IMG/VR virus record: IMGVR_UViG_3300030117_007501
Location: 94,283-158,282 of that record
DNA length: 64,000 bases
DNA from: a virus
Reading direction: 5' to 3' (one strand)
Shown: positions 1 through 64,000 of the stretch, one piece after another
Numbering within the stretch: position 1 is the first letter of the stretch
Layout of the letters: the number at the start of each line of letters is the position of its first letter
Translations under genes and position numbers: made by a program
The notes under the pieces: model-generated
Databases searched by the model: none
Told to the model about the DNA's origin: nothing
The model's input: only the letters and a program-made list of their open reading frames with translations

Positions 1-15
1 AAAGGCTTATGAACG

Positions 16-390
16 ATGAAGGTTGAGGTATCAAACGGAGAACTGCTTGACAAACTCTCTATCTTGGAGGTAAAGAAGGAGAAAATAAAGAAAAAAGAAA
101 AGCTCCTACATGTCGAAAGAGAGCATGCCCACCTCAAGAGCCTGGCTGGTTCATTAGAGTTTTCTCTCGAAGACTCTTCCTATGTAAGACTTAGAGAAAT
201 AAATTATCAACTCTGGGACATTGAAGATGAGATAAGAAAGAAGGAAGAGGAAAATGACTTCGGAAAAAGATTCATAGAGTTGTCGCGTTCGATATACATT
301 CTAAATGACGAAAGGTTCAGAATGAAGAACGACATAAACAAGAGAACAAACTCCCTCTTTCAAGAGCAAAAGGATCATAAAAATACATGA
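16..390 (+). CDS. DUF6165-like protein (often found in glycan biosynthesis clusters)
   Basis: N-terminal VSNGELLDKLSILEVK and LWDIEDEIR...IELSRSIYILNDERF pattern resembles the DUF6165 family; overlaps the next gene. Confidence 0.7.
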   Translation: MKVEVSNGELLDKLSILEVKKEKIKKKEKLLHVEREHAHLKSLAGSLEFSLEDSSYVRLREINYQLWDIEDEIRKKEEENDFGKRFIELSRSIYILNDERFRMKNDINKRTNSLFQEQKDHKNT

Positions 391-1487
391 CAGAGTTTAT
401 ACCGCAAATCGAACCATGGATAGATGCGTCAGAACTCGATCAGTTTAAAAGAATTATAGAATCAACATATGTTGTGGAACATGCTCTAACGGAGGAGTTT
501 GAGCAAGAGATAATCAAACTGACTGGATCTAAGTATGCCATGGCAGTAACCAATGGCACTGCTGCACTATTTTGCTGTCTTAAGTCATTGGGCATCGGCA
601 CTGGTGATGAAGTTATAGTGCCGGATTTGACATTTGTGGCAACAAGCAATTCTGTAATAATGGCAGGCGCAATTCCTGTTTTTTGCGATGTAGATCCAGA
701 CACACTATGTATTGACGTTTCAGCAATAGAATCTTTAATAACCGAGAACACAAAAGCAATAATGCCAGTTCACTTGTATGGCAATTCAGCTGACATGGAA
801 AGCATAATGAGTTTGGCTCGACGACACAACATTAAGGTTATCGAAGACGCCGCACAAGGCGTCGGCGTGAAGAGGAAATCTAGACATGTTGGGACGATGG
901 GGGATTGCTCTATATTATCTTTTTACGGAAACAAAACTATCACTTGCGGTGAGGGTGGAATCATCTTGACAGATGATGAAGAGATATATAGAAAGTGCGG
1001 CATATTGAAGAATCACGGTAGACCGGAAAGAGGCACCTTCATTCATCATGAGATAGGGTATAATTTTGCTTTCACCGAAATGCAGGCAGCAGTGGGGTTA
1101 TCTCAACTTCAAAAGTTAGATAGAATAATATCGAAAAAGAAAAAGATAAGGGAAACCTACAAAGAGCATTTGGGTGGAATGTTTGAATTCATGAAAGTGG
1201 ACAACGATACTAACCCAGTGCATTGGTTTACTTCCATATATACCGATAGCAAGGAGGCTTTGGCGGCGCATCTTGCCGCAGCTAATATTGGAAGCAGGAG
1301 CTTTTTTTATCCACTACACTTGCAGCCGTGCTATATTAACAATCCAAGTTTGGTTAAAATGTCGGGGACATACGAGAACAGCACTAGCGCATATTCTAGG
1401 GGATTGTCACTCCCGTCTGCATATGGAATGACAGAGCAGCAGCAAATGAGAGTTATTAAGGAAGTGCGGAAATTTCATGAAAGTTAA
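387..1487 (+). CDS. per: DegT/DnrJ/EryC1/StrS PLP aminotransferase, GDP-perosamine synthase-like
   Basis: NGTAAL, GDEVIVP..TFVAT, PVHLYG, IEDAAQ and SFYGNKTITCGEGG with the Schiff-base Lys; adjacent to gmd. Confidence 0.8.
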   Translation: MTEFIPQIEPWIDASELDQFKRIIESTYVVEHALTEEFEQEIIKLTGSKYAMAVTNGTAALFCCLKSLGIGTGDEVIVPDLTFVATSNSVIMAGAIPVFCDVDPDTLCIDVSAIESLITENTKAIMPVHLYGNSADMESIMSLARRHNIKVIEDAAQGVGVKRKSRHVGTMGDCSILSFYGNKTITCGEGGIILTDDEEIYRKCGILKNHGRPERGTFIHHEIGYNFAFTEMQAAVGLSQLQKLDRIISKKKKIRETYKEHLGGMFEFMKVDNDTNPVHWFTSIYTDSKEALAAHLAAANIGSRSFFYPLHLQPCYINNPSLVKMSGTYENSTSAYSRGLSLPSAYGMTEQQQMRVIKEVRKFHES

Positions 1488-2637
1488 ATTAGCAGAAGAT
1501 ACAATAGACGAAGGCGATATTGATTACTTAATAGACTGGCTTAAGACTTATCCTAGATTAACAAAGGGTGAAGTCACAATTCAGTTTGAAAAGAAGTGGT
1601 CAGAATATCTGGGTGTAAAGCATTCTGTGTTTGTAAACTCAGGATCATCAGCGAACTTGTTGATGCTATATACTCTGGTGGAGAATGGCTCTTTATCTCC
1701 AGGAGACACGGTGGTAGTGCCGGCAGTGTCATGGTCGACAGATTTGGCTCCGGTATTTCAGCTAGGTTTAAACCCTGTTTTGTGTGATTGTAATATGGAA
1801 ACCCTCTCAGTTGATATCAATCACTTACAATACATATTTGATACAACTCGCCCTAAAGCTTTAATGTTGGTTTCCGTGCTGGGTATGGTGCCCGACATGT
1901 CTAGTTTGGTGAGATTGTGTGAAAAATATGACGTGCTTCTTTTGGAGGATTCGTGTGAGTCTCTGGGTTCAGAGTTTAAGGGAAAGAAGCTCGGCTCCTT
2001 TGGTGTCATGTCTTCCTTTTCTACGTATTTTGGACACCACATATCCACGATAGAGGGTGGCATGGTGTGTACAGATGACGACAATATGGCAAACCTACTT
2101 AAATCAATAAGGAGTCATGGTTGGGCTAGAGATATGGACACTAGTGTGGCGACAGACTTAGAAAGGGAATTCAAAGTAGACAAGTTCAGCTCTTGTTATA
2201 CATTTTATCATAGTGGATTCAACCTAAGATCCACTGACTTGCAGGCATACTTGGGGCTTAGGCAGTTGGATAAACTTCCAAGCTTGGTTTCTAAGAGGAA
2301 GGAAAATTATGATTTATATAACGAAAATATAAAAAATGAATTTTGGCAACCACCCAAAAGCAGTGAAGGGGTGTCTAGTTTTGCATTTCCAGTCATAACA
2401 AAACAGAGAGATAAAGTTGTGTCAAACCTAAAGCAAGAGGGGGTTGAGTGTCGCCCACTAATATGTGGTAGTCTCGGAAGACAGCCTGTGTGGATTAAGA
2501 AGCGTGGTGTCTTGGAGTTGAGAAATGCAGACATTGTTCATAAGCATGGAATGTATTTGCCAAACCATGGATCTATGGGGAAAGAAGAAGTGACGCAGAT
2601 TAGTAAATTGGTAAATTCTGGCATAAGAGGTTCTTGA
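1477..2637 (+). CDS. colD: DegT-family enzyme, GDP-4-keto-6-deoxy-D-mannose 3-dehydratase (ColD)-like
   Basis: VNSGSSANLL, LLEDSCES and STYFGHHISTIEGG, where His replaces the usual Lys as in ColD/E1 dehydratases; SHGW motif. Confidence 0.7.
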   Translation: MKVKLAEDTIDEGDIDYLIDWLKTYPRLTKGEVTIQFEKKWSEYLGVKHSVFVNSGSSANLLMLYTLVENGSLSPGDTVVVPAVSWSTDLAPVFQLGLNPVLCDCNMETLSVDINHLQYIFDTTRPKALMLVSVLGMVPDMSSLVRLCEKYDVLLLEDSCESLGSEFKGKKLGSFGVMSSFSTYFGHHISTIEGGMVCTDDDNMANLLKSIRSHGWARDMDTSVATDLEREFKVDKFSSCYTFYHSGFNLRSTDLQAYLGLRQLDKLPSLVSKRKENYDLYNENIKNEFWQPPKSSEGVSSFAFPVITKQRDKVVSNLKQEGVECRPLICGSLGRQPVWIKKRGVLELRNADIVHKHGMYLPNHGSMGKEEVTQISKLVNSGIRGS

Positions 2638-3552
2638 ATGAAGATTTTAATTACAGGTGGCACGGGCATGCTTGGTTCCGCTTTCGAGGGCGAGAATATC
2701 ATAAAAACCAATTCGCGTGAATTTGACTTAACAAATCTCACCGACGCGCTCAACATGTTGCGAAAATATCAACCAACCCATGTTATTCATCTTGCAGCAA
2801 AGGTTGGAGGATTGGGCGCAAATATGAAAAACAAGGCTGACTTTTATAGAGACAATATTCTAATAAATACGAACGTTCTAGAAGCCGCAAGAATCTACAA
2901 AGTAAAGAAGCTTCTCTCCCTGATGAGTACGTGTGTATATCCAGCAAATGCAGAGTTACCTCTCAAGGAAGGCTCTCTCCACGTCGGAGCGCCCCACTCT
3001 TCTAACTTTGGTTACGCATATGCCAAACGCGCGTTAGACGTCCAATCTCGAGCTTATAGGCAGCAATATGGTTGCAATTTTATAACAGCAATTCCAAACA
3101 ACTTGTTTGGAGAACGAGACAATTTTGATTTGGAAAATAGCCATGTAATTCCAGCTATTATAAGAAAAGTATATGAAGCTAAAAAAAACAATAAAAGTGT
3201 GTTATTATGGGGAGACGGTTCTCCGTTGAGGGAGTTTACGTATTCTAAGGATATGGCAAAAGCACTGATGTTTGTTTTAAAAAACTATAAAGACGCCACC
3301 CCGATAAACGTTGGCAACACCTACGAACACTCAATTAAGGAAATAGCCACTACAATATCAGATATAATGGACTTTAAAGGAGACATTATTTGGGATACAT
3401 CAAAACCAAAAGGGCAATACAGTAAGCCGTCCTCTGGAGAGAAATTAGAGCTGTTGGGGTATGACAGGAACTTGTTTACTCCAACCAAAAAGGCACTAGA
3501 AAAGACTTGTGATTGGTTCGTTGAGAATTATCCGAATGTGAGGGGAGTATGA
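2638..3552 (+). CDS. fcl: GDP-L-fucose synthase / GDP-L-colitose synthase (epimerase-reductase)
   Basis: TGGTGMLG Rossmann motif, [20 protein letters not shown] (YxxxK), [17 protein letters not shown]. Confidence 0.85.
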
Positions 3553-4532
3553 ATAAAGAAAGCAAATTAGCAATAATAACTGGAATCACCGGACAGGACG
3601 GAAGCTATCTGGCAGAACTTTTGTTGTCAAAAGGGTATAGAGTCATCGGACTGAAAAGAAGATCTTCATTAATAAATTCTGAAAGAGTCGATTCGGTATA
3701 CGGACATGCACGGTTTCACATGGCGTACTATGATTTGAACGATGCAGGAAGCATATGGAAAATCATAAACAAATTTAAGCCAGATGAATTTTATAATTTG
3801 GCAGCTCAGTCTCATGTTAGAGTTTCTTTCGACATTCCGGAACATACCGTCGATGGCATAGCGATGGGCACACTAAGAATAATGAATGCCTTGAGAGAGT
3901 TGAGTCCCAATTGCAAGTTTTATCAAGCATCTTCATCTGAGATGTATGGCGATGTAAAAGAGTACCCTCAAAATGAAAATACAAGGTTCTCACCAGCATC
4001 GCCATATGCTTGTGCAAAGTTGTTTGCACACAACTTAGTAAATAACTATAGGGAATCATATGGTATGCATGCTTCTTCGGGAATACTATTTAATCACGAG
4101 TCACCCCGGCGAGGAGAGACTTTTGTAACTAGAAAAATAACAATGGCTGCAGCTAGAATTAAGCTAGGCTTGCAAGATACTTTGTTTTTAGGAAATCTCG
4201 AAGCAAAGAGAGACTGGGGTTTCGCAGGGGATTACGTAAAAGCTATGTGGATGATGCTCCAGCAAGACAAGCCAGATGACTACGTTATTGCTACTGGAGA
4301 AACACACACTGTTAGAGAGTTTTTAGAAGAAGTGTTCGAATACGCTGAACTAGATTATAACAAACATGTGAAAATAGACGCCAGGTTTTTCCGCCCTCAT
4401 GAAGTTCCAATCTTGCTAGGTGATGCCAGCAAAGCAAAAGAAGCTTTAGGATGGAAACCGGAAATAACATTTAAAGAATTAGCAAAAATGATGTATGATG
4501 CTGATATGAGACAATTGATAGGAGGACATTAG
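3549..4532 (+). CDS. gmd: GDP-mannose 4,6-dehydratase
   Basis: [67 protein letters not shown]. Confidence 0.97.
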
Positions 4533-4733
4533 ATGAGATTATCTGATCAAGCAATGGGAGCACTAATGATGGCGCTCCAAAAGTGCCTTATGGAGCAAAG
4601 TGATATCACAGAGATTTTGAAAGAGTTCACATTTCAGGTGGATGATGAAGAAAAACTCGTAATCAACAACCCACCAATAGTAAAAGCACAGAAGACATTT
4701 GTAGAGAAGAATTTCACAGTTGGAAGTGATTGA
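4533..4733 (+). CDS. hypothetical protein (66 aa)
   Basis: GGAGG SD upstream; fills the gap between gmd and the next gene with a TGATG overlap. Confidence 0.65.
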   Translation: MRLSDQAMGALMMALQKCLMEQSDITEILKEFTFQVDDEEKLVINNPPIVKAQKTFVEKNFTVGSD

Positions 4734-4984
4734 TGCCTCGATACTGTTATAGGTGTAAAGAATGCAATATCGAACTTGTAATAACTCATCTAATGAGTGA
4801 GTCGAGGGAGGACTGCGCCGCTTGTGAGGGAAAAGGAACTCTTGTGAAGATACCATCTCTCACTGGAAAATTAGTTAAGAAAGATGCAAGTAAGGTTGGA
4901 GAAGTCGTGAAGCAGTATATAAAAGACGCAAAAGAAGAAATTAAGCAAGAAAAGAAAAACCTAAAAATTAGAGAGGCAGATTAA
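4733..4984 (+). CDS. FmdB-family zinc-ribbon protein
   Basis: MPRYCYRCKEC...CAAC..LVK signature; ATG overlaps the upstream TGA. Confidence 0.8.
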   Translation: MPRYCYRCKECNIELVITHLMSESREDCAACEGKGTLVKIPSLTGKLVKKDASKVGEVVKQYIKDAKEEIKQEKKNLKIREAD

Positions 4985-5292
4985 TGACAGCGACAATTAT
5001 TGCATTAGTGTCTGTAGGTATAAATATATTTCTTCTCTTCTATATAAGGTGGCTTCTTCGAAGCATGACATTTATATCAGAGAATATGGATGGATTGTGG
5101 GTTTTGATAGAACAATTCAGACAACACGTAGACATGCTGCATGAAACAGAGATGTTTTATGGAGACAGTAACCTTCAGGCGCTGATGGAACATTCAAAAA
5201 AAGTAACAGAAGAAATAGATTCATATAAGCTTTTACTTTTACCAGAAGAAGAAATTGAAACGGACGGAGAATATATAGAAGATGACAGCTGA
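4984..5292 (+). CDS. hypothetical protein with N-terminal transmembrane helix
   Basis: Hydrophobic IIALVSVGINIFLLFYI then an acidic helical tail; TAATG coupling. Confidence 0.65.
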   Translation: MTATIIALVSVGINIFLLFYIRWLLRSMTFISENMDGLWVLIEQFRQHVDMLHETEMFYGDSNLQALMEHSKKVTEEIDSYKLLLLPEEEIETDGEYIEDDS

Positions 5293-6016
5293 AGAGGGTA
5301 TAAAAAAGAAAGTCTTTAAGAGAAAAAGAGCAAAAAGAAAGAAAAATAATTATTTTACAAAAGTTCACGAAAACGCAATCATAGAGTATACGAATACCGA
5401 TTGTCTTAAAAGGAGAACGGAACTGTACGTCCAATTTATACAGCCCGCTCTTGATGAGATGGTTGATAAGATAATTTATACCTACAAATTCACAACACTT
5501 CCTAATATCGACACTCTCAAAGACGAGTGTAAAATATGGCTAACAACAATACTCGACAAGTATGATCCGAACAAAGGCTCGAAAGCGTTCTCTTATTTTT
5601 CAGTAGTTACAAAAAACTGGTTTATTCACAAGGTAAAAAAGAACTCGGCAAGAACAAAGAAAGAAATCTCGTATGAGGAGATGATAGAAACAGGAAGGCA
5701 CGAGATAAGACAAACAGTAGCTCCAGACGAGACTTATATGCATAGGAGACTTGAGTTTGAGTTTTGGAATCTGCTGTTGGGACAGATGGATAAGTGGAAT
5801 GTTGATAGTCTCAAACCAAATGAGAAGAAAGTCCTAGAGGCAGTCAAGATATTGTTGAACAATGTTGACGATATTGATATCTTCAATAAGAAGGCTGTGT
5901 ATTTGTATTTGAGGGAGATAACTGGGCTGAACACCAAGCAAGTTGTGAGCAACTTAAACAAGTTGAGAGAGAAATATAAACTTTTTAGACATAAGTGGAA
6001 CCGTGGGCAGCTTTAA
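5282..6016 (+). CDS. phage late-transcription sigma factor, T4 gp55-like
   Basis: KNNYFT..., LKDEC..., KYDPNKGSKAFSYFSVVTKNWFI resembles the sigma region 2 / gp55 FDP.K..NPFAYFT block; no obvious full sigma70 architecture. Confidence 0.7.
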   Translation: MTAEEGIKKKVFKRKRAKRKKNNYFTKVHENAIIEYTNTDCLKRRTELYVQFIQPALDEMVDKIIYTYKFTTLPNIDTLKDECKIWLTTILDKYDPNKGSKAFSYFSVVTKNWFIHKVKKNSARTKKEISYEEMIETGRHEIRQTVAPDETYMHRRLEFEFWNLLLGQMDKWNVDSLKPNEKKVLEAVKILLNNVDDIDIFNKKAVYLYLREITGLNTKQVVSNLNKLREKYKLFRHKWNRGQL

Positions 6017-6031
6017 AAATATAAGTTATTT

Positions 6032-6038
6032 CTATTTA
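6032..6038 (+). promoter_or_regulatory. candidate late promoter motif CTATTTA
   Basis: In the short AT-rich gap just before ATG 6043; same motif recurs before other structural genes. Confidence 0.5.
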
Positions 6039-6042
6039 CTGT

Positions 6043-6345
6043 ATGAGCAAATTAGACGACTACATAGAGAAAGCCACTTCAAACGTTACTGAAGATAGAG
6101 CAGCAACAAAAACACTTCTTGTGAATTTGCTAAAGTACATGCAAATATCTGACGATAGACACAAGGAAGTTGGCTTGATAGCTGCAAAGTATCTAGAAAC
6201 CCTGCAGAGATCAAATGAACAACTAGTAAAGCTAGCGAGCCTAGTTTCAAAGAAGGAGTCATCCATTCCCGGACTCACGGACGATGATAGGGAAGATTTG
6301 TTTGATATCATCAAAAACACAAACAAGAGTGGGGATACCGAATAA
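6043..6345 (+). CDS. hypothetical helical protein (possible small terminase-like)
   Basis: 100 aa amphipathic helices, TAATG-coupled to the next gene; function is a guess. Confidence 0.55.
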   Translation: MSKLDDYIEKATSNVTEDRAATKTLLVNLLKYMQISDDRHKEVGLIAAKYLETLQRSNEQLVKLASLVSKKESSIPGLTDDDREDLFDIIKNTNKSGDTE

Positions 6346-7556
6346 TGTCAGGAGCAATAGAAAGCGGAGCAAAAACCCCACGTCCTCTGGCACCGGGAAC
6401 AACGAACGCCACAACAAGAAAATCAGGAAAAACTAGAGCCCCAATAGGTACACGTCCAGGGCACTCTAGAATTGTGGACGCCCAAGTTGAAACTCAGAGA
6501 ATGGCAAAACGAGCTTATGAAAGCCGGACAGAGACAGCTCAGTACCCATGGGCACAAGTTTATTTCGCAAGACTGTTGAAGGTTGAAGAGGTGTCGACAA
6601 TATTGGGAAACAACCTTTATAAGAAATTATATAATCAAGTAATTCACTCATCAGCTCAAGACATACAGTTACTTGAGGTGGTGGGAGGTGTTGATTTCGA
6701 GCATGCTTGTTATAACGCACCAGAAAACATCTACGTCAACAGTGAAGACTGGCAACATGCCCAAGCTCAAGAGCGCTGTGCGGTAGGTAAATTTGCTAAA
6801 TTCTACGCGATAACGAACGATTCACAACTGCCAGTTGTGGGTAGCTCAATACAGATTGAGTGGACGGACTTCAGTCCGAAAGTAACAGGGATAATTCGTG
6901 ATTTTGCATCCGACACGGGCATGCCCGGTGGCCCAGCATCATCCCCTTCTCCGATGGGTTCATTTTCTGGGGGAACAGTTAGAAATCTCGGCGCCGCCCC
7001 GCTTGACAATACACCGCCAGTCAATGAGGCGATGCCTCTAACAGACAATTTTAAATTTAAAGACTTCCGATGTAAAGATGGTACCCCCGTGCCTGATAAA
7101 TACAAAGACAGAATTAAAGAATTGGCAACTCAATTGGAGATATTAAGAGCTGAACTGGATGGTAGAAAAATGGTTATAATATCAGCGTATAGAACAAAGA
7201 ACTACAATGACAAGCTTAGAATCAAAGACGGTAAAGAAGCCGGAGTATACACAAGTCAGCATATAAAATGCAGAGCAGCGGATATTGTCGTTCCCGGCCG
7301 AAGCCCTCAACAAGTGCATGCAAGATTATTATACCTCATAAAGCAGGGAAAAATAAAAGAAGGTGGTGTAGGAATTTATGATAAGTTTGTACACTACGAT
7401 ACAAGAGGGGTAAAAGCTCGCTGGGATGAGAGAACTACGAAACCGACAGGACATAAGTCGATTAAGGATGGAGGCAGAGCGCCCCTGCAATCGGAATCAC
7501 CAGAGGGCAAAGAAGATTCGGATACGTTTGAGCCTTTAAATAACTTGAACGATTAG
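6345..7556 (+). CDS. baseplate hub protein with C-terminal M15A zinc peptidase (virion-associated peptidoglycan hydrolase)
   Basis: LTDNFKFKDFRCKDG, SAYRT, SQH..CRAAD and GVGIYDKFVHYDTRG..ARW match Peptidase_M15_3; LPVVGSSIQIEWTD resembles the gp5/VgrG OB-fold motif. Confidence 0.8.
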   Translation: MSGAIESGAKTPRPLAPGTTNATTRKSGKTRAPIGTRPGHSRIVDAQVETQRMAKRAYESRTETAQYPWAQVYFARLLKVEEVSTILGNNLYKKLYNQVIHSSAQDIQLLEVVGGVDFEHACYNAPENIYVNSEDWQHAQAQERCAVGKFAKFYAITNDSQLPVVGSSIQIEWTDFSPKVTGIIRDFASDTGMPGGPASSPSPMGSFSGGTVRNLGAAPLDNTPPVNEAMPLTDNFKFKDFRCKDGTPVPDKYKDRIKELATQLEILRAELDGRKMVIISAYRTKNYNDKLRIKDGKEAGVYTSQHIKCRAADIVVPGRSPQQVHARLLYLIKQGKIKEGGVGIYDKFVHYDTRGVKARWDERTTKPTGHKSIKDGGRAPLQSESPEGKEDSDTFEPLNNLND

Positions 7557-7567
7557 AAGAGGTTGAT

Positions 7568-8737
7568 ATGGCTAAGAAAAAGACAGGACTAGCTCTTGGG
7601 GACAAGGATGGAATAGAAACCAAGGGTATATGTTATGATAAGAAGAAGGAAGAAGTTCCTCTCTATAACGCTAGGAAAGGCGACTATGTTATAACAGGCG
7701 AAACTGACAAGGGTGTCAACAACAACGCATGGATAGTTTTGGGCAGAGATAGATTAAACGATGCATGTTCAGGCTATGGTGGAATTGGGCACTCTAGTTC
7801 GGGTGCAATAGATATAGTCGTAGGCAGAATGACACCAGTCCCAATGAGTGTCATGGGCGAGGGAAGCAAAAAAGAAAAGGTTTTCGTCGACCCTATGTAC
7901 ACCCCCATAATAGCTTCAAGCTTAGCAGGAACTAAAAAGAAAAAGGATCCTGCCAGAAGCGGACAAGCAATTACTGTGGATGCCGGCTCTGCAGCTGTAG
8001 GGGGAGAAGATTACGAAGAGATTGGTGAAGTTGGTACACCACAGGAAGACTCAGAACATGTTCAGAGTTGTTCCGAAAAAGGTATATTTTTCGACGCCGC
8101 GCGTATTTATATAAGCCAGAAGGCTGACATAGATCATTATTTTGGATTAGTCGAAGCAGGAGCTATTCCTTCTCCCGGAAGAGGGGTGGCACCCAGATCT
8201 GCAATAGCTATGAAGGCTGATGGCGTTAGGATAATTGCGCGAGAAGGCATTAAGTTGGTTACGATGGGCAATCACGGCACACCAGGCGGCACAGGCACCT
8301 ACAATTCTAATGGAAAAAAGATAAATGCAGTGCAAGGAATTGCGCTTGTGGCAGGAAACGGCAAGGATCAGAACGGCTTGCCTGTCAAGCAGCACCCCAT
8401 TGTTCTAGGTACTGCTCTCTGTGCAGCATTGCATGAACTGGGATCAGAGTTGGCAAAATTGGCAGGTGTCGTCGCCAAACAGGGTGAGTTGAACAGTAAG
8501 ATGTACACTGCTTTGATGCATCACACTCACGGAGAAACAGCCCTCGGCGCAGTTACTCTCCTGTCTCCATCCGCAACTATGGGAGGCGCTCAGGCTATTA
8601 CTGAAAATATCACTTTTGTCCAGTCTTCAGTGATAGGTATGCAAGCGAATCTTTCGACATGGGCTACCTCGCAAACCGGTGGTGGAAAAGGGGGCCCGGG
8701 CGCCAAAATTTGCAGCAATTGGAATACGGTAAACTAA
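7568..8737 (+). CDS. baseplate central spike-like protein (gp5 C-terminal / gpV-like)
   Basis: Beta-rich AIAMKADGVRIIAREGIKLVT, then PIVLG..L and a C-terminal HHTH (HxH metal-binding spike apex); position upstream of gp25. Confidence 0.6.
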   Translation: MAKKKTGLALGDKDGIETKGICYDKKKEEVPLYNARKGDYVITGETDKGVNNNAWIVLGRDRLNDACSGYGGIGHSSSGAIDIVVGRMTPVPMSVMGEGSKKEKVFVDPMYTPIIASSLAGTKKKKDPARSGQAITVDAGSAAVGGEDYEEIGEVGTPQEDSEHVQSCSEKGIFFDAARIYISQKADIDHYFGLVEAGAIPSPGRGVAPRSAIAMKADGVRIIAREGIKLVTMGNHGTPGGTGTYNSNGKKINAVQGIALVAGNGKDQNGLPVKQHPIVLGTALCAALHELGSELAKLAGVVAKQGELNSKMYTALMHHTHGETALGAVTLLSPSATMGGAQAITENITFVQSSVIGMQANLSTWATSQTGGGKGGPGAKICSNWNTVN

Positions 8738-8738
8738 T

Positions 8739-11700
8739 ATGGCTAACATGAAAATACGAATTGTAAAAGGAGAAGTTTCAGCATCTGCCCTGAGAGCGTA
8801 TTATTATGGCACATCAGTTGAAACCAGACAGCAAGACGAAGATCAGGGCATCAACACTATATCTCCCGGAGATGTATACACTTTTGAGTTCAAGTATAAT
8901 GACATCGGCAAAGGAGAATATAAGCTAGGCTACTCCGGAAAGGAGATGCTGGCGATAAAAGAATTTTTAGCCTCGGTGGTTGATCCAAGCACGTACAGGA
9001 TAGAAGATAGGGGAATTTTCGGAGCCCGAAGAACAAGGGTAGCTTCAAGCGACGCAGAGGCGGCAACAGATAGGAATTCCCCTATATCGATGAGAGACGG
9101 ATTTACTTTCGATGAAAAGACTCAAGCAGCCCTAACAATATGGCAAATGAACAACAGTGCCAGTATAAGAGAGTACGGAATTACTCATTTGGGTTGGACA
9201 CGGGACGCAGACAGCCATTACAGTGAAGAAATAGGCAGCTTTGGGCTAGCTTCATTTGCTATAGCTCACGGCTGGTCTCAGGGTAGAAAACATTTTTATG
9301 ATGAGGGGTTTGGATCCCCGCCGAGCAAGGTTGACGCGGCAACAGAGCAGATAAGAGAAGCAATATCTCCAAACCCCCCTTCATCACCAAGCCGCCTACA
9401 TATGGCTGCAACCCGAGTCGCTGATGTAATCCATGAGGCTGTCCCCAAAGACAACGAAGGTAGAGCAATTGAAACTGGGGAGCTGACAAAGGAACAACAT
9501 CAGCAGCACGCACTATCAGAGTTGTCGACTCCAGAGCCTAGCGGCAATCAAGCGCCATGGGAAGATCCGTCCGGAAAGAGAATAGGCGTATTCGTTGATA
9601 CTGATTTTACTTTAGAAAATCCTCCTTCTTTTTCTTATGAGGAGGACATGATATCTTATCTTCTAATGAAGGAGCGTGAAGCGCTCGAGAAGGTGTTCGA
9701 TCATTATGGAAAGGCAAGCACTTGGCCATTCCCGATAGGTAGAATGGTGAACGAAGAAGAGCCTACAATGTCCGCTTGGTATGATATAGAAGCCATGCCG
9801 GAAGCTATAAATGTCACTATAGACGAAACTCCAGCCGGCGCCATGCGCTATGATCAATTTGAAGCGCGCTACTCTTGGGCACTTCGACAAGGTGCCGCAG
9901 CGAGAGGTAGAATACCTTTAGTGTGGGCGGAGGCAGGAGTTGTAATTACGCCGAAAGAGTGGAGGCTGGGCTTAGCAGCAACGCCAGATTTACCAGAAGA
10001 AGATAGATCGTCACAGCACTTTACCGACATTGACGTTGTTGTTAGAGAAGTTTTTCGCGCTCCAAAAGCTCGTCCGGGTGATGTGTATAGGCTTCAGTTC
10101 TGGGTTAACAAAGGGATATTGCGAGAAGGAGCATCATCAGGGGGAACTAGGTTTACACCAGCTGATGTTATAACTGCTGCAGTTGTTAATTACGAAAAGG
10201 CAGCTGGGGCAATTGATGCTGCCGGAGAGTTTCTGGAAAACCCTGGCGCTGCAGTAGAAGCATGGGTTGGAAAAGCCGAAGACAGAATAAATAAATCTGT
10301 CGACGCAGCTGAAGATTATGTTCGCTCTAATCTGAGGTATGCTGATCAAAACAAGAAGAAGGTGGCAAGAAACGTTTGGAAGAAGTGGAGAGAAGACACC
10401 AGACGAAGGCAGGCGGATCAAAGGTATGCTAGTGCCGAAGCCCGCGCTGCACAGATATTGGAAGCTAGAAAAAAGTCCGGCTTCCCAACTCCCTCTCACG
10501 TAACATATGAAGCTAGAACATTCAAAAAGCACATAGAGGCTGTCGCCTCTAAGATGGATGAGTTTCAGAAAGAGTTGGTAGAGTGGCAAAAAGCCTCAGT
10601 TAAAAATGTAAAAACATCAGGAGGTTCGTTTGTTCCGGTGTTGGATTTGTCGGTGGAGGCTCAAAACTTACGAGACTGCATACCAGCTTTCGAAAGAATA
10701 TTGGGAAGGAACGGATTCAAACTAAGAGACAAGTTTGGAGAATATATAAAAGTCTCCTACGTACCAGACAAAGATGAGACGTCCGCGAAAAACGTGCTAG
10801 GGGCATTGATAGCTACCATGTCCTTTGTTCCTAGGAAGGGTGAAGGTGTTTTTGGTACTAGATCTGCATCAGCTTTTGTGGGAGGGGATTACCAGACAGA
10901 CGAAGAAAGCGAAAAGATGACAATCCGCGTGAAAGCAGGCGCTAGAGAGTTCGACTCGCACATAGAAGCAAAAAGTTTAGAAGACATATCTGATCCCGCC
11001 ATCGTGAATAGGAGAAATAGTCTCTATTCTAAACTTAAGCACCCCTTCAACAACCCAAGAACTCTGGCATACCTGATGCAGCTAGAGGAGATGTACAACT
11101 ACATCAATAAGCCTGCCGACTGGGGGAGCGACTGTAATGATGTTTTAATGCCAAAGTCCATTCCTTTTGCCATGCAGTTTACATATCCTCTACCTGGTAT
11201 CAAGCCAAGAACTCCAGATAACTATGGGAAGCCAAAGGAAGGGCCCGATTCGTTTGACAAGGCAGCGCTGCAAGTTGATGGTTCAATGCTTAAGATGATG
11301 GGCGAGATAAAGACTGCAAGTCAAGCTGTTTCGGAAAAGATAGCCATATCAGAGGAAGAAAAAGACGCTCTCCTAAAGGTGGAGCAGGGCAAGGTATATG
11401 ACATAAACGATTTGCTGCCTCTCGGCGAATTGTGCACATGGGAAGAAATACAGCAAAAGGTGTTGAAAAAGTTTGACTTCAAAATGATGTTGTGTGAGTG
11501 GGCACAGTGTTTAGCTATCCCCTGGCCTATTGAGTTTGATTGGGATTTGAACTTTGACTTCGACTGGCCAAAGATTCCAACATTTGATTTATACATGTTG
11601 TATCCTATAATTGTAGCAAATCTCCTAGAGATGCTGATAAGACTTCTTTGTACAATAATTATGAAGCTGTTGGATATGATAAGGTTGCCGAATTGTGATG

Positions 11701-14700
11701 ACTTGTTCGACGCTGCATTGTACGGCATATCGTCTATAGCAAACGCAGTAGAGGAGTACCACAACCAAAAGGACGGAGAAGGGGGTATTGTACTCTTTAA
11801 TGCAACTTCCGGAGTTAATCCTATAAATGCTGAATTTTTGAAACTGATAAAGGCGCAAACTCCCGGACAAGCAGAGGCTCAAAAAAGATTCATACAAAAC
11901 TTGGCAGACTTTGGAGTATCTGCAGAATACATGGAAGACAATAATCTTGACGGTGAAACTGTCTCGGCTCTTTTCGAAGATGTATCGAGAATTTTGACTC
12001 CTACAGAACTTTGTGCTCTTTTGCAGGGAGCGCTTAACCACGAAACAGTAGAGTTGGTAAGAAGTCTAATAATATCAACCCAGCCGTCATTAGCATCCTT
12101 TTTCAGAAATGATACAGCGGTATCTCAGTTCTTCTCCTCTCTTGGAGGCTTATTGGGGCAAGAGATATGCGATATTGTCAGTAGAGCCCCCGCCGAAGCG
12201 ATGTCTTCCGGAAGGTGCGATGACGGCACTAACTTGAGAGACTACTTGGCAGCTGGCGGTGCCGACGCTCAACAGATAGCTAACGCACTAGCTATAGCCA
12301 AAGCAGAGGCAGATAGAAGATTGGCAGTCGCCAACTCACTAGCAAGTTCAAATCCGCTGGATGGTGTTGTACCAAAAAATGTAGTAGATTTTTCAGATCC
12401 TAATGCTGTTATTTCAGATATACCACCTGCTTTAATGAATCAACTGTCAAATGGGGTATCATCTATAATAGGAACAGTCAAGGGAACGTATTTGCAGGAA
12501 ATAACAAGATATGTCCCATCTCTATATGATACTGACTCCCGAGCAATGAATTTTCTAGATCCTGAATTTAACATATTTTTTAGAATTCAGGCGGAAATAG
12601 CAATGAAGATATTAATGGACTTTGAAAGTCAAACTCCCAAACTGCTCTCCGATATGCCGCTACCTAAGTGGGAGGCTAGAAATTCTCTGTACACCACATA
12701 CAGATACAATTTTGAAGGATTCCAGAGGCAATTGATTCCGATGCCATTTTCTTCGCCACCCTATCGAATTGAGTATAAGGAAACAGTAATTGAAGTTCCA
12801 AACGCTTTTGAAACGAGTGGCTTGCCTGGTTCGAGCTATCGAAGTCTAGAAGACTGGCTTCAGCAGAGTAATCTCATGTCTGACGAGGGCAGTCCAATGG
12901 GGCAATTTGTGCTAAGAACAGTGTTGGATGACGAGGAGGGAGTAATACTAGAAGAAGACACCTCAGTCCAAGAGCATCCAGAACTGGGCCCAAAGCTTAT
13001 ATCTGCAACTATGTTATCGAAAACTGAGCCACAAGACGGTTCCATATTGTTTGGCGATGATGACTGGCAATATACAACTAAATATGGAAAAGTTAAGTCC
13101 GCTAGCGATATTGCAAACATACAATTGGCGGCAGACGGACGCTACGGTGAAGCAGGTGAACCAACTGCCGTTGCTGACTTTATTAAAGAAGTTATGGATG
13201 ATGTAAAATCTCGACTAAATGAGCTTCAAATGCATATAATGAGAGATTTGGAGGTTAACCATAAGCAAAGGGTGGAGTCTAATATTGCACCGGATGTCAG
13301 GAGATTGATATTAAAGGAAGAAGAAATAAAGAGAGAACAGCTACCAGCAACTCTAGAGAGAATTTACGGGCCCGCCGCTGAGGTATCCAACTTGGAGCAT
13401 TTTTATGCGGATGAGGAAGGGTTCAGGATGATGATCCCAGAAGTCGTGGACAACGAAGGCACTTCTTATGATGCAGATATAACCTATATAGAATATCCCG
13501 CAGACTCTCAAAATAGGAACGTAGTCTCAACGGTTATTCGAGATAACGTCGTACTTAAAAACAGTCAGCAGGACGCTGCGACAATTATAAGAGTTGACGA
13601 GTGCGATGAATCTATTATCGAGCTAATAAGAGAAGATTATCCCGATAATACACCTTCTTTGTTTGAAGATTTCACTATTCCTCCGGGCAAAAATCAGCGT
13701 CCCGAGTCTTTATTTCACCTAACAAAGAAGAATTTTGAATTAGATTATCAAAGATACGGGCTCAATAAGCCAGACATGCTCGAAAGAGGTTCGAATGCTT
13801 TTCCATTGTTTCACGACTATGTGTATACTGGCTTGTATAAGCATATGCAAGAAGTCATTTTCGAGAAAGTTTTTGATCAACTAGCTTCAAGTCCAATGTT
13901 TGATCCGGAAGAGTTGAGAAAGATAGATAATAGACTCAGAGGAAAGGCAGAGATAAGCCCAGAGGGTTGTTTGAGGTTGTCTGAAGGCTTAATGAATTTT
14001 GATAGGTTAATAAAGAATGCCACAGACATGGTGAGAGAGGAGTTTAAGAAACCTGAAAACGCACTAGCAAATAGAGATTATTCAGATCCAGGCCCGTTTG
14101 AACAAGGTGTTTTAACCGCCTTAGTTAGCTTGATGGTGGATGTCCTATTGGTTGAGATAGCCATGAGAGGCGGCGTAGCCTTTTCAACCTACAGTACGGA
14201 AAAACTCTTAAATGATACTGTGTTCAGGGAGTACATTCTCAAGTTTATCGATTCAAGCGTACTCGATATATCGAGAATGGGATTCGATTACGGATCCGCC
14301 TATGATGTCTTTTATAAAAAATTGGGATCCCTGTCTGGTATGCCTGTTGGCACCGATAGTCAAAGGAGAGCAGCATTATTGGAGTTCTTGGCTCTTAAGC
14401 TGTGGAATGCGGACAATACATCGTCGGTTAGAGAAACCAGCCTTACTGACGAGGGTGTTGCTATAGCGCAAAGAATAGATAAGGCATTTGGCACAAAAAC
14501 AGATACTTTCTCCCTGGACGATAGCTTTAAGATTGTTCCCGTTTCTAGATGGATACCAAAAACTGATCAATTGTGGCAGAAATATAGAAACTTTTCGCAC
14601 ACAATGCCCTCCGCGACCCTGGAAATAACTAGGTATGATAATACACCCCCAAACCTAATTGAAACAGAACAAGAGTTCCTCTTGTCGCCGATAAAGCTTC

Positions 14701-17700
14701 CCCATCTTGATGATGTTAAGAAGAAGGGAAGATTTTATATTGAGAATTATATAAGAATCATCGGGCCCGGCGCTAGCAGTCTTGAGGGTGATGAGTTTAA
14801 GTTTGGGCAAGAGTTCCAAGAATTTAGAAGGACTTTGAGAGAACAGATATTCATTGCATCATTGGGCAGTCCTCACTTGGCATCGTTTGGCCAGGTAGAC
14901 TTCCAGTTGGATCGCTTCGAAGCACAGGTGGAGAGAACCAACACCGCTGTAGGCGAAATAGAAGATAGGCTTGAAGAGCTTGAGGTTATGGAGCCGGTAC
15001 GTATAGCCGATGACGATAATTATTTAACCGTAGATCCTCCAACTGCTCCCGTGGGACAATCGCAGGAATTGGTTAATTCAACTGAGTTGGTTGATTTTAT
15101 CCGAGCTTCATATCACGAAGGCTTCGATAAAGAGATGTGTGATATTGTTGGAGCTATATATTCGGACAACCCTCTAGATCCGTGTTACATGTCTCCAAAA
15201 TCAAATTATCGATTTCCAACAAGGCTTATTAAGAAAAGAAGAAAGTTTTTAAAAATACGCCCAAACAACTCATCGACATATAATCTCGGCCCTGCAGATG
15301 TTGCCGTAGAGGACGGTTCCCACATAAGCTTATTTATGCAGGCTCATCAATACAAGGAAGATAATTCCCGATGGGGCGTGCAGGATTCTAACAACAATTC
15401 TCCATGGGAATATTATTCTGTTCCTGCAAATGTATGTGAAATATCAAAAAACTACAGAAACATAGATAACCCGGAAGAAGACACATTTGTCAATATCTTG
15501 AATCAGTTTGCACCAGTCGAAGGCGAAGATCCACGTGCCCCGAGCGATAGGGCGGATATAATTATATCTCTAGAGGTAAAGGATATGGTGGATAAAATAT
15601 ATGCTCTAGAGCCTCTCGAAATGCCAGAATTTCCAGATAGGGATCATTACAACGGAGGTGAGGCGATAGTTTCATCGATGATGAATCAGTTCACTCCGAT
15701 AGGAAGAGTCCGCCTGGTGACTGGTGGTAAAGTGGGGTATAGATATCCATACCGCCCTTCGGAGGTAAACGACAAAGAAACATACCCTAGGCTTAAGAGC
15801 GGACTAACAATAAAGAAAGTACAACTTTTAGATGATGAAGCTATCCCGTATGAGGTGGACGGCGAGACTGAGTGGCATCCACTCGATCCAGATGCGCCAT
15901 GGATACGTGCAGGTTGGGGTGACGTCCTCGATCAAGAACGGTTTGGAGGTAGATCTTTCCATAATCTGGGCAAGTTAACGGAAGAAAGATTCGAATATCA
16001 CAAAGAAAGAGGGCACTTAATAGAAAACTCTCCGGAAACACCGGGCTTGGGACGTCCAAAGGGCATATATGAAGAGTGGACAGAGTATGTGATAGATCAC
16101 GAAATGTATGTCTTCGATCATCCGGGAGAAAGTTGGCACCACCCAGATGAAATGCCGGCACTGACGTCATTGGTGATGTCTAAGATAGCGCAGTTTACTG
16201 CTATCGACGAAAACACCGGCCGCCCTAACGTCCTCGGGCGGTCTGTTTTCGCTCCAAGTATGTATAGTGGCCAAAACAGAGGCCTGCGCGCTCCACGTGA
16301 ACAATGGTCCAGGCAAAACAGGCCAAGTCGATACCGTGCTGATGAACATGCCGCAGTGATGAGGGCTTGCGATCACGAAAATCCGGGCACTCATTATCCA
16401 AGAGTGTACTCCACGACGTTCACTGCACCTAGGAACACGCGTACCATGGAACGAAATTTCAACGACACCGGCACGGCGAGCCCTGTCTTCCTCGCGTTGG
16501 ATCAATATCCGTTTGGAGGAAATCATGCCATCACAGAGCATAATTCCTTCAGGAGGCTTCCGAAAAATTCTCGCCCCGACTTGTTTAATCCGGGAGCATG
16601 GTATCCCGGTGCACACATGAGTGATGGTCAGTGGTCAGAGGGCAGTAGTTTAATAGCTAACAGAAGCAAATCAATGTCTTTTGGATACGTATTGTCTCGC
16701 CCAATGGGACACTCAAAAGCTGGTCAAGCGCCTGCCGGCCCAGAGAATTCTCGAGAATTGAGGGCTAATCAGTACGCTGTCCCAGTAAGGATGCTTGTAA
16801 CGAAAGTAGATTATAAGCAGGATATGTATGACGAACAAGGAAACGTAACAAGATCTCAGATACTACATTCAGAAAGCTTCATCAACTATGAACTCCCAGA
16901 GGCAGTAAAGGGGCTGGGGCACAATGAGGGTGAAATAGTTGAGCATGATTTTTCATCTCCTGTAAACGTACAACGAGGACAAACAGTTAAGCCTGCCTTG
17001 GCAAAAATGAATTTTGATAGGAAAACCTCCCTGCAAAGAGGGTTGAATCAGTTGGCTTTTGAATACTGCCTAGGGGGCACCAGATCTAATTCGTTGCGAG
17101 ATTCCAATAGGGCAAGGATGTTCGCTCATTATGGCTGGCCAGCTCGCGGAGTCGTGAACCCCGAAGGCGAAGTATTCCAGAGGTTTCAAAAGAGAGTTCA
17201 CGCATGGATAATGGAGCCCGACAACGAACAAGCGCCTCCAGACTCCCTTCGATGGGAGGACATCTGGCCTGACGACCCACCACCCGCTCAGCGATCGCCA
17301 AATCCTGCAAACTCCTACTACAATGAAGCGAAGCGGGCTATGGAGCGAATTCGCGACGATAATCGAGGCTCTGGAATTCAACAATTGCGGCGCCGCGAAA
17401 TGTTCGTACGAGAAAACTTGCTAAACAATCCATTACACCCAGATTATGACATCATGGGCCGGATCGGTGGTGGGATGGACGATGTTGACGGAGCCGACAT
17501 AATGCACCGCCATTGGATAACTCACATGCGCAGATTCGAGCCCGGTACGACAGCTAACATCGAATTTTTAGAGGCAATATGGAGAGGAAGATTTCAGCCC
17601 GGCAATTATGGTCCGGACAACGACTCTAGTTATCGCGGCGGCCATTTGCCTTTCATAGGTGAAAAGATAACACTAACTAAGTTTACTGAAAATGGATTAA

Positions 17701-20700
17701 TAGGACAAGAAGAAGATAATCAAGCATCAATTGTAACATCAGAAATCAGAAACCCCTTGTGGAATCCAGATGATTTTACTGGAATGTTTGCTGATGAAAT
17801 CCACATGGAGCTATTATCTATATCGGCAGACACGCATGGAATCAGGCCGTTCAGTCAGTACTATACTACTGAAGCCGCACGCACCACACGTCGTGGATTG
17901 CAGCCCGAAGAGGTATCGCACGGCCCAGCACTATCTGTTTCGAAGGTATATAGTGCTGGCGCACACCAAGAGGCAAAGCATAAGTGGTGGGGTAAAGGTA
18001 GCCCATATGACGGCGAGTATATCTATGATCCTGATGACAGAGATGATCCTTACAAAGCAAAACTAGATAACTTGTTTTACAAAAAAAGAAGAGGAGTCCT
18101 TCTTAAACAATCGACTTTGGGCACACCATGGTTTAGGGCATTGAGTGATCCAAACGCCAACAGCCAAGAGCTTAAGGGGGAAGTTACTAGGTTTCTGGAG
18201 TCTTACGTAAATTGTAGAAGATACGAAGGTTTTTGGGGGAGGACTTCTAGTCCATGGTGGCTGTGGGGTGCACAGGGCTATTATCCAGGCGCCAGAGGCG
18301 CGGATTGGACATTGCAGACTACAAGCCGCGATCACCTCGGAAGAGAACAAGTCAGACCCATCAATATGTCTGAGGAGCGGGGCAAATATGAGAACAGTTA
18401 TAGGCTGCATCTCCAATATGACGCTTCAGATATAGTAGCATATGTGGTGGAGAAACTATTGACTCGCCCAAACCGTGATGAACCTGCAGCCGATGAAAGC
18501 AATTGGTTTGACGGACACAGAGGGCACTATGGAGGAAATGTAAATGTTCACCGTGGGTATGGTCCATACGAGTGGTATAGAACTACTAATAATGTTTACT
18601 CTAACCGATACGACGTCGACCCTGAAAACGTAGCAAGGCAAGATTCCATGATGGCAATTCAGAGTTTATATACGAATGATATAGTAGCTGTCTTTAGGCA
18701 ATTGGGAGATTGGAATTGTCAAGCCGTAAAACACTTCGTTAATGCATTCCCAAGGGTCCAGGGCGTACGCCGCATTGATGACGCCGATGAAGACATAAGT
18801 GAAATCGTTCAGGATTATCTCGGCCGATCTGAGACATTTACAACCTGGCTTAGTGATATAATTCCCGAACCTCAAAAACAGCCGGGCTACAGGAAGGGCG
18901 CCAAGAACGCTGGAGCAATGTCGATAAGCTGGGATTATCAATATAAGAGATGTTTTGACAATGATCCGACAATCCGAACCTGGCCAGATTTGTGGGATAT
19001 GGTACATCTCGTTGGATACGGCGCAGGCTGGGCATTGATGTCATACGGGGGCAACGACGGCGGCGTGCCCGATGATTCTGAACACCATAACAACATTATC
19101 ATGCCTAGCCAGTGCTTTAGTTATGTGCAGGGCGACGCAAATCACCCACAAGTACTGCCGGCAGAAAATAGGCATGAATCATTTATGAGTCCGTTTAACA
19201 TTGTTGTTCCGGAAATGACAAGCACAGAAAGGATAAATTATGGACAAGAAGATTCGCCAAGAAGAGAACCATCTGCTGGTGGAGTAGGGGAAATAGTCTT
19301 TGGGGATTACCAATTTATAGACTCACCAGACATGGCAACAGCCGATATGTGGAATTTTGAAAGCAGGAAGATGCTAGATGGGACTGGGGACAAAGAGGCG
19401 AAAATAACTGCCGCAGCGGACAATAACACACTAGCTGATGGGTTCAACATATATGCTGCAAATGCTGCGATAAACTTACTACTGAGGGCAGAACAAGAAG
19501 AGAGGTACTTTTGGTCACAATTAAGTCAATTTGGCACTGGAGAATACAATCCAGAAGGAGAGCCTATAGGCATATTCGAAAGTTTAAATAGGAGGCTGTC
19601 AGCTGAGATGTCTAGGCGCCTTGAAGTGTTGTTTGGGGAAACAGAATACCTTGTTGGATCTAGGCTCGTGTATATAGTCCCGGAAGATACGGATCCGAAT
19701 TTTGGAGATTCCGGAGAGTTTTGGACACAACACGGCGAAAACCCACAAGATGAATATAGAGATTTTACAGAAATAACTCGAGAAGAAAGAACCTGGATGG
19801 TAACTGTAGAGGATGAATCAACTGGGCAGTGGTTTAGATCTAGGTGCATCCCACTGGCATTCAATGAAGTCCCAATAGATATGAAGTGCCACTATACTAG
19901 ATTTCAGAATGAAATAGCTTCAATGAGTGCAGAAGTCCTCAGTGGACTTAAGCAAAAGCCTGAGTATAGAATGTTGTCGAAATACGCTTTCCCAGTCGAG
20001 AGGTATGCAAGCATATCTAGTATATATTCTTTGATGGCGCTCTCTCAAAGAGAACAAGTCAGAGATACTCTCAGCAATACCAAGGCTAGTATAGCAAAGC
20101 TGATGAAGCTGATGTCAGAGCGTCCACCGTTTGGAAACACGATTGAGATTATGGATGGAGGCGTTTTTAGATCTGTGTTTATGGGCTCGATGAGTCCTGA
20201 TGGGCCAGTAGGCTTGCCAAGCTTCATGATGGCTAAGTTTGGAGACTTCATATCTGATTTGGCGTACAACGCAATGATGACGCCACCATGGTTGATAAGA
20301 TCTTTAGCATCTGGCTTAGATCCTGCGTTCAAAGACATGAGAAAGCTAGCAATGAACCCTCAATGTAAGATAGATGGAGTCAACTGGAAGAATGTCACAA
20401 AGACAGCACTTGATAACAAGATGGTTAAGGGCGTAGATACCAAGAATAGAACCTATGCACCAGTCAGTACTGCATTTCCCGCAGATTTATTCTATCGAGG
20501 TACCCAGATATCGCCTCCGTTTGTTAATAAGAATTTCTTTAAAGCATTGGTTAAGTTCGCTAATTTTGTTGCAAAAGACAACTTGCCTCCTCCTCCGAAG
20601 ATTAAAGCCGGCGCAAGATCGGCAGACACTGCAGAATACGATAAGTTGGTGGCAAGAGTGAACGATAGATACGGAACTTTCTTGGGCCCATTGGGGCTAA

Positions 20701-20828
20701 TCGCTCTAGGTATACCGCCGATGCCAGGAGAGGCAGATATGTACGGCGAAGACGCCGGTTGTCCTCCGCCAGGCTCCGAAGAGGAAGAATACACACGCCC
20801 AGAGCCATGTCCGGACATTGAAGAGTAA
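8739..20828 (+). CDS. giant (4029 aa) virion-associated protein of unknown function
   Basis: Uninterrupted 12 kb ORF between spike and gp25; degenerate peptidoglycan-binding-like N-terminal segment; Cys-containing helical blocks. Confidence 0.75.
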   Translation: MANMKIRIVKGEVSASALRAYYYGTSVETRQQDEDQGINTISPGDVYTFEFKYNDIGKGEYKLGYSGKEMLAIKEFLASVVDPSTYRIEDRGIFGARRTRVASSDAEAATDRNSPISMRDGFTFDEKTQAALTIWQMNNSASIREYGITHLGWTRDADSHYSEEIGSFGLASFAIAHGWSQGRKHFYDEGFGSPPSKVDAATEQIREAISPNPPSSPSRLHMAATRVADVIHEAVPKDNEGRAIETGELTKEQHQQHALSELSTPEPSGNQAPWEDPSGKRIGVFVDTDFTLENPPSFSYEEDMISYLLMKEREALEKVFDHYGKASTWPFPIGRMVNEEEPTMSAWYDIEAMPEAINVTIDETPAGAMRYDQFEARYSWALRQGAAARGRIPLVWAEAGVVITPKEWRLGLAATPDLPEEDRSSQHFTDIDVVVREVFRAPKARPGDVYRLQFWVNKGILREGASSGGTRFTPADVITAAVVNYEKAAGAIDAAGEFLENPGAAVEAWVGKAEDRINKSVDAAEDYVRSNLRYADQNKKKVARNVWKKWREDTRRRQADQRYASAEARAAQILEARKKSGFPTPSHVTYEARTFKKHIEAVASKMDEFQKELVEWQKASVKNVKTSGGSFVPVLDLSVEAQNLRDCIPAFERILGRNGFKLRDKFGEYIKVSYVPDKDETSAKNVLGALIATMSFVPRKGEGVFGTRSASAFVGGDYQTDEESEKMTIRVKAGAREFDSHIEAKSLEDISDPAIVNRRNSLYSKLKHPFNNPRTLAYLMQLEEMYNYINKPADWGSDCNDVLMPKSIPFAMQFTYPLPGIKPRTPDNYGKPKEGPDSFDKAALQVDGSMLKMMGEIKTASQAVSEKIAISEEEKDALLKVEQGKVYDINDLLPLGELCTWEEIQQKVLKKFDFKMMLCEWAQCLAIPWPIEFDWDLNFDFDWPKIPTFDLYMLYPIIVANLLEMLIRLLCTIIMKLLDMIRLPNCDDLFDAALYGISSIANAVEEYHNQKDGEGGIVLFNATSGVNPINAEFLKLIKAQTPGQAEAQKRFIQNLADFGVSAEYMEDNNLDGETVSALFEDVSRILTPTELCALLQGALNHETVELVRSLIISTQPSLASFFRNDTAVSQFFSSLGGLLGQEICDIVSRAPAEAMSSGRCDDGTNLRDYLAAGGADAQQIANALAIAKAEADRRLAVANSLASSNPLDGVVPKNVVDFSDPNAVISDIPPALMNQLSNGVSSIIGTVKGTYLQEITRYVPSLYDTDSRAMNFLDPEFNIFFRIQAEIAMKILMDFESQTPKLLSDMPLPKWEARNSLYTTYRYNFEGFQRQLIPMPFSSPPYRIEYKETVIEVPNAFETSGLPGSSYRSLEDWLQQSNLMSDEGSPMGQFVLRTVLDDEEGVILEEDTSVQEHPELGPKLISATMLSKTEPQDGSILFGDDDWQYTTKYGKVKSASDIANIQLAADGRYGEAGEPTAVADFIKEVMDDVKSRLNELQMHIMRDLEVNHKQRVESNIAPDVRRLILKEEEIKREQLPATLERIYGPAAEVSNLEHFYADEEGFRMMIPEVVDNEGTSYDADITYIEYPADSQNRNVVSTVIRDNVVLKNSQQDAATIIRVDECDESIIELIREDYPDNTPSLFEDFTIPPGKNQRPESLFHLTKKNFELDYQRYGLNKPDMLERGSNAFPLFHDYVYTGLYKHMQEVIFEKVFDQLASSPMFDPEELRKIDNRLRGKAEISPEGCLRLSEGLMNFDRLIKNATDMVREEFKKPENALANRDYSDPGPFEQGVLTALVSLMVDVLLVEIAMRGGVAFSTYSTEKLLNDTVFREYILKFIDSSVLDISRMGFDYGSAYDVFYKKLGSLSGMPVGTDSQRRAALLEFLALKLWNADNTSSVRETSLTDEGVAIAQRIDKAFGTKTDTFSLDDSFKIVPVSRWIPKTDQLWQKYRNFSHTMPSATLEITRYDNTPPNLIETEQEFLLSPIKLPHLDDVKKKGRFYIENYIRIIGPGASSLEGDEFKFGQEFQEFRRTLREQIFIASLGSPHLASFGQVDFQLDRFEAQVERTNTAVGEIEDRLEELEVMEPVRIADDDNYLTVDPPTAPVGQSQELVNSTELVDFIRASYHEGFDKEMCDIVGAIYSDNPLDPCYMSPKSNYRFPTRLIKKRRKFLKIRPNNSSTYNLGPADVAVEDGSHISLFMQAHQYKEDNSRWGVQDSNNNSPWEYYSVPANVCEISKNYRNIDNPEEDTFVNILNQFAPVEGEDPRAPSDRADIIISLEVKDMVDKIYALEPLEMPEFPDRDHYNGGEAIVSSMMNQFTPIGRVRLVTGGKVGYRYPYRPSEVNDKETYPRLKSGLTIKKVQLLDDEAIPYEVDGETEWHPLDPDAPWIRAGWGDVLDQERFGGRSFHNLGKLTEERFEYHKERGHLIENSPETPGLGRPKGIYEEWTEYVIDHEMYVFDHPGESWHHPDEMPALTSLVMSKIAQFTAIDENTGRPNVLGRSVFAPSMYSGQNRGLRAPREQWSRQNRPSRYRADEHAAVMRACDHENPGTHYPRVYSTTFTAPRNTRTMERNFNDTGTASPVFLALDQYPFGGNHAITEHNSFRRLPKNSRPDLFNPGAWYPGAHMSDGQWSEGSSLIANRSKSMSFGYVLSRPMGHSKAGQAPAGPENSRELRANQYAVPVRMLVTKVDYKQDMYDEQGNVTRSQILHSESFINYELPEAVKGLGHNEGEIVEHDFSSPVNVQRGQTVKPALAKMNFDRKTSLQRGLNQLAFEYCLGGTRSNSLRDSNRARMFAHYGWPARGVVNPEGEVFQRFQKRVHAWIMEPDNEQAPPDSLRWEDIWPDDPPPAQRSPNPANSYYNEAKRAMERIRDDNRGSGIQQLRRREMFVRENLLNNPLHPDYDIMGRIGGGMDDVDGADIMHRHWITHMRRFEPGTTANIEFLEAIWRGRFQPGNYGPDNDSSYRGGHLPFIGEKITLTKFTENGLIGQEEDNQASIVTSEIRNPLWNPDDFTGMFADEIHMELLSISADTHGIRPFSQYYTTEAARTTRRGLQPEEVSHGPALSVSKVYSAGAHQEAKHKWWGKGSPYDGEYIYDPDDRDDPYKAKLDNLFYKKRRGVLLKQSTLGTPWFRALSDPNANSQELKGEVTRFLESYVNCRRYEGFWGRTSSPWWLWGAQGYYPGARGADWTLQTTSRDHLGREQVRPINMSEERGKYENSYRLHLQYDASDIVAYVVEKLLTRPNRDEPAADESNWFDGHRGHYGGNVNVHRGYGPYEWYRTTNNVYSNRYDVDPENVARQDSMMAIQSLYTNDIVAVFRQLGDWNCQAVKHFVNAFPRVQGVRRIDDADEDISEIVQDYLGRSETFTTWLSDIIPEPQKQPGYRKGAKNAGAMSISWDYQYKRCFDNDPTIRTWPDLWDMVHLVGYGAGWALMSYGGNDGGVPDDSEHHNNIIMPSQCFSYVQGDANHPQVLPAENRHESFMSPFNIVVPEMTSTERINYGQEDSPRREPSAGGVGEIVFGDYQFIDSPDMATADMWNFESRKMLDGTGDKEAKITAAADNNTLADGFNIYAANAAINLLLRAEQEERYFWSQLSQFGTGEYNPEGEPIGIFESLNRRLSAEMSRRLEVLFGETEYLVGSRLVYIVPEDTDPNFGDSGEFWTQHGENPQDEYRDFTEITREERTWMVTVEDESTGQWFRSRCIPLAFNEVPIDMKCHYTRFQNEIASMSAEVLSGLKQKPEYRMLSKYAFPVERYASISSIYSLMALSQREQVRDTLSNTKASIAKLMKLMSERPPFGNTIEIMDGGVFRSVFMGSMSPDGPVGLPSFMMAKFGDFISDLAYNAMMTPPWLIRSLASGLDPAFKDMRKLAMNPQCKIDGVNWKNVTKTALDNKMVKGVDTKNRTYAPVSTAFPADLFYRGTQISPPFVNKNFFKALVKFANFVAKDNLPPPPKIKAGARSADTAEYDKLVARVNDRYGTFLGPLGLIALGIPPMPGEADMYGEDAGCPPPGSEEEEYTRPEPCPDIEE

Positions 20829-20843
20829 TAAAAATTTTCATAA

Positions 20844-20850
20844 CTAATTA
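20844..20850 (+). promoter_or_regulatory. candidate late promoter motif CTAATTA
   Basis: Intergenic, 26 nt upstream of the gp25 ATG. Confidence 0.5.
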
Positions 20851-20876
20851 ATATTACACGATAGCAGGGTACTATA

Positions 20877-21257
20877 ATGGCAGGAATATCAGTAAAATTA
20901 CCATTGTCTATGAGTGAGTTCGACGGACCCTACACTCTTAACAAAACGTTGAAGGAAACTGTTAAACAAAACTTTAAAATGCTTTTGTTAACCATACCTG
21001 GCGAGAGAATGATGAATCCTGATTTCGGAATTGGATTACAAACATTCCTATTCGAGCCCAACGACTTTGGAACTCAAGAAAGAATCTCATCTAGGATTCA
21101 TGAGCAGGTGGGCAAATACATGCCATTCTTAGAAGTCACTGACATATATACCAGCGACGAACCGGCATCATTGATGAGCGTGACAATATCTTATTTCTTG
21201 GTACCAACCTCAGAGCAGGACGTATTGACGCTATCTTTGTCACAAAATGAAATATAA
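20877..21257 (+). CDS. gp25: baseplate wedge subunit, GPW/gp25 family
   Basis: VKQNFKMLLLTIPGERMMNPDFGIGL..FLFEP signature. Confidence 0.92.
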   Translation: MAGISVKLPLSMSEFDGPYTLNKTLKETVKQNFKMLLLTIPGERMMNPDFGIGLQTFLFEPNDFGTQERISSRIHEQVGKYMPFLEVTDIYTSDEPASLMSVTISYFLVPTSEQDVLTLSLSQNEI

Positions 21258-21259
21258 CT

Positions 21260-21266
21260 CTAATTA
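21260..21266 (+). promoter_or_regulatory. candidate late promoter motif CTAATTA
   Basis: Intergenic before gp6, followed by AGAGGA SD. Confidence 0.5.
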
Positions 21267-21290
21267 CTAATGACTTAAGAGGAAGGCAAA

Positions 21291-23087
21291 ATGGCAAAAA
21301 AGAAGATTGTTCCAATAGATTACACTAGTCGAGATTTCGATTCTATTAGGAATGATTTGATAACATATGTGAAAAGATATTATCCAGACACGTACAAAGA
21401 CTTTAACGAAGCTTCTTTCGGATCTCTTATGTTGGATACCGTATCGTACGTTGGGGACATGCTCTCCTTTTACTTAGATTACCAGGCAAACGAGTCATTT
21501 TTGGAAACCTCTATAGAGTATGATAACGTAGTTAAGCACGCAAGGCAGATGGGGTATAAATTTTCTGGAACTCCGATGACTTATGGGGAGTGCACCTTTT
21601 ATATTCTAATACCAGCCGCTGCAGGTACAGTTACTCCTGATCAGAGATATATACCCACATTGCTTAAGGGCACGCAGGTAACCTCTCCCGCAGACACTGT
21701 TTTCACCTTAAACGAGAATGTTAATTTTGCTGACCCTAGTAACGAAATGGTTGTCGCAAGAACTGACGCGAACGGCGCCCCTACATATTTTGCTATCCGT
21801 GCGGAAGGGCAAGTTGTCTCCGGAGACTTGATGATAGAAGAGGTAGAGATTGGCGACTTTATGAGGTTCAACAAGGTTGAGCTAGCAGGTTCAAACATAT
21901 CCGAGATAGTGACTGTGATGGATTCACTAGGTAATGAATACTATGAAGTGGATTTCTTGTCACAAGATGTAATATATAAAGAGATAGTAAACAGAGGAGC
22001 ACACAGAGAATCAGTCCCCAGTATAATGAAGGCATACCCAGCCCAGCGCAGGTTTGTTGTAGAGGTTGAAAAGGGAGTAACCCACCTTCAGTTTGGGTAT
22101 GGATCAGATTCAGAACTAACTAGCAACTCTGTTGTTGATCCTTCAGAAGTTGTTTTGAATGTGCATGGTAAGAACTATGTAACCAACACGTCTTTCGATC
22201 CAAAAAACCTAACCTCCACAGACAAGTTTGGTATTGCACCATCCAACACAACATTGACGGTGGTGTATAGAAGAAACACCAATGAGAATTCAAATGTGTC
22301 AGCAGGAGTTTTAAATAAGGTTATAAATGTAGACTTGTATTTTCCAGAACGAGCCTCGCTAGATAGCGCAAAGATTCAATTTATTTCATCGAACATAGAG
22401 TGCACAAACGAAAGCCCAGTAGTTGGGCACGTATCTCTACCTTCGACAGAAGAAATTAAAAGGAGAGCAATAAACGTATTTGCGACGCAAAACAGAGCTG
22501 TCACTAAGCAGGATTATGTTACTTGCGTTTATGCAATGCCTTCTAGGTTTGGTGCTGTCAAGAGATGTGCTGTATACAGAGATAATGACGAACTTAAGAG
22601 AAACTTAAATTTGTATGTAATATCTGAAAACTCTACTGGGCAGTTAGTTGCAACGAACTCTTCAATAAAAGAAAATCTGAGAACTTGGCTTAATGAAGTC
22701 AGGATGATTGGCGATACAATAGATATATTGAATGCGAAAATAGTCAACATAGGCATAGAGTTTGAAGCAGTGGCTCAAGACGGCAGCGACAAAAACGCAG
22801 TACTGAATAACGCAATTCAGGCATTGTCTGAGAAGATGACAAAGATACACAGGGACATAGGTGAGCCTCTTTACGTAACAGATGTTTTCAGCATCCTTAA
22901 AGATGTCGAAGGTTTGCTGGACGTTACAGACGTTAGAATAGTGTCCAAGTCGGGTAGTTCTTACAGCGAGAATTCCATAAGCATAAGAGAGAACCTTTCA
23001 CCAGACGGAAGATACTTGCATATTCCTTTCGACAGTATATTGGAAATTAAGTTTCCTTACACGGATATTGTAGGAGCTATTAGATAA
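21291..23087 (+). CDS. gp6: baseplate wedge subunit, T4 gp6 / baseplate J-like
   Basis: DYTSRDFDSIRNDLI, DFNEASFGSLMLD, QANESFL..S, LQFGYG, QNRAVTKQDY; follows gp25. Confidence 0.9.
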   Translation: MAKKKIVPIDYTSRDFDSIRNDLITYVKRYYPDTYKDFNEASFGSLMLDTVSYVGDMLSFYLDYQANESFLETSIEYDNVVKHARQMGYKFSGTPMTYGECTFYILIPAAAGTVTPDQRYIPTLLKGTQVTSPADTVFTLNENVNFADPSNEMVVARTDANGAPTYFAIRAEGQVVSGDLMIEEVEIGDFMRFNKVELAGSNISEIVTVMDSLGNEYYEVDFLSQDVIYKEIVNRGAHRESVPSIMKAYPAQRRFVVEVEKGVTHLQFGYGSDSELTSNSVVDPSEVVLNVHGKNYVTNTSFDPKNLTSTDKFGIAPSNTTLTVVYRRNTNENSNVSAGVLNKVINVDLYFPERASLDSAKIQFISSNIECTNESPVVGHVSLPSTEEIKRRAINVFATQNRAVTKQDYVTCVYAMPSRFGAVKRCAVYRDNDELKRNLNLYVISENSTGQLVATNSSIKENLRTWLNEVRMIGDTIDILNAKIVNIGIEFEAVAQDGSDKNAVLNNAIQALSEKMTKIHRDIGEPLYVTDVFSILKDVEGLLDVTDVRIVSKSGSSYSENSISIRENLSPDGRYLHIPFDSILEIKFPYTDIVGAIR

Positions 23088-25750
23088 TGGCAATAAAAAG
23101 ATACATATCAAATTCTGACACAACAATAACAAATGCATTCAAATCAGATTTGCTGAACAGGGGTTCTAACGCAAACATGGGACAAAGTGACATACTGGAA
23201 ATGTTCAGTATATACGCTCAGTCGACGACATCCTCCTTAGAACAGAGTAGGATTCTTATGAAATATCCTATTGCTGATATCTTGGCAGATAGAAACTCTG
23301 GAGCAATACCTTCAAGTGGAAGTGTCAATTTTTACTTAAGGGTTTTTAATGCCGAACACGGACAGTCGGTACCAAAGAAATACTATGCAGACATTGCTCC
23401 TATCGCCGCTGCGTGGGACGAGGGGCATGGACTAGACATGGAGGGCTACCTAGATAATGGATCAGCCTGTTGGGTATCATCATCCGATGATGCAGTAGCT
23501 CAGGTGGTGAAGGTTTCCTTTCTGTCTGACACTAGGGCAAGTTACGGGGCATCTAAGCACGTATCCGTATATAATGGCAGAGGCCAAAGACAGAATTATT
23601 GGTTCAAGACAGCGGGTGGAGATACTGCACCAACGCTAACAGGTACAGAGTATGAAGTAGACATTCAAACCGCCGCAAACAAAGCGGCTATAGCTTCTAC
23701 GTTTAAGTATCAGGTGAATCTCACAGCAGCAACATCCGGTATTACAGCTGCGTTTAGTGGTAGTAGCACCTCAGTGGTTCTTTTGACAAACGATGTTCTT
23801 AACGAGGTTTCTGAGCCTGTCACATCTGATGGGATGAGCGCAGTCTACACTGCCGACGTAGAAACGTTTGGAAAGAGTGCGCATTTGTGGGAAGAGCAAG
23901 GAGGAGACATATACAAAGAAAGCAATGTTAAACATACTACTCTGCCCGTATATAGTCAATATTTTGAAGACGTCGAAGATTTGGAGGTTGATGTGACTTC
24001 TCTCGTGGAGGAGTGGCTCACTACCGAGGCAGCAGGTGACGTACTAGCTAACAAAGCGACAGCAGAAATAACATTTTCAGGACAGCCAACAGACGGCTCG
24101 AAAATAACACTAGTCAGCACCAACGGAAAATCAGTAACGTATAATCTTGAAAACGGAACAATAACTGGAACGCAAAATGCCAACAATTCAGCAGAGGTAA
24201 ATGTTGATACCGATGCAAACACCACTACAATGGCAGCTGCCTTCGCCGCAGCGGTAAGATCAGTAAGGGGACATAGGGACGAAATAATTGTCGACAACAA
24301 TGCGGCAATAGTCAGGCTAACTCAGTCTCTTGGTGGTTTCGGAGGCAACAGAAAGGTGGATAGCAACGGAGCAGTTCAGGCTACTTTTTCAAATAGCGGA
24401 TTTTTCAATGGAGGTGTCGGACTGGTAAACAACGGAATGATGCTTAAGTTGTCGGGCTCTTATGAAGACGGATCTTTGGAGAAGACATTTTATACTAAGA
24501 AGTTTTTTGCGAGAGGTTCTGAGTTCTTCTTTAAGCGCCCAATGATAGAAGCTCGTTTTGACGATTCTAAATTGGATGACAGAGGAAATTTTCATGTTAG
24601 CAGTTCTTTGATATCTGGCGCCGAAAACATGGAGACACTATATCTCTATAATAACTACAAAGGAACGTTGCGAGATATTCCAACAGTCACGGTGATAAAC
24701 AAGGCTACTTTGGAAATGACATTTATTTCTGCAGCCATCGATGGAGGCACGCTAAACTTGGTAGCTTCTGATGGAACTAGTGTAACCTTTACCGCGAGAG
24801 ATCACGATCACGCCCAATTGGGAGGCGGCTCAGTCAATGCGGCAGTAACTGCTGCAGGTGCTGTGACGTTTGATAGGGGCAATCTGGGTGCTGACGACGC
24901 CGCAGACGCACTATTGGCTGCTTCTCAATTTGCTGCAGCAGTAAACATGGCAGGGCACAACATAAGTGACAAAATCACGGCTGTCGCGGAAGGTGCTAAG
25001 GTAACACTAACTCAGGTGACTGCCGGACACACTGGTAACACCGCTGTCACAGACGCAGCAAACTGGGATAATGGAGTTTCTGGCACTACACCAGCTAATT
25101 TTTCCGGCGGTAGCGGAGGCATATATCTTAGGTTGTTCGATGCGACTACTGGAGACGAGCTGGAGGCTAAGCCGAACTATCCAGTAACTGGTGGCTGGGA
25201 TTCAACGGGAATATACACTGCCTCTTTCGCATTGGAAACTACTGCCTCTACGGTGCAAGATATATGGCTAACAGAGGAAAATCCCGAAGGAGGAGGCGCT
25301 TATAAGCAAATTCAATACTATACTGGCTCCTTTTCTCCCGTCACCTATGGTGCCTCGATGTCAGCGGCAAACTACGACTCAGATTACGTACTTAAAATAA
25401 CAAACCTCAGATCTTCATATACGATAGAGGAAAAGCCCAGATTTAGAGTATACACAAGGAAGAGGAACTGGCAACCCAACATTTATACTGTTGCCAGAAA
25501 TGCTGCACCTATCAACATAATTGAAAATTCTTATTATAAAATAACTCGAGAATCTGATAACCTAGATGTTATAGACTATGGAACCGGAAGCGTCAATCAC
25601 ACGAGGCTTTCGTATGATATGAGCGGCAGTTATTTTGATTTGGACATGTCCTTGTTGGAAACTGGCTATTCTTACATGGTTTCTTTGGTTTTCAAGTTGG
25701 ACGGAGTTTACAAAGAGCAGAATGAGAAATTTAAGTTTAGGGTTGAATAA
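23087..25750 (+). CDS. virion structural protein with three inserted repeat modules
   Basis: SDTTI..., SRILMKY, WDEGHG core interrupted by related ~120-aa Ala/Thr/Gly-rich modules; baseplate context. Confidence 0.65.
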   Translation: MAIKRYISNSDTTITNAFKSDLLNRGSNANMGQSDILEMFSIYAQSTTSSLEQSRILMKYPIADILADRNSGAIPSSGSVNFYLRVFNAEHGQSVPKKYYADIAPIAAAWDEGHGLDMEGYLDNGSACWVSSSDDAVAQVVKVSFLSDTRASYGASKHVSVYNGRGQRQNYWFKTAGGDTAPTLTGTEYEVDIQTAANKAAIASTFKYQVNLTAATSGITAAFSGSSTSVVLLTNDVLNEVSEPVTSDGMSAVYTADVETFGKSAHLWEEQGGDIYKESNVKHTTLPVYSQYFEDVEDLEVDVTSLVEEWLTTEAAGDVLANKATAEITFSGQPTDGSKITLVSTNGKSVTYNLENGTITGTQNANNSAEVNVDTDANTTTMAAAFAAAVRSVRGHRDEIIVDNNAAIVRLTQSLGGFGGNRKVDSNGAVQATFSNSGFFNGGVGLVNNGMMLKLSGSYEDGSLEKTFYTKKFFARGSEFFFKRPMIEARFDDSKLDDRGNFHVSSSLISGAENMETLYLYNNYKGTLRDIPTVTVINKATLEMTFISAAIDGGTLNLVASDGTSVTFTARDHDHAQLGGGSVNAAVTAAGAVTFDRGNLGADDAADALLAASQFAAAVNMAGHNISDKITAVAEGAKVTLTQVTAGHTGNTAVTDAANWDNGVSGTTPANFSGGSGGIYLRLFDATTGDELEAKPNYPVTGGWDSTGIYTASFALETTASTVQDIWLTEENPEGGGAYKQIQYYTGSFSPVTYGASMSAANYDSDYVLKITNLRSSYTIEEKPRFRVYTRKRNWQPNIYTVARNAAPINIIENSYYKITRESDNLDVIDYGTGSVNHTRLSYDMSGSYFDLDMSLLETGYSYMVSLVFKLDGVYKEQNEKFKFRVE

Positions 25751-28700
25751 TGTCAATTAAAAACCTTTTTGAAGAAAAATCAAAGATAGTAGCAAAGACT
25801 ACGGTAAAGGACTTGACTGAGAGTTTGGAGTCTGAGGACTACATCTTTGTTCGAGATAAGAAAATTAAAAGATTTCTTCCAACGGTAGATTATTCTAAAC
25901 CAGAGAATTTTGCTAGATACGGATTGGCAGAAAGATACTATACGGACTCTATAGAGAGAATATACCAAACTTATCCTTACGATGGGACGTTCTACGAAAA
26001 AGAAGCTTGGCACTTAAGTTCTTCATATTTAGATAATCACATATTTAGGGTTGACTACCCTAGAACAAATGGTTTTGCTCTCTTCTCTCCTTCGGGCTGG
26101 GGCACTCAATCCGCCAATCACGATAATTATGGACTGCCAAGTACTGCTGAGTATGTGTATATTAAGGGTGGGCCCCATGCAGATCCATATGGCGACATCA
26201 AGGGCGAAAACAGTCTGGCAAACATATATGATTCCGCCAGCTATAGAGAATCAAATCTTAAAATTGATGGCGCCACAGGTAATACTGTCGAGTTTTGGCT
26301 CAAAAAAGACGGATATGACACTTCGAAAACTAGATTAGAAGTCCTATTTGACGCTACTGTTTCGGGTTCAACGCCTGGAGACGCAGATTACGGAAGATTA
26401 AGAGTTACAATAGACAATAATCCAGCTAGTTCTGCTTTTTTGATAACATATCAATCAGGAAGTTTAGGGTTTATAGATACTGCGATAGGTGGATCCTCAA
26501 TAACCGAGGATACAATCGCAGACGGAAAGTGGCATCATTATGCTTTTACATTCAAACACAACCCTACAACTGAAAAAATTGACTCAAACCTGTACATAGA
26601 CGGTGCATATAACGCAACTGTTTCTGTTGCAGCTGCGACATTTGGAGCAATTGATGGCAACATAGTTGCAAATATCGCAGCACTTGTCGACTCTCCAACG
26701 GCAGCTAGCTCAGCTGGGCTTGGTTACGGAAAGTTGTCTGGTTCGATGGATGAATTTAGATTCTGGAAGGTAGAGAGGAATGCTAAGGAAATAGGAGAAA
26801 ACTGGTTAACAAATGTTGGCGGTGGAACAAACAAGTACGAACACAATACTAAGCTTGGCGTGTATTATAAGTTTAACGAAGGAATAACAACAGATGCAAC
26901 AACAGACTCGGTAGCTTTGGATTACTCTGGCAGAGTGTCAAACGGCTCATGGGTGGGGTACAGTTCTTCATCGAGAAACACCGGATCTGCCATGGTTGAC
27001 TCTGGTAACGCATTGAGGGAATTTCAAGATCCTATAATTTATAGCAATCATCCAGACGTTGTATCTCTTTTGGATGAAAAAAGACAACTAGGACAATCTC
27101 ATGATTATCAGAATACTTCTGCGCTATATTATTCTCTGCCAACTTGGATAATAGAAGAGCAGATGAACACCCATACGGAAGACAAGAGTACTCTTTCGGA
27201 TATGATGCAGATAATGGCTAGCTACTTTGATACATTGCATTTGCAAATAGAGGCTATCACGTCTCTGAAAGATGTTAGCTATAGGGATTACCCATCCCCA
27301 ACACACGTAAGTGGTTCGGATTTTGCACCATTCACAGAAAAACTATTAGAATCTAGTGGCTTCATTGCTCCGGATCTGTTCGCAGATGCCGAAGTGTTGG
27401 AAAAGTTTGGTACCAGAAACAAGGACGGACAGTTTGAATTTGAACTACATCAAGTTAAGAACTTCATATACAGAAACATATATAATAACCTTACAAACAT
27501 CTATAAATCAAAGGGTACTGAAAAGTCCTTCCGGAATCTTTTTAGATGTTTCGGGATAGACGAGGAACTTATTAAGCTAAATGTGTATGCGGATAATCAC
27601 ACTTACTCGTTTTCTGATACGTTTTTGCACAAATCTCATAAACAAAAGGTGGTGGATTTTAATTCTCCCGACAGATATGGGGCTACAATATTTCAGTCTG
27701 GCTCTTTAAATCCATATAGAGCACACTACATTTCAGGCTCTGGCACCACAGGGGAAACCGATGTATCAACAACTGTTGAAGCAGATATCTTCTTCCCCAG
27801 GAAGGAGAGGTATGGATCAAAGTATTTTCAAGAGACGGGATTCATCACATCTTCGTTGTTTGGCATCCACACCCCATCAACAATAGCGGGTGATATGACG
27901 TGGGCATCAAATGATTTCGCCAGCATCCAGGCTCATGTAGTGAGAACATCAGAGTATGAGTCGGATGCATATTTTATGCTAACGAGTTCAGCGGGTATAA
28001 TACCAGAGTTGACGTCACCTATAGTGCATGACGTCTATGGGGATAATAAGTGGAACATTTCCTTTAGAGTCAAGCCTGCACCTCACATGGCAGCATCCCC
28101 CAGTGGCTCTATGGATGGCTCTGTGGCTGCACAAGCCGCAGCCTTTGTTGTCGAATTTCGAGGAACAAGGTATATCCTAGATAGTCTCGAAGATAGCTTT
28201 CATGTAACTGGTGCAGTTTCGAGAACTAATGCTACAAGGCTTTGTTTTGCACCCAAGACATTGTATGCGGGGGCACACAGAGTAAACTACACAGGCTCAG
28301 TGTCGGAGTACTCGGATGTAAAGATATCGAATATACGATATTGGAATGCTTATTTGTCAAACGATGAGCTGGATTTTCACTCTAAAAATCCAGATAACTT
28401 CGGTAGAATGCACCCATCAAAGCCAGAGTATGTGAATAAGTCGGATATTCTTGATAGCAACTACAGGGAAACAGACACTCTCGCTCTACATTGGGATTTT
28501 GATAGAGTAACCACGTCAGATTCTTCAGGAGAATTTGTTGTAGTAGATGCCTCATCCGGCTCGGTTGGTGCTCTTAGCACTTTTGACGGCATGACAAAAA
28601 GACACCATGTTGGCGTCGGGTATGGATTTCCAACTAGCAGCACCTCGGTAGTATCGACTATGTGGACAGCGGGACTTCAACAAGCGCTACCAGAGAATGT

Positions 28701-31700
28701 TTATAGCTCAGACATGGTAAAGGCTTTGGATTCTGACAGTGAAGTGTTCAGATATGACTCGCGCCCAATAAACTACTTCTTTTCTTTCGAAAAGAGCATG
28801 TATCAGACTATTTCTGCAGAAATGCTTAAGTTCTTTGCAACAATAAAGGACTTTAACAACCTCATCGGAGAACCAGTAAATAAATACAGACAGAGCTACA
28901 AGGGCATGCAAAAGCTGAAAGAAATGTTCTTTAGGAGGGTGGATAACACTCCAGACATAGAGAAGTATGTGGAGTACTACAAGTGGTTCGACTCAGCCCT
29001 CTCCGTGATGATAGATCAGCTCAAGCCGGCAACTACTAGATTTTCTGAAGACATAAGAACGATGATAGAGAGTCACGTTCTGGAAAGAAACAAATACTGG
29101 ACTAAGTTTCCAACTATAGAGATGAAATCGGTAGATCCAATTGCCCAGCTACGCGGCGGTGCGGCAGAGCATAGAGGATTTCATTGGGGTAGAGATCATG
29201 CCCCGCTGCCCTCTAGCCCCAGAAAGGAGTCTGAAAATTGCTCATGGTGGGCGAATATGGCAGAGCGGACAACTACGGAGATATTCCGTGATGCTCACAT
29301 CTCTGATGAAGTCCGCGAAGCACGCGAAGCAATAAGAAGAATAAAGATTACAAAAGTTTCGGGCTCTTCGTACTATACCCGCGCTTTGTCTCACCCATAT
29401 GTTTTGGATATGAAGCGAGACAGGGTAATAGGTTCGATGGAGGAAAATAGAATACTTAATTTATATGCCATGGCATTGCGCCCTGGCACAACTTCCGGAT
29501 TGTCTATTGCAGCATCCAGTGTTCAAGAGTTTTTAGATTGTGATGATTCAACTCCGACAACCAAGAGGAGAATAAGAGCAGAAGCGGTATATTTGGGCGA
29601 TAATTCATATACTGACACTGGCACAGACTTGGCTCTGCCTTTTAGATTCTACAGTTCGTCCATCGGTGACGGGTATATATCTGGCTTGACAACGTTTAAG
29701 GCAGGAGTGTCAATAACAAATATTCATCATGATTCTTACAACAATGAAATAATAGCACCACTTCAGGGTGTCTATACATCTCAGCACGTTGGGGGGAATG
29801 CTAATAGGCATGTGAAGGCAGGAGAGACAGATCCCCAATTACGCCCAGAAACTTATAAGTTGCAGATTTCCTCGGGACAGATTGTACTAGTCCACCAAGG
29901 TTTCGAAACGCCGCGCACTTTTTGCGCCCGTGAAGGACTCGCAAAGCGTCCGGTAAACATAAGAAACATACAAACTACTACAAGTTCCGCTCATGTCGGG
30001 AACTATCAGTATGATTATGATATCGTGTTTACAGGCGGCAGGGCATCCAACAATAGAGATTTTATAAAGAATTCTGGCTACGCTGACTCAACATATAGTC
30101 CTGTGTCTTCTGAATTTTTTGATGACTTTGTTGATTTGCCAAAAATACAAAGAGAAAGAACAAATCACGTATTGGTGAATAGATTTTCATCCCCAGGAGG
30201 GCCCGAAACAGCAGGCGATGCTGATGGTGGACAGGGATTGGACAGAGAGACGTCAGAATTTTCAATATACAATTCTATGAACTATAGAAACTCTATAGTA
30301 AGAAGTGATTTGGATACCCTTTATGCAGAGCACTCTAACCAGTTTGGAGCTAGAAGCGGAAGCGTGCATATATCGAACACTTACGAATTTATGTCAGGAT
30401 CCGGTGCTGGGTACGCTTCAGTTCATATGACTAACAGAAACAGTGCCGCAAGAAAAGAGTCGGTGGGAACAGTTAATTTCAACACCAAAGCTGTTTTACT
30501 TGACGGCTCGACAGAATACTTGCGCTTAGATGCAGCAAGAGCAATATTCACAGATAATAATGAGATTTCTTTGTTTGCGTGGATAAAACACCCAACCGTA
30601 TCAAACGCGAATGCCCATGTTATATTCTCTATACATGATTCTTCGGGAGGAAATAGGCACCTATTTCTCTTAAGGGGTACCGCCGGCACAGACGGCACAC
30701 TTCAGTTTTACCAAAATTCCACTGGTTGGCAAAAGGTATCCAACACAAGGATAGACGATGACAAGTGGCACTTGGTTGGATTTGTATACGAGGGAACAGG
30801 AAATACTCTCAAGCTGTATTTGGATGGGGAATCTCAAGGGGATGCCTTGACGGTTACAAATATAGCATCCATAATGGCAGGCACAGACTTGGTAAGTATT
30901 GGCCAAGAGTGGGACGCCGGCCCAACGGCTAGTGACTTCTTTGATGGGCATATTGCAGATTTAGCAATATGGAACAAGTCGTTAACGCAAGCGCAAATTA
31001 GAGAAATCTATTCAGACGGCTTCTTTAAGGGCCCTCATGACTTGCTTAAGCACACTGCAAATGCAAACTTACAAGCATGGTACAGAATGGGAGACGGAGA
31101 TAATGGCTCTGGCACACCGGACAGCGCCGGAGGAACAATCTTTGACATGAGTGCAAACTCATACAATGCAACGCCAGTTTCGGGCCCGACTATTGTATCT
31201 GTCCCCTCTCTTCCGGGCGAGACTCACGTCATCGAAGATAGGCTCGAGAGGGATAACTTTTTCGTGCAACGTCCGATACCTAGAAACGAACTTCAATATT
31301 CATGGGTTACTGCATCCTCTATAGAGACTACCAGTAGTTTTCCTGGTTATGTACATGAGTTCTCGATACCTTCTGGAAATACTGACTCTGTATATCAGGA
31401 TGAAATTCGATTCTTAACAGCTAGTGAAAATAACGCAAACAATGACTTTGTTGGGTTGAATAGGATTATTAACAGAGCGTTAACATCCAGCACCAACACA
31501 ATCGGCAACAGTTTATCAACCACTGAAGGCTCTGTGAACGACATATTGCTTAACAGGCAGGGCCCTTACGGATGGCCATCATGGAAGCAGATGCGGGGAT
31601 CTGAACATCCCATAGCAAGATTGCATAGAAGAAACAACATAATATCAATACAGTCGCGAGATGGCACTCCAAACCAGAGAACCATGAATATCTATGATTG

Positions 31701-34700
31701 GCCACAAAAGATACCAGAAAATGTTTCTAGCACAAAAGATAGGGAAATCAATAATTTTTACGACACTCCGGTAAGTGCAAAATATAAGCCAGTTGAAATA
31801 GGGTTTGGAAATCTCAAGGGGCAAATACTAGGCACCCTCCAAGAGGAGATGGTAGATAATGTAGACTTGATGACAATAACTCCGGATGAAAATACTAGAA
31901 TATTCCACAGAGGAGAAAGAAATGTTGTTGCGAAGGTTAGCTATGGCAATGCAGCAACGTCCTTTGCAAACTCCGAAATCATAAAGCTACTAAGCATAGA
32001 GGAATGTAAAGAAGGAATATATCAGAATGCTCACGATATAATGGTTGATAATGGTATAATTCCGAACTCCATTGTATACAGCGAAGTTGTTTATCCTCGT
32101 GAGGATAACACCTTCACCAAGAAGGCAAGAACAAGGGTTAATTTCAATAATGACTTTTGGAGAGATTCGCACGCAGACAGAGTTGAAGAGCTTACATATG
32201 AATCTGGAAAGACAAACAGCTTCGGAATCTATAGAAGAACTAGCAAAGCATATTACATTTCAGCCAGCATGTGGCCGCTGGATGCTCGCACTGACTTCTC
32301 CAAAGTGCCTCCGACGATAGAACAGGGAGGGGCACTCAACTATAACAATTTTCATGATCAATTGGGGGTTAGTGGCTCTGGTGAGCTGCAGAATGATTAT
32401 AGTCTTTTCCATTCTGCAATGGAAGGGGCATCACTTCACCAATTGCAGATGGCTCCATTGTACAATAGGTTGATACCTCAAGAATATGATAATAAAGAAT
32501 ATTTAGCAGGACACTCCAAGTGGGAGACGGGAGAACAGTCTGGAAAGACTCCTTTTTATGATTCATACGAAAACTACAGAGAGGAGCTGAGAGCGGTAGG
32601 TAAGGAATATAGCTTAGTTCCGGAATTTAGAATGAGTGAGCATATGGAGTCGATAGTTTTGACAGGATCGAGTTTTAGTGCACCACTTGAATCATTTTTA
32701 ACTTTGACAGGCTCTTCGGTGGCTAATAGCAGCTTTTCAGCATTCTTTGAAACATATTCTAATACAGATTTTCTGAAATATTTTCAGGTGGTTCGGGATA
32801 TGTCATCGGAAGATATGGGCAAGGAACCATCAAAGATATGGCTTAAGTGCAATGCTTTATTGAAGTTTTTGCCATATGATGGCTTCTATCCAGCTCTCCG
32901 CACCCTGCAGATGGCGAAGATGTGGAACGACGACTACACAAGAGGAAATCTTTCCACAAACCTCTATACGAAAGTTAGACTAGAAGCCAACAGGAACCAT
33001 GCAGCTAAGCCTCTTTTCGCTCCTGGCATCTTGTTCAATTCTATTAAATCTGGTGTTGCCGTGGATTATCCTATCTTCAGGAATCCCGGCACTGGCAGCG
33101 TAAGAGATGAAGAATATCTTGCCGGCGTGGGTTATCAAAGTATAACAAAAAACACTGTGGCAGAAGCTATAGCAGCTGGAGGAACCCAAGGTTCAATACA
33201 GGGTAGGTTCCATCATACGGCGTCATTCAATGTCAGGCACGGCAGGTATGGACAGGGCGTAACAGGCTCCTGGGCAAATGGAACGGCGGATGAGAGCATA
33301 CCTAGACTCTCCTCTTCGACGTGCGTGAGAGTGCCCTTTGAGGCTATATTGTCACCCGACACCATGAGAGGTACAATATTGTATGACAATGAACCTCACC
33401 CTTCAGCCAGTATGATAGTGCCGTTTCTGCACCATAGTGCGTATGGAGTGGCAAAATATTATGACTTGCACCCCATATATGGATCGGTACTAACTGGATC
33501 AGAAGATACAGAAGATTTATATGAAAGCTTCATATATCGAACATTGACAGATATAGCTCACAAAAACGGCTTAACTCTGAAAGTGCAGAATGCCGACTTA
33601 TATTCGATGGCGGCTAATAATTTCTTCGCAGAGTCGATAAACTTTTTCCTTAAGGACTCATCAGTAAAATCATTTATATCAGAACCTGATACATACAATT
33701 TTACTGTTGGCAGAACATATGCTATGCGAATAACATTAGCTAACGAAAACGTAGTAATGTATGAAAACAGAGCAGCCTTTGGCCCTCCGGTGGACAACAG
33801 CTCTCCAGACAAAGGAACCTCTCATGGCTTTGCGCCATATTGTCCAGCATTTCAGCGTTACGATGACGAGGCGTATGTTGATTTGTCGTTTACTGCCACA
33901 AAGAGTTCTTATACTGTGGAGGAATTGTTTGCTGTGTTGGCGCCTTCTTACAGCGAAAACTCCAGACAGACTGGCTCGGCGTATCAACTTCTTACAGGAT
34001 CTTCCACAAATCAAGAATATCAGATGAGAATAAGCTCTTCTGTGAATTTGTTTGGCACCATTGAGGATTTAGACGTAGAGTACGATGCCAATGGAAACGT
34101 ACGAACTGCAAGAAGAGGTGCCAGCAACAAGAGAAAGAGGTGGGTAATTCAACCTAAGTGGGAATGTCCAATACTAGATTTTTCAGATAAGTCGATGACA
34201 GTGCTTAACTTGAATTCCGGACAAACAGAGACGCAGACAACAACTGGGTTTTTCGAAAATGCTAGCAATAATGAATACTTGATGTCATCAAGGGGTATGT
34301 GGCACCAGTATGGCACAGTTCCGGGAGAGTCTAGAGGAATTTTTCTAGGTATAAGTGACATTACTGGCTCTGAATCTCTCGCCGCAGCGGTAGGGTTCCC
34401 TCGTGGTAATCGCCAACGACTAGGGGAGCTTCCGGAAGATGGAGAAAGAGTAATATCAGAGGCTGTAGTCGCTATTCCATATTATGTTAAGAGATCAAAG
34501 GCGAACTTCTTTAAGCTCGACAGGCAGCAGGTAAAGAATGTCTTAAACAACACAAACCTTGAATCTGTCGATAATTCGATAAAGCACCAAATAGAGATGA
34601 TGAATCGCTATGTTTTCCCACCCCAAATGGACTTTGTTAACAACAGGCGTAAAACACCTATAGCGATGTACGTGTTCGAGTTCTCACACAAACTATCCAG

Positions 34701-35121
34701 AAAGGATGTGTCTGATATTTGGCAAAACTTGCCTCCGGATATTGGGACTCACGGCATAGGTTCACGCCCAGGTGATCCATTTGGTATGGGCAGCACAGAA
34801 GTGACAGTGGGGCACTCCCTCAAGAGTCCAGATGCGGACATAAAAGATCCTTTGGGTGGTGTCCTCCCAGATAAGTTGAGGTGGATGGTATTCAAAGTGA
34901 AGCGCCGCGCCAGTGCAAACTATTTTAAGAAGTTGTCTGACTCTCTGACGGGACACAAGCACGGGGGAATTTCAATATTCAACGAGAGCGAAAAGAGGCA
35001 GCTCGTTAGTTCTACGCTTGACGATTTGCAAAAGAGAGCGAAATATTCTTATAACTGGCCATATGATTTCTTTTCTCTCGTCGAGCTAATTAAAGTAACA
35101 GCAGAAGTCGAAATAGAGTGA
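25750..35121 (+). CDS. large baseplate wedge protein (gp7/P2 gpI-like) with LamG/concanavalin-A-like domains
   Basis: NIYKSKGTEKSFRNLFRCFG (gp7/gpI-type motif); LamG motifs TVEFWLK..DGKWHHYAFT..LYIDG..MDEFRFW and DDKWHLVGFVY..LYLDG..FDGHIADLAIWN. Confidence 0.75.
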   Translation: MSIKNLFEEKSKIVAKTTVKDLTESLESEDYIFVRDKKIKRFLPTVDYSKPENFARYGLAERYYTDSIERIYQTYPYDGTFYEKEAWHLSSSYLDNHIFRVDYPRTNGFALFSPSGWGTQSANHDNYGLPSTAEYVYIKGGPHADPYGDIKGENSLANIYDSASYRESNLKIDGATGNTVEFWLKKDGYDTSKTRLEVLFDATVSGSTPGDADYGRLRVTIDNNPASSAFLITYQSGSLGFIDTAIGGSSITEDTIADGKWHHYAFTFKHNPTTEKIDSNLYIDGAYNATVSVAAATFGAIDGNIVANIAALVDSPTAASSAGLGYGKLSGSMDEFRFWKVERNAKEIGENWLTNVGGGTNKYEHNTKLGVYYKFNEGITTDATTDSVALDYSGRVSNGSWVGYSSSSRNTGSAMVDSGNALREFQDPIIYSNHPDVVSLLDEKRQLGQSHDYQNTSALYYSLPTWIIEEQMNTHTEDKSTLSDMMQIMASYFDTLHLQIEAITSLKDVSYRDYPSPTHVSGSDFAPFTEKLLESSGFIAPDLFADAEVLEKFGTRNKDGQFEFELHQVKNFIYRNIYNNLTNIYKSKGTEKSFRNLFRCFGIDEELIKLNVYADNHTYSFSDTFLHKSHKQKVVDFNSPDRYGATIFQSGSLNPYRAHYISGSGTTGETDVSTTVEADIFFPRKERYGSKYFQETGFITSSLFGIHTPSTIAGDMTWASNDFASIQAHVVRTSEYESDAYFMLTSSAGIIPELTSPIVHDVYGDNKWNISFRVKPAPHMAASPSGSMDGSVAAQAAAFVVEFRGTRYILDSLEDSFHVTGAVSRTNATRLCFAPKTLYAGAHRVNYTGSVSEYSDVKISNIRYWNAYLSNDELDFHSKNPDNFGRMHPSKPEYVNKSDILDSNYRETDTLALHWDFDRVTTSDSSGEFVVVDASSGSVGALSTFDGMTKRHHVGVGYGFPTSSTSVVSTMWTAGLQQALPENVYSSDMVKALDSDSEVFRYDSRPINYFFSFEKSMYQTISAEMLKFFATIKDFNNLIGEPVNKYRQSYKGMQKLKEMFFRRVDNTPDIEKYVEYYKWFDSALSVMIDQLKPATTRFSEDIRTMIESHVLERNKYWTKFPTIEMKSVDPIAQLRGGAAEHRGFHWGRDHAPLPSSPRKESENCSWWANMAERTTTEIFRDAHISDEVREAREAIRRIKITKVSGSSYYTRALSHPYVLDMKRDRVIGSMEENRILNLYAMALRPGTTSGLSIAASSVQEFLDCDDSTPTTKRRIRAEAVYLGDNSYTDTGTDLALPFRFYSSSIGDGYISGLTTFKAGVSITNIHHDSYNNEIIAPLQGVYTSQHVGGNANRHVKAGETDPQLRPETYKLQISSGQIVLVHQGFETPRTFCAREGLAKRPVNIRNIQTTTSSAHVGNYQYDYDIVFTGGRASNNRDFIKNSGYADSTYSPVSSEFFDDFVDLPKIQRERTNHVLVNRFSSPGGPETAGDADGGQGLDRETSEFSIYNSMNYRNSIVRSDLDTLYAEHSNQFGARSGSVHISNTYEFMSGSGAGYASVHMTNRNSAARKESVGTVNFNTKAVLLDGSTEYLRLDAARAIFTDNNEISLFAWIKHPTVSNANAHVIFSIHDSSGGNRHLFLLRGTAGTDGTLQFYQNSTGWQKVSNTRIDDDKWHLVGFVYEGTGNTLKLYLDGESQGDALTVTNIASIMAGTDLVSIGQEWDAGPTASDFFDGHIADLAIWNKSLTQAQIREIYSDGFFKGPHDLLKHTANANLQAWYRMGDGDNGSGTPDSAGGTIFDMSANSYNATPVSGPTIVSVPSLPGETHVIEDRLERDNFFVQRPIPRNELQYSWVTASSIETTSSFPGYVHEFSIPSGNTDSVYQDEIRFLTASENNANNDFVGLNRIINRALTSSTNTIGNSLSTTEGSVNDILLNRQGPYGWPSWKQMRGSEHPIARLHRRNNIISIQSRDGTPNQRTMNIYDWPQKIPENVSSTKDREINNFYDTPVSAKYKPVEIGFGNLKGQILGTLQEEMVDNVDLMTITPDENTRIFHRGERNVVAKVSYGNAATSFANSEIIKLLSIEECKEGIYQNAHDIMVDNGIIPNSIVYSEVVYPREDNTFTKKARTRVNFNNDFWRDSHADRVEELTYESGKTNSFGIYRRTSKAYYISASMWPLDARTDFSKVPPTIEQGGALNYNNFHDQLGVSGSGELQNDYSLFHSAMEGASLHQLQMAPLYNRLIPQEYDNKEYLAGHSKWETGEQSGKTPFYDSYENYREELRAVGKEYSLVPEFRMSEHMESIVLTGSSFSAPLESFLTLTGSSVANSSFSAFFETYSNTDFLKYFQVVRDMSSEDMGKEPSKIWLKCNALLKFLPYDGFYPALRTLQMAKMWNDDYTRGNLSTNLYTKVRLEANRNHAAKPLFAPGILFNSIKSGVAVDYPIFRNPGTGSVRDEEYLAGVGYQSITKNTVAEAIAAGGTQGSIQGRFHHTASFNVRHGRYGQGVTGSWANGTADESIPRLSSSTCVRVPFEAILSPDTMRGTILYDNEPHPSASMIVPFLHHSAYGVAKYYDLHPIYGSVLTGSEDTEDLYESFIYRTLTDIAHKNGLTLKVQNADLYSMAANNFFAESINFFLKDSSVKSFISEPDTYNFTVGRTYAMRITLANENVVMYENRAAFGPPVDNSSPDKGTSHGFAPYCPAFQRYDDEAYVDLSFTATKSSYTVEELFAVLAPSYSENSRQTGSAYQLLTGSSTNQEYQMRISSSVNLFGTIEDLDVEYDANGNVRTARRGASNKRKRWVIQPKWECPILDFSDKSMTVLNLNSGQTETQTTTGFFENASNNEYLMSSRGMWHQYGTVPGESRGIFLGISDITGSESLAAAVGFPRGNRQRLGELPEDGERVISEAVVAIPYYVKRSKANFFKLDRQQVKNVLNNTNLESVDNSIKHQIEMMNRYVFPPQMDFVNNRRKTPIAMYVFEFSHKLSRKDVSDIWQNLPPDIGTHGIGSRPGDPFGMGSTEVTVGHSLKSPDADIKDPLGGVLPDKLRWMVFKVKRRASANYFKKLSDSLTGHKHGGISIFNESEKRQLVSSTLDDLQKRAKYSYNWPYDFFSLVELIKVTAEVEIE

Positions 35122-35132
35122 GGTAGTTTCAA

Positions 35133-36038
35133 TTGTCGTTTTTTAATAAAAAAGAAGATGTCATAGACATACAATTGACTCAATATGGCAAACTTCTTCT
35201 TTCAAAGGGGAGGTTTAAGCCGGAGTATTATTGTTTTTTTGACGATGATATTTTGTATGACGCAGATTATGCAGGAGTACCAGAAAGCCAAAATGCCGCA
35301 GAGGATAGGATAAAGGAGACTCCTTATGTTCGCCCTCAAAATGCATTTTATGGAATAGAGACAAAATATAGCCAGGCAAATATAGATATAAGAGAAGGAG
35401 AAGCAGAATTATATCAGCTGCTAAACCTGACTCCCGACAACGAAGAGAGGGAGAACGCTTTAAGGTACCCCCTTTATACTGGAATATTAGGAGAGCAAGA
35501 GGCTACAAAAGTAACAGTAAACGCTCTTAGAGCGCCGTTTACGGGCTCTCTGAGCTATTACAGTGGCTCAAATGTGTCTTTACCAATCCCACAGTTGACA
35601 TGCGAATCACAGTACATAATTATGAAAACTAGGCTTTCTGCAGAGGAATATCAGCTTAGTGAGGATGTAATGCAGGATGAAATAATATTTGAAGATGGTA
35701 CAGCGTATAAGTTGTTGAGCGGCGCCCCAATGCAATTTAAGCTACTTGAAGAGAACGCGCCTTACTTGGCAGAAAATTTTGAAATTGAAGTTTTTGAGGT
35801 GGTTCCTGGCACCGCAACAGACGAAGAGCAGATATTGTTGCCTCTATTTTTCGAGAATTGCGCAAACCCTATAGCAGATTTAAACAACTATTTCGAAATA
35901 TCTGTTGATAACCTTGCCGACGCAGGCGAGAGAAGAGGGTTGTTTGTTAGTCTTCCAACTCAAAGATCTATGGTACCTTATGTCAACACCGACACATATA
36001 GGAAGTCCATAGTAAGTACTACAGAGGAGTGTGAGTAA
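35133..36038 (+). CDS. virion structural protein (tail-collar/fibre anchor-like N-terminus)
   Basis: TTG start with GAGG SD; N-terminus DIQLTQYGKLLLSKG.F...YCFFDDDILYD resembles ORF 43109. Confidence 0.6.
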   Translation: MSFFNKKEDVIDIQLTQYGKLLLSKGRFKPEYYCFFDDDILYDADYAGVPESQNAAEDRIKETPYVRPQNAFYGIETKYSQANIDIREGEAELYQLLNLTPDNEERENALRYPLYTGILGEQEATKVTVNALRAPFTGSLSYYSGSNVSLPIPQLTCESQYIIMKTRLSAEEYQLSEDVMQDEIIFEDGTAYKLLSGAPMQFKLLEENAPYLAENFEIEVFEVVPGTATDEEQILLPLFFENCANPIADLNNYFEISVDNLADAGERRGLFVSLPTQRSMVPYVNTDTYRKSIVSTTEECE

Positions 36039-36040
36039 TA

Positions 36041-39000
36041 ATGGCTAGTATTATAAAATATGAAGGCATAACTCCAAAAGTGTATGTTAAGAACATAACC
36101 CTGACACCTCATCGCCTTCCAAACTCTATAGTCGACAATCGCTGGGATGCAACATCTGAAGGTGTGACTATAGTTTTGGACATGTGTATAAAACAACAAA
36201 TAACAGCATCCGGCTTGTCTGAGTACCACAACCTCTTCGCTCTGATGCAAAATATAGACATTTTCGTGGTGCAATCCTTTACTCCATCTCAGTCTGGAAG
36301 GTTTGGGAACACAGTTGCGCCATCAAATTTGGGATCGGTGTTGGCAAATCCGAGAGCCAGAGTTCAGTCTTTTTTGGAAAACTCTCGTAGTATGACTCAG
36401 ACATTGAATGCTTTAACTGCAATGACTGACAAAGTTCAATTCGCAAAGATAAACCTGCTTGAAACAAGATCAACGGTATTAGACTCAGGAGATCCTAGAG
36501 CGTATGTGAGTGCTTCTCTTTTAGAAATACCTTTTCAGGTGTCTTTTTTCATACCAGATGCCAACCCTACTTCGTTAGAGTACAGAGTGTTTACGCATAT
36601 AGATGCAGAAAAAGCAATAACTCAGGGAGGCGAACTTGCCTCTCCCGATCCTGCACACCTGTACTCACTAAACCAAACCGGCGGCTCGGTGACGTATCAG
36701 TCTGTCATAAGGGGGAGTAAAGTAAACGAAAGAGCATTCGTCTATCTGGACGGAGCAGGCAACCAGTGGCTAGGTGAAGTCCATCAGATGCCTGATACTG
36801 ATCAGATAATGAAGGGAGCGGTGCACGGAGATTACGAAGGAGCCAATGCGCTACTTGTCAAGAGGGAAGTATATAATAGTAAGATAAACGACTTACGCCC
36901 CCTGGCACTCCCCCCGGTTGAGGATAGATTTGATGGAGGGGATGTGTACTACGATGCTCATGAGTATCAGAGACAGTTTCGCATGCGCCGTCTAACTGCC
37001 CGCGCATATGGAATGAGAAACATTAGGGAAGGCGCGGGAAGTTTGAGGGAAGCTATGATTGAGCGCCTTATGTCGCCGACAAATAGGAGGACGGAGTATG
37101 GAGGCGCCCGTTTTGATAGTGAACTCATACTCACTCCAACGTTGGGAAGAAGGTGTAATTTTCTTTTTACTGTTGATTGGGCACAGATAGTCAAATATCA
37201 GTCTAGACTAGCCAAGTTCTACACGTCGTTCCCTCAATCTTCTTTTTCTAGGGTATTGTCAAGCAGCTTAATACGAAGCATGAAGCTTTTTAGGAGGCGA
37301 ATGACTGATATGCCTATCGGAGTCGACAAGATGGGAAACAGCGCCCATAAAATAATGGATGAGAACGAGATACCAACTCTTGTAGCGTCTTACAGTGAAA
37401 CAATCCAGCCTCAAGGGGAAGGAGCCCTGGTGTCTACAAACCAATTATCTGAAGTCAATATAGACTGGTCTTCTTCGGGGGGATTTTATTATAGATCTTT
37501 TGGAGGCACGGATGCGGATATAGCTAACGTGAATTATGGAAAATACCAATATTATCTTGAAGTTGAAGTAGTGGACGGAATTGATTCTATAATGGAGGGG
37601 CACAAATCAGAATTGGAAGAGAGTCTTAGATTCATGAAGCAATTTCTGGAAAGAGCATCAATACCGGCTTACGTGCCAGGGTATAATGGCACAGACTACA
37701 GAAATGCCACACCAGATCAGCTGGCAGAATACTTGAATGCCGGAGCGAGACTGCAAGGTAGTTACGACTATGACAGGCTCAGGTATACAGAGGGATACCT
37801 AGAGGACATCGAGAGGGAGACTTCAGGCTTGGCAGCAGCAGTCAGAAGATACTTGGCAGCATACAGGATAATTTATGGTAGTGCTGATTCCGGGGACAAC
37901 AATATGTTATATAACATAATAAATCCTCGTCGTGGCGCTTCACCAGAATCGATACAGAATTTTATAATGTGTTTACAGTCGCTCCTATCGAAAATAGAAG
38001 ATATCCTGCAATACAACACTGCAAGGGGAAAAGACGAAGGAGCAAAAACACCAGCACCGTCAAGGTATCCAGAAAAAAATGTGTTCAAATTTGACATTCA
38101 GTTTGACGAAATTTATGATGCATCGGTTGTTAATAACCCTTCTGTAACATATTTTAGTGATTACACTAATGTAAACAATGGACTTAAGATAGTAAAGATG
38201 GAAGACAGAGTAAGAGAGGAATATGTCCAGTTTTTTGGAGACTCTCAGGCTTTAGTGAATGGTTCGTCTGCAGATATTCGCAAAAATGGAATTAAATTAA
38301 CACCAAACGAGTACCACATCAGCAGCCCAGAAATAATGAAAAATTCCACTTTTGCAAATAAGAACGACTTTGGAGTGGGGTATAGAACAAATTCACCAGA
38401 AATAGGATTTATAAGTACTGCCGGAAACTTCGGAAACGCAGAAGACACAAGGCTCAGAGCGCTTGTGGCACCAATGTACACTGGTGGACAGAACATGGCG
38501 TCAAACGTAAACTTATCACACAGGACTCCCTTTGTGCCTTCGAGAGACATGGTTTTTTCTGGAGACGAGGCATCTTCATTCAGGATTAATAGCCAAGCAA
38601 TGCTGCAGACAAGAACCAATTTTTTGCAAAATCTAGAGTCAACATACATAAATATAGACAAGATACATGATTTGGGAGTGACTCTTGAAACGCCGTCCTA
38701 CTTGAGAGACACAACATGGTTGCAAGATTTCGATGATGCTGACGAATTTATATCAGATCCAAAAATTTTAGCATCATCCGTCAGCGGATCAGGTGAGAAC
38801 CTATGCTTGAACGACAGGATAGCAAGAAGGAGTTTGCCAACAAGCCCCAGGAACCTGATGGCATCTCCAGCATCAAAGTTTGTAAACTTGTTATCAAGGA
38901 GATTGACAACCAATATTGATGGAGTCTATGAATCTGAAAATGTAGGAACTATCAGAGGAGTTCAGGAAAGGTTGGAGTCTATACGGGAGACAAACCCGTA

Positions 39001-39358
39001 TATTTATGATACTGTACCTATGCAGATAAGGAGCATAGTGAGGGCAGGAGTTGAAACGCCCGGAGTGCTAGCTAATGGTGAGGTTTCTCCGTTCTTGTTT
39101 GGTATGATGGCTTCCGTCGAGGAAAAGGTTGACACTTCGTTTGGAAAGAGTGGTACAAAATCTGGAGAAGGAGATTTTAAACCAGTTCGGAACGCCCTGG
39201 CGGGATCCCGGACTTCTAGCACTACACCTAGCACTGGAAAGAAGTATAAGTTGTGTCGTCTTGCTCCCTATGAGAACAGAGAAGCAGGTATATCCAGAGC
39301 TAAATCTATGAGCAGTACGGTAGTTATGGATGAGTATTTTTTAGTGGAGGTAGGCTAA
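36041..39358 (+). CDS. hypothetical virion protein (1105 aa)
   Basis: Long ORF with GGAG SD within the structural operon; no recognisable family. Confidence 0.6.
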   Translation: MASIIKYEGITPKVYVKNITLTPHRLPNSIVDNRWDATSEGVTIVLDMCIKQQITASGLSEYHNLFALMQNIDIFVVQSFTPSQSGRFGNTVAPSNLGSVLANPRARVQSFLENSRSMTQTLNALTAMTDKVQFAKINLLETRSTVLDSGDPRAYVSASLLEIPFQVSFFIPDANPTSLEYRVFTHIDAEKAITQGGELASPDPAHLYSLNQTGGSVTYQSVIRGSKVNERAFVYLDGAGNQWLGEVHQMPDTDQIMKGAVHGDYEGANALLVKREVYNSKINDLRPLALPPVEDRFDGGDVYYDAHEYQRQFRMRRLTARAYGMRNIREGAGSLREAMIERLMSPTNRRTEYGGARFDSELILTPTLGRRCNFLFTVDWAQIVKYQSRLAKFYTSFPQSSFSRVLSSSLIRSMKLFRRRMTDMPIGVDKMGNSAHKIMDENEIPTLVASYSETIQPQGEGALVSTNQLSEVNIDWSSSGGFYYRSFGGTDADIANVNYGKYQYYLEVEVVDGIDSIMEGHKSELEESLRFMKQFLERASIPAYVPGYNGTDYRNATPDQLAEYLNAGARLQGSYDYDRLRYTEGYLEDIERETSGLAAAVRRYLAAYRIIYGSADSGDNNMLYNIINPRRGASPESIQNFIMCLQSLLSKIEDILQYNTARGKDEGAKTPAPSRYPEKNVFKFDIQFDEIYDASVVNNPSVTYFSDYTNVNNGLKIVKMEDRVREEYVQFFGDSQALVNGSSADIRKNGIKLTPNEYHISSPEIMKNSTFANKNDFGVGYRTNSPEIGFISTAGNFGNAEDTRLRALVAPMYTGGQNMASNVNLSHRTPFVPSRDMVFSGDEASSFRINSQAMLQTRTNFLQNLESTYINIDKIHDLGVTLETPSYLRDTTWLQDFDDADEFISDPKILASSVSGSGENLCLNDRIARRSLPTSPRNLMASPASKFVNLLSRRLTTNIDGVYESENVGTIRGVQERLESIRETNPYIYDTVPMQIRSIVRAGVETPGVLANGEVSPFLFGMMASVEEKVDTSFGKSGTKSGEGDFKPVRNALAGSRTSSTTPSTGKKYKLCRLAPYENREAGISRAKSMSSTVVMDEYFLVEVG

Positions 39359-39359
39359 G

Positions 39360-42300
39360 ATGGCAGCAGGCAATTACGGCGACGGCGGAGCCGGTGGCGG
39401 CATGGGCGGAGGTAACAATTCTGGAGGCTCTATCCCTATCGCGAACGTAGGTGCCGTCGTCACCGCTAACAACGCAGCACGCGCTGCATCAACCGAAGGA
39501 GCCCGCCCCCCTGAAGTGACTCGCGCAGGGGCTGATGCGGTATCAAACATGAATAATGCCCTACAGTTCAGTCCTGTAGAAGATCCATGTTCTTTGGGGA
39601 ACCTAACAGAACCAGTACAACTAGAAAGAGTATTCCCAGATCCCGAACAAGAAGAACCAGTTGAGATTGTGTATCCCGTCCCACCAGAAGAAACTGTGTT
39701 CCTAGTTCCTGATGACTTAATAAGAACAAACTACGACAGGGTTTCCAGAACAAAAACGCTGGTTAATCAGGGGTTGTATTTTGATGTTTCTGAGTCTATG
39801 ATGACTATTAGAAATTCAAATACTTCATTCTTGGGATTCACATATGTGAGAGATTTGTATAGCCGATATCCCGAACGCCCAAATGACAATTCAATGGGGA
39901 TGTACGGCAATCTATTCCCCTATCTTGCGTACCGAACTCCCGAGGCGTATCCGGGGTTTTATTTGTATCCGATAATGTCAAACTTGGCAAATCAGGAAGC
40001 AGCCGATGACGTCGCGCGAAACAACATTGATACTTTGAGATACACGCTCCGAAGATCATGGATGAGACACAGAAATGGCGCGGCAATTTATCAAAAGTCT
40101 ACGCCACGATCGGCACTAGAATCCCCTTTCGACATTTATGTGGTTGATAGTGATGCGCGAATGTCATCTAGGACTAGGATAAACCTTCTTCCGAAATCTA
40201 TATTTTTCCCAGCCATCCCCCCAGCTCCATTCCATTTTAACCACATGGGAGTAGCAGTTCACCAAGACGCCCAATTGACTGAGGCTGACTGGAATGCTTT
40301 TAGTTTTTCGAAATTGGACGCATACGTTTTAGGCCCCCTGCATCCAGACTACGATTCCTGGAATGCGATAAGTAAGCAAGTTTTTGCAAAGCCTTTGGTG
40401 CCGATTGGTAGAGAGTTTAAGGATCATGTGCATGATGTATCCATGCCTTTTTATGAAAAAGAGCTGGATAGCTTGCCTCCTGGTAGAATATTGGATGTTC
40501 AAGTTAGGGTTGGAAGTAATTTTATTTCCGATAATTATAGAAATTACAACGGAAGCGAAACTAATATGAGGGATGTATATTCTTCATATCGAATGGACAA
40601 GGAGCCCGGTGATGCCGTCTATCGTCCCGCTGGACAAAAGGTTAAATTTACTCCATACAATGTTAAGGAGTTCGAAAATGTGGCATCGGAAAAGAAAAAT
40701 CAGTTTCCAATGTATGTTAACATAGAGTTTTCCACCCATCATGGCACAAAGGTTTGTCGATTTATAAAAAATTCAAGACTAGAAGAAAGAGTGATGAGTA
40801 CCATGGTTAGGTCTTTCAATACGAAAGCACTAGAAGACAGAGAAAGGACAGCTCAGTATGCTCGATCAGGAATAGAAGACATATATGCAGAAATATTAGA
40901 TGAAAGCGCGGGAAGAAGTCGTCGTATTAGGAGATCCCGGGAAACACCAAGAGAAAACGACAAGTCAGTACAAGGGCAAGAGAGAAGTACGATAGATGTA
41001 TTGAGATGGTTTGAGTCCTTGTCCGGACGTGGAATAAACACCCGATCCACTGTTGGGTTCCCTCTAGGAATCCAAGATGACGAAGAGTGGAACGCTGTAC
41101 AAGAGGCAGGCGGCGGCATGGATGCGGCGCTGTATGCCCTAAGAAAGGCAGTGTTCATCAATGCAACAACAAAACTAATACAGTCTAAATTTAGAAATTA
41201 CACAAAACTGCTGCAGGGAGAGAAAGCATACTCTGAAACAATCGGATACAGGATAGATAAGTTTTCCGTAATTAACGGAGAGGAGAGCTTGATACAGAGT
41301 TTTTATATCCTGGACAATGACGAAACGGATAGGGTTAATTTTGTAGATTCGCAAGTAAAGTATAGGCGCGAATATGTGTATAGAATTTATGCTTATAATT
41401 TTGTAGTTGGCACAAAGTATCGATATTCGAAATTGACAACTGCCGACATAGAATACGCAGAAGGCGGTCAACGAGGAAGTCCAGAGGTAGCAACAGCGAC
41501 TCTGGAATCTAACGCTAGTTATGTATATGATGCATCTCGCGACGAATTTGGCCCGTACCGCCCAGTAGCTTATCGCAACGATGAGCCAATATATGCGGAT
41601 ATTCATCCGAAAACTCCAATCCCTGATGATTTAGTGGGGCAAATACAGAAGCTGTCAGTACAGCACCCCTTTTATGACTTGGACAACCCTCCAGCTGGCT
41701 GGCGTGATATGTTAGTGAGAGGAAGGGAACCAACCCTAATAGGCAACCCAGAAATAGGTATTCCAATATGGACTGTTCCGGTTTCTAGGGGCACAATATC
41801 TCTTGCCCGCCCCCCGAGCGAAGAAGAGATAATGGCTGAATGGAGAAGCAGAGAGTCCGCAGCTGCAGCTGTATCAGCTCTTCTCGTGTACCCGCGAGTT
41901 GCTGAATCGCTGAACGACACTCAAATAAACAGAAAACATTGGTGGAATGACAGACAAGACTTAGATCCTGTTACTGATACGTTAGGCAATCCGGTGTTTG
42001 ATTTGACGGCACCAAACGTCTTTGGCCACGCTCGTAGTGGAGGAGTGACTCTGGAGCCTTTCTACGTTGATGTGGAATCAGAACCACATGCTGTGTTTAT
42101 TGAAGTTCCGTTTTTTGAAAAGAGGGTTACCATGGAGGACGCTCCACCCGTCTTCCCGCAGGTGCATATCGTTCCTTTCAAGGGAGAGACAGATGTTGTA
42201 AGAATAAATCTCACGTCTAATTCGGGAGAGTACAATATGGAACCAATAGCTCTCAACGAAGAAGACGAAGAAATATTCGAAGCAATCATTCAGGCGCAGG

Positions 42301-43037
42301 ATCCTGCAGACGGAAAAATTAAATTCAAGAGCGATGATCCTCCAGTAAGCTACGAAGTATTCCGCATGACGCAAATGCCAACTTCTGTAAGAGACTTTGC
42401 AGATTCAAAAATAGCGGATGTTTATGCCACTGGAACCGGAGGAGTGTACGACGATGCTATAGAGCCAAATGTGGTATATTATTATATATTCAGAGCAGTG
42501 GACGCCGCAGGACACGTTTCAAACCCAACTGACATATATCAGTGTCAGTTGGTTACTACGGAAAATGGTATGTTCTTGGATGTGACTACATTGTACGAGC
42601 CTGATATGATGGCAGATAAGGTTGAAAAGAAGTCGCTTATGAAGACATTTACGATAAAGCCTGCACTGATACAGAAGATGTTCCAAACAGGAGAGCAAAA
42701 TAGAGATTTAACCGGTGATGAACCCCTCGGTATGCCACCCCCAGGAGGCCCTGAGATTGGACTATTTCAAAAATCGATTTGGGATAAGACATACAAAGTG
42801 AGGATAAAATCGAAAAATTCCGGAAAAACTTACGATATTAATTTAAAGTTTAAGAAAAAGGTGGTAGATTTAACAGAGGATGAACTGCAAGAAGTGACAC
42901 CAGCAGAAAATCCTCTTAACACCCCACTGGGCGAAGGGTCTGAGTTCTCGCGCACCGGGATTCTCCCTGTCGCGCGCACCGGGGGGTTTGAGTTTTTCAG
43001 CGATGGAGGGAATCCCAAGTCGAGAGGCTTGAATTAG
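39360..43037 (+). CDS. hypothetical virion protein with FN3/Ig-like segments
   Basis: FVDSQVKYRREYVYRIYAY and YDDAIEPNVVYYYIFRAVDAAGHVSNP are FN3-like strands; Gly-rich N-terminus; GGAGG SD. Confidence 0.6.
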   Translation: MAAGNYGDGGAGGGMGGGNNSGGSIPIANVGAVVTANNAARAASTEGARPPEVTRAGADAVSNMNNALQFSPVEDPCSLGNLTEPVQLERVFPDPEQEEPVEIVYPVPPEETVFLVPDDLIRTNYDRVSRTKTLVNQGLYFDVSESMMTIRNSNTSFLGFTYVRDLYSRYPERPNDNSMGMYGNLFPYLAYRTPEAYPGFYLYPIMSNLANQEAADDVARNNIDTLRYTLRRSWMRHRNGAAIYQKSTPRSALESPFDIYVVDSDARMSSRTRINLLPKSIFFPAIPPAPFHFNHMGVAVHQDAQLTEADWNAFSFSKLDAYVLGPLHPDYDSWNAISKQVFAKPLVPIGREFKDHVHDVSMPFYEKELDSLPPGRILDVQVRVGSNFISDNYRNYNGSETNMRDVYSSYRMDKEPGDAVYRPAGQKVKFTPYNVKEFENVASEKKNQFPMYVNIEFSTHHGTKVCRFIKNSRLEERVMSTMVRSFNTKALEDRERTAQYARSGIEDIYAEILDESAGRSRRIRRSRETPRENDKSVQGQERSTIDVLRWFESLSGRGINTRSTVGFPLGIQDDEEWNAVQEAGGGMDAALYALRKAVFINATTKLIQSKFRNYTKLLQGEKAYSETIGYRIDKFSVINGEESLIQSFYILDNDETDRVNFVDSQVKYRREYVYRIYAYNFVVGTKYRYSKLTTADIEYAEGGQRGSPEVATATLESNASYVYDASRDEFGPYRPVAYRNDEPIYADIHPKTPIPDDLVGQIQKLSVQHPFYDLDNPPAGWRDMLVRGREPTLIGNPEIGIPIWTVPVSRGTISLARPPSEEEIMAEWRSRESAAAAVSALLVYPRVAESLNDTQINRKHWWNDRQDLDPVTDTLGNPVFDLTAPNVFGHARSGGVTLEPFYVDVESEPHAVFIEVPFFEKRVTMEDAPPVFPQVHIVPFKGETDVVRINLTSNSGEYNMEPIALNEEDEEIFEAIIQAQDPADGKIKFKSDDPPVSYEVFRMTQMPTSVRDFADSKIADVYATGTGGVYDDAIEPNVVYYYIFRAVDAAGHVSNPTDIYQCQLVTTENGMFLDVTTLYEPDMMADKVEKKSLMKTFTIKPALIQKMFQTGEQNRDLTGDEPLGMPPPGGPEIGLFQKSIWDKTYKVRIKSKNSGKTYDINLKFKKKVVDLTEDELQEVTPAENPLNTPLGEGSEFSRTGILPVARTGGFEFFSDGGNPKSRGLN

Positions 43038-43061
43038 TGTTTATAATATTTGTTTTAAGAA

Positions 43062-43087
43062 CTATTTAAGATAAGGTGCACTATTTA
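43062..43087 (+). promoter_or_regulatory. tandem candidate late promoter motifs (CTATTTA at 43062 and 43081)
   Basis: Two ACTATTTA copies in the 71-nt intergenic region before AGGAG SD and ATG 43109. Confidence 0.55.
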
Positions 43088-43108
43088 GTTATGATAGGAG
43101 AATAATAA

Positions 43109-44080
43109 ATGGCTTTTTTGGATAATTCGGGAGATATCATTCTAGATGCTGTCTTGACTGATGCGGGACGCCAGAGGATGGCAAGAGGTAATTTTAAAAT
43201 AGTTAAGTTCGCTTTGGGAGATGAAGAGGTTAACTATGAACTCTTTAATTCAAATCATCCTAGCGGATCCGCGTACTATGATTTGGAAGTCATGCAAACT
43301 CCAATTCTTGAAGCTTTTACAAACAACACCGCTTCAATGAAATCTAGGTTGATGACAATAGCAAGAACAAACATACTCCATCTTCCAATATTGAAGGTAA
43401 ACGAAATAAGAGGCGGGAACGACACAAGATCTAATTTGGTGGGTTCCGGAGACAATGCTGGCATGTTTGTTGTAACTGCAGACAGAGCAACAGAGGAAGC
43501 TCTAATTTCAGAATCTCAGGGAGTAATGTTCGGATTCAATGTGAATGAGGACGGAGGCAGACATATATTGGTTGATCAGGGGCAGGACACAGCTGGCGAT
43601 CCACCTATTACTCAAGCAATGGATGCAGACTTGGTTGAAACTCAGTATATTGTACAGATAGATAATCGACTAGGAAGAATCGTTTCTCGCGATGGCGCAG
43701 TTCAAGCTGTGTCTTTCGTCGATGACGATAACATCGCAACGTACTATTTCGGGTTAAATGCCGGGCCTATAGTTTCTTCAGTTGGTTTTACCGATGACGG
43801 CACTAACTTAACAATACAAAGAGATTCTGGCCCTAATGCGATACCTTTTACGGGCCCTACTGGTACAAGACTTTCTTTCAAGATAGCCTCGTCAGCCCAG
43901 TTGCGCTCTAGTTCCGCTCTCTTAACTAAGCTTGGCGGCAGCTCGACAGTCACTGTCGTTAAGGGTAACGCCGCAGGTTCTGATGCAACTTGCTACTACG
44001 CAGACACAAACATAAGGGTTACAGGAGTCACAACTGGCTATAGCTTGGACATACCTGTAAGATTCGTACGAAAGACATAA
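43109..44080 (+). CDS. virion structural protein (tail-collar/fibre anchor-like)
   Basis: DAVLTDAGRQRMARG.FKIVKFALGD resembles the start of the P2 gpH-type N-terminal (DUF3751-like) domain. Confidence 0.6.
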   Translation: MAFLDNSGDIILDAVLTDAGRQRMARGNFKIVKFALGDEEVNYELFNSNHPSGSAYYDLEVMQTPILEAFTNNTASMKSRLMTIARTNILHLPILKVNEIRGGNDTRSNLVGSGDNAGMFVVTADRATEEALISESQGVMFGFNVNEDGGRHILVDQGQDTAGDPPITQAMDADLVETQYIVQIDNRLGRIVSRDGAVQAVSFVDDDNIATYYFGLNAGPIVSSVGFTDDGTNLTIQRDSGPNAIPFTGPTGTRLSFKIASSAQLRSSSALLTKLGGSSTVTVVKGNAAGSDATCYYADTNIRVTGVTTGYSLDIPVRFVRKT

Positions 44081-44093
44081 AGGGGAAAAGTAA

Positions 44094-45239
44094 ATGGCAT
44101 CTGTTTTTAAAACATTTTTGAATAATGATATAACTTCGACAAGGACTCTTCTCCACGAATCGATTCCTTTGACTGGCTCTCTCGTATCGGGAACATACGG
44201 CGTTAACGCAATAGCTCTTGGTAGCGAACCAAACATCAAAAAGTACACACACGGCATGTTTCAGGGTGTATACGATTATCCGTACTTAAGTTCGTCAGCG
44301 AACCATATATTTGACATTACGTGTGGATTTTCTTCTGAGTCACCGTACTCAGGCAGCGTGAAAGTAACATCTCAGCACGACAAAAAACTGAACATGTACA
44401 ACCAGATGGCTCAACTTCTTATGGGGCACGACATTAGTGGTTCGATTCGTCCATTTGATGCTGATGGAAACTTGGTTGGAGGAACAAAGATTAATGAAGC
44501 TTTCTTTTTAAACTTTTCTAGACTCCTCACGAAAGACGAGATAAAGAAAGGATCGTTCAATCTTGAGCTTGGGGTTGAGAGCGATTACGACGAGCGCCCA
44601 AACAAGCATTTCACAAAAAGAATAAAGATAACCGATATTAGTGGTTCGAGTGGTTTCTTTGTTAACTCCCCAGTTGGAGAATATGGCATACTCCATGCTC
44701 AAACTTCGGATGGTTCTACTATAAGACTTACCAATGAAACAATAGGCACAGCAACGTCATATCCTGCGTGTGGGTTGATATTTTATCAGGCTGGCATAGT
44801 TGTTATTTCTGGATCAGTCTTCAACGACACTCAGCGCGGCGGTATTTTGCACAACACGAATACTGATGCCATGGAGATGATAGACGGTTTTGGATATGAG
44901 GGGTTTGATTTCTTTACAGGCTCGAGCATTGATGTTGTCGCCGACAAGATAAGAACTCGTATATACAACATTTCATTTAACAACACAACAGAGTTAAATT
45001 CTGCAGTATATTTTTGCAGGGCGAGCCACAATGAGTTCAATTATAGCTCAAACCCAACATATTTGACAGGAAGCCAGATAAGAGTTAAGAACCAAGCTGC
45101 TGATTCTCCTCGTTCTTATGTTACGACTGTCGGCCTCTATTCGCCAGATAATGAGCTTTTGGCTGTTGCAAAGCTTTCTGAACCACTCAGAAAGGATCCT
45201 ACAAATGAGTTGACATTAAGAGTTCGATTGGATTATTAA
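44094..45239 (+). CDS. virion structural protein, paralog of 45289..46515
   Basis: IKKGS, EFNYSSNPT and C-terminal YVTTVGLYSPDNELLAVAKLSEPLRK...RVRLDY. Confidence 0.65.
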   Translation: MASVFKTFLNNDITSTRTLLHESIPLTGSLVSGTYGVNAIALGSEPNIKKYTHGMFQGVYDYPYLSSSANHIFDITCGFSSESPYSGSVKVTSQHDKKLNMYNQMAQLLMGHDISGSIRPFDADGNLVGGTKINEAFFLNFSRLLTKDEIKKGSFNLELGVESDYDERPNKHFTKRIKITDISGSSGFFVNSPVGEYGILHAQTSDGSTIRLTNETIGTATSYPACGLIFYQAGIVVISGSVFNDTQRGGILHNTNTDAMEMIDGFGYEGFDFFTGSSIDVVADKIRTRIYNISFNNTTELNSAVYFCRASHNEFNYSSNPTYLTGSQIRVKNQAADSPRSYVTTVGLYSPDNELLAVAKLSEPLRKDPTNELTLRVRLDY

Positions 45240-45261
45240 TAAAATTAAATCCATGAATTCT

Positions 45262-45268
45262 CTAATTA
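45262..45268 (+). promoter_or_regulatory. candidate late promoter motif CTAATTA
   Basis: Intergenic, before AAGGA SD and ATG 45289. Confidence 0.5.
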
Positions 45269-45288
45269 TTTTAGAGAAGGAATAGAAA

Positions 45289-46515
45289 ATGTCAAATTAT
45301 AAAAAATTCAGAATAGACGATGTATTCTATAATACGGTAAAAACTTACCCAAAGTACGATATAAATATATATCACAATCAAGTTTATATAAATAACGAAA
45401 TTGTACGCCCCGGAGAGCGAGCGACTACTGTCAAGATGTTGAGTCAGGGCGAAATAAGCCTTCATGAACTAAACATAGATAGGGGCGCACTTGACAAGAT
45501 ATATCCTTTTGTAACGAAGGATGGCGCCCGAACTGGTATGAAGACAATCTCAACAACTAATTTTGACAATTCTGATCAATTTGTTTATGGCGATAGGATG
45601 ACAGACATATATCCGTATACTGCCAGTATAAACAGGATAAGCGTGCCCGCAGGCTCAGACGTTAGTTCATTCACTTTCGAGAATGGTGAAGGGGACTATG
45701 TTCCCGTTGCAAACAATAAGAAGTATATAAGATCGCTTAAGCCTACGTTGGAGGAATATAAGAGATTTAGTACTCATTATGCTTATTCGTCCTCGTACGG
45801 AAACAAGGGAACTCAGAAAGTCAATATGGTTTGTATACCTTCTATTTTTTACGGCTCATCAATAAAGAAAGGCTCAGTTAAGCTAAGTTTTTATGTTTCT
45901 GGCTCGCTCCAAGCTCAGCTCGTAGATTCACGAGAAAACGGTGAGTTGCTTCAGGTGAGCGGCTCTTCATCTAACGACGAAGTGGCTGGCGTGGTGTTGT
46001 ATAATGAGGGCATATTATTACTAACCGGATCTTGGGATTTGAACTCTGAACACACAGCCACATACAATGGCGATTCAAGCCCTGCAGTCAAGCCTTCTTG
46101 GTTGCACTTTGGTGCTGGAATGCCTTACGTTGGCACTGGCACGACGACAACGCTTATATCTTCAAGTTTTGGAATTGAGTTCGAAGGCACGACTACGATA
46201 CCAACTATAACGATGCTGGCTCATGCACCAAAGGGAGAATATAATTACTCTAGCAATCCAACATTTGTGAAGTCCGGCTCTGTGGGTGGAGTAAGTTACG
46301 ATAGCGTGCAGTACAGGGAAGACGCTGGAACCATAAAAAACATTACCAAATCTCCCTATACCAATCACACTGCTTCTTTCAAAAAGCAAACTTATATCTC
46401 TAAGATAGGAATATACGATAAAAATAAAAATCTAATAGGAATAGCAAAGCTGGCAAACCCGATTAAGAAGACGGAAGAAAAAGACTATACTTTTAAATTG
46501 AAGCTGGACTTTTAA
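45289..46515 (+). CDS. virion structural protein, paralog of 44094..45239
   Basis: IKKGS, EYNYSSNPT and C-terminal YISKIGIYDKNKNLIGIAKLANPIKK...KLKLDF. Confidence 0.65.
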   Translation: MSNYKKFRIDDVFYNTVKTYPKYDINIYHNQVYINNEIVRPGERATTVKMLSQGEISLHELNIDRGALDKIYPFVTKDGARTGMKTISTTNFDNSDQFVYGDRMTDIYPYTASINRISVPAGSDVSSFTFENGEGDYVPVANNKKYIRSLKPTLEEYKRFSTHYAYSSSYGNKGTQKVNMVCIPSIFYGSSIKKGSVKLSFYVSGSLQAQLVDSRENGELLQVSGSSSNDEVAGVVLYNEGILLLTGSWDLNSEHTATYNGDSSPAVKPSWLHFGAGMPYVGTGTTTTLISSSFGIEFEGTTTIPTITMLAHAPKGEYNYSSNPTFVKSGSVGGVSYDSVQYREDAGTIKNITKSPYTNHTASFKKQTYISKIGIYDKNKNLIGIAKLANPIKKTEEKDYTFKLKLDF

Positions 46516-46516
46516 G

Positions 46517-47134
46517 GTGCGTGCCGAAAAGAAATATGAACTAATGTTGTTGAGATTGAGATACCTCAAGAAAGACTTGCAATTCGTCAAAGAAACAAAT
46601 GAAGAGGCACAGCAGGCATTCTCGCAAGCGTTCAAAGCTTTTGTAAAGTATTTACCAGAAGCTCAGAGAGAGTCCGTAGAGAAGATTGTAAAAAAAGAAA
46701 CCCCACCAAAAGAAACGGAAGAGAAAAAGAAAACAAAAAAGAAAACAAGAGCACCAGTGAAGACTGAAAAGAAAAAGCGCGAGGTGCAAAAACTCTTCAA
46801 GAAAGTGGCTAAGGACAGCCACCCTGATCGTATTATTGGATTAAGCGAAGAAGAACAGGAAAGGAAGAAGGAACTCTTCAAGGAAGCACAAGCCGCAGCA
46901 GATGAGTCTGATCTCTTTGATTTGATAGAGGTAGCGGAGAAGCTAGACATAGAAATACCAGAAGCTTCGGAGGAGAGTATAGAGTTGCTAAAGGAGTCTA
47001 TCGCAAAAATAAACGGAGAAATAAAAAAAATAAAACAATCTTTTGCGTGGGTGTGGTATCATGATCCTTCAAAACGAGACAAAATAATGAGGCAGTATAT
47101 TGGAAAGCTCAGACTTAGTAACCCTCGGACTTGA
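46517..47134 (+). CDS. J-domain (DnaJ type III-like) protein
   Basis: VQKLFKKVAKDSHPDR...ELFKEAQAA with the HPD motif; flanking coiled coils. Confidence 0.8.
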   Translation: MRAEKKYELMLLRLRYLKKDLQFVKETNEEAQQAFSQAFKAFVKYLPEAQRESVEKIVKKETPPKETEEKKKTKKKTRAPVKTEKKKREVQKLFKKVAKDSHPDRIIGLSEEEQERKKELFKEAQAAADESDLFDLIEVAEKLDIEIPEASEESIELLKESIAKINGEIKKIKQSFAWVWYHDPSKRDKIMRQYIGKLRLSNPRT

Positions 47135-47654
47135 CATTTCTACAAGCATAACGGGCGCTACGGTTCTTGATAAATCGGGCGAAATTTTATATAGCGAAGC
47201 GTGGGACACCAGAAACAAGAATAAGTTTTCAACTCTCTATGACAAAGCGCAGTTTGTTAAATGCAGGCTTTTGGAGTTGCAAGCCAGGTGGCAAATTAAA
47301 GAGATTTTTATTGAACAATCACTGCAGTCTTTTAGATCGGGATTCTCCTCTGCTCGAACTCTTTCGACTTTATCTAGATTTAACGGGATAATATCCTGGC
47401 TTTGTTACGACATCTTTCAAATAGAGCCTCAAATGATAGCTGCAGCATCTGCTAGAAAAAGAGCCGGGATAAAAATAGACAGAAGCAAAGATACGAAGGC
47501 TCAAATATTGCAGTTTTATCTTGACAAGAACCCCAACATTAAAGTAGAATATACACATAAAGGAAACCCAAAACCGAAATACAAAGACATAGCGGATAGT
47601 TGGGTTGTTGCAGTTGCGGGATTACAGATTTGTCAAGAAAAAAACATAAATTAG
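47100..47654 (+). CDS. RuvC-like Holliday junction resolvase
   Basis: LGLDISTSITG, IFIEQ and DIADSWVVA give the D-E-D-D catalytic tetrad. Confidence 0.8.
   Translation: MESSDLVTLGLDISTSITGATVLDKSGEILYSEAWDTRNKNKFSTLYDKAQFVKCRLLELQARWQIKEIFIEQSLQSFRSGFSSARTLSTLSRFNGIISWLCYDIFQIEPQMIAAASARKRAGIKIDRSKDTKAQILQFYLDKNPNIKVEYTHKGNPKPKYKDIADSWVVAVAGLQICQEKNIN
47521..47550 (+). promoter_or_regulatory. sigma70-type promoter inside the resolvase gene, upstream of primase
   Basis: TTGACA (47521)-N18-TAGAAT (47545). Confidence 0.5.
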
Positions 47655-48562
47655 TTTCTGATATACTCGGAAGAAGTTATCGGGTAAACGAAGAGTGTCT
47701 CTTCAAATGTCCGAAGTGCAAGCATTACAAAAACAAATTGTCAGTGAATTACGACAAGAACGTCTTTAAGTGCTGGGTGTGTGATTACTCAGGGAAAGAT
47801 ATTTTAAAACTAGTGCGCAAGTATGGCAGCTATAGCCAGAAGAGCGAGTGGTTAGAGTTGTCTGGCAAGGTTGACTTGAACGAGTTTGACAATCTTTTCG
47901 AAAAGGAAGAAGAGGAAGAATACGTTCAGCGCATTGAGTTGCCAAAAGAATTTATGACTTTAACATCTCGCAAGCCATCGCTAGCGTCTCTTCCGGCTTT
48001 AAATTACTTAAAAAAAAGAGGATACACTGCAGATGACATTTTGCGTTGGAAGGTGGGATATTGCCTACAGGGGGAGTACTCTAATCGTGTAATAATACCA
48101 TCCTTCGATGAAGAAGGTTATGTTAATTATTTTATCGCTCGGAGCTTCACTGAAGATTGGTATCGATACAAGAATCCTCCCGTTTCTCGAGATATTGTGT
48201 TTAACGAACTGTATATTGACTGGGGTGAAGACGTCGTTCTGACGGAGGGGATATTTGATGCGATGAAGGCTGGAAATGCTATACCCCTGTTGGGCTCAAC
48301 GTTGAACGAACGCTCACGACTGTTTCAGAGAATAGTCACGTATCAGCCAAACATATACATAGCTTTAGACTCAGACGCGGAGAAGAAGTCTTTAAGATTG
48401 ATTAAAAATCTGCTACAATATGACATAAGGGTTCGAAAGGTAGATATAAGTCCTTTCTCCGATGTTGCAGAGATGACAAAGGAAGAGTTTCAACAAAGAA
48501 AAGAGAAAGCATCTTTTGTTGAAGAAGGTGACTATTTATTATACCACGCTTTAAGCTTGTGA
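47630..48562 (+). CDS. DNA primase (DnaG/gp61-like; zinc finger plus TOPRIM)
   Basis: CPKC...FKCWVC zinc finger, RVIIP, YKNP, LTEGIFDA, ALDSDA, DVAE; start probably TTG 47630 (open frame from 47600). Confidence 0.9.
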   Translation: MSRKKHKLVSDILGRSYRVNEECLFKCPKCKHYKNKLSVNYDKNVFKCWVCDYSGKDILKLVRKYGSYSQKSEWLELSGKVDLNEFDNLFEKEEEEEYVQRIELPKEFMTLTSRKPSLASLPALNYLKKRGYTADDILRWKVGYCLQGEYSNRVIIPSFDEEGYVNYFIARSFTEDWYRYKNPPVSRDIVFNELYIDWGEDVVLTEGIFDAMKAGNAIPLLGSTLNERSRLFQRIVTYQPNIYIALDSDAEKKSLRLIKNLLQYDIRVRKVDISPFSDVAEMTKEEFQQRKEKASFVEEGDYLLYHALSL

Positions 48563-48571
48563 GGAGAGATT

Positions 48572-48754
48572 ATGCATATTACTAAAGAAAAACTAAAAAC
48601 ACTTATAAAAGAGGAGCTTATTCGCACAGCAGATATGCTAGCTCCAATAAACGAAAACCAGAAAGTTGCACTCGCCGCACTTACTGAATTGACGGATCAA
48701 GATGCCGCAACTGTTATAGCCATTTACGAGTCTATCGCAGCAGAAAAAAAATAA
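48572..48754 (+). CDS. small protein with MxITKxxLKxLIKEE N-terminal motif (probable head-targeted protein)
   Basis: GAGGAG SD; CTATTTA motif at 48532 inside the primase 3' end. Confidence 0.6.
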   Translation: MHITKEKLKTLIKEELIRTADMLAPINENQKVALAALTELTDQDAATVIAIYESIAAEKK

Positions 48755-48761
48755 AAATAAT

Positions 48762-48790
48762 TTGACTTTTTAAACAACACCAGTTATAAT
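48762..48790 (+). promoter_or_regulatory. near-consensus sigma70 promoter
   Basis: TTGACT-N17-TATAAT with A-rich UP-like tract upstream and GGAGG SD before ATG 48814. Confidence 0.85.
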
Positions 48791-48813
48791 ATAAAAGATA
48801 TACTGGAGGTATA

Positions 48814-51800
48814 ATGGCGTTTAAGATTGCGCATATTAGCGACGTACACATTAGGAATTATAGGTATCATGATGTGTATGAAGTAGTGTTTGAGAATTTA
48901 TATAAAATCCTAGAAGAAGAAAAGCCTGATATCATTATCAACACTGGAGACACTTGCCACACGAAGTTGCAAATTTCTCCTTCCTTTGTTGATGTGACAA
49001 GAAAGTTTTTCGAAAGACTGTCGGACATTGCTCCGCACCACGTCATATTGGGAAACCATGATTTAAATTTAAGAAACCCCAGCAAGATGGACGCCATCTC
49101 ACCGATAGTTTCTAGTTTAAAGCACCCAAATCTATACTTACACAAATACTCTGCGGAGGTTGAGGTTTCGCCTGGAATCTTCATAAATGTATTATCTGTG
49201 CTAGATAGGGAAAATTGGATAAAGCCGACAAATCAGGATGTGGTTAATATCGCTCTTTTTCATGGCTCTGTCGCTGGAGTAAAGACTGACACTGGATGGG
49301 TTATGGAGCACGGAGATATTGATATTTCCGAGTTTGAAGGATTCGACTATGTTATGCTTGGTGATATTCACAAAACTTTTCAAAAGCTAGATTCAGAGGG
49401 TAGGGTTTGTTATCCTGGATCTTTGATTCAGCAGAATCACGGCGAAACAAACGATAAGGGATTCTTGTTGTGGGAAATAGAGGACAAGGATAATTTTAGT
49501 TGTCGACATATAAAGATAGAAAACCCTAAGCCATTCGTCACAATCCAGTTGACTCCGAAGGGTAGAATTCCGAAAGGTACGAACATTAATCCTGGCGCCC
49601 GCTTGCGCCTCGTAACAAACAACAATCTTCCTCTCGACGCCCTTCGAAGAGCGGTGGATGTAGCAAAGCATCGCTTTAAGCCTGAGAGCGTAACTTTCTT
49701 AAACAGGGGAGCAGGAGCTTCCGTGTCGATGGATGACGCCACTAAGAACTTGGCTCAAGAGGATTTGCGGGACATAACAGTACAAGAAACTCTAATAAAA
49801 GAGTACTTAAAAGAACATCAGGTGGAAGACGACGTGATGCAGACTGTGCTCGATTTGAACCGACGCTACAATGCATCTATAACAGAGAGCGAAGAAGTAT
49901 CAAGAAATGTAAACTGGAACTTAAAGTCTGCCGAGTGGAGTAACCTGTTTAACTACGGTGAAGGAAACAAGATTGATTTTACAAAATTAAATGGCATAGT
50001 CGGAATATTCGGTAAGAATTATTCAGGCAAGTCATCACTGATTGATCAAATGTTGTACACCCTGTACAACTCTACGTCAAAAAACGTCCGAAAGAATCTG
50101 GATTTGATAAACCAGAACAAGGAGAAGGCGGAAGGTAAAGTTGTTATTACCGTGGGAGACAAAGATTATACAATTGAGAGGACTTCTGAAAAGTATACAA
50201 AAAGGCTTAAGGGCAAAGAAACTCTTGAGGCAAAGACAGATGTTGAGTTTTATACAACCGATTTGTTGGGTGAAGTGATAACTCTAACCGGCACAGCGAG
50301 AAGTGATACCGACAAAAACATCAGAAAAATATTTGGTACTTTGGATGATTTTCTTTTGACATCGATGGCTAGTCAGTTGGGCTCGCTATCTTTTGTCAAC
50401 GAGGGCTCCACAAAGAGGAAAGAAATATTAGCTAAGTTTCTGGATTTAGAGGTTTTCGAAAGAAAGTTCCGACTGGCAAAGGAGGACTCTCAAGAGACGA
50501 GAGCAATCTTAAACAGGCTAGAGGGGAGAGATTACCACAAGGAAATTACTGATATTGAGATAGAGTTAGAAAAAAGCAGAATTCTCACAGAAGAAAATAA
50601 GACTGTATGCGAGAATTATAGAGGGGAGATATCGGAAGCTTCAGAGGAGATAGATGCAATACAGGGCAATATCGACTCTGTACCAGCGGAGATTATAGAC
50701 ATTAGAACCCTCAAAGCTGACATGGAGAGCGCTGAGAGAGACATTTCTTTCTTGAATATTGAAAACGGGGAAATAGAAAATTCCCTATTGGAAAATCAGC
50801 TTTTATATAAAAAGATAGAGGATTTTCTAAATAATTATGACATTGAAGAGTGTATGCGTGATAGCGAAACAATCAAGCAAAAGAGGGAGGAACTAGACAA
50901 TGTTCTCTTGGCTATCAAAGAAGAAGAATCAAAACTTAGCACAAACAGAAGGAAAGTCACACTTCTCTCTGAAGTTCCTTGTGGTTCTGAGTTTTCTCAT
51001 TGTAAGTTTATTAGCGATGCATATGCTGCAAAAGACTTGGTTAAAGTATCAGAAAGAAATACACAGGAGAATGAGAGAGCGAGGAATACGTTAGAGCAAG
51101 AAATTGAGGACATGAATCCTGAACGTGTAGCAGAGCATCTAAACAAGTACAATCAAGTTCTAGAAAAGAAAAACAATGTAGCAAACAACATAAGCTCAGA
51201 ACAAATCAAATTTGAAAAGAACAAGACGAGTGTTTTGCAACTCGAGATTTCTTTAAAAGAAATGAAAAAGAAGGCGTTTGAGTATGAGGAAAACAAAGAG
51301 GCTATCGAGAATCTTGAAGGCTTAATCGATCATAGAAATAGATTAATCAAGTTTAAAGAAGAGCGACAGCATGCTCTAGAACAATGTCTTGAGGATACGG
51401 CGTCGCTTTATCGACAAAATGGCTCTCTCGAGGAGAAGTTAAATTCTCTAACAGAAAGCAGAGACACTCTAGAAAAAATGAGAGAAGAGTACTCTGCGTA
51501 TGATTTGCTTATGACGTGTTATCACTCTAATGGTATTTCGTATGATATTATCAAGAGGAGACTTCCCCTCATTAATGATGAGGTGGCAAAGATTTTGACA
51601 GATGTTGTTGAGTTCGAGGTTTTTATCGAGAATGAGGAAAAGAAGCTCGATATATTTATCAAGCACCCTAGGCACGATCCGCGGCCGCTGGAGCTTGGCT
51701 CTGGAGCTGAAAAAACCATTGCAGCAATGGCTATTCGTCTGGCTCTTTTGTCGGTGTCAAGCTTGCCGAAGCCGGATATCTTTATATTGGATGAGCCTGG

Positions 51801-51969
51801 TACCGCTCTAGATGAGGAAAATATGGAGGGTTTTGTCAGAATTCTGGATATGGTGAAGAATTATTTCAAGACAGTTGTTCTAATATCTCATTTGGATGCG
51901 CTGAAAGATTGTGTGGATTCTCAAATTTTGATAGAAAAGAGTGAAGGTTTTGCTCACGTTAATGTATAA
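48814..51969 (+). CDS. fused Mre11/SbcD nuclease - Rad50/SbcC ATPase (gp47-gp46 fusion)
   Basis: ISDVH, TGD, LGNHD, FHG, LGDIH, YPGS phosphoesterase motifs; Walker A GKNYSGKSS, long coiled coil, signature GSGAEK, Walker B FILDEP, LISH. Confidence 0.93.
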   Translation: MAFKIAHISDVHIRNYRYHDVYEVVFENLYKILEEEKPDIIINTGDTCHTKLQISPSFVDVTRKFFERLSDIAPHHVILGNHDLNLRNPSKMDAISPIVSSLKHPNLYLHKYSAEVEVSPGIFINVLSVLDRENWIKPTNQDVVNIALFHGSVAGVKTDTGWVMEHGDIDISEFEGFDYVMLGDIHKTFQKLDSEGRVCYPGSLIQQNHGETNDKGFLLWEIEDKDNFSCRHIKIENPKPFVTIQLTPKGRIPKGTNINPGARLRLVTNNNLPLDALRRAVDVAKHRFKPESVTFLNRGAGASVSMDDATKNLAQEDLRDITVQETLIKEYLKEHQVEDDVMQTVLDLNRRYNASITESEEVSRNVNWNLKSAEWSNLFNYGEGNKIDFTKLNGIVGIFGKNYSGKSSLIDQMLYTLYNSTSKNVRKNLDLINQNKEKAEGKVVITVGDKDYTIERTSEKYTKRLKGKETLEAKTDVEFYTTDLLGEVITLTGTARSDTDKNIRKIFGTLDDFLLTSMASQLGSLSFVNEGSTKRKEILAKFLDLEVFERKFRLAKEDSQETRAILNRLEGRDYHKEITDIEIELEKSRILTEENKTVCENYRGEISEASEEIDAIQGNIDSVPAEIIDIRTLKADMESAERDISFLNIENGEIENSLLENQLLYKKIEDFLNNYDIEECMRDSETIKQKREELDNVLLAIKEEESKLSTNRRKVTLLSEVPCGSEFSHCKFISDAYAAKDLVKVSERNTQENERARNTLEQEIEDMNPERVAEHLNKYNQVLEKKNNVANNISSEQIKFEKNKTSVLQLEISLKEMKKKAFEYEENKEAIENLEGLIDHRNRLIKFKEERQHALEQCLEDTASLYRQNGSLEEKLNSLTESRDTLEKMREEYSAYDLLMTCYHSNGISYDIIKRRLPLINDEVAKILTDVVEFEVFIENEEKKLDIFIKHPRHDPRPLELGSGAEKTIAAMAIRLALLSVSSLPKPDIFILDEPGTALDEENMEGFVRILDMVKNYFKTVVLISHLDALKDCVDSQILIEKSEGFAHVNV

Positions 51970-51992
51970 TACTAAGAAAGGAGGAGAATACT

Positions 51993-52199
51993 ATGACAGA
52001 ACAAATGAAGGCATTTGCTGACAAGTATGTGGAAAGATTTATTTCTAGAAAATTTCTCGCATGGGCTACTGCTACCGGCTTGTGTGCTTACGGCACTGTG
52101 ACTAGCGACAATTGGACAGCAGTGACTTTGGCTTACATTGGAACTCAGGCTTTGGTGGACATGGCTGTGAAATGGAAGCACGGTCCGGACAAGCGATGA
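51993..52199 (+). CDS. putative holin-like small membrane protein
   Basis: 68 aa, FISRKFLAW motif, two hydrophobic segments, basic C-terminus; AGGAGG SD. Confidence 0.55.
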   Translation: MTEQMKAFADKYVERFISRKFLAWATATGLCAYGTVTSDNWTAVTLAYIGTQALVDMAVKWKHGPDKR

Positions 52200-52600
52200 G
52201 TTGGTTGATATTTAAAGAATTCTGTTCAAAGTCTTGGGTTTGGCTAAAAGAGCATTGGCAAATACCATTCTTGATTGCGTGGTCGATAATCATATGGGTA
52301 ACAGCACGAAAAGACTTTGACGCAGCTTTGGCGGTAATAGAAGCAAAAAAGAAATCTTATGAGGAGCAAATATCCGCGATAAAGGATGCTCACAACAAGG
52401 AGATTCTAAAAAGAGAAAATCTCGTAAAAGAATATAATGAAATGCTTTCCAAAGTTGAGAAGGAATTCGAAGATAAGCAAAAGAAATTAGAAGAACACCA
52501 CAAGGCAAAAATAAGAGAAGTGGTTGTGAAATCAAAAAACAATCCAGAAGAGGTGAAAAGAGAAATTGAAAGAATATTCGATTTTAAACATGTTGAGTAG
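52196..52600 (+). CDS. N-terminally anchored coiled-coil protein (inner-membrane spanin-like)
   Basis: ATGA overlap with the holin candidate; WQIPFLIAWSIIIWV TM segment then long coiled coil. Confidence 0.5.
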   Translation: MSWLIFKEFCSKSWVWLKEHWQIPFLIAWSIIIWVTARKDFDAALAVIEAKKKSYEEQISAIKDAHNKEILKRENLVKEYNEMLSKVEKEFEDKQKKLEEHHKAKIREVVVKSKNNPEEVKREIERIFDFKHVE

Positions 52601-53054
52601 AGTGTTGGTAGTTTGCATTGTTTTTAATGCGTGTCCAGTGTATTCCCAGCCAGCTTCGGAGGCTCCAAGTTTTACGTATCTCAAAAAGGGGGAGTCACTC
52701 TTGAATCTTGATTCTGCTTGGTGTTATAGTGACAAGGCAAACGCGATACTTATAACATCTGCAGAAAGGGCAGAGAAGAGATGCCAACTAGAAGCAGAGC
52801 TTCAGTTTACAAAAGATAAAGCAAAACATGATTTAGAGGTAGGGCTTCTGAGGGCTCACATAAAATCGATAGAGTCTTCTCATTCCCGAGTCGAAGCTGC
52901 CTTAAAAGTGGAGAACGAGAATTTAACCAAAGTGGCTCTAGATCGCCCAACCGATATGAGGATGTGGTTTGCTGCCGGAGGCTTCGCTGTTGGGATAGCT
53001 ACTACTTTGCTGATAGGGTGGCTAACTGTCTCTGCTCAGACGGGGTTCCAATAA
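52590..53054 (+). CDS. secreted coiled-coil protein with C-terminal TM helix (spanin-like)
   Basis: Signal-like MLSRVLVVCIVFNAC, central coiled coil, C-terminal WFAAGGFAVGIATTLLIGWL; overlaps the previous gene. Confidence 0.45.
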   Translation: MLSRVLVVCIVFNACPVYSQPASEAPSFTYLKKGESLLNLDSAWCYSDKANAILITSAERAEKRCQLEAELQFTKDKAKHDLEVGLLRAHIKSIESSHSRVEAALKVENENLTKVALDRPTDMRMWFAAGGFAVGIATTLLIGWLTVSAQTGFQ

Positions 53055-53434
53055 TGTCGACAGATTATGATAGGATTGCAAGGTTTGAAAAAGCCATATC
53101 TAAAAAATATGGGAAAGAGGCAATTAAGAATCCAAAAGGCGAATGGACAGATGAAAAAGAAAAAGAATTCATTGAGCAGATGAAGGAATTTTATAATAGG
53201 TTAGAGAAAAATTCTGAAAAATCCGAAAAAGAAAAAGTAAAAGGGGTTCTCGTATCAAAAAGAATCCTATCCAGAAAGTCAGACAGAGAATGCCCTGTGT
53301 GTGAAAAGTACTCCTTCGAAAGAAAAGACGATTTGTATATGAACAAATTTCAGTGCTGTTTCGATTGTTTTATACTCCACGTAGAGGGGAGGGAAGAGCG
53401 TTGGCTCTCCGGTTGGCGACCGGAAATAGATTAG
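53054..53434 (+). CDS. hypothetical zinc-finger protein
   Basis: TAATG-coupled start; CPVC...CCFDC motif. Confidence 0.65.
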   Translation: MSTDYDRIARFEKAISKKYGKEAIKNPKGEWTDEKEKEFIEQMKEFYNRLEKNSEKSEKEKVKGVLVSKRILSRKSDRECPVCEKYSFERKDDLYMNKFQCCFDCFILHVEGREERWLSGWRPEID

Positions 53435-53453
53435 CTTAAATGCGTTTAAAGAA

Positions 53454-53460
53454 CTACTTA
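53454..53460 (+). promoter_or_regulatory. candidate late promoter motif CTACTTA
   Basis: Intergenic, at the head of the terminase/portal operon. Confidence 0.45.
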
Positions 53461-53506
53461 TGTTTAGGAGTCCTTTATTTAAAGTACAGAGAGGGAGCGT
53501 AATAAA

Positions 53507-54082
53507 ATGGCAAGCACAATAGAAATTATCAATGGCATATCACAAGCCGCAGCGAACGCACACGATGGAGCAGTAGATTCGGACGGAGAAGCTGTAAGCG
53601 TTGGACTCAAGAGGGAGGAGGGGAACCCCCTTGTTGACTCGCGAGTTATGGACGGCTTTAGTGTTAAGGTATATGGAAATAAGTTGTGTATCGGGTACCA
53701 TTCTGAAATAAACATTAAAGATGTTCATCAAAACAGCTTTGAATCTGATATCGAGCAGATGATAGCGGACATCGCCTCCTTTCTTAAAAAGGAGTATAAA
53801 AAGATTACAGGCAGCGCCCTAAGTTTGAAAAAGGAAGGAGAAATAGATATCTTCGTCCAGAACATATCGAGAGTACGCTCGATTGTTCAAGCAAAGTGTC
53901 ATTACGTTATCGGAAATATCGATGCAGAGGCAGTCAAGGAGCCAAGCGAAGACAGGCTCGAAGACAGCATTAAAAAGTGGCTTGCCTTGGGCGACGGCAA
54001 GAAAGCGCAAAACGACAGCAGAAAAAAGGATAGCTTCGATCATTTTGATCCTACAAACATAAAAGCTGGCATTCGAAAGTGA
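53507..54082 (+). CDS. conserved-looking hypothetical protein upstream of terminase
   Basis: 191-aa ORF with GGAG SD directly upstream of terL. Confidence 0.6.
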   Translation: MASTIEIINGISQAAANAHDGAVDSDGEAVSVGLKREEGNPLVDSRVMDGFSVKVYGNKLCIGYHSEINIKDVHQNSFESDIEQMIADIASFLKKEYKKITGSALSLKKEGEIDIFVQNISRVRSIVQAKCHYVIGNIDAEAVKEPSEDRLEDSIKKWLALGDGKKAQNDSRKKDSFDHFDPTNIKAGIRK

Positions 54083-54085
54083 TAA

Positions 54086-55672
54086 ATGACATTTCGTTTG
54101 ACAAAAAAAGAAATGATGAAGGAGATTGTCAAGTGTGGCAAAGATCCCGTCTACTTTATAGATTCATATTCTAAAATAACACACCCCCAAGAAGGCTTGA
54201 TACCATTCAGGCTGTATGACTTTCAGAAAGATTTACTAAGAGACTATCAGGACGATAGATTTAACGTGATACTTAAGGCGCGACAGCTTGGAATATCAAC
54301 TGTTACTGCTTCTTATATCGTGTGGCTCATGCTGTTTCACAGAGAAAAGAATGTCTTGGTGGTTGCAACCAAGCTATCGGTTGCAGCAAACTTGGTAAAG
54401 AAAGTTAAATTAGCCATTAAGAATTTACCAGATTGGCTTAGAATAGCTAACGTAACAATCGACAACAGAAACTCTTTCGAGCTATCCAATGGATCCTTAA
54501 TAAAGGCATCATCCACCAGTGGCGATGCTGGACGTTCTGAAGCGCTTTCTTTGCTAGTTGTTGACGAGGCAGCGCACGTTGAAGGTATGGATGACTTGTG
54601 GACTGCTCTGTATTCAACACTGTCGACAGGTGGACGCTGTATTGCCCTGTCTTCTCCCAACGGCGTCGGAAACTGGTTTCATAAAACTTACACAGAAGCA
54701 GCAGAAGGGAGAAACGATTTTAAGCCAACTAGGTTAACGTGGGATGTGCACCCCGACAGGGATAAGAACTGGTACGAAAAAGAAACCAGAAATATGTCTC
54801 GACGCGACATAGCTCAGGAGTTGGAATGCAGCTTTAACATGTCGGGCGAAACCGTGTTTCATGGAGAAGACATCGATAGAATGTTGGAAAAAATATGTGA
54901 TCCGAAATACAAGACAGGGTTTGACAGAAACTTGTGGATATGGGAAGAATATCAGCAAGGCTCAAGTTATATTATTTCAGCTGATGTTGCGAGAGGTGAC
55001 GGCAAAGACTATTCTGTTTTCCATGTGATAAAACTAGAAACGATGGAAATTATAGCCGAATACCAAGGAAAGGTAACTCCTGACATATTCTCGAGAATTC
55101 TCTTCGACACGGGAAGAGAGTACGGCAATTGCATGTTAATAGTGGAAAATAATTCAGTCGGTTTTGCAGTGTTGGATAAGCTGGTGGAGAGTGGGTATCC
55201 AAATATTTATTATTCTATTAAGTCGACTCACGAATATGTTGATCAGTATGAAGCAGAGCTTCGAAGCAATTCGGTGCCTGGTTTTACGACGTCGATGAAA
55301 ACACGCCCTCTTATTATTGCAAAGATGGAAGAATTCGTAAGAAATAAACTAATTACCATATATTCTTCCAGGCTTTTTAACGAAATGAAAACATTTGTCT
55401 GGAATCACGGCCGCCCACAGGCTATGAGATCTTACAACGACGATCTAATAATGGCATGTGCGGTGGGTTGCTGGGTAAGAGACACGGCGCTAGTTGTCGA
55501 TAAAAAGGACATAGAGTATAAAAAAGCTATGATTGATTCAATGATAAGAACCAGCACAAAACTAAATACATCAATAAAGGGTATGCAGGGCTATAAAAGT
55601 AATGAAATATCTGATAGAATGAAGGAACACGCAAAGGCACAGATAGACTATCCGTGGTTGTTTAGGGGATAA
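54086..55672 (+). CDS. terL: terminase large subunit (T4 gp17-like)
   Basis: CGKDPVYF, LYDFQ, KARQLGIST (deviant Walker A), LLVVDEAA, SSPNG; nuclease ADVARG..DYS, VENN, DDLIMA. Confidence 0.95.
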   Translation: MTFRLTKKEMMKEIVKCGKDPVYFIDSYSKITHPQEGLIPFRLYDFQKDLLRDYQDDRFNVILKARQLGISTVTASYIVWLMLFHREKNVLVVATKLSVAANLVKKVKLAIKNLPDWLRIANVTIDNRNSFELSNGSLIKASSTSGDAGRSEALSLLVVDEAAHVEGMDDLWTALYSTLSTGGRCIALSSPNGVGNWFHKTYTEAAEGRNDFKPTRLTWDVHPDRDKNWYEKETRNMSRRDIAQELECSFNMSGETVFHGEDIDRMLEKICDPKYKTGFDRNLWIWEEYQQGSSYIISADVARGDGKDYSVFHVIKLETMEIIAEYQGKVTPDIFSRILFDTGREYGNCMLIVENNSVGFAVLDKLVESGYPNIYYSIKSTHEYVDQYEAELRSNSVPGFTTSMKTRPLIIAKMEEFVRNKLITIYSSRLFNEMKTFVWNHGRPQAMRSYNDDLIMACAVGCWVRDTALVVDKKDIEYKKAMIDSMIRTSTKLNTSIKGMQGYKSNEISDRMKEHAKAQIDYPWLFRG

Positions 55673-55674
55673 GA

Positions 55675-57651
55675 ATGGCAGACAAAAATAAGAATCCGAG
55701 AAATGCAGAAAACTTGTTGTTTAGAAGACTGACAAGGTTGCTTTCGGGCCCGTTAGTTAATTACAGGACTCAAACTGGCAGACGAATAAGAAGAATAGAT
55801 TTAGACAAATTCGCAGATAGATTCAAGTCTGCCTCCGGCCAACACTTTAAAAAGATGGCTTACGATCCATTCTCCAACTTGCAAGCCAATGTTATGGCAG
55901 GGCAGGCTAGAACCGAGAGATATGTTGATTTTGATCAGATGGAGTACACTCCAGAGATAGCATCCTCTTTAGATATCTATGCGGACGAGATGACTACCAG
56001 CAGCAAATTGCAGCCCCTAATTAGTATAGATTGCCCTAACGAAGAGATTAAGCAGCTCTTAAATTCTCTGTATTATAACATCATAAATGTTGAATTCAAT
56101 TTGTTTGGATGGAGTCGGACTATGTGCAAGTACGGAGATATGTTTCTGTATTTGGATATAGATGAAGATAGGGGAATTCAATCTGTTATTGGATTGCCGA
56201 CTGCCGAAATGGAAAGACTGGAAGGCGAAGACAAGACAAATCCAAATTATGTTCAGTTTCAGTGGAATTCTGCAGGAATGACTTTTGAAAACTGGCAAGT
56301 TGCACACTTCAGAATACTAGGCAACGACAAGTATGCGCCATACGGCACAGCTGTTTTGGAGCCTGCCAGAAGAATATGGCGACAGTTGACTTTGCTTGAA
56401 GATGCTATGATGGCATATCGTATTGTCCGATCACCAGAAAGAAGGGTGTTTTACGTTGATGTCGGAAACATTCCTCCAAATGACGTCGAGCAGTTCATGC
56501 AAAAGATAATGACTCAAATGAAGAGGCATCAGGTTGTCGATCCAGACACAGGGCGTGTGGATTTGAGATATAACCCTCTCTCTATCGACGAAGACTATTT
56601 TATTCCTATTCGAGGCGGACAGTCCTCGCGAGTGGAAAATTTGCCAGGCGGACAATACACCGGAGATATCGACGATGTGAAGTATCTCAGAGACAAGTTG
56701 TTCTCCGCTCTTAAGGTGCCCCAGTCTTACCTCTCTCGCGGAGAAGGCTCAGAAGAAGATAAAACAACTTTGGCACAGAAAGATATTCGCTTTGCTCGTA
56801 CAATACAGCGCCTGCAGAGATCTTTGATAACTGAGCTTGAGAAGATTGGCATAATACACTTGTATGTGCTGGGTTTCCGAGAAGACGACTTGGTATCTTT
56901 TAAATTGGCTTTGAATAACCCGTCTAAGCTTGCAGAGCTTCAGGAGCTGGAGCATTGGAAGACAAAGTTTGACACAGCCTCGTCAGCTACTGAGGGATTC
57001 TTCAGTAAGCGTTGGTTGGCGAAGAAGATGTTTGGCATGACAGACGAAGAGTTCATGAGAAACCAAAGAGAAATGTTCTACGACAGGAAGTTCGAAGCTA
57101 CCTTGGAGGTTGTCGGTGAAGCAGAGCAGGCATCCGTTGCAGGTGAAGCGCCTCCCGCCGCAGGCGGAGATATACTGGGCGGCGAGCCTCTCCCCGGAGA
57201 AGAAGAAGGTGGAGAGGTTGATTTACCCGGCGCCGAAGCAGATACGGGGGCACCTGAAGTTGAGCCCGGTGACGAGCCTGCTGCAGAGGGCGAGGAAGAC
57301 GTCCTCTTAGCAACTCCGGGAAAGAGAAAAGACAAAGCACCAAGAATCACACCTGGCGCAAAAGGAAAGGTATATACCCCAGTTGATGTCGATAAACGTC
57401 AATCTGCCGGCAGAGGGAAGCAAATGAAAGGATCGTGGAATCACGAAACTTCGCGAAACACAACTAGGAATATTTCTCCCGGCTCGTCTGATCTACTGGG
57501 GCTAGGAAGAGGAATTTACGAGGAAGTAGAGAAAGTGAACTCTAATTATAAAGAGGAAGAGAAAAGATTATTCGAAGTTAACAAAGACATTAAACGGTTA
57601 ATATCAGGACTAGGACTGAGGGAAGAAAAAGATGAGACTAAAGCACAATAA
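55675..57651 (+). CDS. gp20: portal protein (T4 gp20-like)
   Basis: LEDAMMAYRIVRSPERRVFYVDVGN, EDYFIP.RGG, LPGG, DDVKYLRDKLFSALKVP, DIRFAR.IQRLQ; long acidic C-terminal extension. Confidence 0.95.
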   Translation: MADKNKNPRNAENLLFRRLTRLLSGPLVNYRTQTGRRIRRIDLDKFADRFKSASGQHFKKMAYDPFSNLQANVMAGQARTERYVDFDQMEYTPEIASSLDIYADEMTTSSKLQPLISIDCPNEEIKQLLNSLYYNIINVEFNLFGWSRTMCKYGDMFLYLDIDEDRGIQSVIGLPTAEMERLEGEDKTNPNYVQFQWNSAGMTFENWQVAHFRILGNDKYAPYGTAVLEPARRIWRQLTLLEDAMMAYRIVRSPERRVFYVDVGNIPPNDVEQFMQKIMTQMKRHQVVDPDTGRVDLRYNPLSIDEDYFIPIRGGQSSRVENLPGGQYTGDIDDVKYLRDKLFSALKVPQSYLSRGEGSEEDKTTLAQKDIRFARTIQRLQRSLITELEKIGIIHLYVLGFREDDLVSFKLALNNPSKLAELQELEHWKTKFDTASSATEGFFSKRWLAKKMFGMTDEEFMRNQREMFYDRKFEATLEVVGEAEQASVAGEAPPAAGGDILGGEPLPGEEEGGEVDLPGAEADTGAPEVEPGDEPAAEGEEDVLLATPGKRKDKAPRITPGAKGKVYTPVDVDKRQSAGRGKQMKGSWNHETSRNTTRNISPGSSDLLGLGRGIYEEVEKVNSNYKEEEKRLFEVNKDIKRLISGLGLREEKDETKAQ

Positions 57652-58459
57652 AAAAAGAAACACCGCGTTTGTTTATGAGGCACTTATCAGAGAGCTAACC
57701 AAGGCTGTCGTGAGAAAGAACAAGCAAAGAAAGAATCAGATAGTTTCAATTATCAAGGAGCACTTCAACAACGACACCTTGTTGTCTAGAGAGCTATCCT
57801 TGTATCAAGCAATATGCGAATCTAGGGACTTGAATAAGGAAACTGCTGAAAGAGTAATAATCGAATCTAGGATTTCCCACCGCTCGCTAGATAAGAAGGC
57901 TCTATATCGAGAACAGAGCAGCCTCATCAAAAAGATAAACAAGACATTATCAGGAAACATATTTAACAATTTTGTTCCAAACTACAGAAGTATAGCAAGC
58001 GCTTATTCTATTTTTAATTCTGAGATTCCCCCCAAAGACAGAGTTTTGCTGGAGAGCAAGATGGCAGAACTGATGACTTTGGAAGAGTCGGAAAAGAGCA
58101 GCGAAGAGAAGAGACATATTGACAACATAGTGTACAAGACTTTTGTCAAAAAGTTTAACAGTGAATATGGAGAAACTCTTCTGTCCGAGCAAAAGGAACT
58201 TTTAAGCAGATATATAACTTCGTTCTCTGATAACGGTATAGAACTGAAGATATACATGAACGAAGAGATAGGTAGATTAAAAGATGTAGTATCTAACGCT
58301 GAAACAAACGTTCACGTCAGCGAGGATAAGGATATGAAGCAGAAAGCCGAAAAGGTTCTCGAACTCCTTCAGGATTTCAAAAATCGAGAAATAGACGACT
58401 CGATGGTGGAAAAGACACTTAAAATACAAGATTTAGCTAATGAGTTGACAGAGCAATGA
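57632..58459 (+). CDS. head-module hypothetical protein
   Basis: KHNKKRNTAFVYEAL N-terminus; overlaps the portal end; CTAATTA at 57542. Confidence 0.65.
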   Translation: MRLKHNKKRNTAFVYEALIRELTKAVVRKNKQRKNQIVSIIKEHFNNDTLLSRELSLYQAICESRDLNKETAERVIIESRISHRSLDKKALYREQSSLIKKINKTLSGNIFNNFVPNYRSIASAYSIFNSEIPPKDRVLLESKMAELMTLEESEKSSEEKRHIDNIVYKTFVKKFNSEYGETLLSEQKELLSRYITSFSDNGIELKIYMNEEIGRLKDVVSNAETNVHVSEDKDMKQKAEKVLELLQDFKNREIDDSMVEKTLKIQDLANELTEQ

Positions 58460-59034
58460 CAATCAAAATAAACATAAGTCCAGAAATAGCAGGAGCAGAG
58501 CCTACACCGGAGGCTCCTAAACCAATTGTTATTGAATTGGACGCAAGAAGAACAATAGACGGAAATATTATGATAATGGATCATGAGGACATTGACATTG
58601 TTCTAATGCCATCTAAGTCTAAGTGCCTTGCTTTGGCAAAAGAGATGCACGATGATAAAGTTTATGGCGCACAGGATAGGTTGTTTAGGTTTTTGTCGAA
58701 AAGTGGAGTTATTGTCCTTGAGTCGATACAGAGCGGAAATGTGTATGGCTCAATGGAGGCAACGATTCCTGAGTCTGCTATAGAAGGAATTGATTCGACA
58801 CAAGCTGTCCTTTATTCTGTCTATAAGTATCTTCAGGAGGAGGCGCCATATTTTACTGCAACTTCGAAGATAAGAAACAAGTCTCTGAATCACTTGTTGC
58901 ATCCTGACGATGAGCACGCAACAGACTTGGGCACTGTTCCGCATAAGTCAAGAAAGGGTTCTCACTCTCCTTCTGTTCGTCCTTACGGCTATATGTACAA
59001 CTACTCTCTCCTGAGAGAAGGTGAGGAAGAGTGA
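58456..59034 (+). CDS. head-module hypothetical protein
   Basis: ATGA-coupled 192-aa ORF. Confidence 0.6.
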   Translation: MTIKINISPEIAGAEPTPEAPKPIVIELDARRTIDGNIMIMDHEDIDIVLMPSKSKCLALAKEMHDDKVYGAQDRLFRFLSKSGVIVLESIQSGNVYGSMEATIPESAIEGIDSTQAVLYSVYKYLQEEAPYFTATSKIRNKSLNHLLHPDDEHATDLGTVPHKSRKGSHSPSVRPYGYMYNYSLLREGEEE

Positions 59035-59333
59035 TAGATTTAGCTTTCTTTGTGCTTTGTTCGTTTGGTCTTACTCAAATTTTACTCTTCGGTTCAATAT
59101 TCGATGATATCCGCCCCACCAATGGAACGATAGGGAAACTCTTTCGTTGTCCTATGTGTATGGGCTTTTGGACAGGCTTATTTCTTTGGGGCATAAACGA
59201 TACAACAGAACTATTTAGTTTTGATCCGTCACCTGCAACTGGACTGCTTTTGGGCTTTCTTAGTTCTGGGACGTGTTATGTGCTTTCTATGCTCGTTGAT
59301 GATTACGGGTTTAAGGTTTCAAGAGGAGAATGA
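59031..59333 (+). CDS. DUF1360-like CxxC membrane protein
   Basis: Three hydrophobic segments and GKLFRCPMCMGFW motif; GAGG SD and GTGA overlap. Confidence 0.65.
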   Translation: MIDLAFFVLCSFGLTQILLFGSIFDDIRPTNGTIGKLFRCPMCMGFWTGLFLWGINDTTELFSFDPSPATGLLLGFLSSGTCYVLSMLVDDYGFKVSRGE

Positions 59334-59334
59334 C

Positions 59335-59388
59335 ATGACTGCGAAATGGAAATTGCAACCAGTACGTAGATGCTGTAGGGGTAAATAG
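59335..59388 (+). CDS. unannotated 17-aa peptide MTAKWKLQPVRRCCRGK
   Basis: AGGAG SD 6 nt upstream; fills the gap between the CxxC membrane gene and the protease; below the ORF-track size cutoff. Confidence 0.5.
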   Translation: MTAKWKLQPVRRCCRGK

Positions 59389-59393
59389 CCGAC

Positions 59394-59418
59394 GCGGGTG
59401 ATCCCCGCTGCTTGTTTT
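59394..59418 (+). terminator. GC hairpin with weak U-tract (terminator/attenuator or recoding element)
   Basis: GCGGG-TGATC-CCCGC followed by TGCTTGTTTT. Confidence 0.35.
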
Positions 59419-59436
59419 CGTGAGAGGAGTAAAGTT

Positions 59437-60027
59437 ATGAAGCTAATAAGAGAATATTTCGAACTATGCGAAGGTGGCATATGCCAGGATTTGCTAACTG
59501 AAGAAGAAAAGATAAAAGTCAAGAACGGTGCCCTGTACTTATCTGGGATAATGCAGATGTCCGAGACAAAAAATGGAAACGGAAGAGTCTACCCTCATGC
59601 GATTCTCGAAAGAGAGGTTAACAACTACAATAAACTTGTGAAAGAGAGAAGAGCCCTCGGAGAACTCGATCACCCAGAGGACTCTGTTGTAAATTTAAAA
59701 AATTGTTCGCACCTTGTAACAGCCATATGGATGGAGGAAAACAAGGTGTTTGGAAAAATAGAAGTATTAAATACTCCTGCCGGCAGTATTTTGCGTAACC
59801 TAGTTGAAAGTGGAGTCAAGATGGGTATATCTTCTCGAGGCATGGGTTCTGTTCGCGAGTCGAACGGGCAAACGATAGTAGAAGATGACTTTCAGTTGAT
59901 TTGTTTTGATATGGTTTCTGATCCATCCACTCCGGGAGCTTTTATGATGACGGAAGCAAAGAATTCTTCTAACGTCTTCACTAAAGCGGACTCGATAAAC
60001 AGAAAGTTGAATGACATTTTAAAATAG
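59437..60027 (+). CDS. gp21: prohead core protease (T4 gp21-like)
   Basis: KNGNGRVYP, ALGELDHP, SHLVT, TPAG, GISSRGMGS, FDMVSDPSTPGAF; AGGAG SD before ATG 59437. Confidence 0.95.
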   Translation: MKLIREYFELCEGGICQDLLTEEEKIKVKNGALYLSGIMQMSETKNGNGRVYPHAILEREVNNYNKLVKERRALGELDHPEDSVVNLKNCSHLVTAIWMEENKVFGKIEVLNTPAGSILRNLVESGVKMGISSRGMGSVRESNGQTIVEDDFQLICFDMVSDPSTPGAFMMTEAKNSSNVFTKADSINRKLNDILK

Positions 60028-60040
60028 GAATTTTTCAGTT

Positions 60041-62953
60041 ATGCCCAAGAAGATAAGAGTTGTAAAAAGAAGAAGTCATACCTTAAGAGAGCGAAAGGTA
60101 ACAGAGCAGAATAGGCAAGAGATAGTGTTGCAAGAGGGCTTGCTTAACAAGATTAAAAGGGCTTTTAAGTCCGCTAGTCTTGAAAAAGGCGGCAGCATCA
60201 TCGGCAGAGGTTCACGATCAAGAGACGCTAAGAAGGTAGTGCAGTCAATTCTAGACAAAGAGTCCAACAAATTCATTAAGGATTTAGACTCAGACATAAA
60301 AGAAAAGTTTCCAGGCTTTCCAAACAACGATGAGGCAGAGAATTTTAACCTAGGTGCTACAAGTATTTTGGCAGTATATTATAGTATAGTTGCTGCTGCT
60401 GGACAGTGCGGCACAGAGGGGCTGCAGTGTGATCCGAAAAATAATCTAAAAAAAGGTGATGAAGGCTGGCTTCCAATTATGGCAGCAAACCAAATAATCG
60501 AAGATTTGGAAATATATGCGAAGTATGTTGTTGACTATAAGATGGGTGATTACTTTAAGCATGCTATGAACGAGGGTGCTGAAGAAAATCAGAAGATGTA
60601 CTCTCTGACAGAGCAGCAAATAGAAAGAATGGACGAGCTGTGGGGTTCCGCACAATCGAAAATGAACAAGGCTGTTGCAGCCTCTGAGAAGGGCGAAGCG
60701 CTTCCTGGCGAAAAGGTTTCGGATAGGGAAAGGCTTTTCGGCAAGGGGAAGAAAACCTTTGCTATGGCAGGACTTCAAGACAGATTTCTTCCAGCCGTCT
60801 TAGCAGCGATGGGCTCTGCAACTGGACTAGCACACATAATAACAGCTAGCTTTGTTCCTGATGACTACACGTTCGAATCGTTTGGAAATGCACAGGCTCA
60901 GGAGACTGTTGAGAAAGAGTTCGGAGGACTAGAGCAGGCTATAGCTGATAAGGGCGAAAACTTAACTTCTACTCTCGCAGAGTTGGCAGGCTCTCCTCAG
61001 AACGCTACGACTATGGGGGAGTTTGCAGAGCAGTTCGAACAGGTATCTAACAATACAGACTATTCAATTGAAGAGATAACGGCAGCTTTCGAGAAGGACT
61101 TGGGCATGCCAATGCAGGATGCCGACAAGATGATGAACCACATGGTTGAATTCGGCAAAGCGAATGCTGATGCGAGCTATGGTTCAGTTGTAAATGACAC
61201 GGGTGTGTCGCAAGAGTTCATAAATCATGTCGCACAATCTGATCCACAATTTGCAGAAGAGCTTAAGGAAGGCGCAGCAGGCTCAGGTAGATTCAAGGGT
61301 GGTTTCACAAACCTTTTGGGTATTAAGCCTGGTACGGTTGTGTTGGCTGCGTCATGGGGCTGGAGACTCACCAAAGAGGCGTTCCGCCAATCAGGGCATG
61401 CCGTGATGGATCCTACATTCACACAGGCATTGGTTGGCTCTGGTGCGTTAGCTAAGATAGGTATTGGGTTCTTGGCAATGGGCGGACTCATAACCTTAGT
61501 CAGAAAGCATGGCGAAGAGCATGGTAGAGCTGCAGCAATGCAGGCAGTCATTGACAAGATTAATCCGATATCGGGTGCTCAACCAGAGCCAGTCGAAGAA
61601 GAAGATTGTGTAACGCTAGCTAAGAAGATGGACAGCGAAATACAGGTTGGCGACTTCGTTATGTATGAGGAGAGACAAGGTTCTAAGAAGGCGCAAGGAG
61701 AGTTTGAGACAGATTTTAGTGTGGCAATCGTAGTAGACAAGCTTAAGGGCGTCGACGCTGACATAGAAAATCCAAAAAACCTTTGGACAGCGAAAGAGGA
61801 AGAGGGCGAAGAGGAAAAAGAAGAGTTGTCAGAGGGCCCACTTCCAAGCGGTGCAGCCTTGGGAACAGATAGGATACAAGGTTCGAAGGATACAGGAGAG
61901 GATTATAGAAACAGAATTTTCTGGAACATTTTTGAAATAGCCGTACGAACCTCGGACAAGCATGGAAAGACTCCTAGCGGCACCCAGCACGCTGCAGCGG
62001 TTTTTAGAAAGGAAGGTGACAATCCTTGCCGCCCATATATAACAAAGATATCAGAAGAGCAAGCAAGAACGCACATAAACACTATGTTGGCAGGTGGGGT
62101 GTTTGATGATTCAATTGATGCTTTCTTGAATAGTGACTCCGAAGTGGCACAGAACTTGAGAGATCAGGGTGCTGTTGAGAAGATAATGAACATAATTGCT
62201 GATGCTAACCCTGCAGAGATAACAGAGCAGGAAGAGCCGGAGCAGGTAGATCCTCTCGGCGGATTCAAAGACGAAAAGGGCGGTATCAAAGCAAGAAAGA
62301 TATTTCAGCAGTTGGGAATCGGAAACCCAGAAGCTGATCCGTCAATACAGGTATATCAGTTTCTCATGTCAGCTATCAGCGCCTTGAACCGCGCTGGAGA
62401 GGCTCCTCTTAAGAGAATTAAGAGATTGTCTGATGCAATAAGCAAGTTTAGCTGGCGCGGAGGCAGGAGAATTCCTACATCCAAAAAGAAAGAGGTGTTC
62501 AATTTAATCGCCTCTGCTGATCCTTTGCTTTCTGCTGGTGAAGATGGTGTAGGGACAGATATCGACAGAGCAAAAGGATATCTATCAGCCGTTGAGGACT
62601 TGTATAGCCATTCTCGATGCAAGGAGTGGTGTATATTGGCTATCATCAGAGGGAACAGAGAGACAAAGAAAAAGTACTTGACTGATAAGATAGGCGGTAA
62701 AAAGAATCCTAGTAGATCTACTCCGGACAAGTGGCTCGAGTTTGTTCAAAAGCAGGATCCGGAAATGAGATGGCAAGCTCGCCCGAAGGCGAAGGCTAAA
62801 GCTGCTGACAAGGTAGCGTGGAAGGAAAAGCAAGAAAAGAGAGCAGCAGCTTACATGCAGTTCTTGGACTCTGGAGATATTGTAAAAGAATCCACTGAGA
62901 TTAACGAAACGTACGATCGCTGGCAAAAACTGGCGGGTATTCTGAAAGGATAA
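60041..62953 (+). CDS. large probable internal head/ejected protein
   Basis: Follows the protease; many L/I-x-E sites, internal hydrophobic helices, C-terminal RWQKLAGI motif. Confidence 0.55.
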   Translation: MPKKIRVVKRRSHTLRERKVTEQNRQEIVLQEGLLNKIKRAFKSASLEKGGSIIGRGSRSRDAKKVVQSILDKESNKFIKDLDSDIKEKFPGFPNNDEAENFNLGATSILAVYYSIVAAAGQCGTEGLQCDPKNNLKKGDEGWLPIMAANQIIEDLEIYAKYVVDYKMGDYFKHAMNEGAEENQKMYSLTEQQIERMDELWGSAQSKMNKAVAASEKGEALPGEKVSDRERLFGKGKKTFAMAGLQDRFLPAVLAAMGSATGLAHIITASFVPDDYTFESFGNAQAQETVEKEFGGLEQAIADKGENLTSTLAELAGSPQNATTMGEFAEQFEQVSNNTDYSIEEITAAFEKDLGMPMQDADKMMNHMVEFGKANADASYGSVVNDTGVSQEFINHVAQSDPQFAEELKEGAAGSGRFKGGFTNLLGIKPGTVVLAASWGWRLTKEAFRQSGHAVMDPTFTQALVGSGALAKIGIGFLAMGGLITLVRKHGEEHGRAAAMQAVIDKINPISGAQPEPVEEEDCVTLAKKMDSEIQVGDFVMYEERQGSKKAQGEFETDFSVAIVVDKLKGVDADIENPKNLWTAKEEEGEEEKEELSEGPLPSGAALGTDRIQGSKDTGEDYRNRIFWNIFEIAVRTSDKHGKTPSGTQHAAAVFRKEGDNPCRPYITKISEEQARTHINTMLAGGVFDDSIDAFLNSDSEVAQNLRDQGAVEKIMNIIADANPAEITEQEEPEQVDPLGGFKDEKGGIKARKIFQQLGIGNPEADPSIQVYQFLMSAISALNRAGEAPLKRIKRLSDAISKFSWRGGRRIPTSKKKEVFNLIASADPLLSAGEDGVGTDIDRAKGYLSAVEDLYSHSRCKEWCILAIIRGNRETKKKYLTDKIGGKKNPSRSTPDKWLEFVQKQDPEMRWQARPKAKAKAADKVAWKEKQEKRAAAYMQFLDSGDIVKESTEINETYDRWQKLAGILKG

Positions 62954-62956
62954 AAG

Positions 62957-63376
62957 ATGGATAAGTCTGAATTAAAGAAAATTCTAAAGCCTTTAATAAA
63001 GGATTGTATAAAAGAGGTGATATTTGAAGAAGGGGTGCTCTCTTCTATAATATCGGAAGTTGTAAAAGGGACGGCAGGCAACAATATTGTCGAAACTAGA
63101 CAGCAAAATGAAACCTCAGAAGCTTTGAGGAAAGAAGCAATCGAGGCTAGAAATCAAAAAATTCAAGAAACAAGAAAGAAAATGGCAAATGCGTTAGGAA
63201 ATGATGCATATGCTGGTATATTTGAAAACGTAGAGCCACTAAAGACGGGCGGGACACCATCTGCACCATCTGCACCAGCTAACCCTTTGAGTGGTTACGC
63301 ACCCGACGATGCAGGGGTTGATATTCGCGGCTTGTTGTCAGTGGCTGGTGATAAGTGGGGCAAACTAAGAGGATAA
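62957..63376 (+). CDS. head-module protein with LKKILKPLIKDCIKE N-terminal motif
   Basis: AAGGA SD; N-terminal motif related to ORF 48572. Confidence 0.6.
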   Translation: MDKSELKKILKPLIKDCIKEVIFEEGVLSSIISEVVKGTAGNNIVETRQQNETSEALRKEAIEARNQKIQETRKKMANALGNDAYAGIFENVEPLKTGGTPSAPSAPANPLSGYAPDDAGVDIRGLLSVAGDKWGKLRG

Positions 63377-63377
63377 A

Positions 63378-63602
63378 ATGGGAAGAAGAACTCCGGTAAA
63401 TGTTGAAGTGATTGTATATGATCAAGATTCAATTGGAAGAATGATAAAGAAGTTTACTAGAAAAGTCAAAAAGTGTGGCATTCTCGATGAAGTACATGAA
63501 AGAAGGTATTATACGAAGCGTTCTGACAAGAAGCGCGCAGAAAAAAAGAGAAGACGGCGCTTGATTGAAATAGAAAACGAAAAAAGAAGAAATAATAACT
63601 AA
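63378..63602 (+). CDS. rpsU: phage-encoded 30S ribosomal protein bS21
   Basis: VEVIV..QDSIGRMIKKFTRKVKKCGILDEVHERRYYTKRSDKKR matches the bS21 pattern; highly basic 74 aa; GAGGA SD. Confidence 0.88.
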   Translation: MGRRTPVNVEVIVYDQDSIGRMIKKFTRKVKKCGILDEVHERRYYTKRSDKKRAEKKRRRRLIEIENEKRRNNN

Positions 63603-63605
63603 TTA
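63599..63605 (+). promoter_or_regulatory. candidate late promoter motif CTAATTA
   Basis: Overlaps the bS21 stop, upstream of AAGGAG SD and ATG 63630. Confidence 0.5.
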
Positions 63606-63629
63606 CACTAAGTTAAGGAGAGTTTTAAA

Positions 63630-64000
63630 ATGGCATCAGGTTTTGGACACGTAGCAGGCACAGGGCAGTTCCGAGAGTATGGTTCGCCTGGAATCAGATC
63701 AACAGGCTCGTATCTTATCGGCGCGCGCCCGTTTATACTCAAGGCAGAGCTTGACGGCGGAAAAGTGTATAAGATTGAATTCCCGTATGTTACCCGCGCA
63801 ATAACAGTCATCAGTCAAGACGCCGCAAGCGACGATGTGGCAGTTGCTTTCGCAAACCATGCTAATACTTGGGCTCATCATGCGATAACTTTATCAAACA
63901 ACCGCGACAGTATAACGATGAATGTTAGAACTTCGTCCCTTTATCTAAAGGCATTGTCGGGTGACGTCACTGTAGAAATATTTGCAGAAATGACAGACAT
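63630..64000 (+). CDS. partial probable virion protein (runs off the window end)
   Basis: AAGGAG SD; open frame MASGFGHVAG...GSYLIGARPF...IEFPYVTRAITV... continues to 64000. Confidence 0.7.
   Translation, partial: MASGFGHVAGTGQFREYGSPGIRSTGSYLIGARPFILKAELDGGKVYKIEFPYVTRAITVISQDAASDDVAVAFANHANTWAHHAITLSNNRDSITMNVRTSSLYLKALSGDVTVEIFAEMTD

Follow-up and report, generated by a model that had tools for sequence, protein, structure and literature searches.

A Ser/Thr-Gly-Ser motif enriched in outer baseplate proteins of a marine T4-like phage clade: a candidate O-glycosylation sequon

The tripeptide [ST]GS is strongly and specifically enriched in five outer baseplate proteins of an uncultured marine T4-like phage, and the reading that we tentatively favour, with chances a little short of even, is that the motif serves as a tag on the virion surface, recognized in trans and most likely a site of O-glycosylation. 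The window analysed is a stretch of 64,000 nucleotides, positions 94,283 to 158,282 of the IMG/VR record IMGVR_UViG_3300030117_007501, whose whole length is 158,282 bp. In the mechanism we propose, hydrophobic-[Ser/Thr]-Gly-Ser-hydrophobic would be a short tag carried by outward-facing baseplate and fibre proteins and not required by their folds. Its reader would most likely be a pair of GT4 glycosyltransferases, encoded upstream and predicted to form a heterodimer, which, while the tail assembles in the cytoplasm, would transfer the first sugar onto a serine hydroxyl. Variable GT2 enzymes and the Gmd, Fcl, Per-like and ColD-like proteins would extend this sugar into a lineage-specific glycan coat, whose role would lie in shielding, stability or adsorption. 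The wider proposition, that of a phage clade possessing its own sequon-directed O-glycosylation, in which the heterodimeric GT4 enzyme primes serines and swappable GT2/NDP-sugar cassettes build the coats, is put forward with more reserve, as a possibility.

If this proposal is true, the motif would represent the first sequon to be known from a phage, and a short sequon served by a two-subunit soluble transferase would constitute a compact glyco-engineering tool. The clade, which belongs to the marine and freshwater T4 superfamily, is abundant, and the lineage is widespread, since the 381-aa baseplate protein has more than 8000 database homologues, many of them from Tara and other ocean metagenomes; the ocean would harbour an extensive hidden layer of diversity in virion surfaces. 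The sugar-gene clusters of marine phages, usually read as 'auxiliary metabolic genes' acting on the host surface, would be reinterpreted as virion-building genes, and host-range prediction, adsorption models, virion stability and adhesion to marine particles, and structural work on tails would have to allow for glycan-coated tails. Flavobacterium phage immuto and Microcystis phage Mel-JY01, both tagged relatives, are available in culture, which makes the hypothesis directly testable.

The [ST]GS excess in the baseplate module

The enrichment of [ST]GS in the five baseplate proteins (887, 3123, 301, 381 and 408 aa; Table 1) is real. Pooled over them, 41 copies are observed for 6.83 expected, about 6-fold (Poisson p 6e-19), and the shuffle p is at most 0.0045 in each protein. 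When all 8000 tripeptides are ranked in this set, SGS comes first (24 against 3.85 expected, 6.2-fold, p 5e-12) and TGS second (17 against 2.98, 5.7-fold, p 2e-8), both surviving the Bonferroni correction, and GSV is third. The hand counts of an earlier note on this DNA, made by reading the sequence (22, 7, 6, 4 and 2 copies in the 3123-, 381-, 887-, 408- and 301-aa proteins), proved exact, and each other ORF of the window indeed holds 0-1 copies. The 4029-aa protein, in which the note had found none, has 0 for 2.2 expected, a depletion that is not significant (P=0.11). The span indicated there, 23087-46515, contains the five enriched proteins but also two large ones (1105 and 1225 aa) without enrichment.

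Table 1. Features of the window discussed in the text, with observed and expected [ST]GS counts
Feature	Position	Strand	[ST]GS
GDP-sugar genes: DegT 4-aminotransferase (Per-like), DegT RfbH/ColD-like, Fcl-like epimerase/reductase, Gmd	387..4532	+	
gp25-like and gp6-like inner baseplate wedge genes, untagged	20877..23087	+	0 and 1 motifs
887-aa baseplate protein, directly after the gp6-like wedge gene	23087..25750	+	6 vs 1.37, shuffle p 0.0025
3123-aa giant baseplate/fibre protein, LamG/pentraxin-like lectin-fold domains	25750..35121	+	22 vs 4.0
301-aa protein	35133..36038	+	2 vs 0.10, p 0.0045
Untagged pair of the same module, 1105 and 1225 aa	36041..43037	+	1 vs 1.16 and 0 vs 0.69
323-aa protein, weakly tagged family	43109..44080	+	1 vs 0.39 (own copy)
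381-aa baseplate protein, paralogue of the next gene	44094..45239	+	7 vs 0.66
408-aa paralogue of the 381-aa protein	45289..46515	+	4 vs 0.69

The excess is specific both to the motif and to the proteins. The remaining ORFs of the 158,282-bp record, outside the enriched set, contain 26 copies for 25.7 expected, which is no excess. Within the five proteins the look-alikes SGT (1.3-fold) and TGT (1.7-fold) are not enriched, and AGS, NGS, GGS, SGA and SGN are near 1-fold; the impression of the earlier note that related triplets are common holds weakly for TAS (8 against 2.8) and SSS (12 against 5.2; p ~0.008 each) but not for SAS and TSS. The copies are dispersed and not in tandem, as had been noticed, and the V, I, L, Y or F often seen before them corresponds to a hydrophobic residue at position -1 in 30 of the 41 copies (background 31%, p 4e-8); position +3 is hydrophobic in 22 of 41, the full motif being hydrophobic-[ST]-G-S-hydrophobic. 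This dispersion and the presence of both TCN and AGY serine codons place the signal at the protein level, and a DNA-level cause is ruled out, the nine-base words being different from one copy to another. The excess also far exceeds what Ser/Gly/Thr composition produces in the shuffles. The general O-glycosylation sequon of Bacteroidota, D-(S/T)-(A/I/L/V/M/T), does not fit the motif, at whose mostly hydrophobic position -1 Asp is not common, and our literature searches found no description of it.

The module is of the T4 baseplate type, as it is anchored by the gp25-like and gp6-like wedge genes (PF04965, 50.9 bits; phrog_219 baseplate wedge, 1e-22). The 3123-aa protein matches PF13385 Laminin_G_3 at 107.7 bits (cut-off 27.6), and its residues 290-960 are modelled by AF2 as a confident beta-sandwich whose Foldseek match is the pentraxin 3flp (E 3.5e-6); the Pfam score above cut-off and the fold match together place its domains in the LamG/ConA-like lectin fold. 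The 408-aa protein resembles the 381-aa protein in its C-terminal half (BLASTP 1e-12). Pfam and PHROGs return no match for the 887-, 301-, 1105-, 1225-, 323-, 381-, 408- and 4029-aa proteins, Foldseek none at E<=0.001 for the 381-aa model, and PDB sequence searches with the 3123-aa protein, the 381 family profile, the immuto tail spike and the Mel-JY01 structural protein gave nothing useful on the motif. The phage makes no use of the T4 late promoter TATAAATA, which has 4 plus-strand matches for ~9 expected, none of them upstream of genes.

Distribution of the motif and the structural alternative

The motif is present in all 39 IMG/VR relatives, each with a 2.3- to 7-fold excess, and it is family-specific. 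The homologues of the 887-aa protein hold 55 copies for 7.4 expected, the 3123-aa family 639 for 148, the 301-aa family (39 homologues) 43 for 7.5 and the 408-aa family 90 for 13.2; the 323-aa family, which is homologous to genes of immuto and Mel-JY01, is weakly tagged (29 for 13.0, 2.2-fold). The 1105- and 1225-aa families, at 0.39-fold and 0.79-fold of expectation, serve as internal negative controls. Immuto and Mel-JY01, the nearest cultured relatives, have in common with our phage the gp6-like wedge, baseplate proteins of the 323/381/408 type and a syntenic nuclease-GT4-GT4 trio; they differ in their other sugar genes, and only 25-31 of the ~158 ORFs of our phage have BLASTP matches there. 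In both, the motif recurs on tail and fibre proteins, and in immuto also on the sheath; many of the tagged proteins are not homologous to proteins of the window. In the phage itself, in the 39 relatives and in these two phages, it is limited to particular virion families, the rest of the proteome being at expectation. T4 (19 copies for 27.8 expected) and the cyanophage Syn9 (58 for 51.6) have no ORF at p<0.01, structural proteins included. The 484-kb megaphage LR756508.1 has no enriched module among its 588 ORFs, despite a 381-like protein.

The first alternative, which we regard as unlikely though by no means negligible, is purely structural: [ST]-G-S would be a preferred ST-turn of strand ends and hairpins and a repeating rung in fibres, favoured by the tail architectures of this clade and left unmodified. 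The hydrophobic flanks of the motif fit such a turn or rung, and so does its placement: in the two AF2 models (moderate quality, mean pLDDT about 60), DSSP puts all modelled sites in loops beside strands, at strand ends or in hairpins, that is, at the strand-loop junctions where a turn required by the fold would lie. Fibre shafts follow a six-residue periodicity, e.g. TGSLST-SGSLGV-TGSIYY in immuto, and Asn or Asp stands now and then at position 0 of conserved sites, as expected for a side-chain-capped turn. Some sites are highly conserved, such as positions 183 and 239 of the 381-aa protein, modelled in a hairpin loop and at a strand end, where the motif is kept in 109-110 of 113 homologues. 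Six conserved sites fully account for the excess of the 381-aa family, the sporadic ones occurring at about the neutral rate, and the long lineage-specific insertions of the 3123 family hold 18 copies for 16 given by local composition, which lends no support to de novo gain; together with the untagged 1105- and 1225-aa proteins, these results count against glycosylation. The Gly at site 330 would coincide with the Gly that the LamG_3 consensus conserves in the LamG 'G-x-hydrophobic-D-E' strand.

The same folds, however, manage without the motif. A turn required by the fold should show the same residues wherever the fold is kept, and this is not what is found: the turn equivalent to site 239 reads NGE, NGK, AGE or TDE in immuto, Mel-JY01 and RM378, so that the fold does not depend on the Ser/Thr flanks, T4 and Syn9 contain no enriched ORF, and the megaphage has its 381-like protein yet lacks an enriched module. 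The motif is borne by unrelated folds, namely the LamG/pentraxin-like sandwich, an alpha/beta domain, fibre shafts and the immuto sheath (in its outer part, residues 62-275), yet only in certain virion proteins. A generic turn propensity would leave unexplained the choice of Ser and not Thr at +2 and the lack of enrichment with Ala, Asn or Gly at position 0. Where the motif Gly is substituted, Ala, Ser or Thr takes its place and not Asn or Asp, which makes a positive-phi turn glycine unlikely. Moreover, the density of the motif is maintained through site turnover in the 3123-aa protein, whose own sites are barely more conserved than its other Ser, Thr or Gly residues and of which ~10-12 of 22 are lineage-specific where chance predicts 4. 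The 6-fold specific excess, the unrelated folds, the loop sites, the confinement to certain virion families and the density that outlasts individual sites favour a tag read in trans.

Glycan genes and the candidate reader

The GDP-sugar genes of Table 1 form the 3' end of a soluble glycan cluster of 13 genes, which begins ~9 kb upstream of the window, abuts the tail module and encodes no transmembrane segment. Gmd matches TIGR01472 above cut-off (477.5 bits), the Fcl-like protein NF047922 below cut-off (266 bits) and the two DegT proteins PF01041 (373.7 and 235.7 bits); the part upstream of the window encodes GT4, GT4, GT2, GT2 and GT2. The two GT4 genes overlap and adjoin PhoH and PD-(D/E)XK nuclease genes, outside the tail module. 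GT4-1 matches PF00534 at 45.9 bits (cut-off 26.4), and GT4-2 the same family at 25.1 bits, just below cut-off, as well as PF20706 at 26.5 bits; both keep the E-x7-E motif (EGFGLGTLE and EGFGLPLFE). The pair is adjacent and syntenic in four lineages, among them immuto, Mel-JY01 and RM378, and it is 57-62% identical in marine relatives, where the tail proteins are only 30-40% identical. The tandem GT4 genes are core genes of the tagged clade, and it is this pair, just upstream of the window, that is the clade-wide conserved partner of the tag. The Gmd/Per/ColD/Fcl set, which the earlier note had named as a possible source of the sugars, varies across the clade.

GT4-1 and GT4-2 are predicted to form a heterodimer: the ipSAE of the modelled complex is 0.88 in three runs, against 0.00 for the best control; 58 of 80 solved complexes attain this mark, as do 2 of 110 mismatched pairs; the contacts agree by at least 89% between runs and the pLDDT of the partners is at least 88. 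In INPHARED, homologues of GT4-1 and of the 381-aa protein occur in the same 7 records. The five large relative contigs examined all carry GT4-1, GT2 and NDP-sugar dehydratase genes, and no tagged relative without glycosyltransferase genes was found among them, all 39 relatives being tagged. The GT4 pair is absent from T4 and Syn9, and the megaphage has one GT4-1-like gene without a GT4-2 orthologue. As the tag and the pair are both core traits of one clade, their co-occurrence amounts to one or two independent evolutionary events. No gene of the ThyA-type pyrimidine hydroxymethylase/dCMP-hydroxymethylase family was found in the phage or in five relatives (three complete), which makes DNA glycosylation through hmC or hmU by the GT4 pair less likely.

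The membrane-free cluster, the conserved syntenic GT4 pair, its predicted complex and the tag-less controls favour glycosylation as the purpose of the tag. The glycosylation reading of the earlier note is thereby supported in part, with another conserved partner than it had named: three of the four findings that it considered fatal were looked for, namely an excess explained by composition, motifs buried in strands and not in predicted loops, and an equally enriched relative lacking glycosylation genes, and none was found.

The second alternative, which seems to us improbable, is that the tag is read by something other than a glycosyltransferase: an assembly chaperone, or a phosphorylation or acylation system, or that it forms a paired-hydroxyl surface binding host polysaccharide or water, the GT4 pair serving otherwise, e.g. 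in the glycosylation of the host envelope or of small molecules; undecaprenyl-linked precursors of the host would be an equally possible substrate for soluble glycosyltransferases. Whatever speaks for a tag read in trans speaks equally for such a reader, the link with the GT4 pair is one of phylogenetic co-occurrence only, and the pair lies beside PhoH and the nuclease and not in the tail module. On the other hand, our analysis yielded no candidate kinase, acyltransferase or dedicated chaperone; apart from the glycan cluster, which abuts the tail module, it revealed no large modification machinery; and in Mel-JY01 a strongly tagged structural protein lies beside a methyltransferase-GT1 fusion. 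The last alternative, a compositional or mutational artefact or the post-hoc choice of one tripeptide among many, can scarcely be right: although the motif and the protein set were picked by eye and the proteins have a somewhat raised content of Ser, Gly and Thr, the first two ranks among 8000 tripeptides withstand Bonferroni correction, both serine codon families are in use, permuted kin such as SGT and GGS are not enriched, and replication in independent genomes (39 relatives, e.g. 639 copies for 148, and two cultured phages) effectively refutes it.

Comparison with known glycosylation systems

The closest precedent among tailed phages is that of mycobacteriophages, whose virions, according to the summary of Freeman et al. 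2023 given in PMC12619734, are glycosylated by phage-encoded glycosyltransferases, with glycans at the C-termini of capsid and tail-tube subunits. As in that case, a tailed phage would use glycosyltransferases of its own (here two GT4 and three GT2-like) to put sugars on its structural proteins in the cytoplasm and so coat the virion. Unlike the mycobacteriophage sites, the candidate sites are internal, dispersed tripeptides of baseplate and fibre proteins, neither capsid and tube nor any other ORF of the genome being enriched; the host is marine and of Gram-negative type, and the putative system would associate a GT4 heterodimer with GDP-sugar genes.

Chloroviruses glycosylate their own capsid at non-canonical sequons, the glycans being N-linked at Asn. 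The closest PDB relative of GT4-1 is the chlorovirus glycosyltransferase B736L (3oy2; E 1.1e-8 over ~310 residues), which is likewise a virus-encoded soluble GT-B enzyme; the chlorovirus, however, infects eukaryotic algae and is not known to have a paired second GT4 or the [ST]GS motif. Autotransporter heptosyltransferases (TibC/TibA, Aah/AIDA-I) O-glycosylate in the cytoplasm many serines of beta-rich surface proteins, recognizing a short strand-loop-strand context and no strict linear sequon. TibC and Aah differ from the proposed phage enzymes in enzyme family and sugar (ADP-heptose) and are not known from a phage context.

GtfA and GtfB are adjacent GT-B proteins forming a complex that acts, in the cytoplasm, on Ser-x-Ser-type serine hydroxyls of serine-rich-repeat adhesins. 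The phage GT4 proteins are also adjacent and predicted to associate (ipSAE 0.88 against 0.00). They differ from GtfA-GtfB in sequence (TIGR02918, the GtfA model, scores 15 bits for a cut-off of 574.6), in their putative substrates, which are single dispersed tripeptides in folded domains and not long low-complexity repeats, and in having no inactive subunit by motif, both phage proteins retaining E-x7-E.

Enrichment and anatomy of the [ST]GS tripeptide

The Ser/Thr-Gly-Ser tripeptide ([ST]GS), which an earlier note had counted by hand and proposed as a virion O-glycosylation sequon, is enriched in five baseplate proteins of 887, 3123, 301, 381 and 408 aa. All the hand counts were exact on recount, and the enrichment is confirmed and more general than the note could know. 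The tagged five together hold 41 copies for 6.83 expected (p 6e-19), the remaining ORFs of the window hold 0 or 1 each, and the rest of the ORFs of the whole genome stand at expectation (26 vs 25.7). In an unbiased ranking of all 8000 tripeptides in the tagged five, SGS comes first (24 vs 3.85, p 5e-12), TGS second (17 vs 2.98, p 2e-8) and GSV third; the same scan gave no comparable signal in the other window proteins. Both TCN and AGY codons are used at both serine positions, which places selection of the tag at the protein level.

The motif is asymmetric and specific among the tripeptide variants compared: SGT (1.3-fold), TGT (1.7-fold), AGS, NGS, GGS, SGA, SGN and SGD are not enriched, and among the related triplets described earlier as common, TAS and SSS are mildly so. 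The hydrophobic residue reported before the tag is borne out, position -1 being hydrophobic in 30 of the 41 copies and position +3 in 22 (background 31%), so that the full motif reads hydrophobic-[ST]-G-S-hydrophobic. Where a site is conserved, homologues have Ser/Thr at position 0 in ~95% of cases (Asn or Asp are rare), Ala, Ser or Thr mostly stands in for a missing glycine, and position +2 is Ser in ~85-90% and Thr in 5-7%.

Coordinates of the features, with [ST]GS counts (observed vs expected)
Feature	Position	[ST]GS	Remarks
Glycan gene cluster	genome 85.3-98.8 kb		starts with PD-(D/E)XK nuclease, directly upstream of window
GT4-1 and GT4-2	genome 86185-88766 (locus L040: 5185-7766)		overlapping; 437 and 431 aa; both with E-x7-E
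Three GT2-like genes, four unknowns			follow the GT4 pair
Per-like, ColD/RfbH-like, Fcl-like, Gmd	window 387-4532		GDP-sugar enzymes; then M15 peptidase
4029-aa ORF	window 8739-20828 (+)	0 vs 2.2	between M15 peptidase/Gly-rich protein and gp25-like gene
887-aa protein		6 vs 1.4	
3123-aa protein	window 25750-35121 (+)	22 vs 4.0	
301-aa protein		2 vs 0.10	
381- and 408-aa proteins	window 44094-46515 (+)	7 vs 0.66; 4 vs 0.69	tandem paralogues
ORFs of 205, 184, 320 aa	window 46517-48562 (+)		overlaps of 35-55 nt, just before/into primase gene; starts of the 184- and 320-aa ORFs uncertain (TTG)
immuto tail spike, 1053 aa		26 vs 5.9	
immuto fibre protein, 211 aa		8 vs 1.5	
immuto 373-aa protein		12 vs 1.3	
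immuto tail sheath, 709 aa (loci L042/L073)	record 146982-149111	7 vs 1.3	all in residues 62-275
Mel-JY01 1336-aa protein		11 vs 1.4	
Mel-JY01 718-aa protein		9 vs 0.6	
Mel-JY01 508-aa 'structural protein' (locus L074)	record 3065-8430 (protein and neighbouring locus together)	13 vs 2.5	directly beside 1226-aa FkbM-methyltransferase/GT1 fusion

Relatives, site turnover and structural setting

The virus record is linear (158,282 bp) and the window is its final 64 kb. The gp25-like and gp6-like baseplate wedge proteins, the series of large unannotatable tail proteins, the primase, SbcC-like nuclease, large terminase and portal mark the phage as a remote member of the T4 superfamily. In a set of 50,697 deposited phage genomes its only relatives are Microcystis phage Mel-JY01, four Flavobacterium 'immuto' records, Rhodothermus phage RM378 and one 484-kb uncultured megaphage; the lineage is widespread in metagenomes, the 381-aa protein alone having >8000 homologues, with Tara and further ocean surveys supplying many of them. 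For the 4029-aa ORF neither Pfam nor PHROGs gave a match, nor did BLAST against immuto, Mel-JY01 or RM378; with two hydrophobic segments (near residues 953 and 1787), it could be a tape-measure, hub or ejected protein of giant size.

Among 39 IMG/VR relatives with just 30-40% identity in their tail proteins, the excess is strictly family-specific: 7.5-fold in the 887 family, 4.3-fold in the 3123 family (639 vs 148), 5.7-fold in the 301, 5.0-fold in the 381, 6.8-fold in the 408 and 2.2-fold in the 323 family, against 0.39- and 0.79-fold in the families of the untagged 1105- and 1225-aa neighbours and 0.77-fold in all other ORFs. It is found in every single relative (2.3- to 7.1-fold). In the 3123 family, conservation of our phage's motif residues only slightly exceeds that of other Ser, Thr and Gly; with a tolerance of eight residues ~10 of its 22 sites are conserved or semi-conserved, and 10-12 are lineage-specific where chance would give four, so that, with the excess in each relative, tag density is kept up as sites turn over. 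Fresh gain finds no support in the long lineage-specific insertions of this family (18 copies vs 16 by local composition). For the 381-aa protein, 113 homologues (60-99% identical) were compared: the motif is retained at five of its seven sites in at least 73 of them, and at two in 109-110; extra sporadic sites occur at about the neutral rate.

Whole-proteome scans of immuto and Mel-JY01 found the tag in proteins without BLAST similarity to the window, the remaining proteome being at expectation in both phages. The tagged part of the immuto sheath is the one that in myovirus sheaths is outer and variable; our phage's own sheath, unlike it, is not enriched. RM378 has a weaker excess in one contiguous module. 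T4 shows none (structural proteins 8 vs 13.3, whole proteome 19 vs 27.8), nor does the marine cyanomyovirus Syn9 (58 vs 51.6), whose 6076- and 2391-aa structural proteins are at expectation.

We consider it rather unlikely that the motif is no more than a structural turn or rung; the best argument for a structural role in the fibre shafts is that it repeats there every six residues.

Two AlphaFold models, of the 381-aa protein (mean pLDDT 60.6) and of residues 290-960 of the 3123-aa protein (mean pLDDT 60.7; the LamG/pentraxin-like sandwich in it is confident), place all modelled motifs in loops adjoining a beta-strand, exposure being deduced from secondary structure alone; these settings comprise a hairpin loop, the end of a strand, a pre-strand loop with pLDDT >90 and a long hairpin loop of low confidence. 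In the LamG-like domains the tag reads L-SGS-MDEFRFW (residues ~330 and ~848), at what would be the conserved strand of the family, x-G-x-hydrophobic-D-E-hydrophobic-R-hydrophobic-W; it looks as though Ser/Thr had been added around a glycine that the fold conserves. The 381- and 408-aa paralogues share a C-terminal domain (signatures NYS(S/T)NP(T/S) and TT(V/I)G(L/I)Y...AVAKLS.P), of which immuto and Mel-JY01 each have two tandem copies, RM378 and the megaphage one; the motif after NYSSNPT is offset by one residue between the paralogues, yet kept. The homologous turn of the 381/408 family is I-S-G-S-V or L-T-G-S-W in the marine clade and N-G-E, N-G-K, A-G-E or T-D-E in immuto, Mel-JY01 and RM378; the glycine is part of the fold and the hydroxyl flanks are not.

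A glycosyltransferase pair as candidate reader

On outward-facing parts of the tail, the tag behaves as a short linear motif would if it were read in trans, and the earlier interpretation is supported in part; as partner, the Gmd/Per/ColD/Fcl genes give way to the conserved GT4 pair, a predicted heterodimer and the best candidate reader. That [ST]GS is a glycosylation tag we propose tentatively, with slightly less than even confidence. The GT4-1/GT4-2 complex is predicted with an ipSAE of 0.88 in three runs (best control 0.00), a value seen for 58 of the 80 solved complexes compared and for 2 of the 110 mismatched pairs; as GT-B pairs with solved complexes exist, the score may partly reflect those structures. 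Contact agreement is at least 89% and partner pLDDT at least 88, and in the model GT4-1 packs its conserved C-terminal tail against residues 254-262 of GT4-2. The nearest solved relative of GT4-1 is the chlorovirus glycosyltransferase B736L.

Synteny covers the nuclease-GT4-GT4 trio in immuto and Mel-JY01 and the GT4 pair in RM378, the same nuclease preceding the pair in three lineages. The pair is kept though only 25-31 of our phage's ORFs have any match in these genomes, and so belongs to the gene core. Identity in marine relatives is 57-62% for GT4-1 and 42-48% for GT4-2, clearly higher than for the tail proteins. All five large relatives have genes for NDP-sugar dehydratase and GT2, in variable sets, and the Gmd/Per/ColD/Fcl genes look like a variable extension kit. 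No protein of the cluster has a transmembrane segment, and a genome-wide hydropathy scan gave no flippase or polymerase candidate (seven ORFs with at least two hydrophobic segments, none with ~10); the pair may act on host lipid-linked precursors. A ThyA-type hydroxymethylase was not found in our genome or five relatives (three complete), which makes a role in DNA glycosylation less likely.

Within INPHARED, GT4-1 homologues and 381-like proteins occur in exactly the same seven records. The informative case is the megaphage, which has one GT4-1-like gene and no GT4-2 orthologue, the sole match of the GT4-2 profile lying inside that gene, while this profile recovers immuto (3e-79), Mel-JY01 (8e-66) and RM378 (3e-10); the megaphage's 588 ORFs contain no tagged module (119 vs 85.8 in total; three ORFs at p<0.01, below the chance number). 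RM378 combines a divergent GT4-2 with a weak tag, and T4 and Syn9 have neither pair nor tag. We found no case in which tag and pair are discordant, in a sample of one or two independent events where both traits are clade cores. Reading of the tag by some other trans-acting partner seems improbable to us, and an artefact is hardly credible.

The literature searched contains no description of the motif. Virion glycosylation in mycobacteriophages, as summarised in PMC12619734, comes closest among known systems, but its sites, target proteins and enzymes are different.

In Mel-JY01, the tagged 'structural protein' and its neighbouring fusion, with a cytidylyltransferase-like gene nearby, would constitute a second, separate glycan-type locus beside a tagged virion protein.
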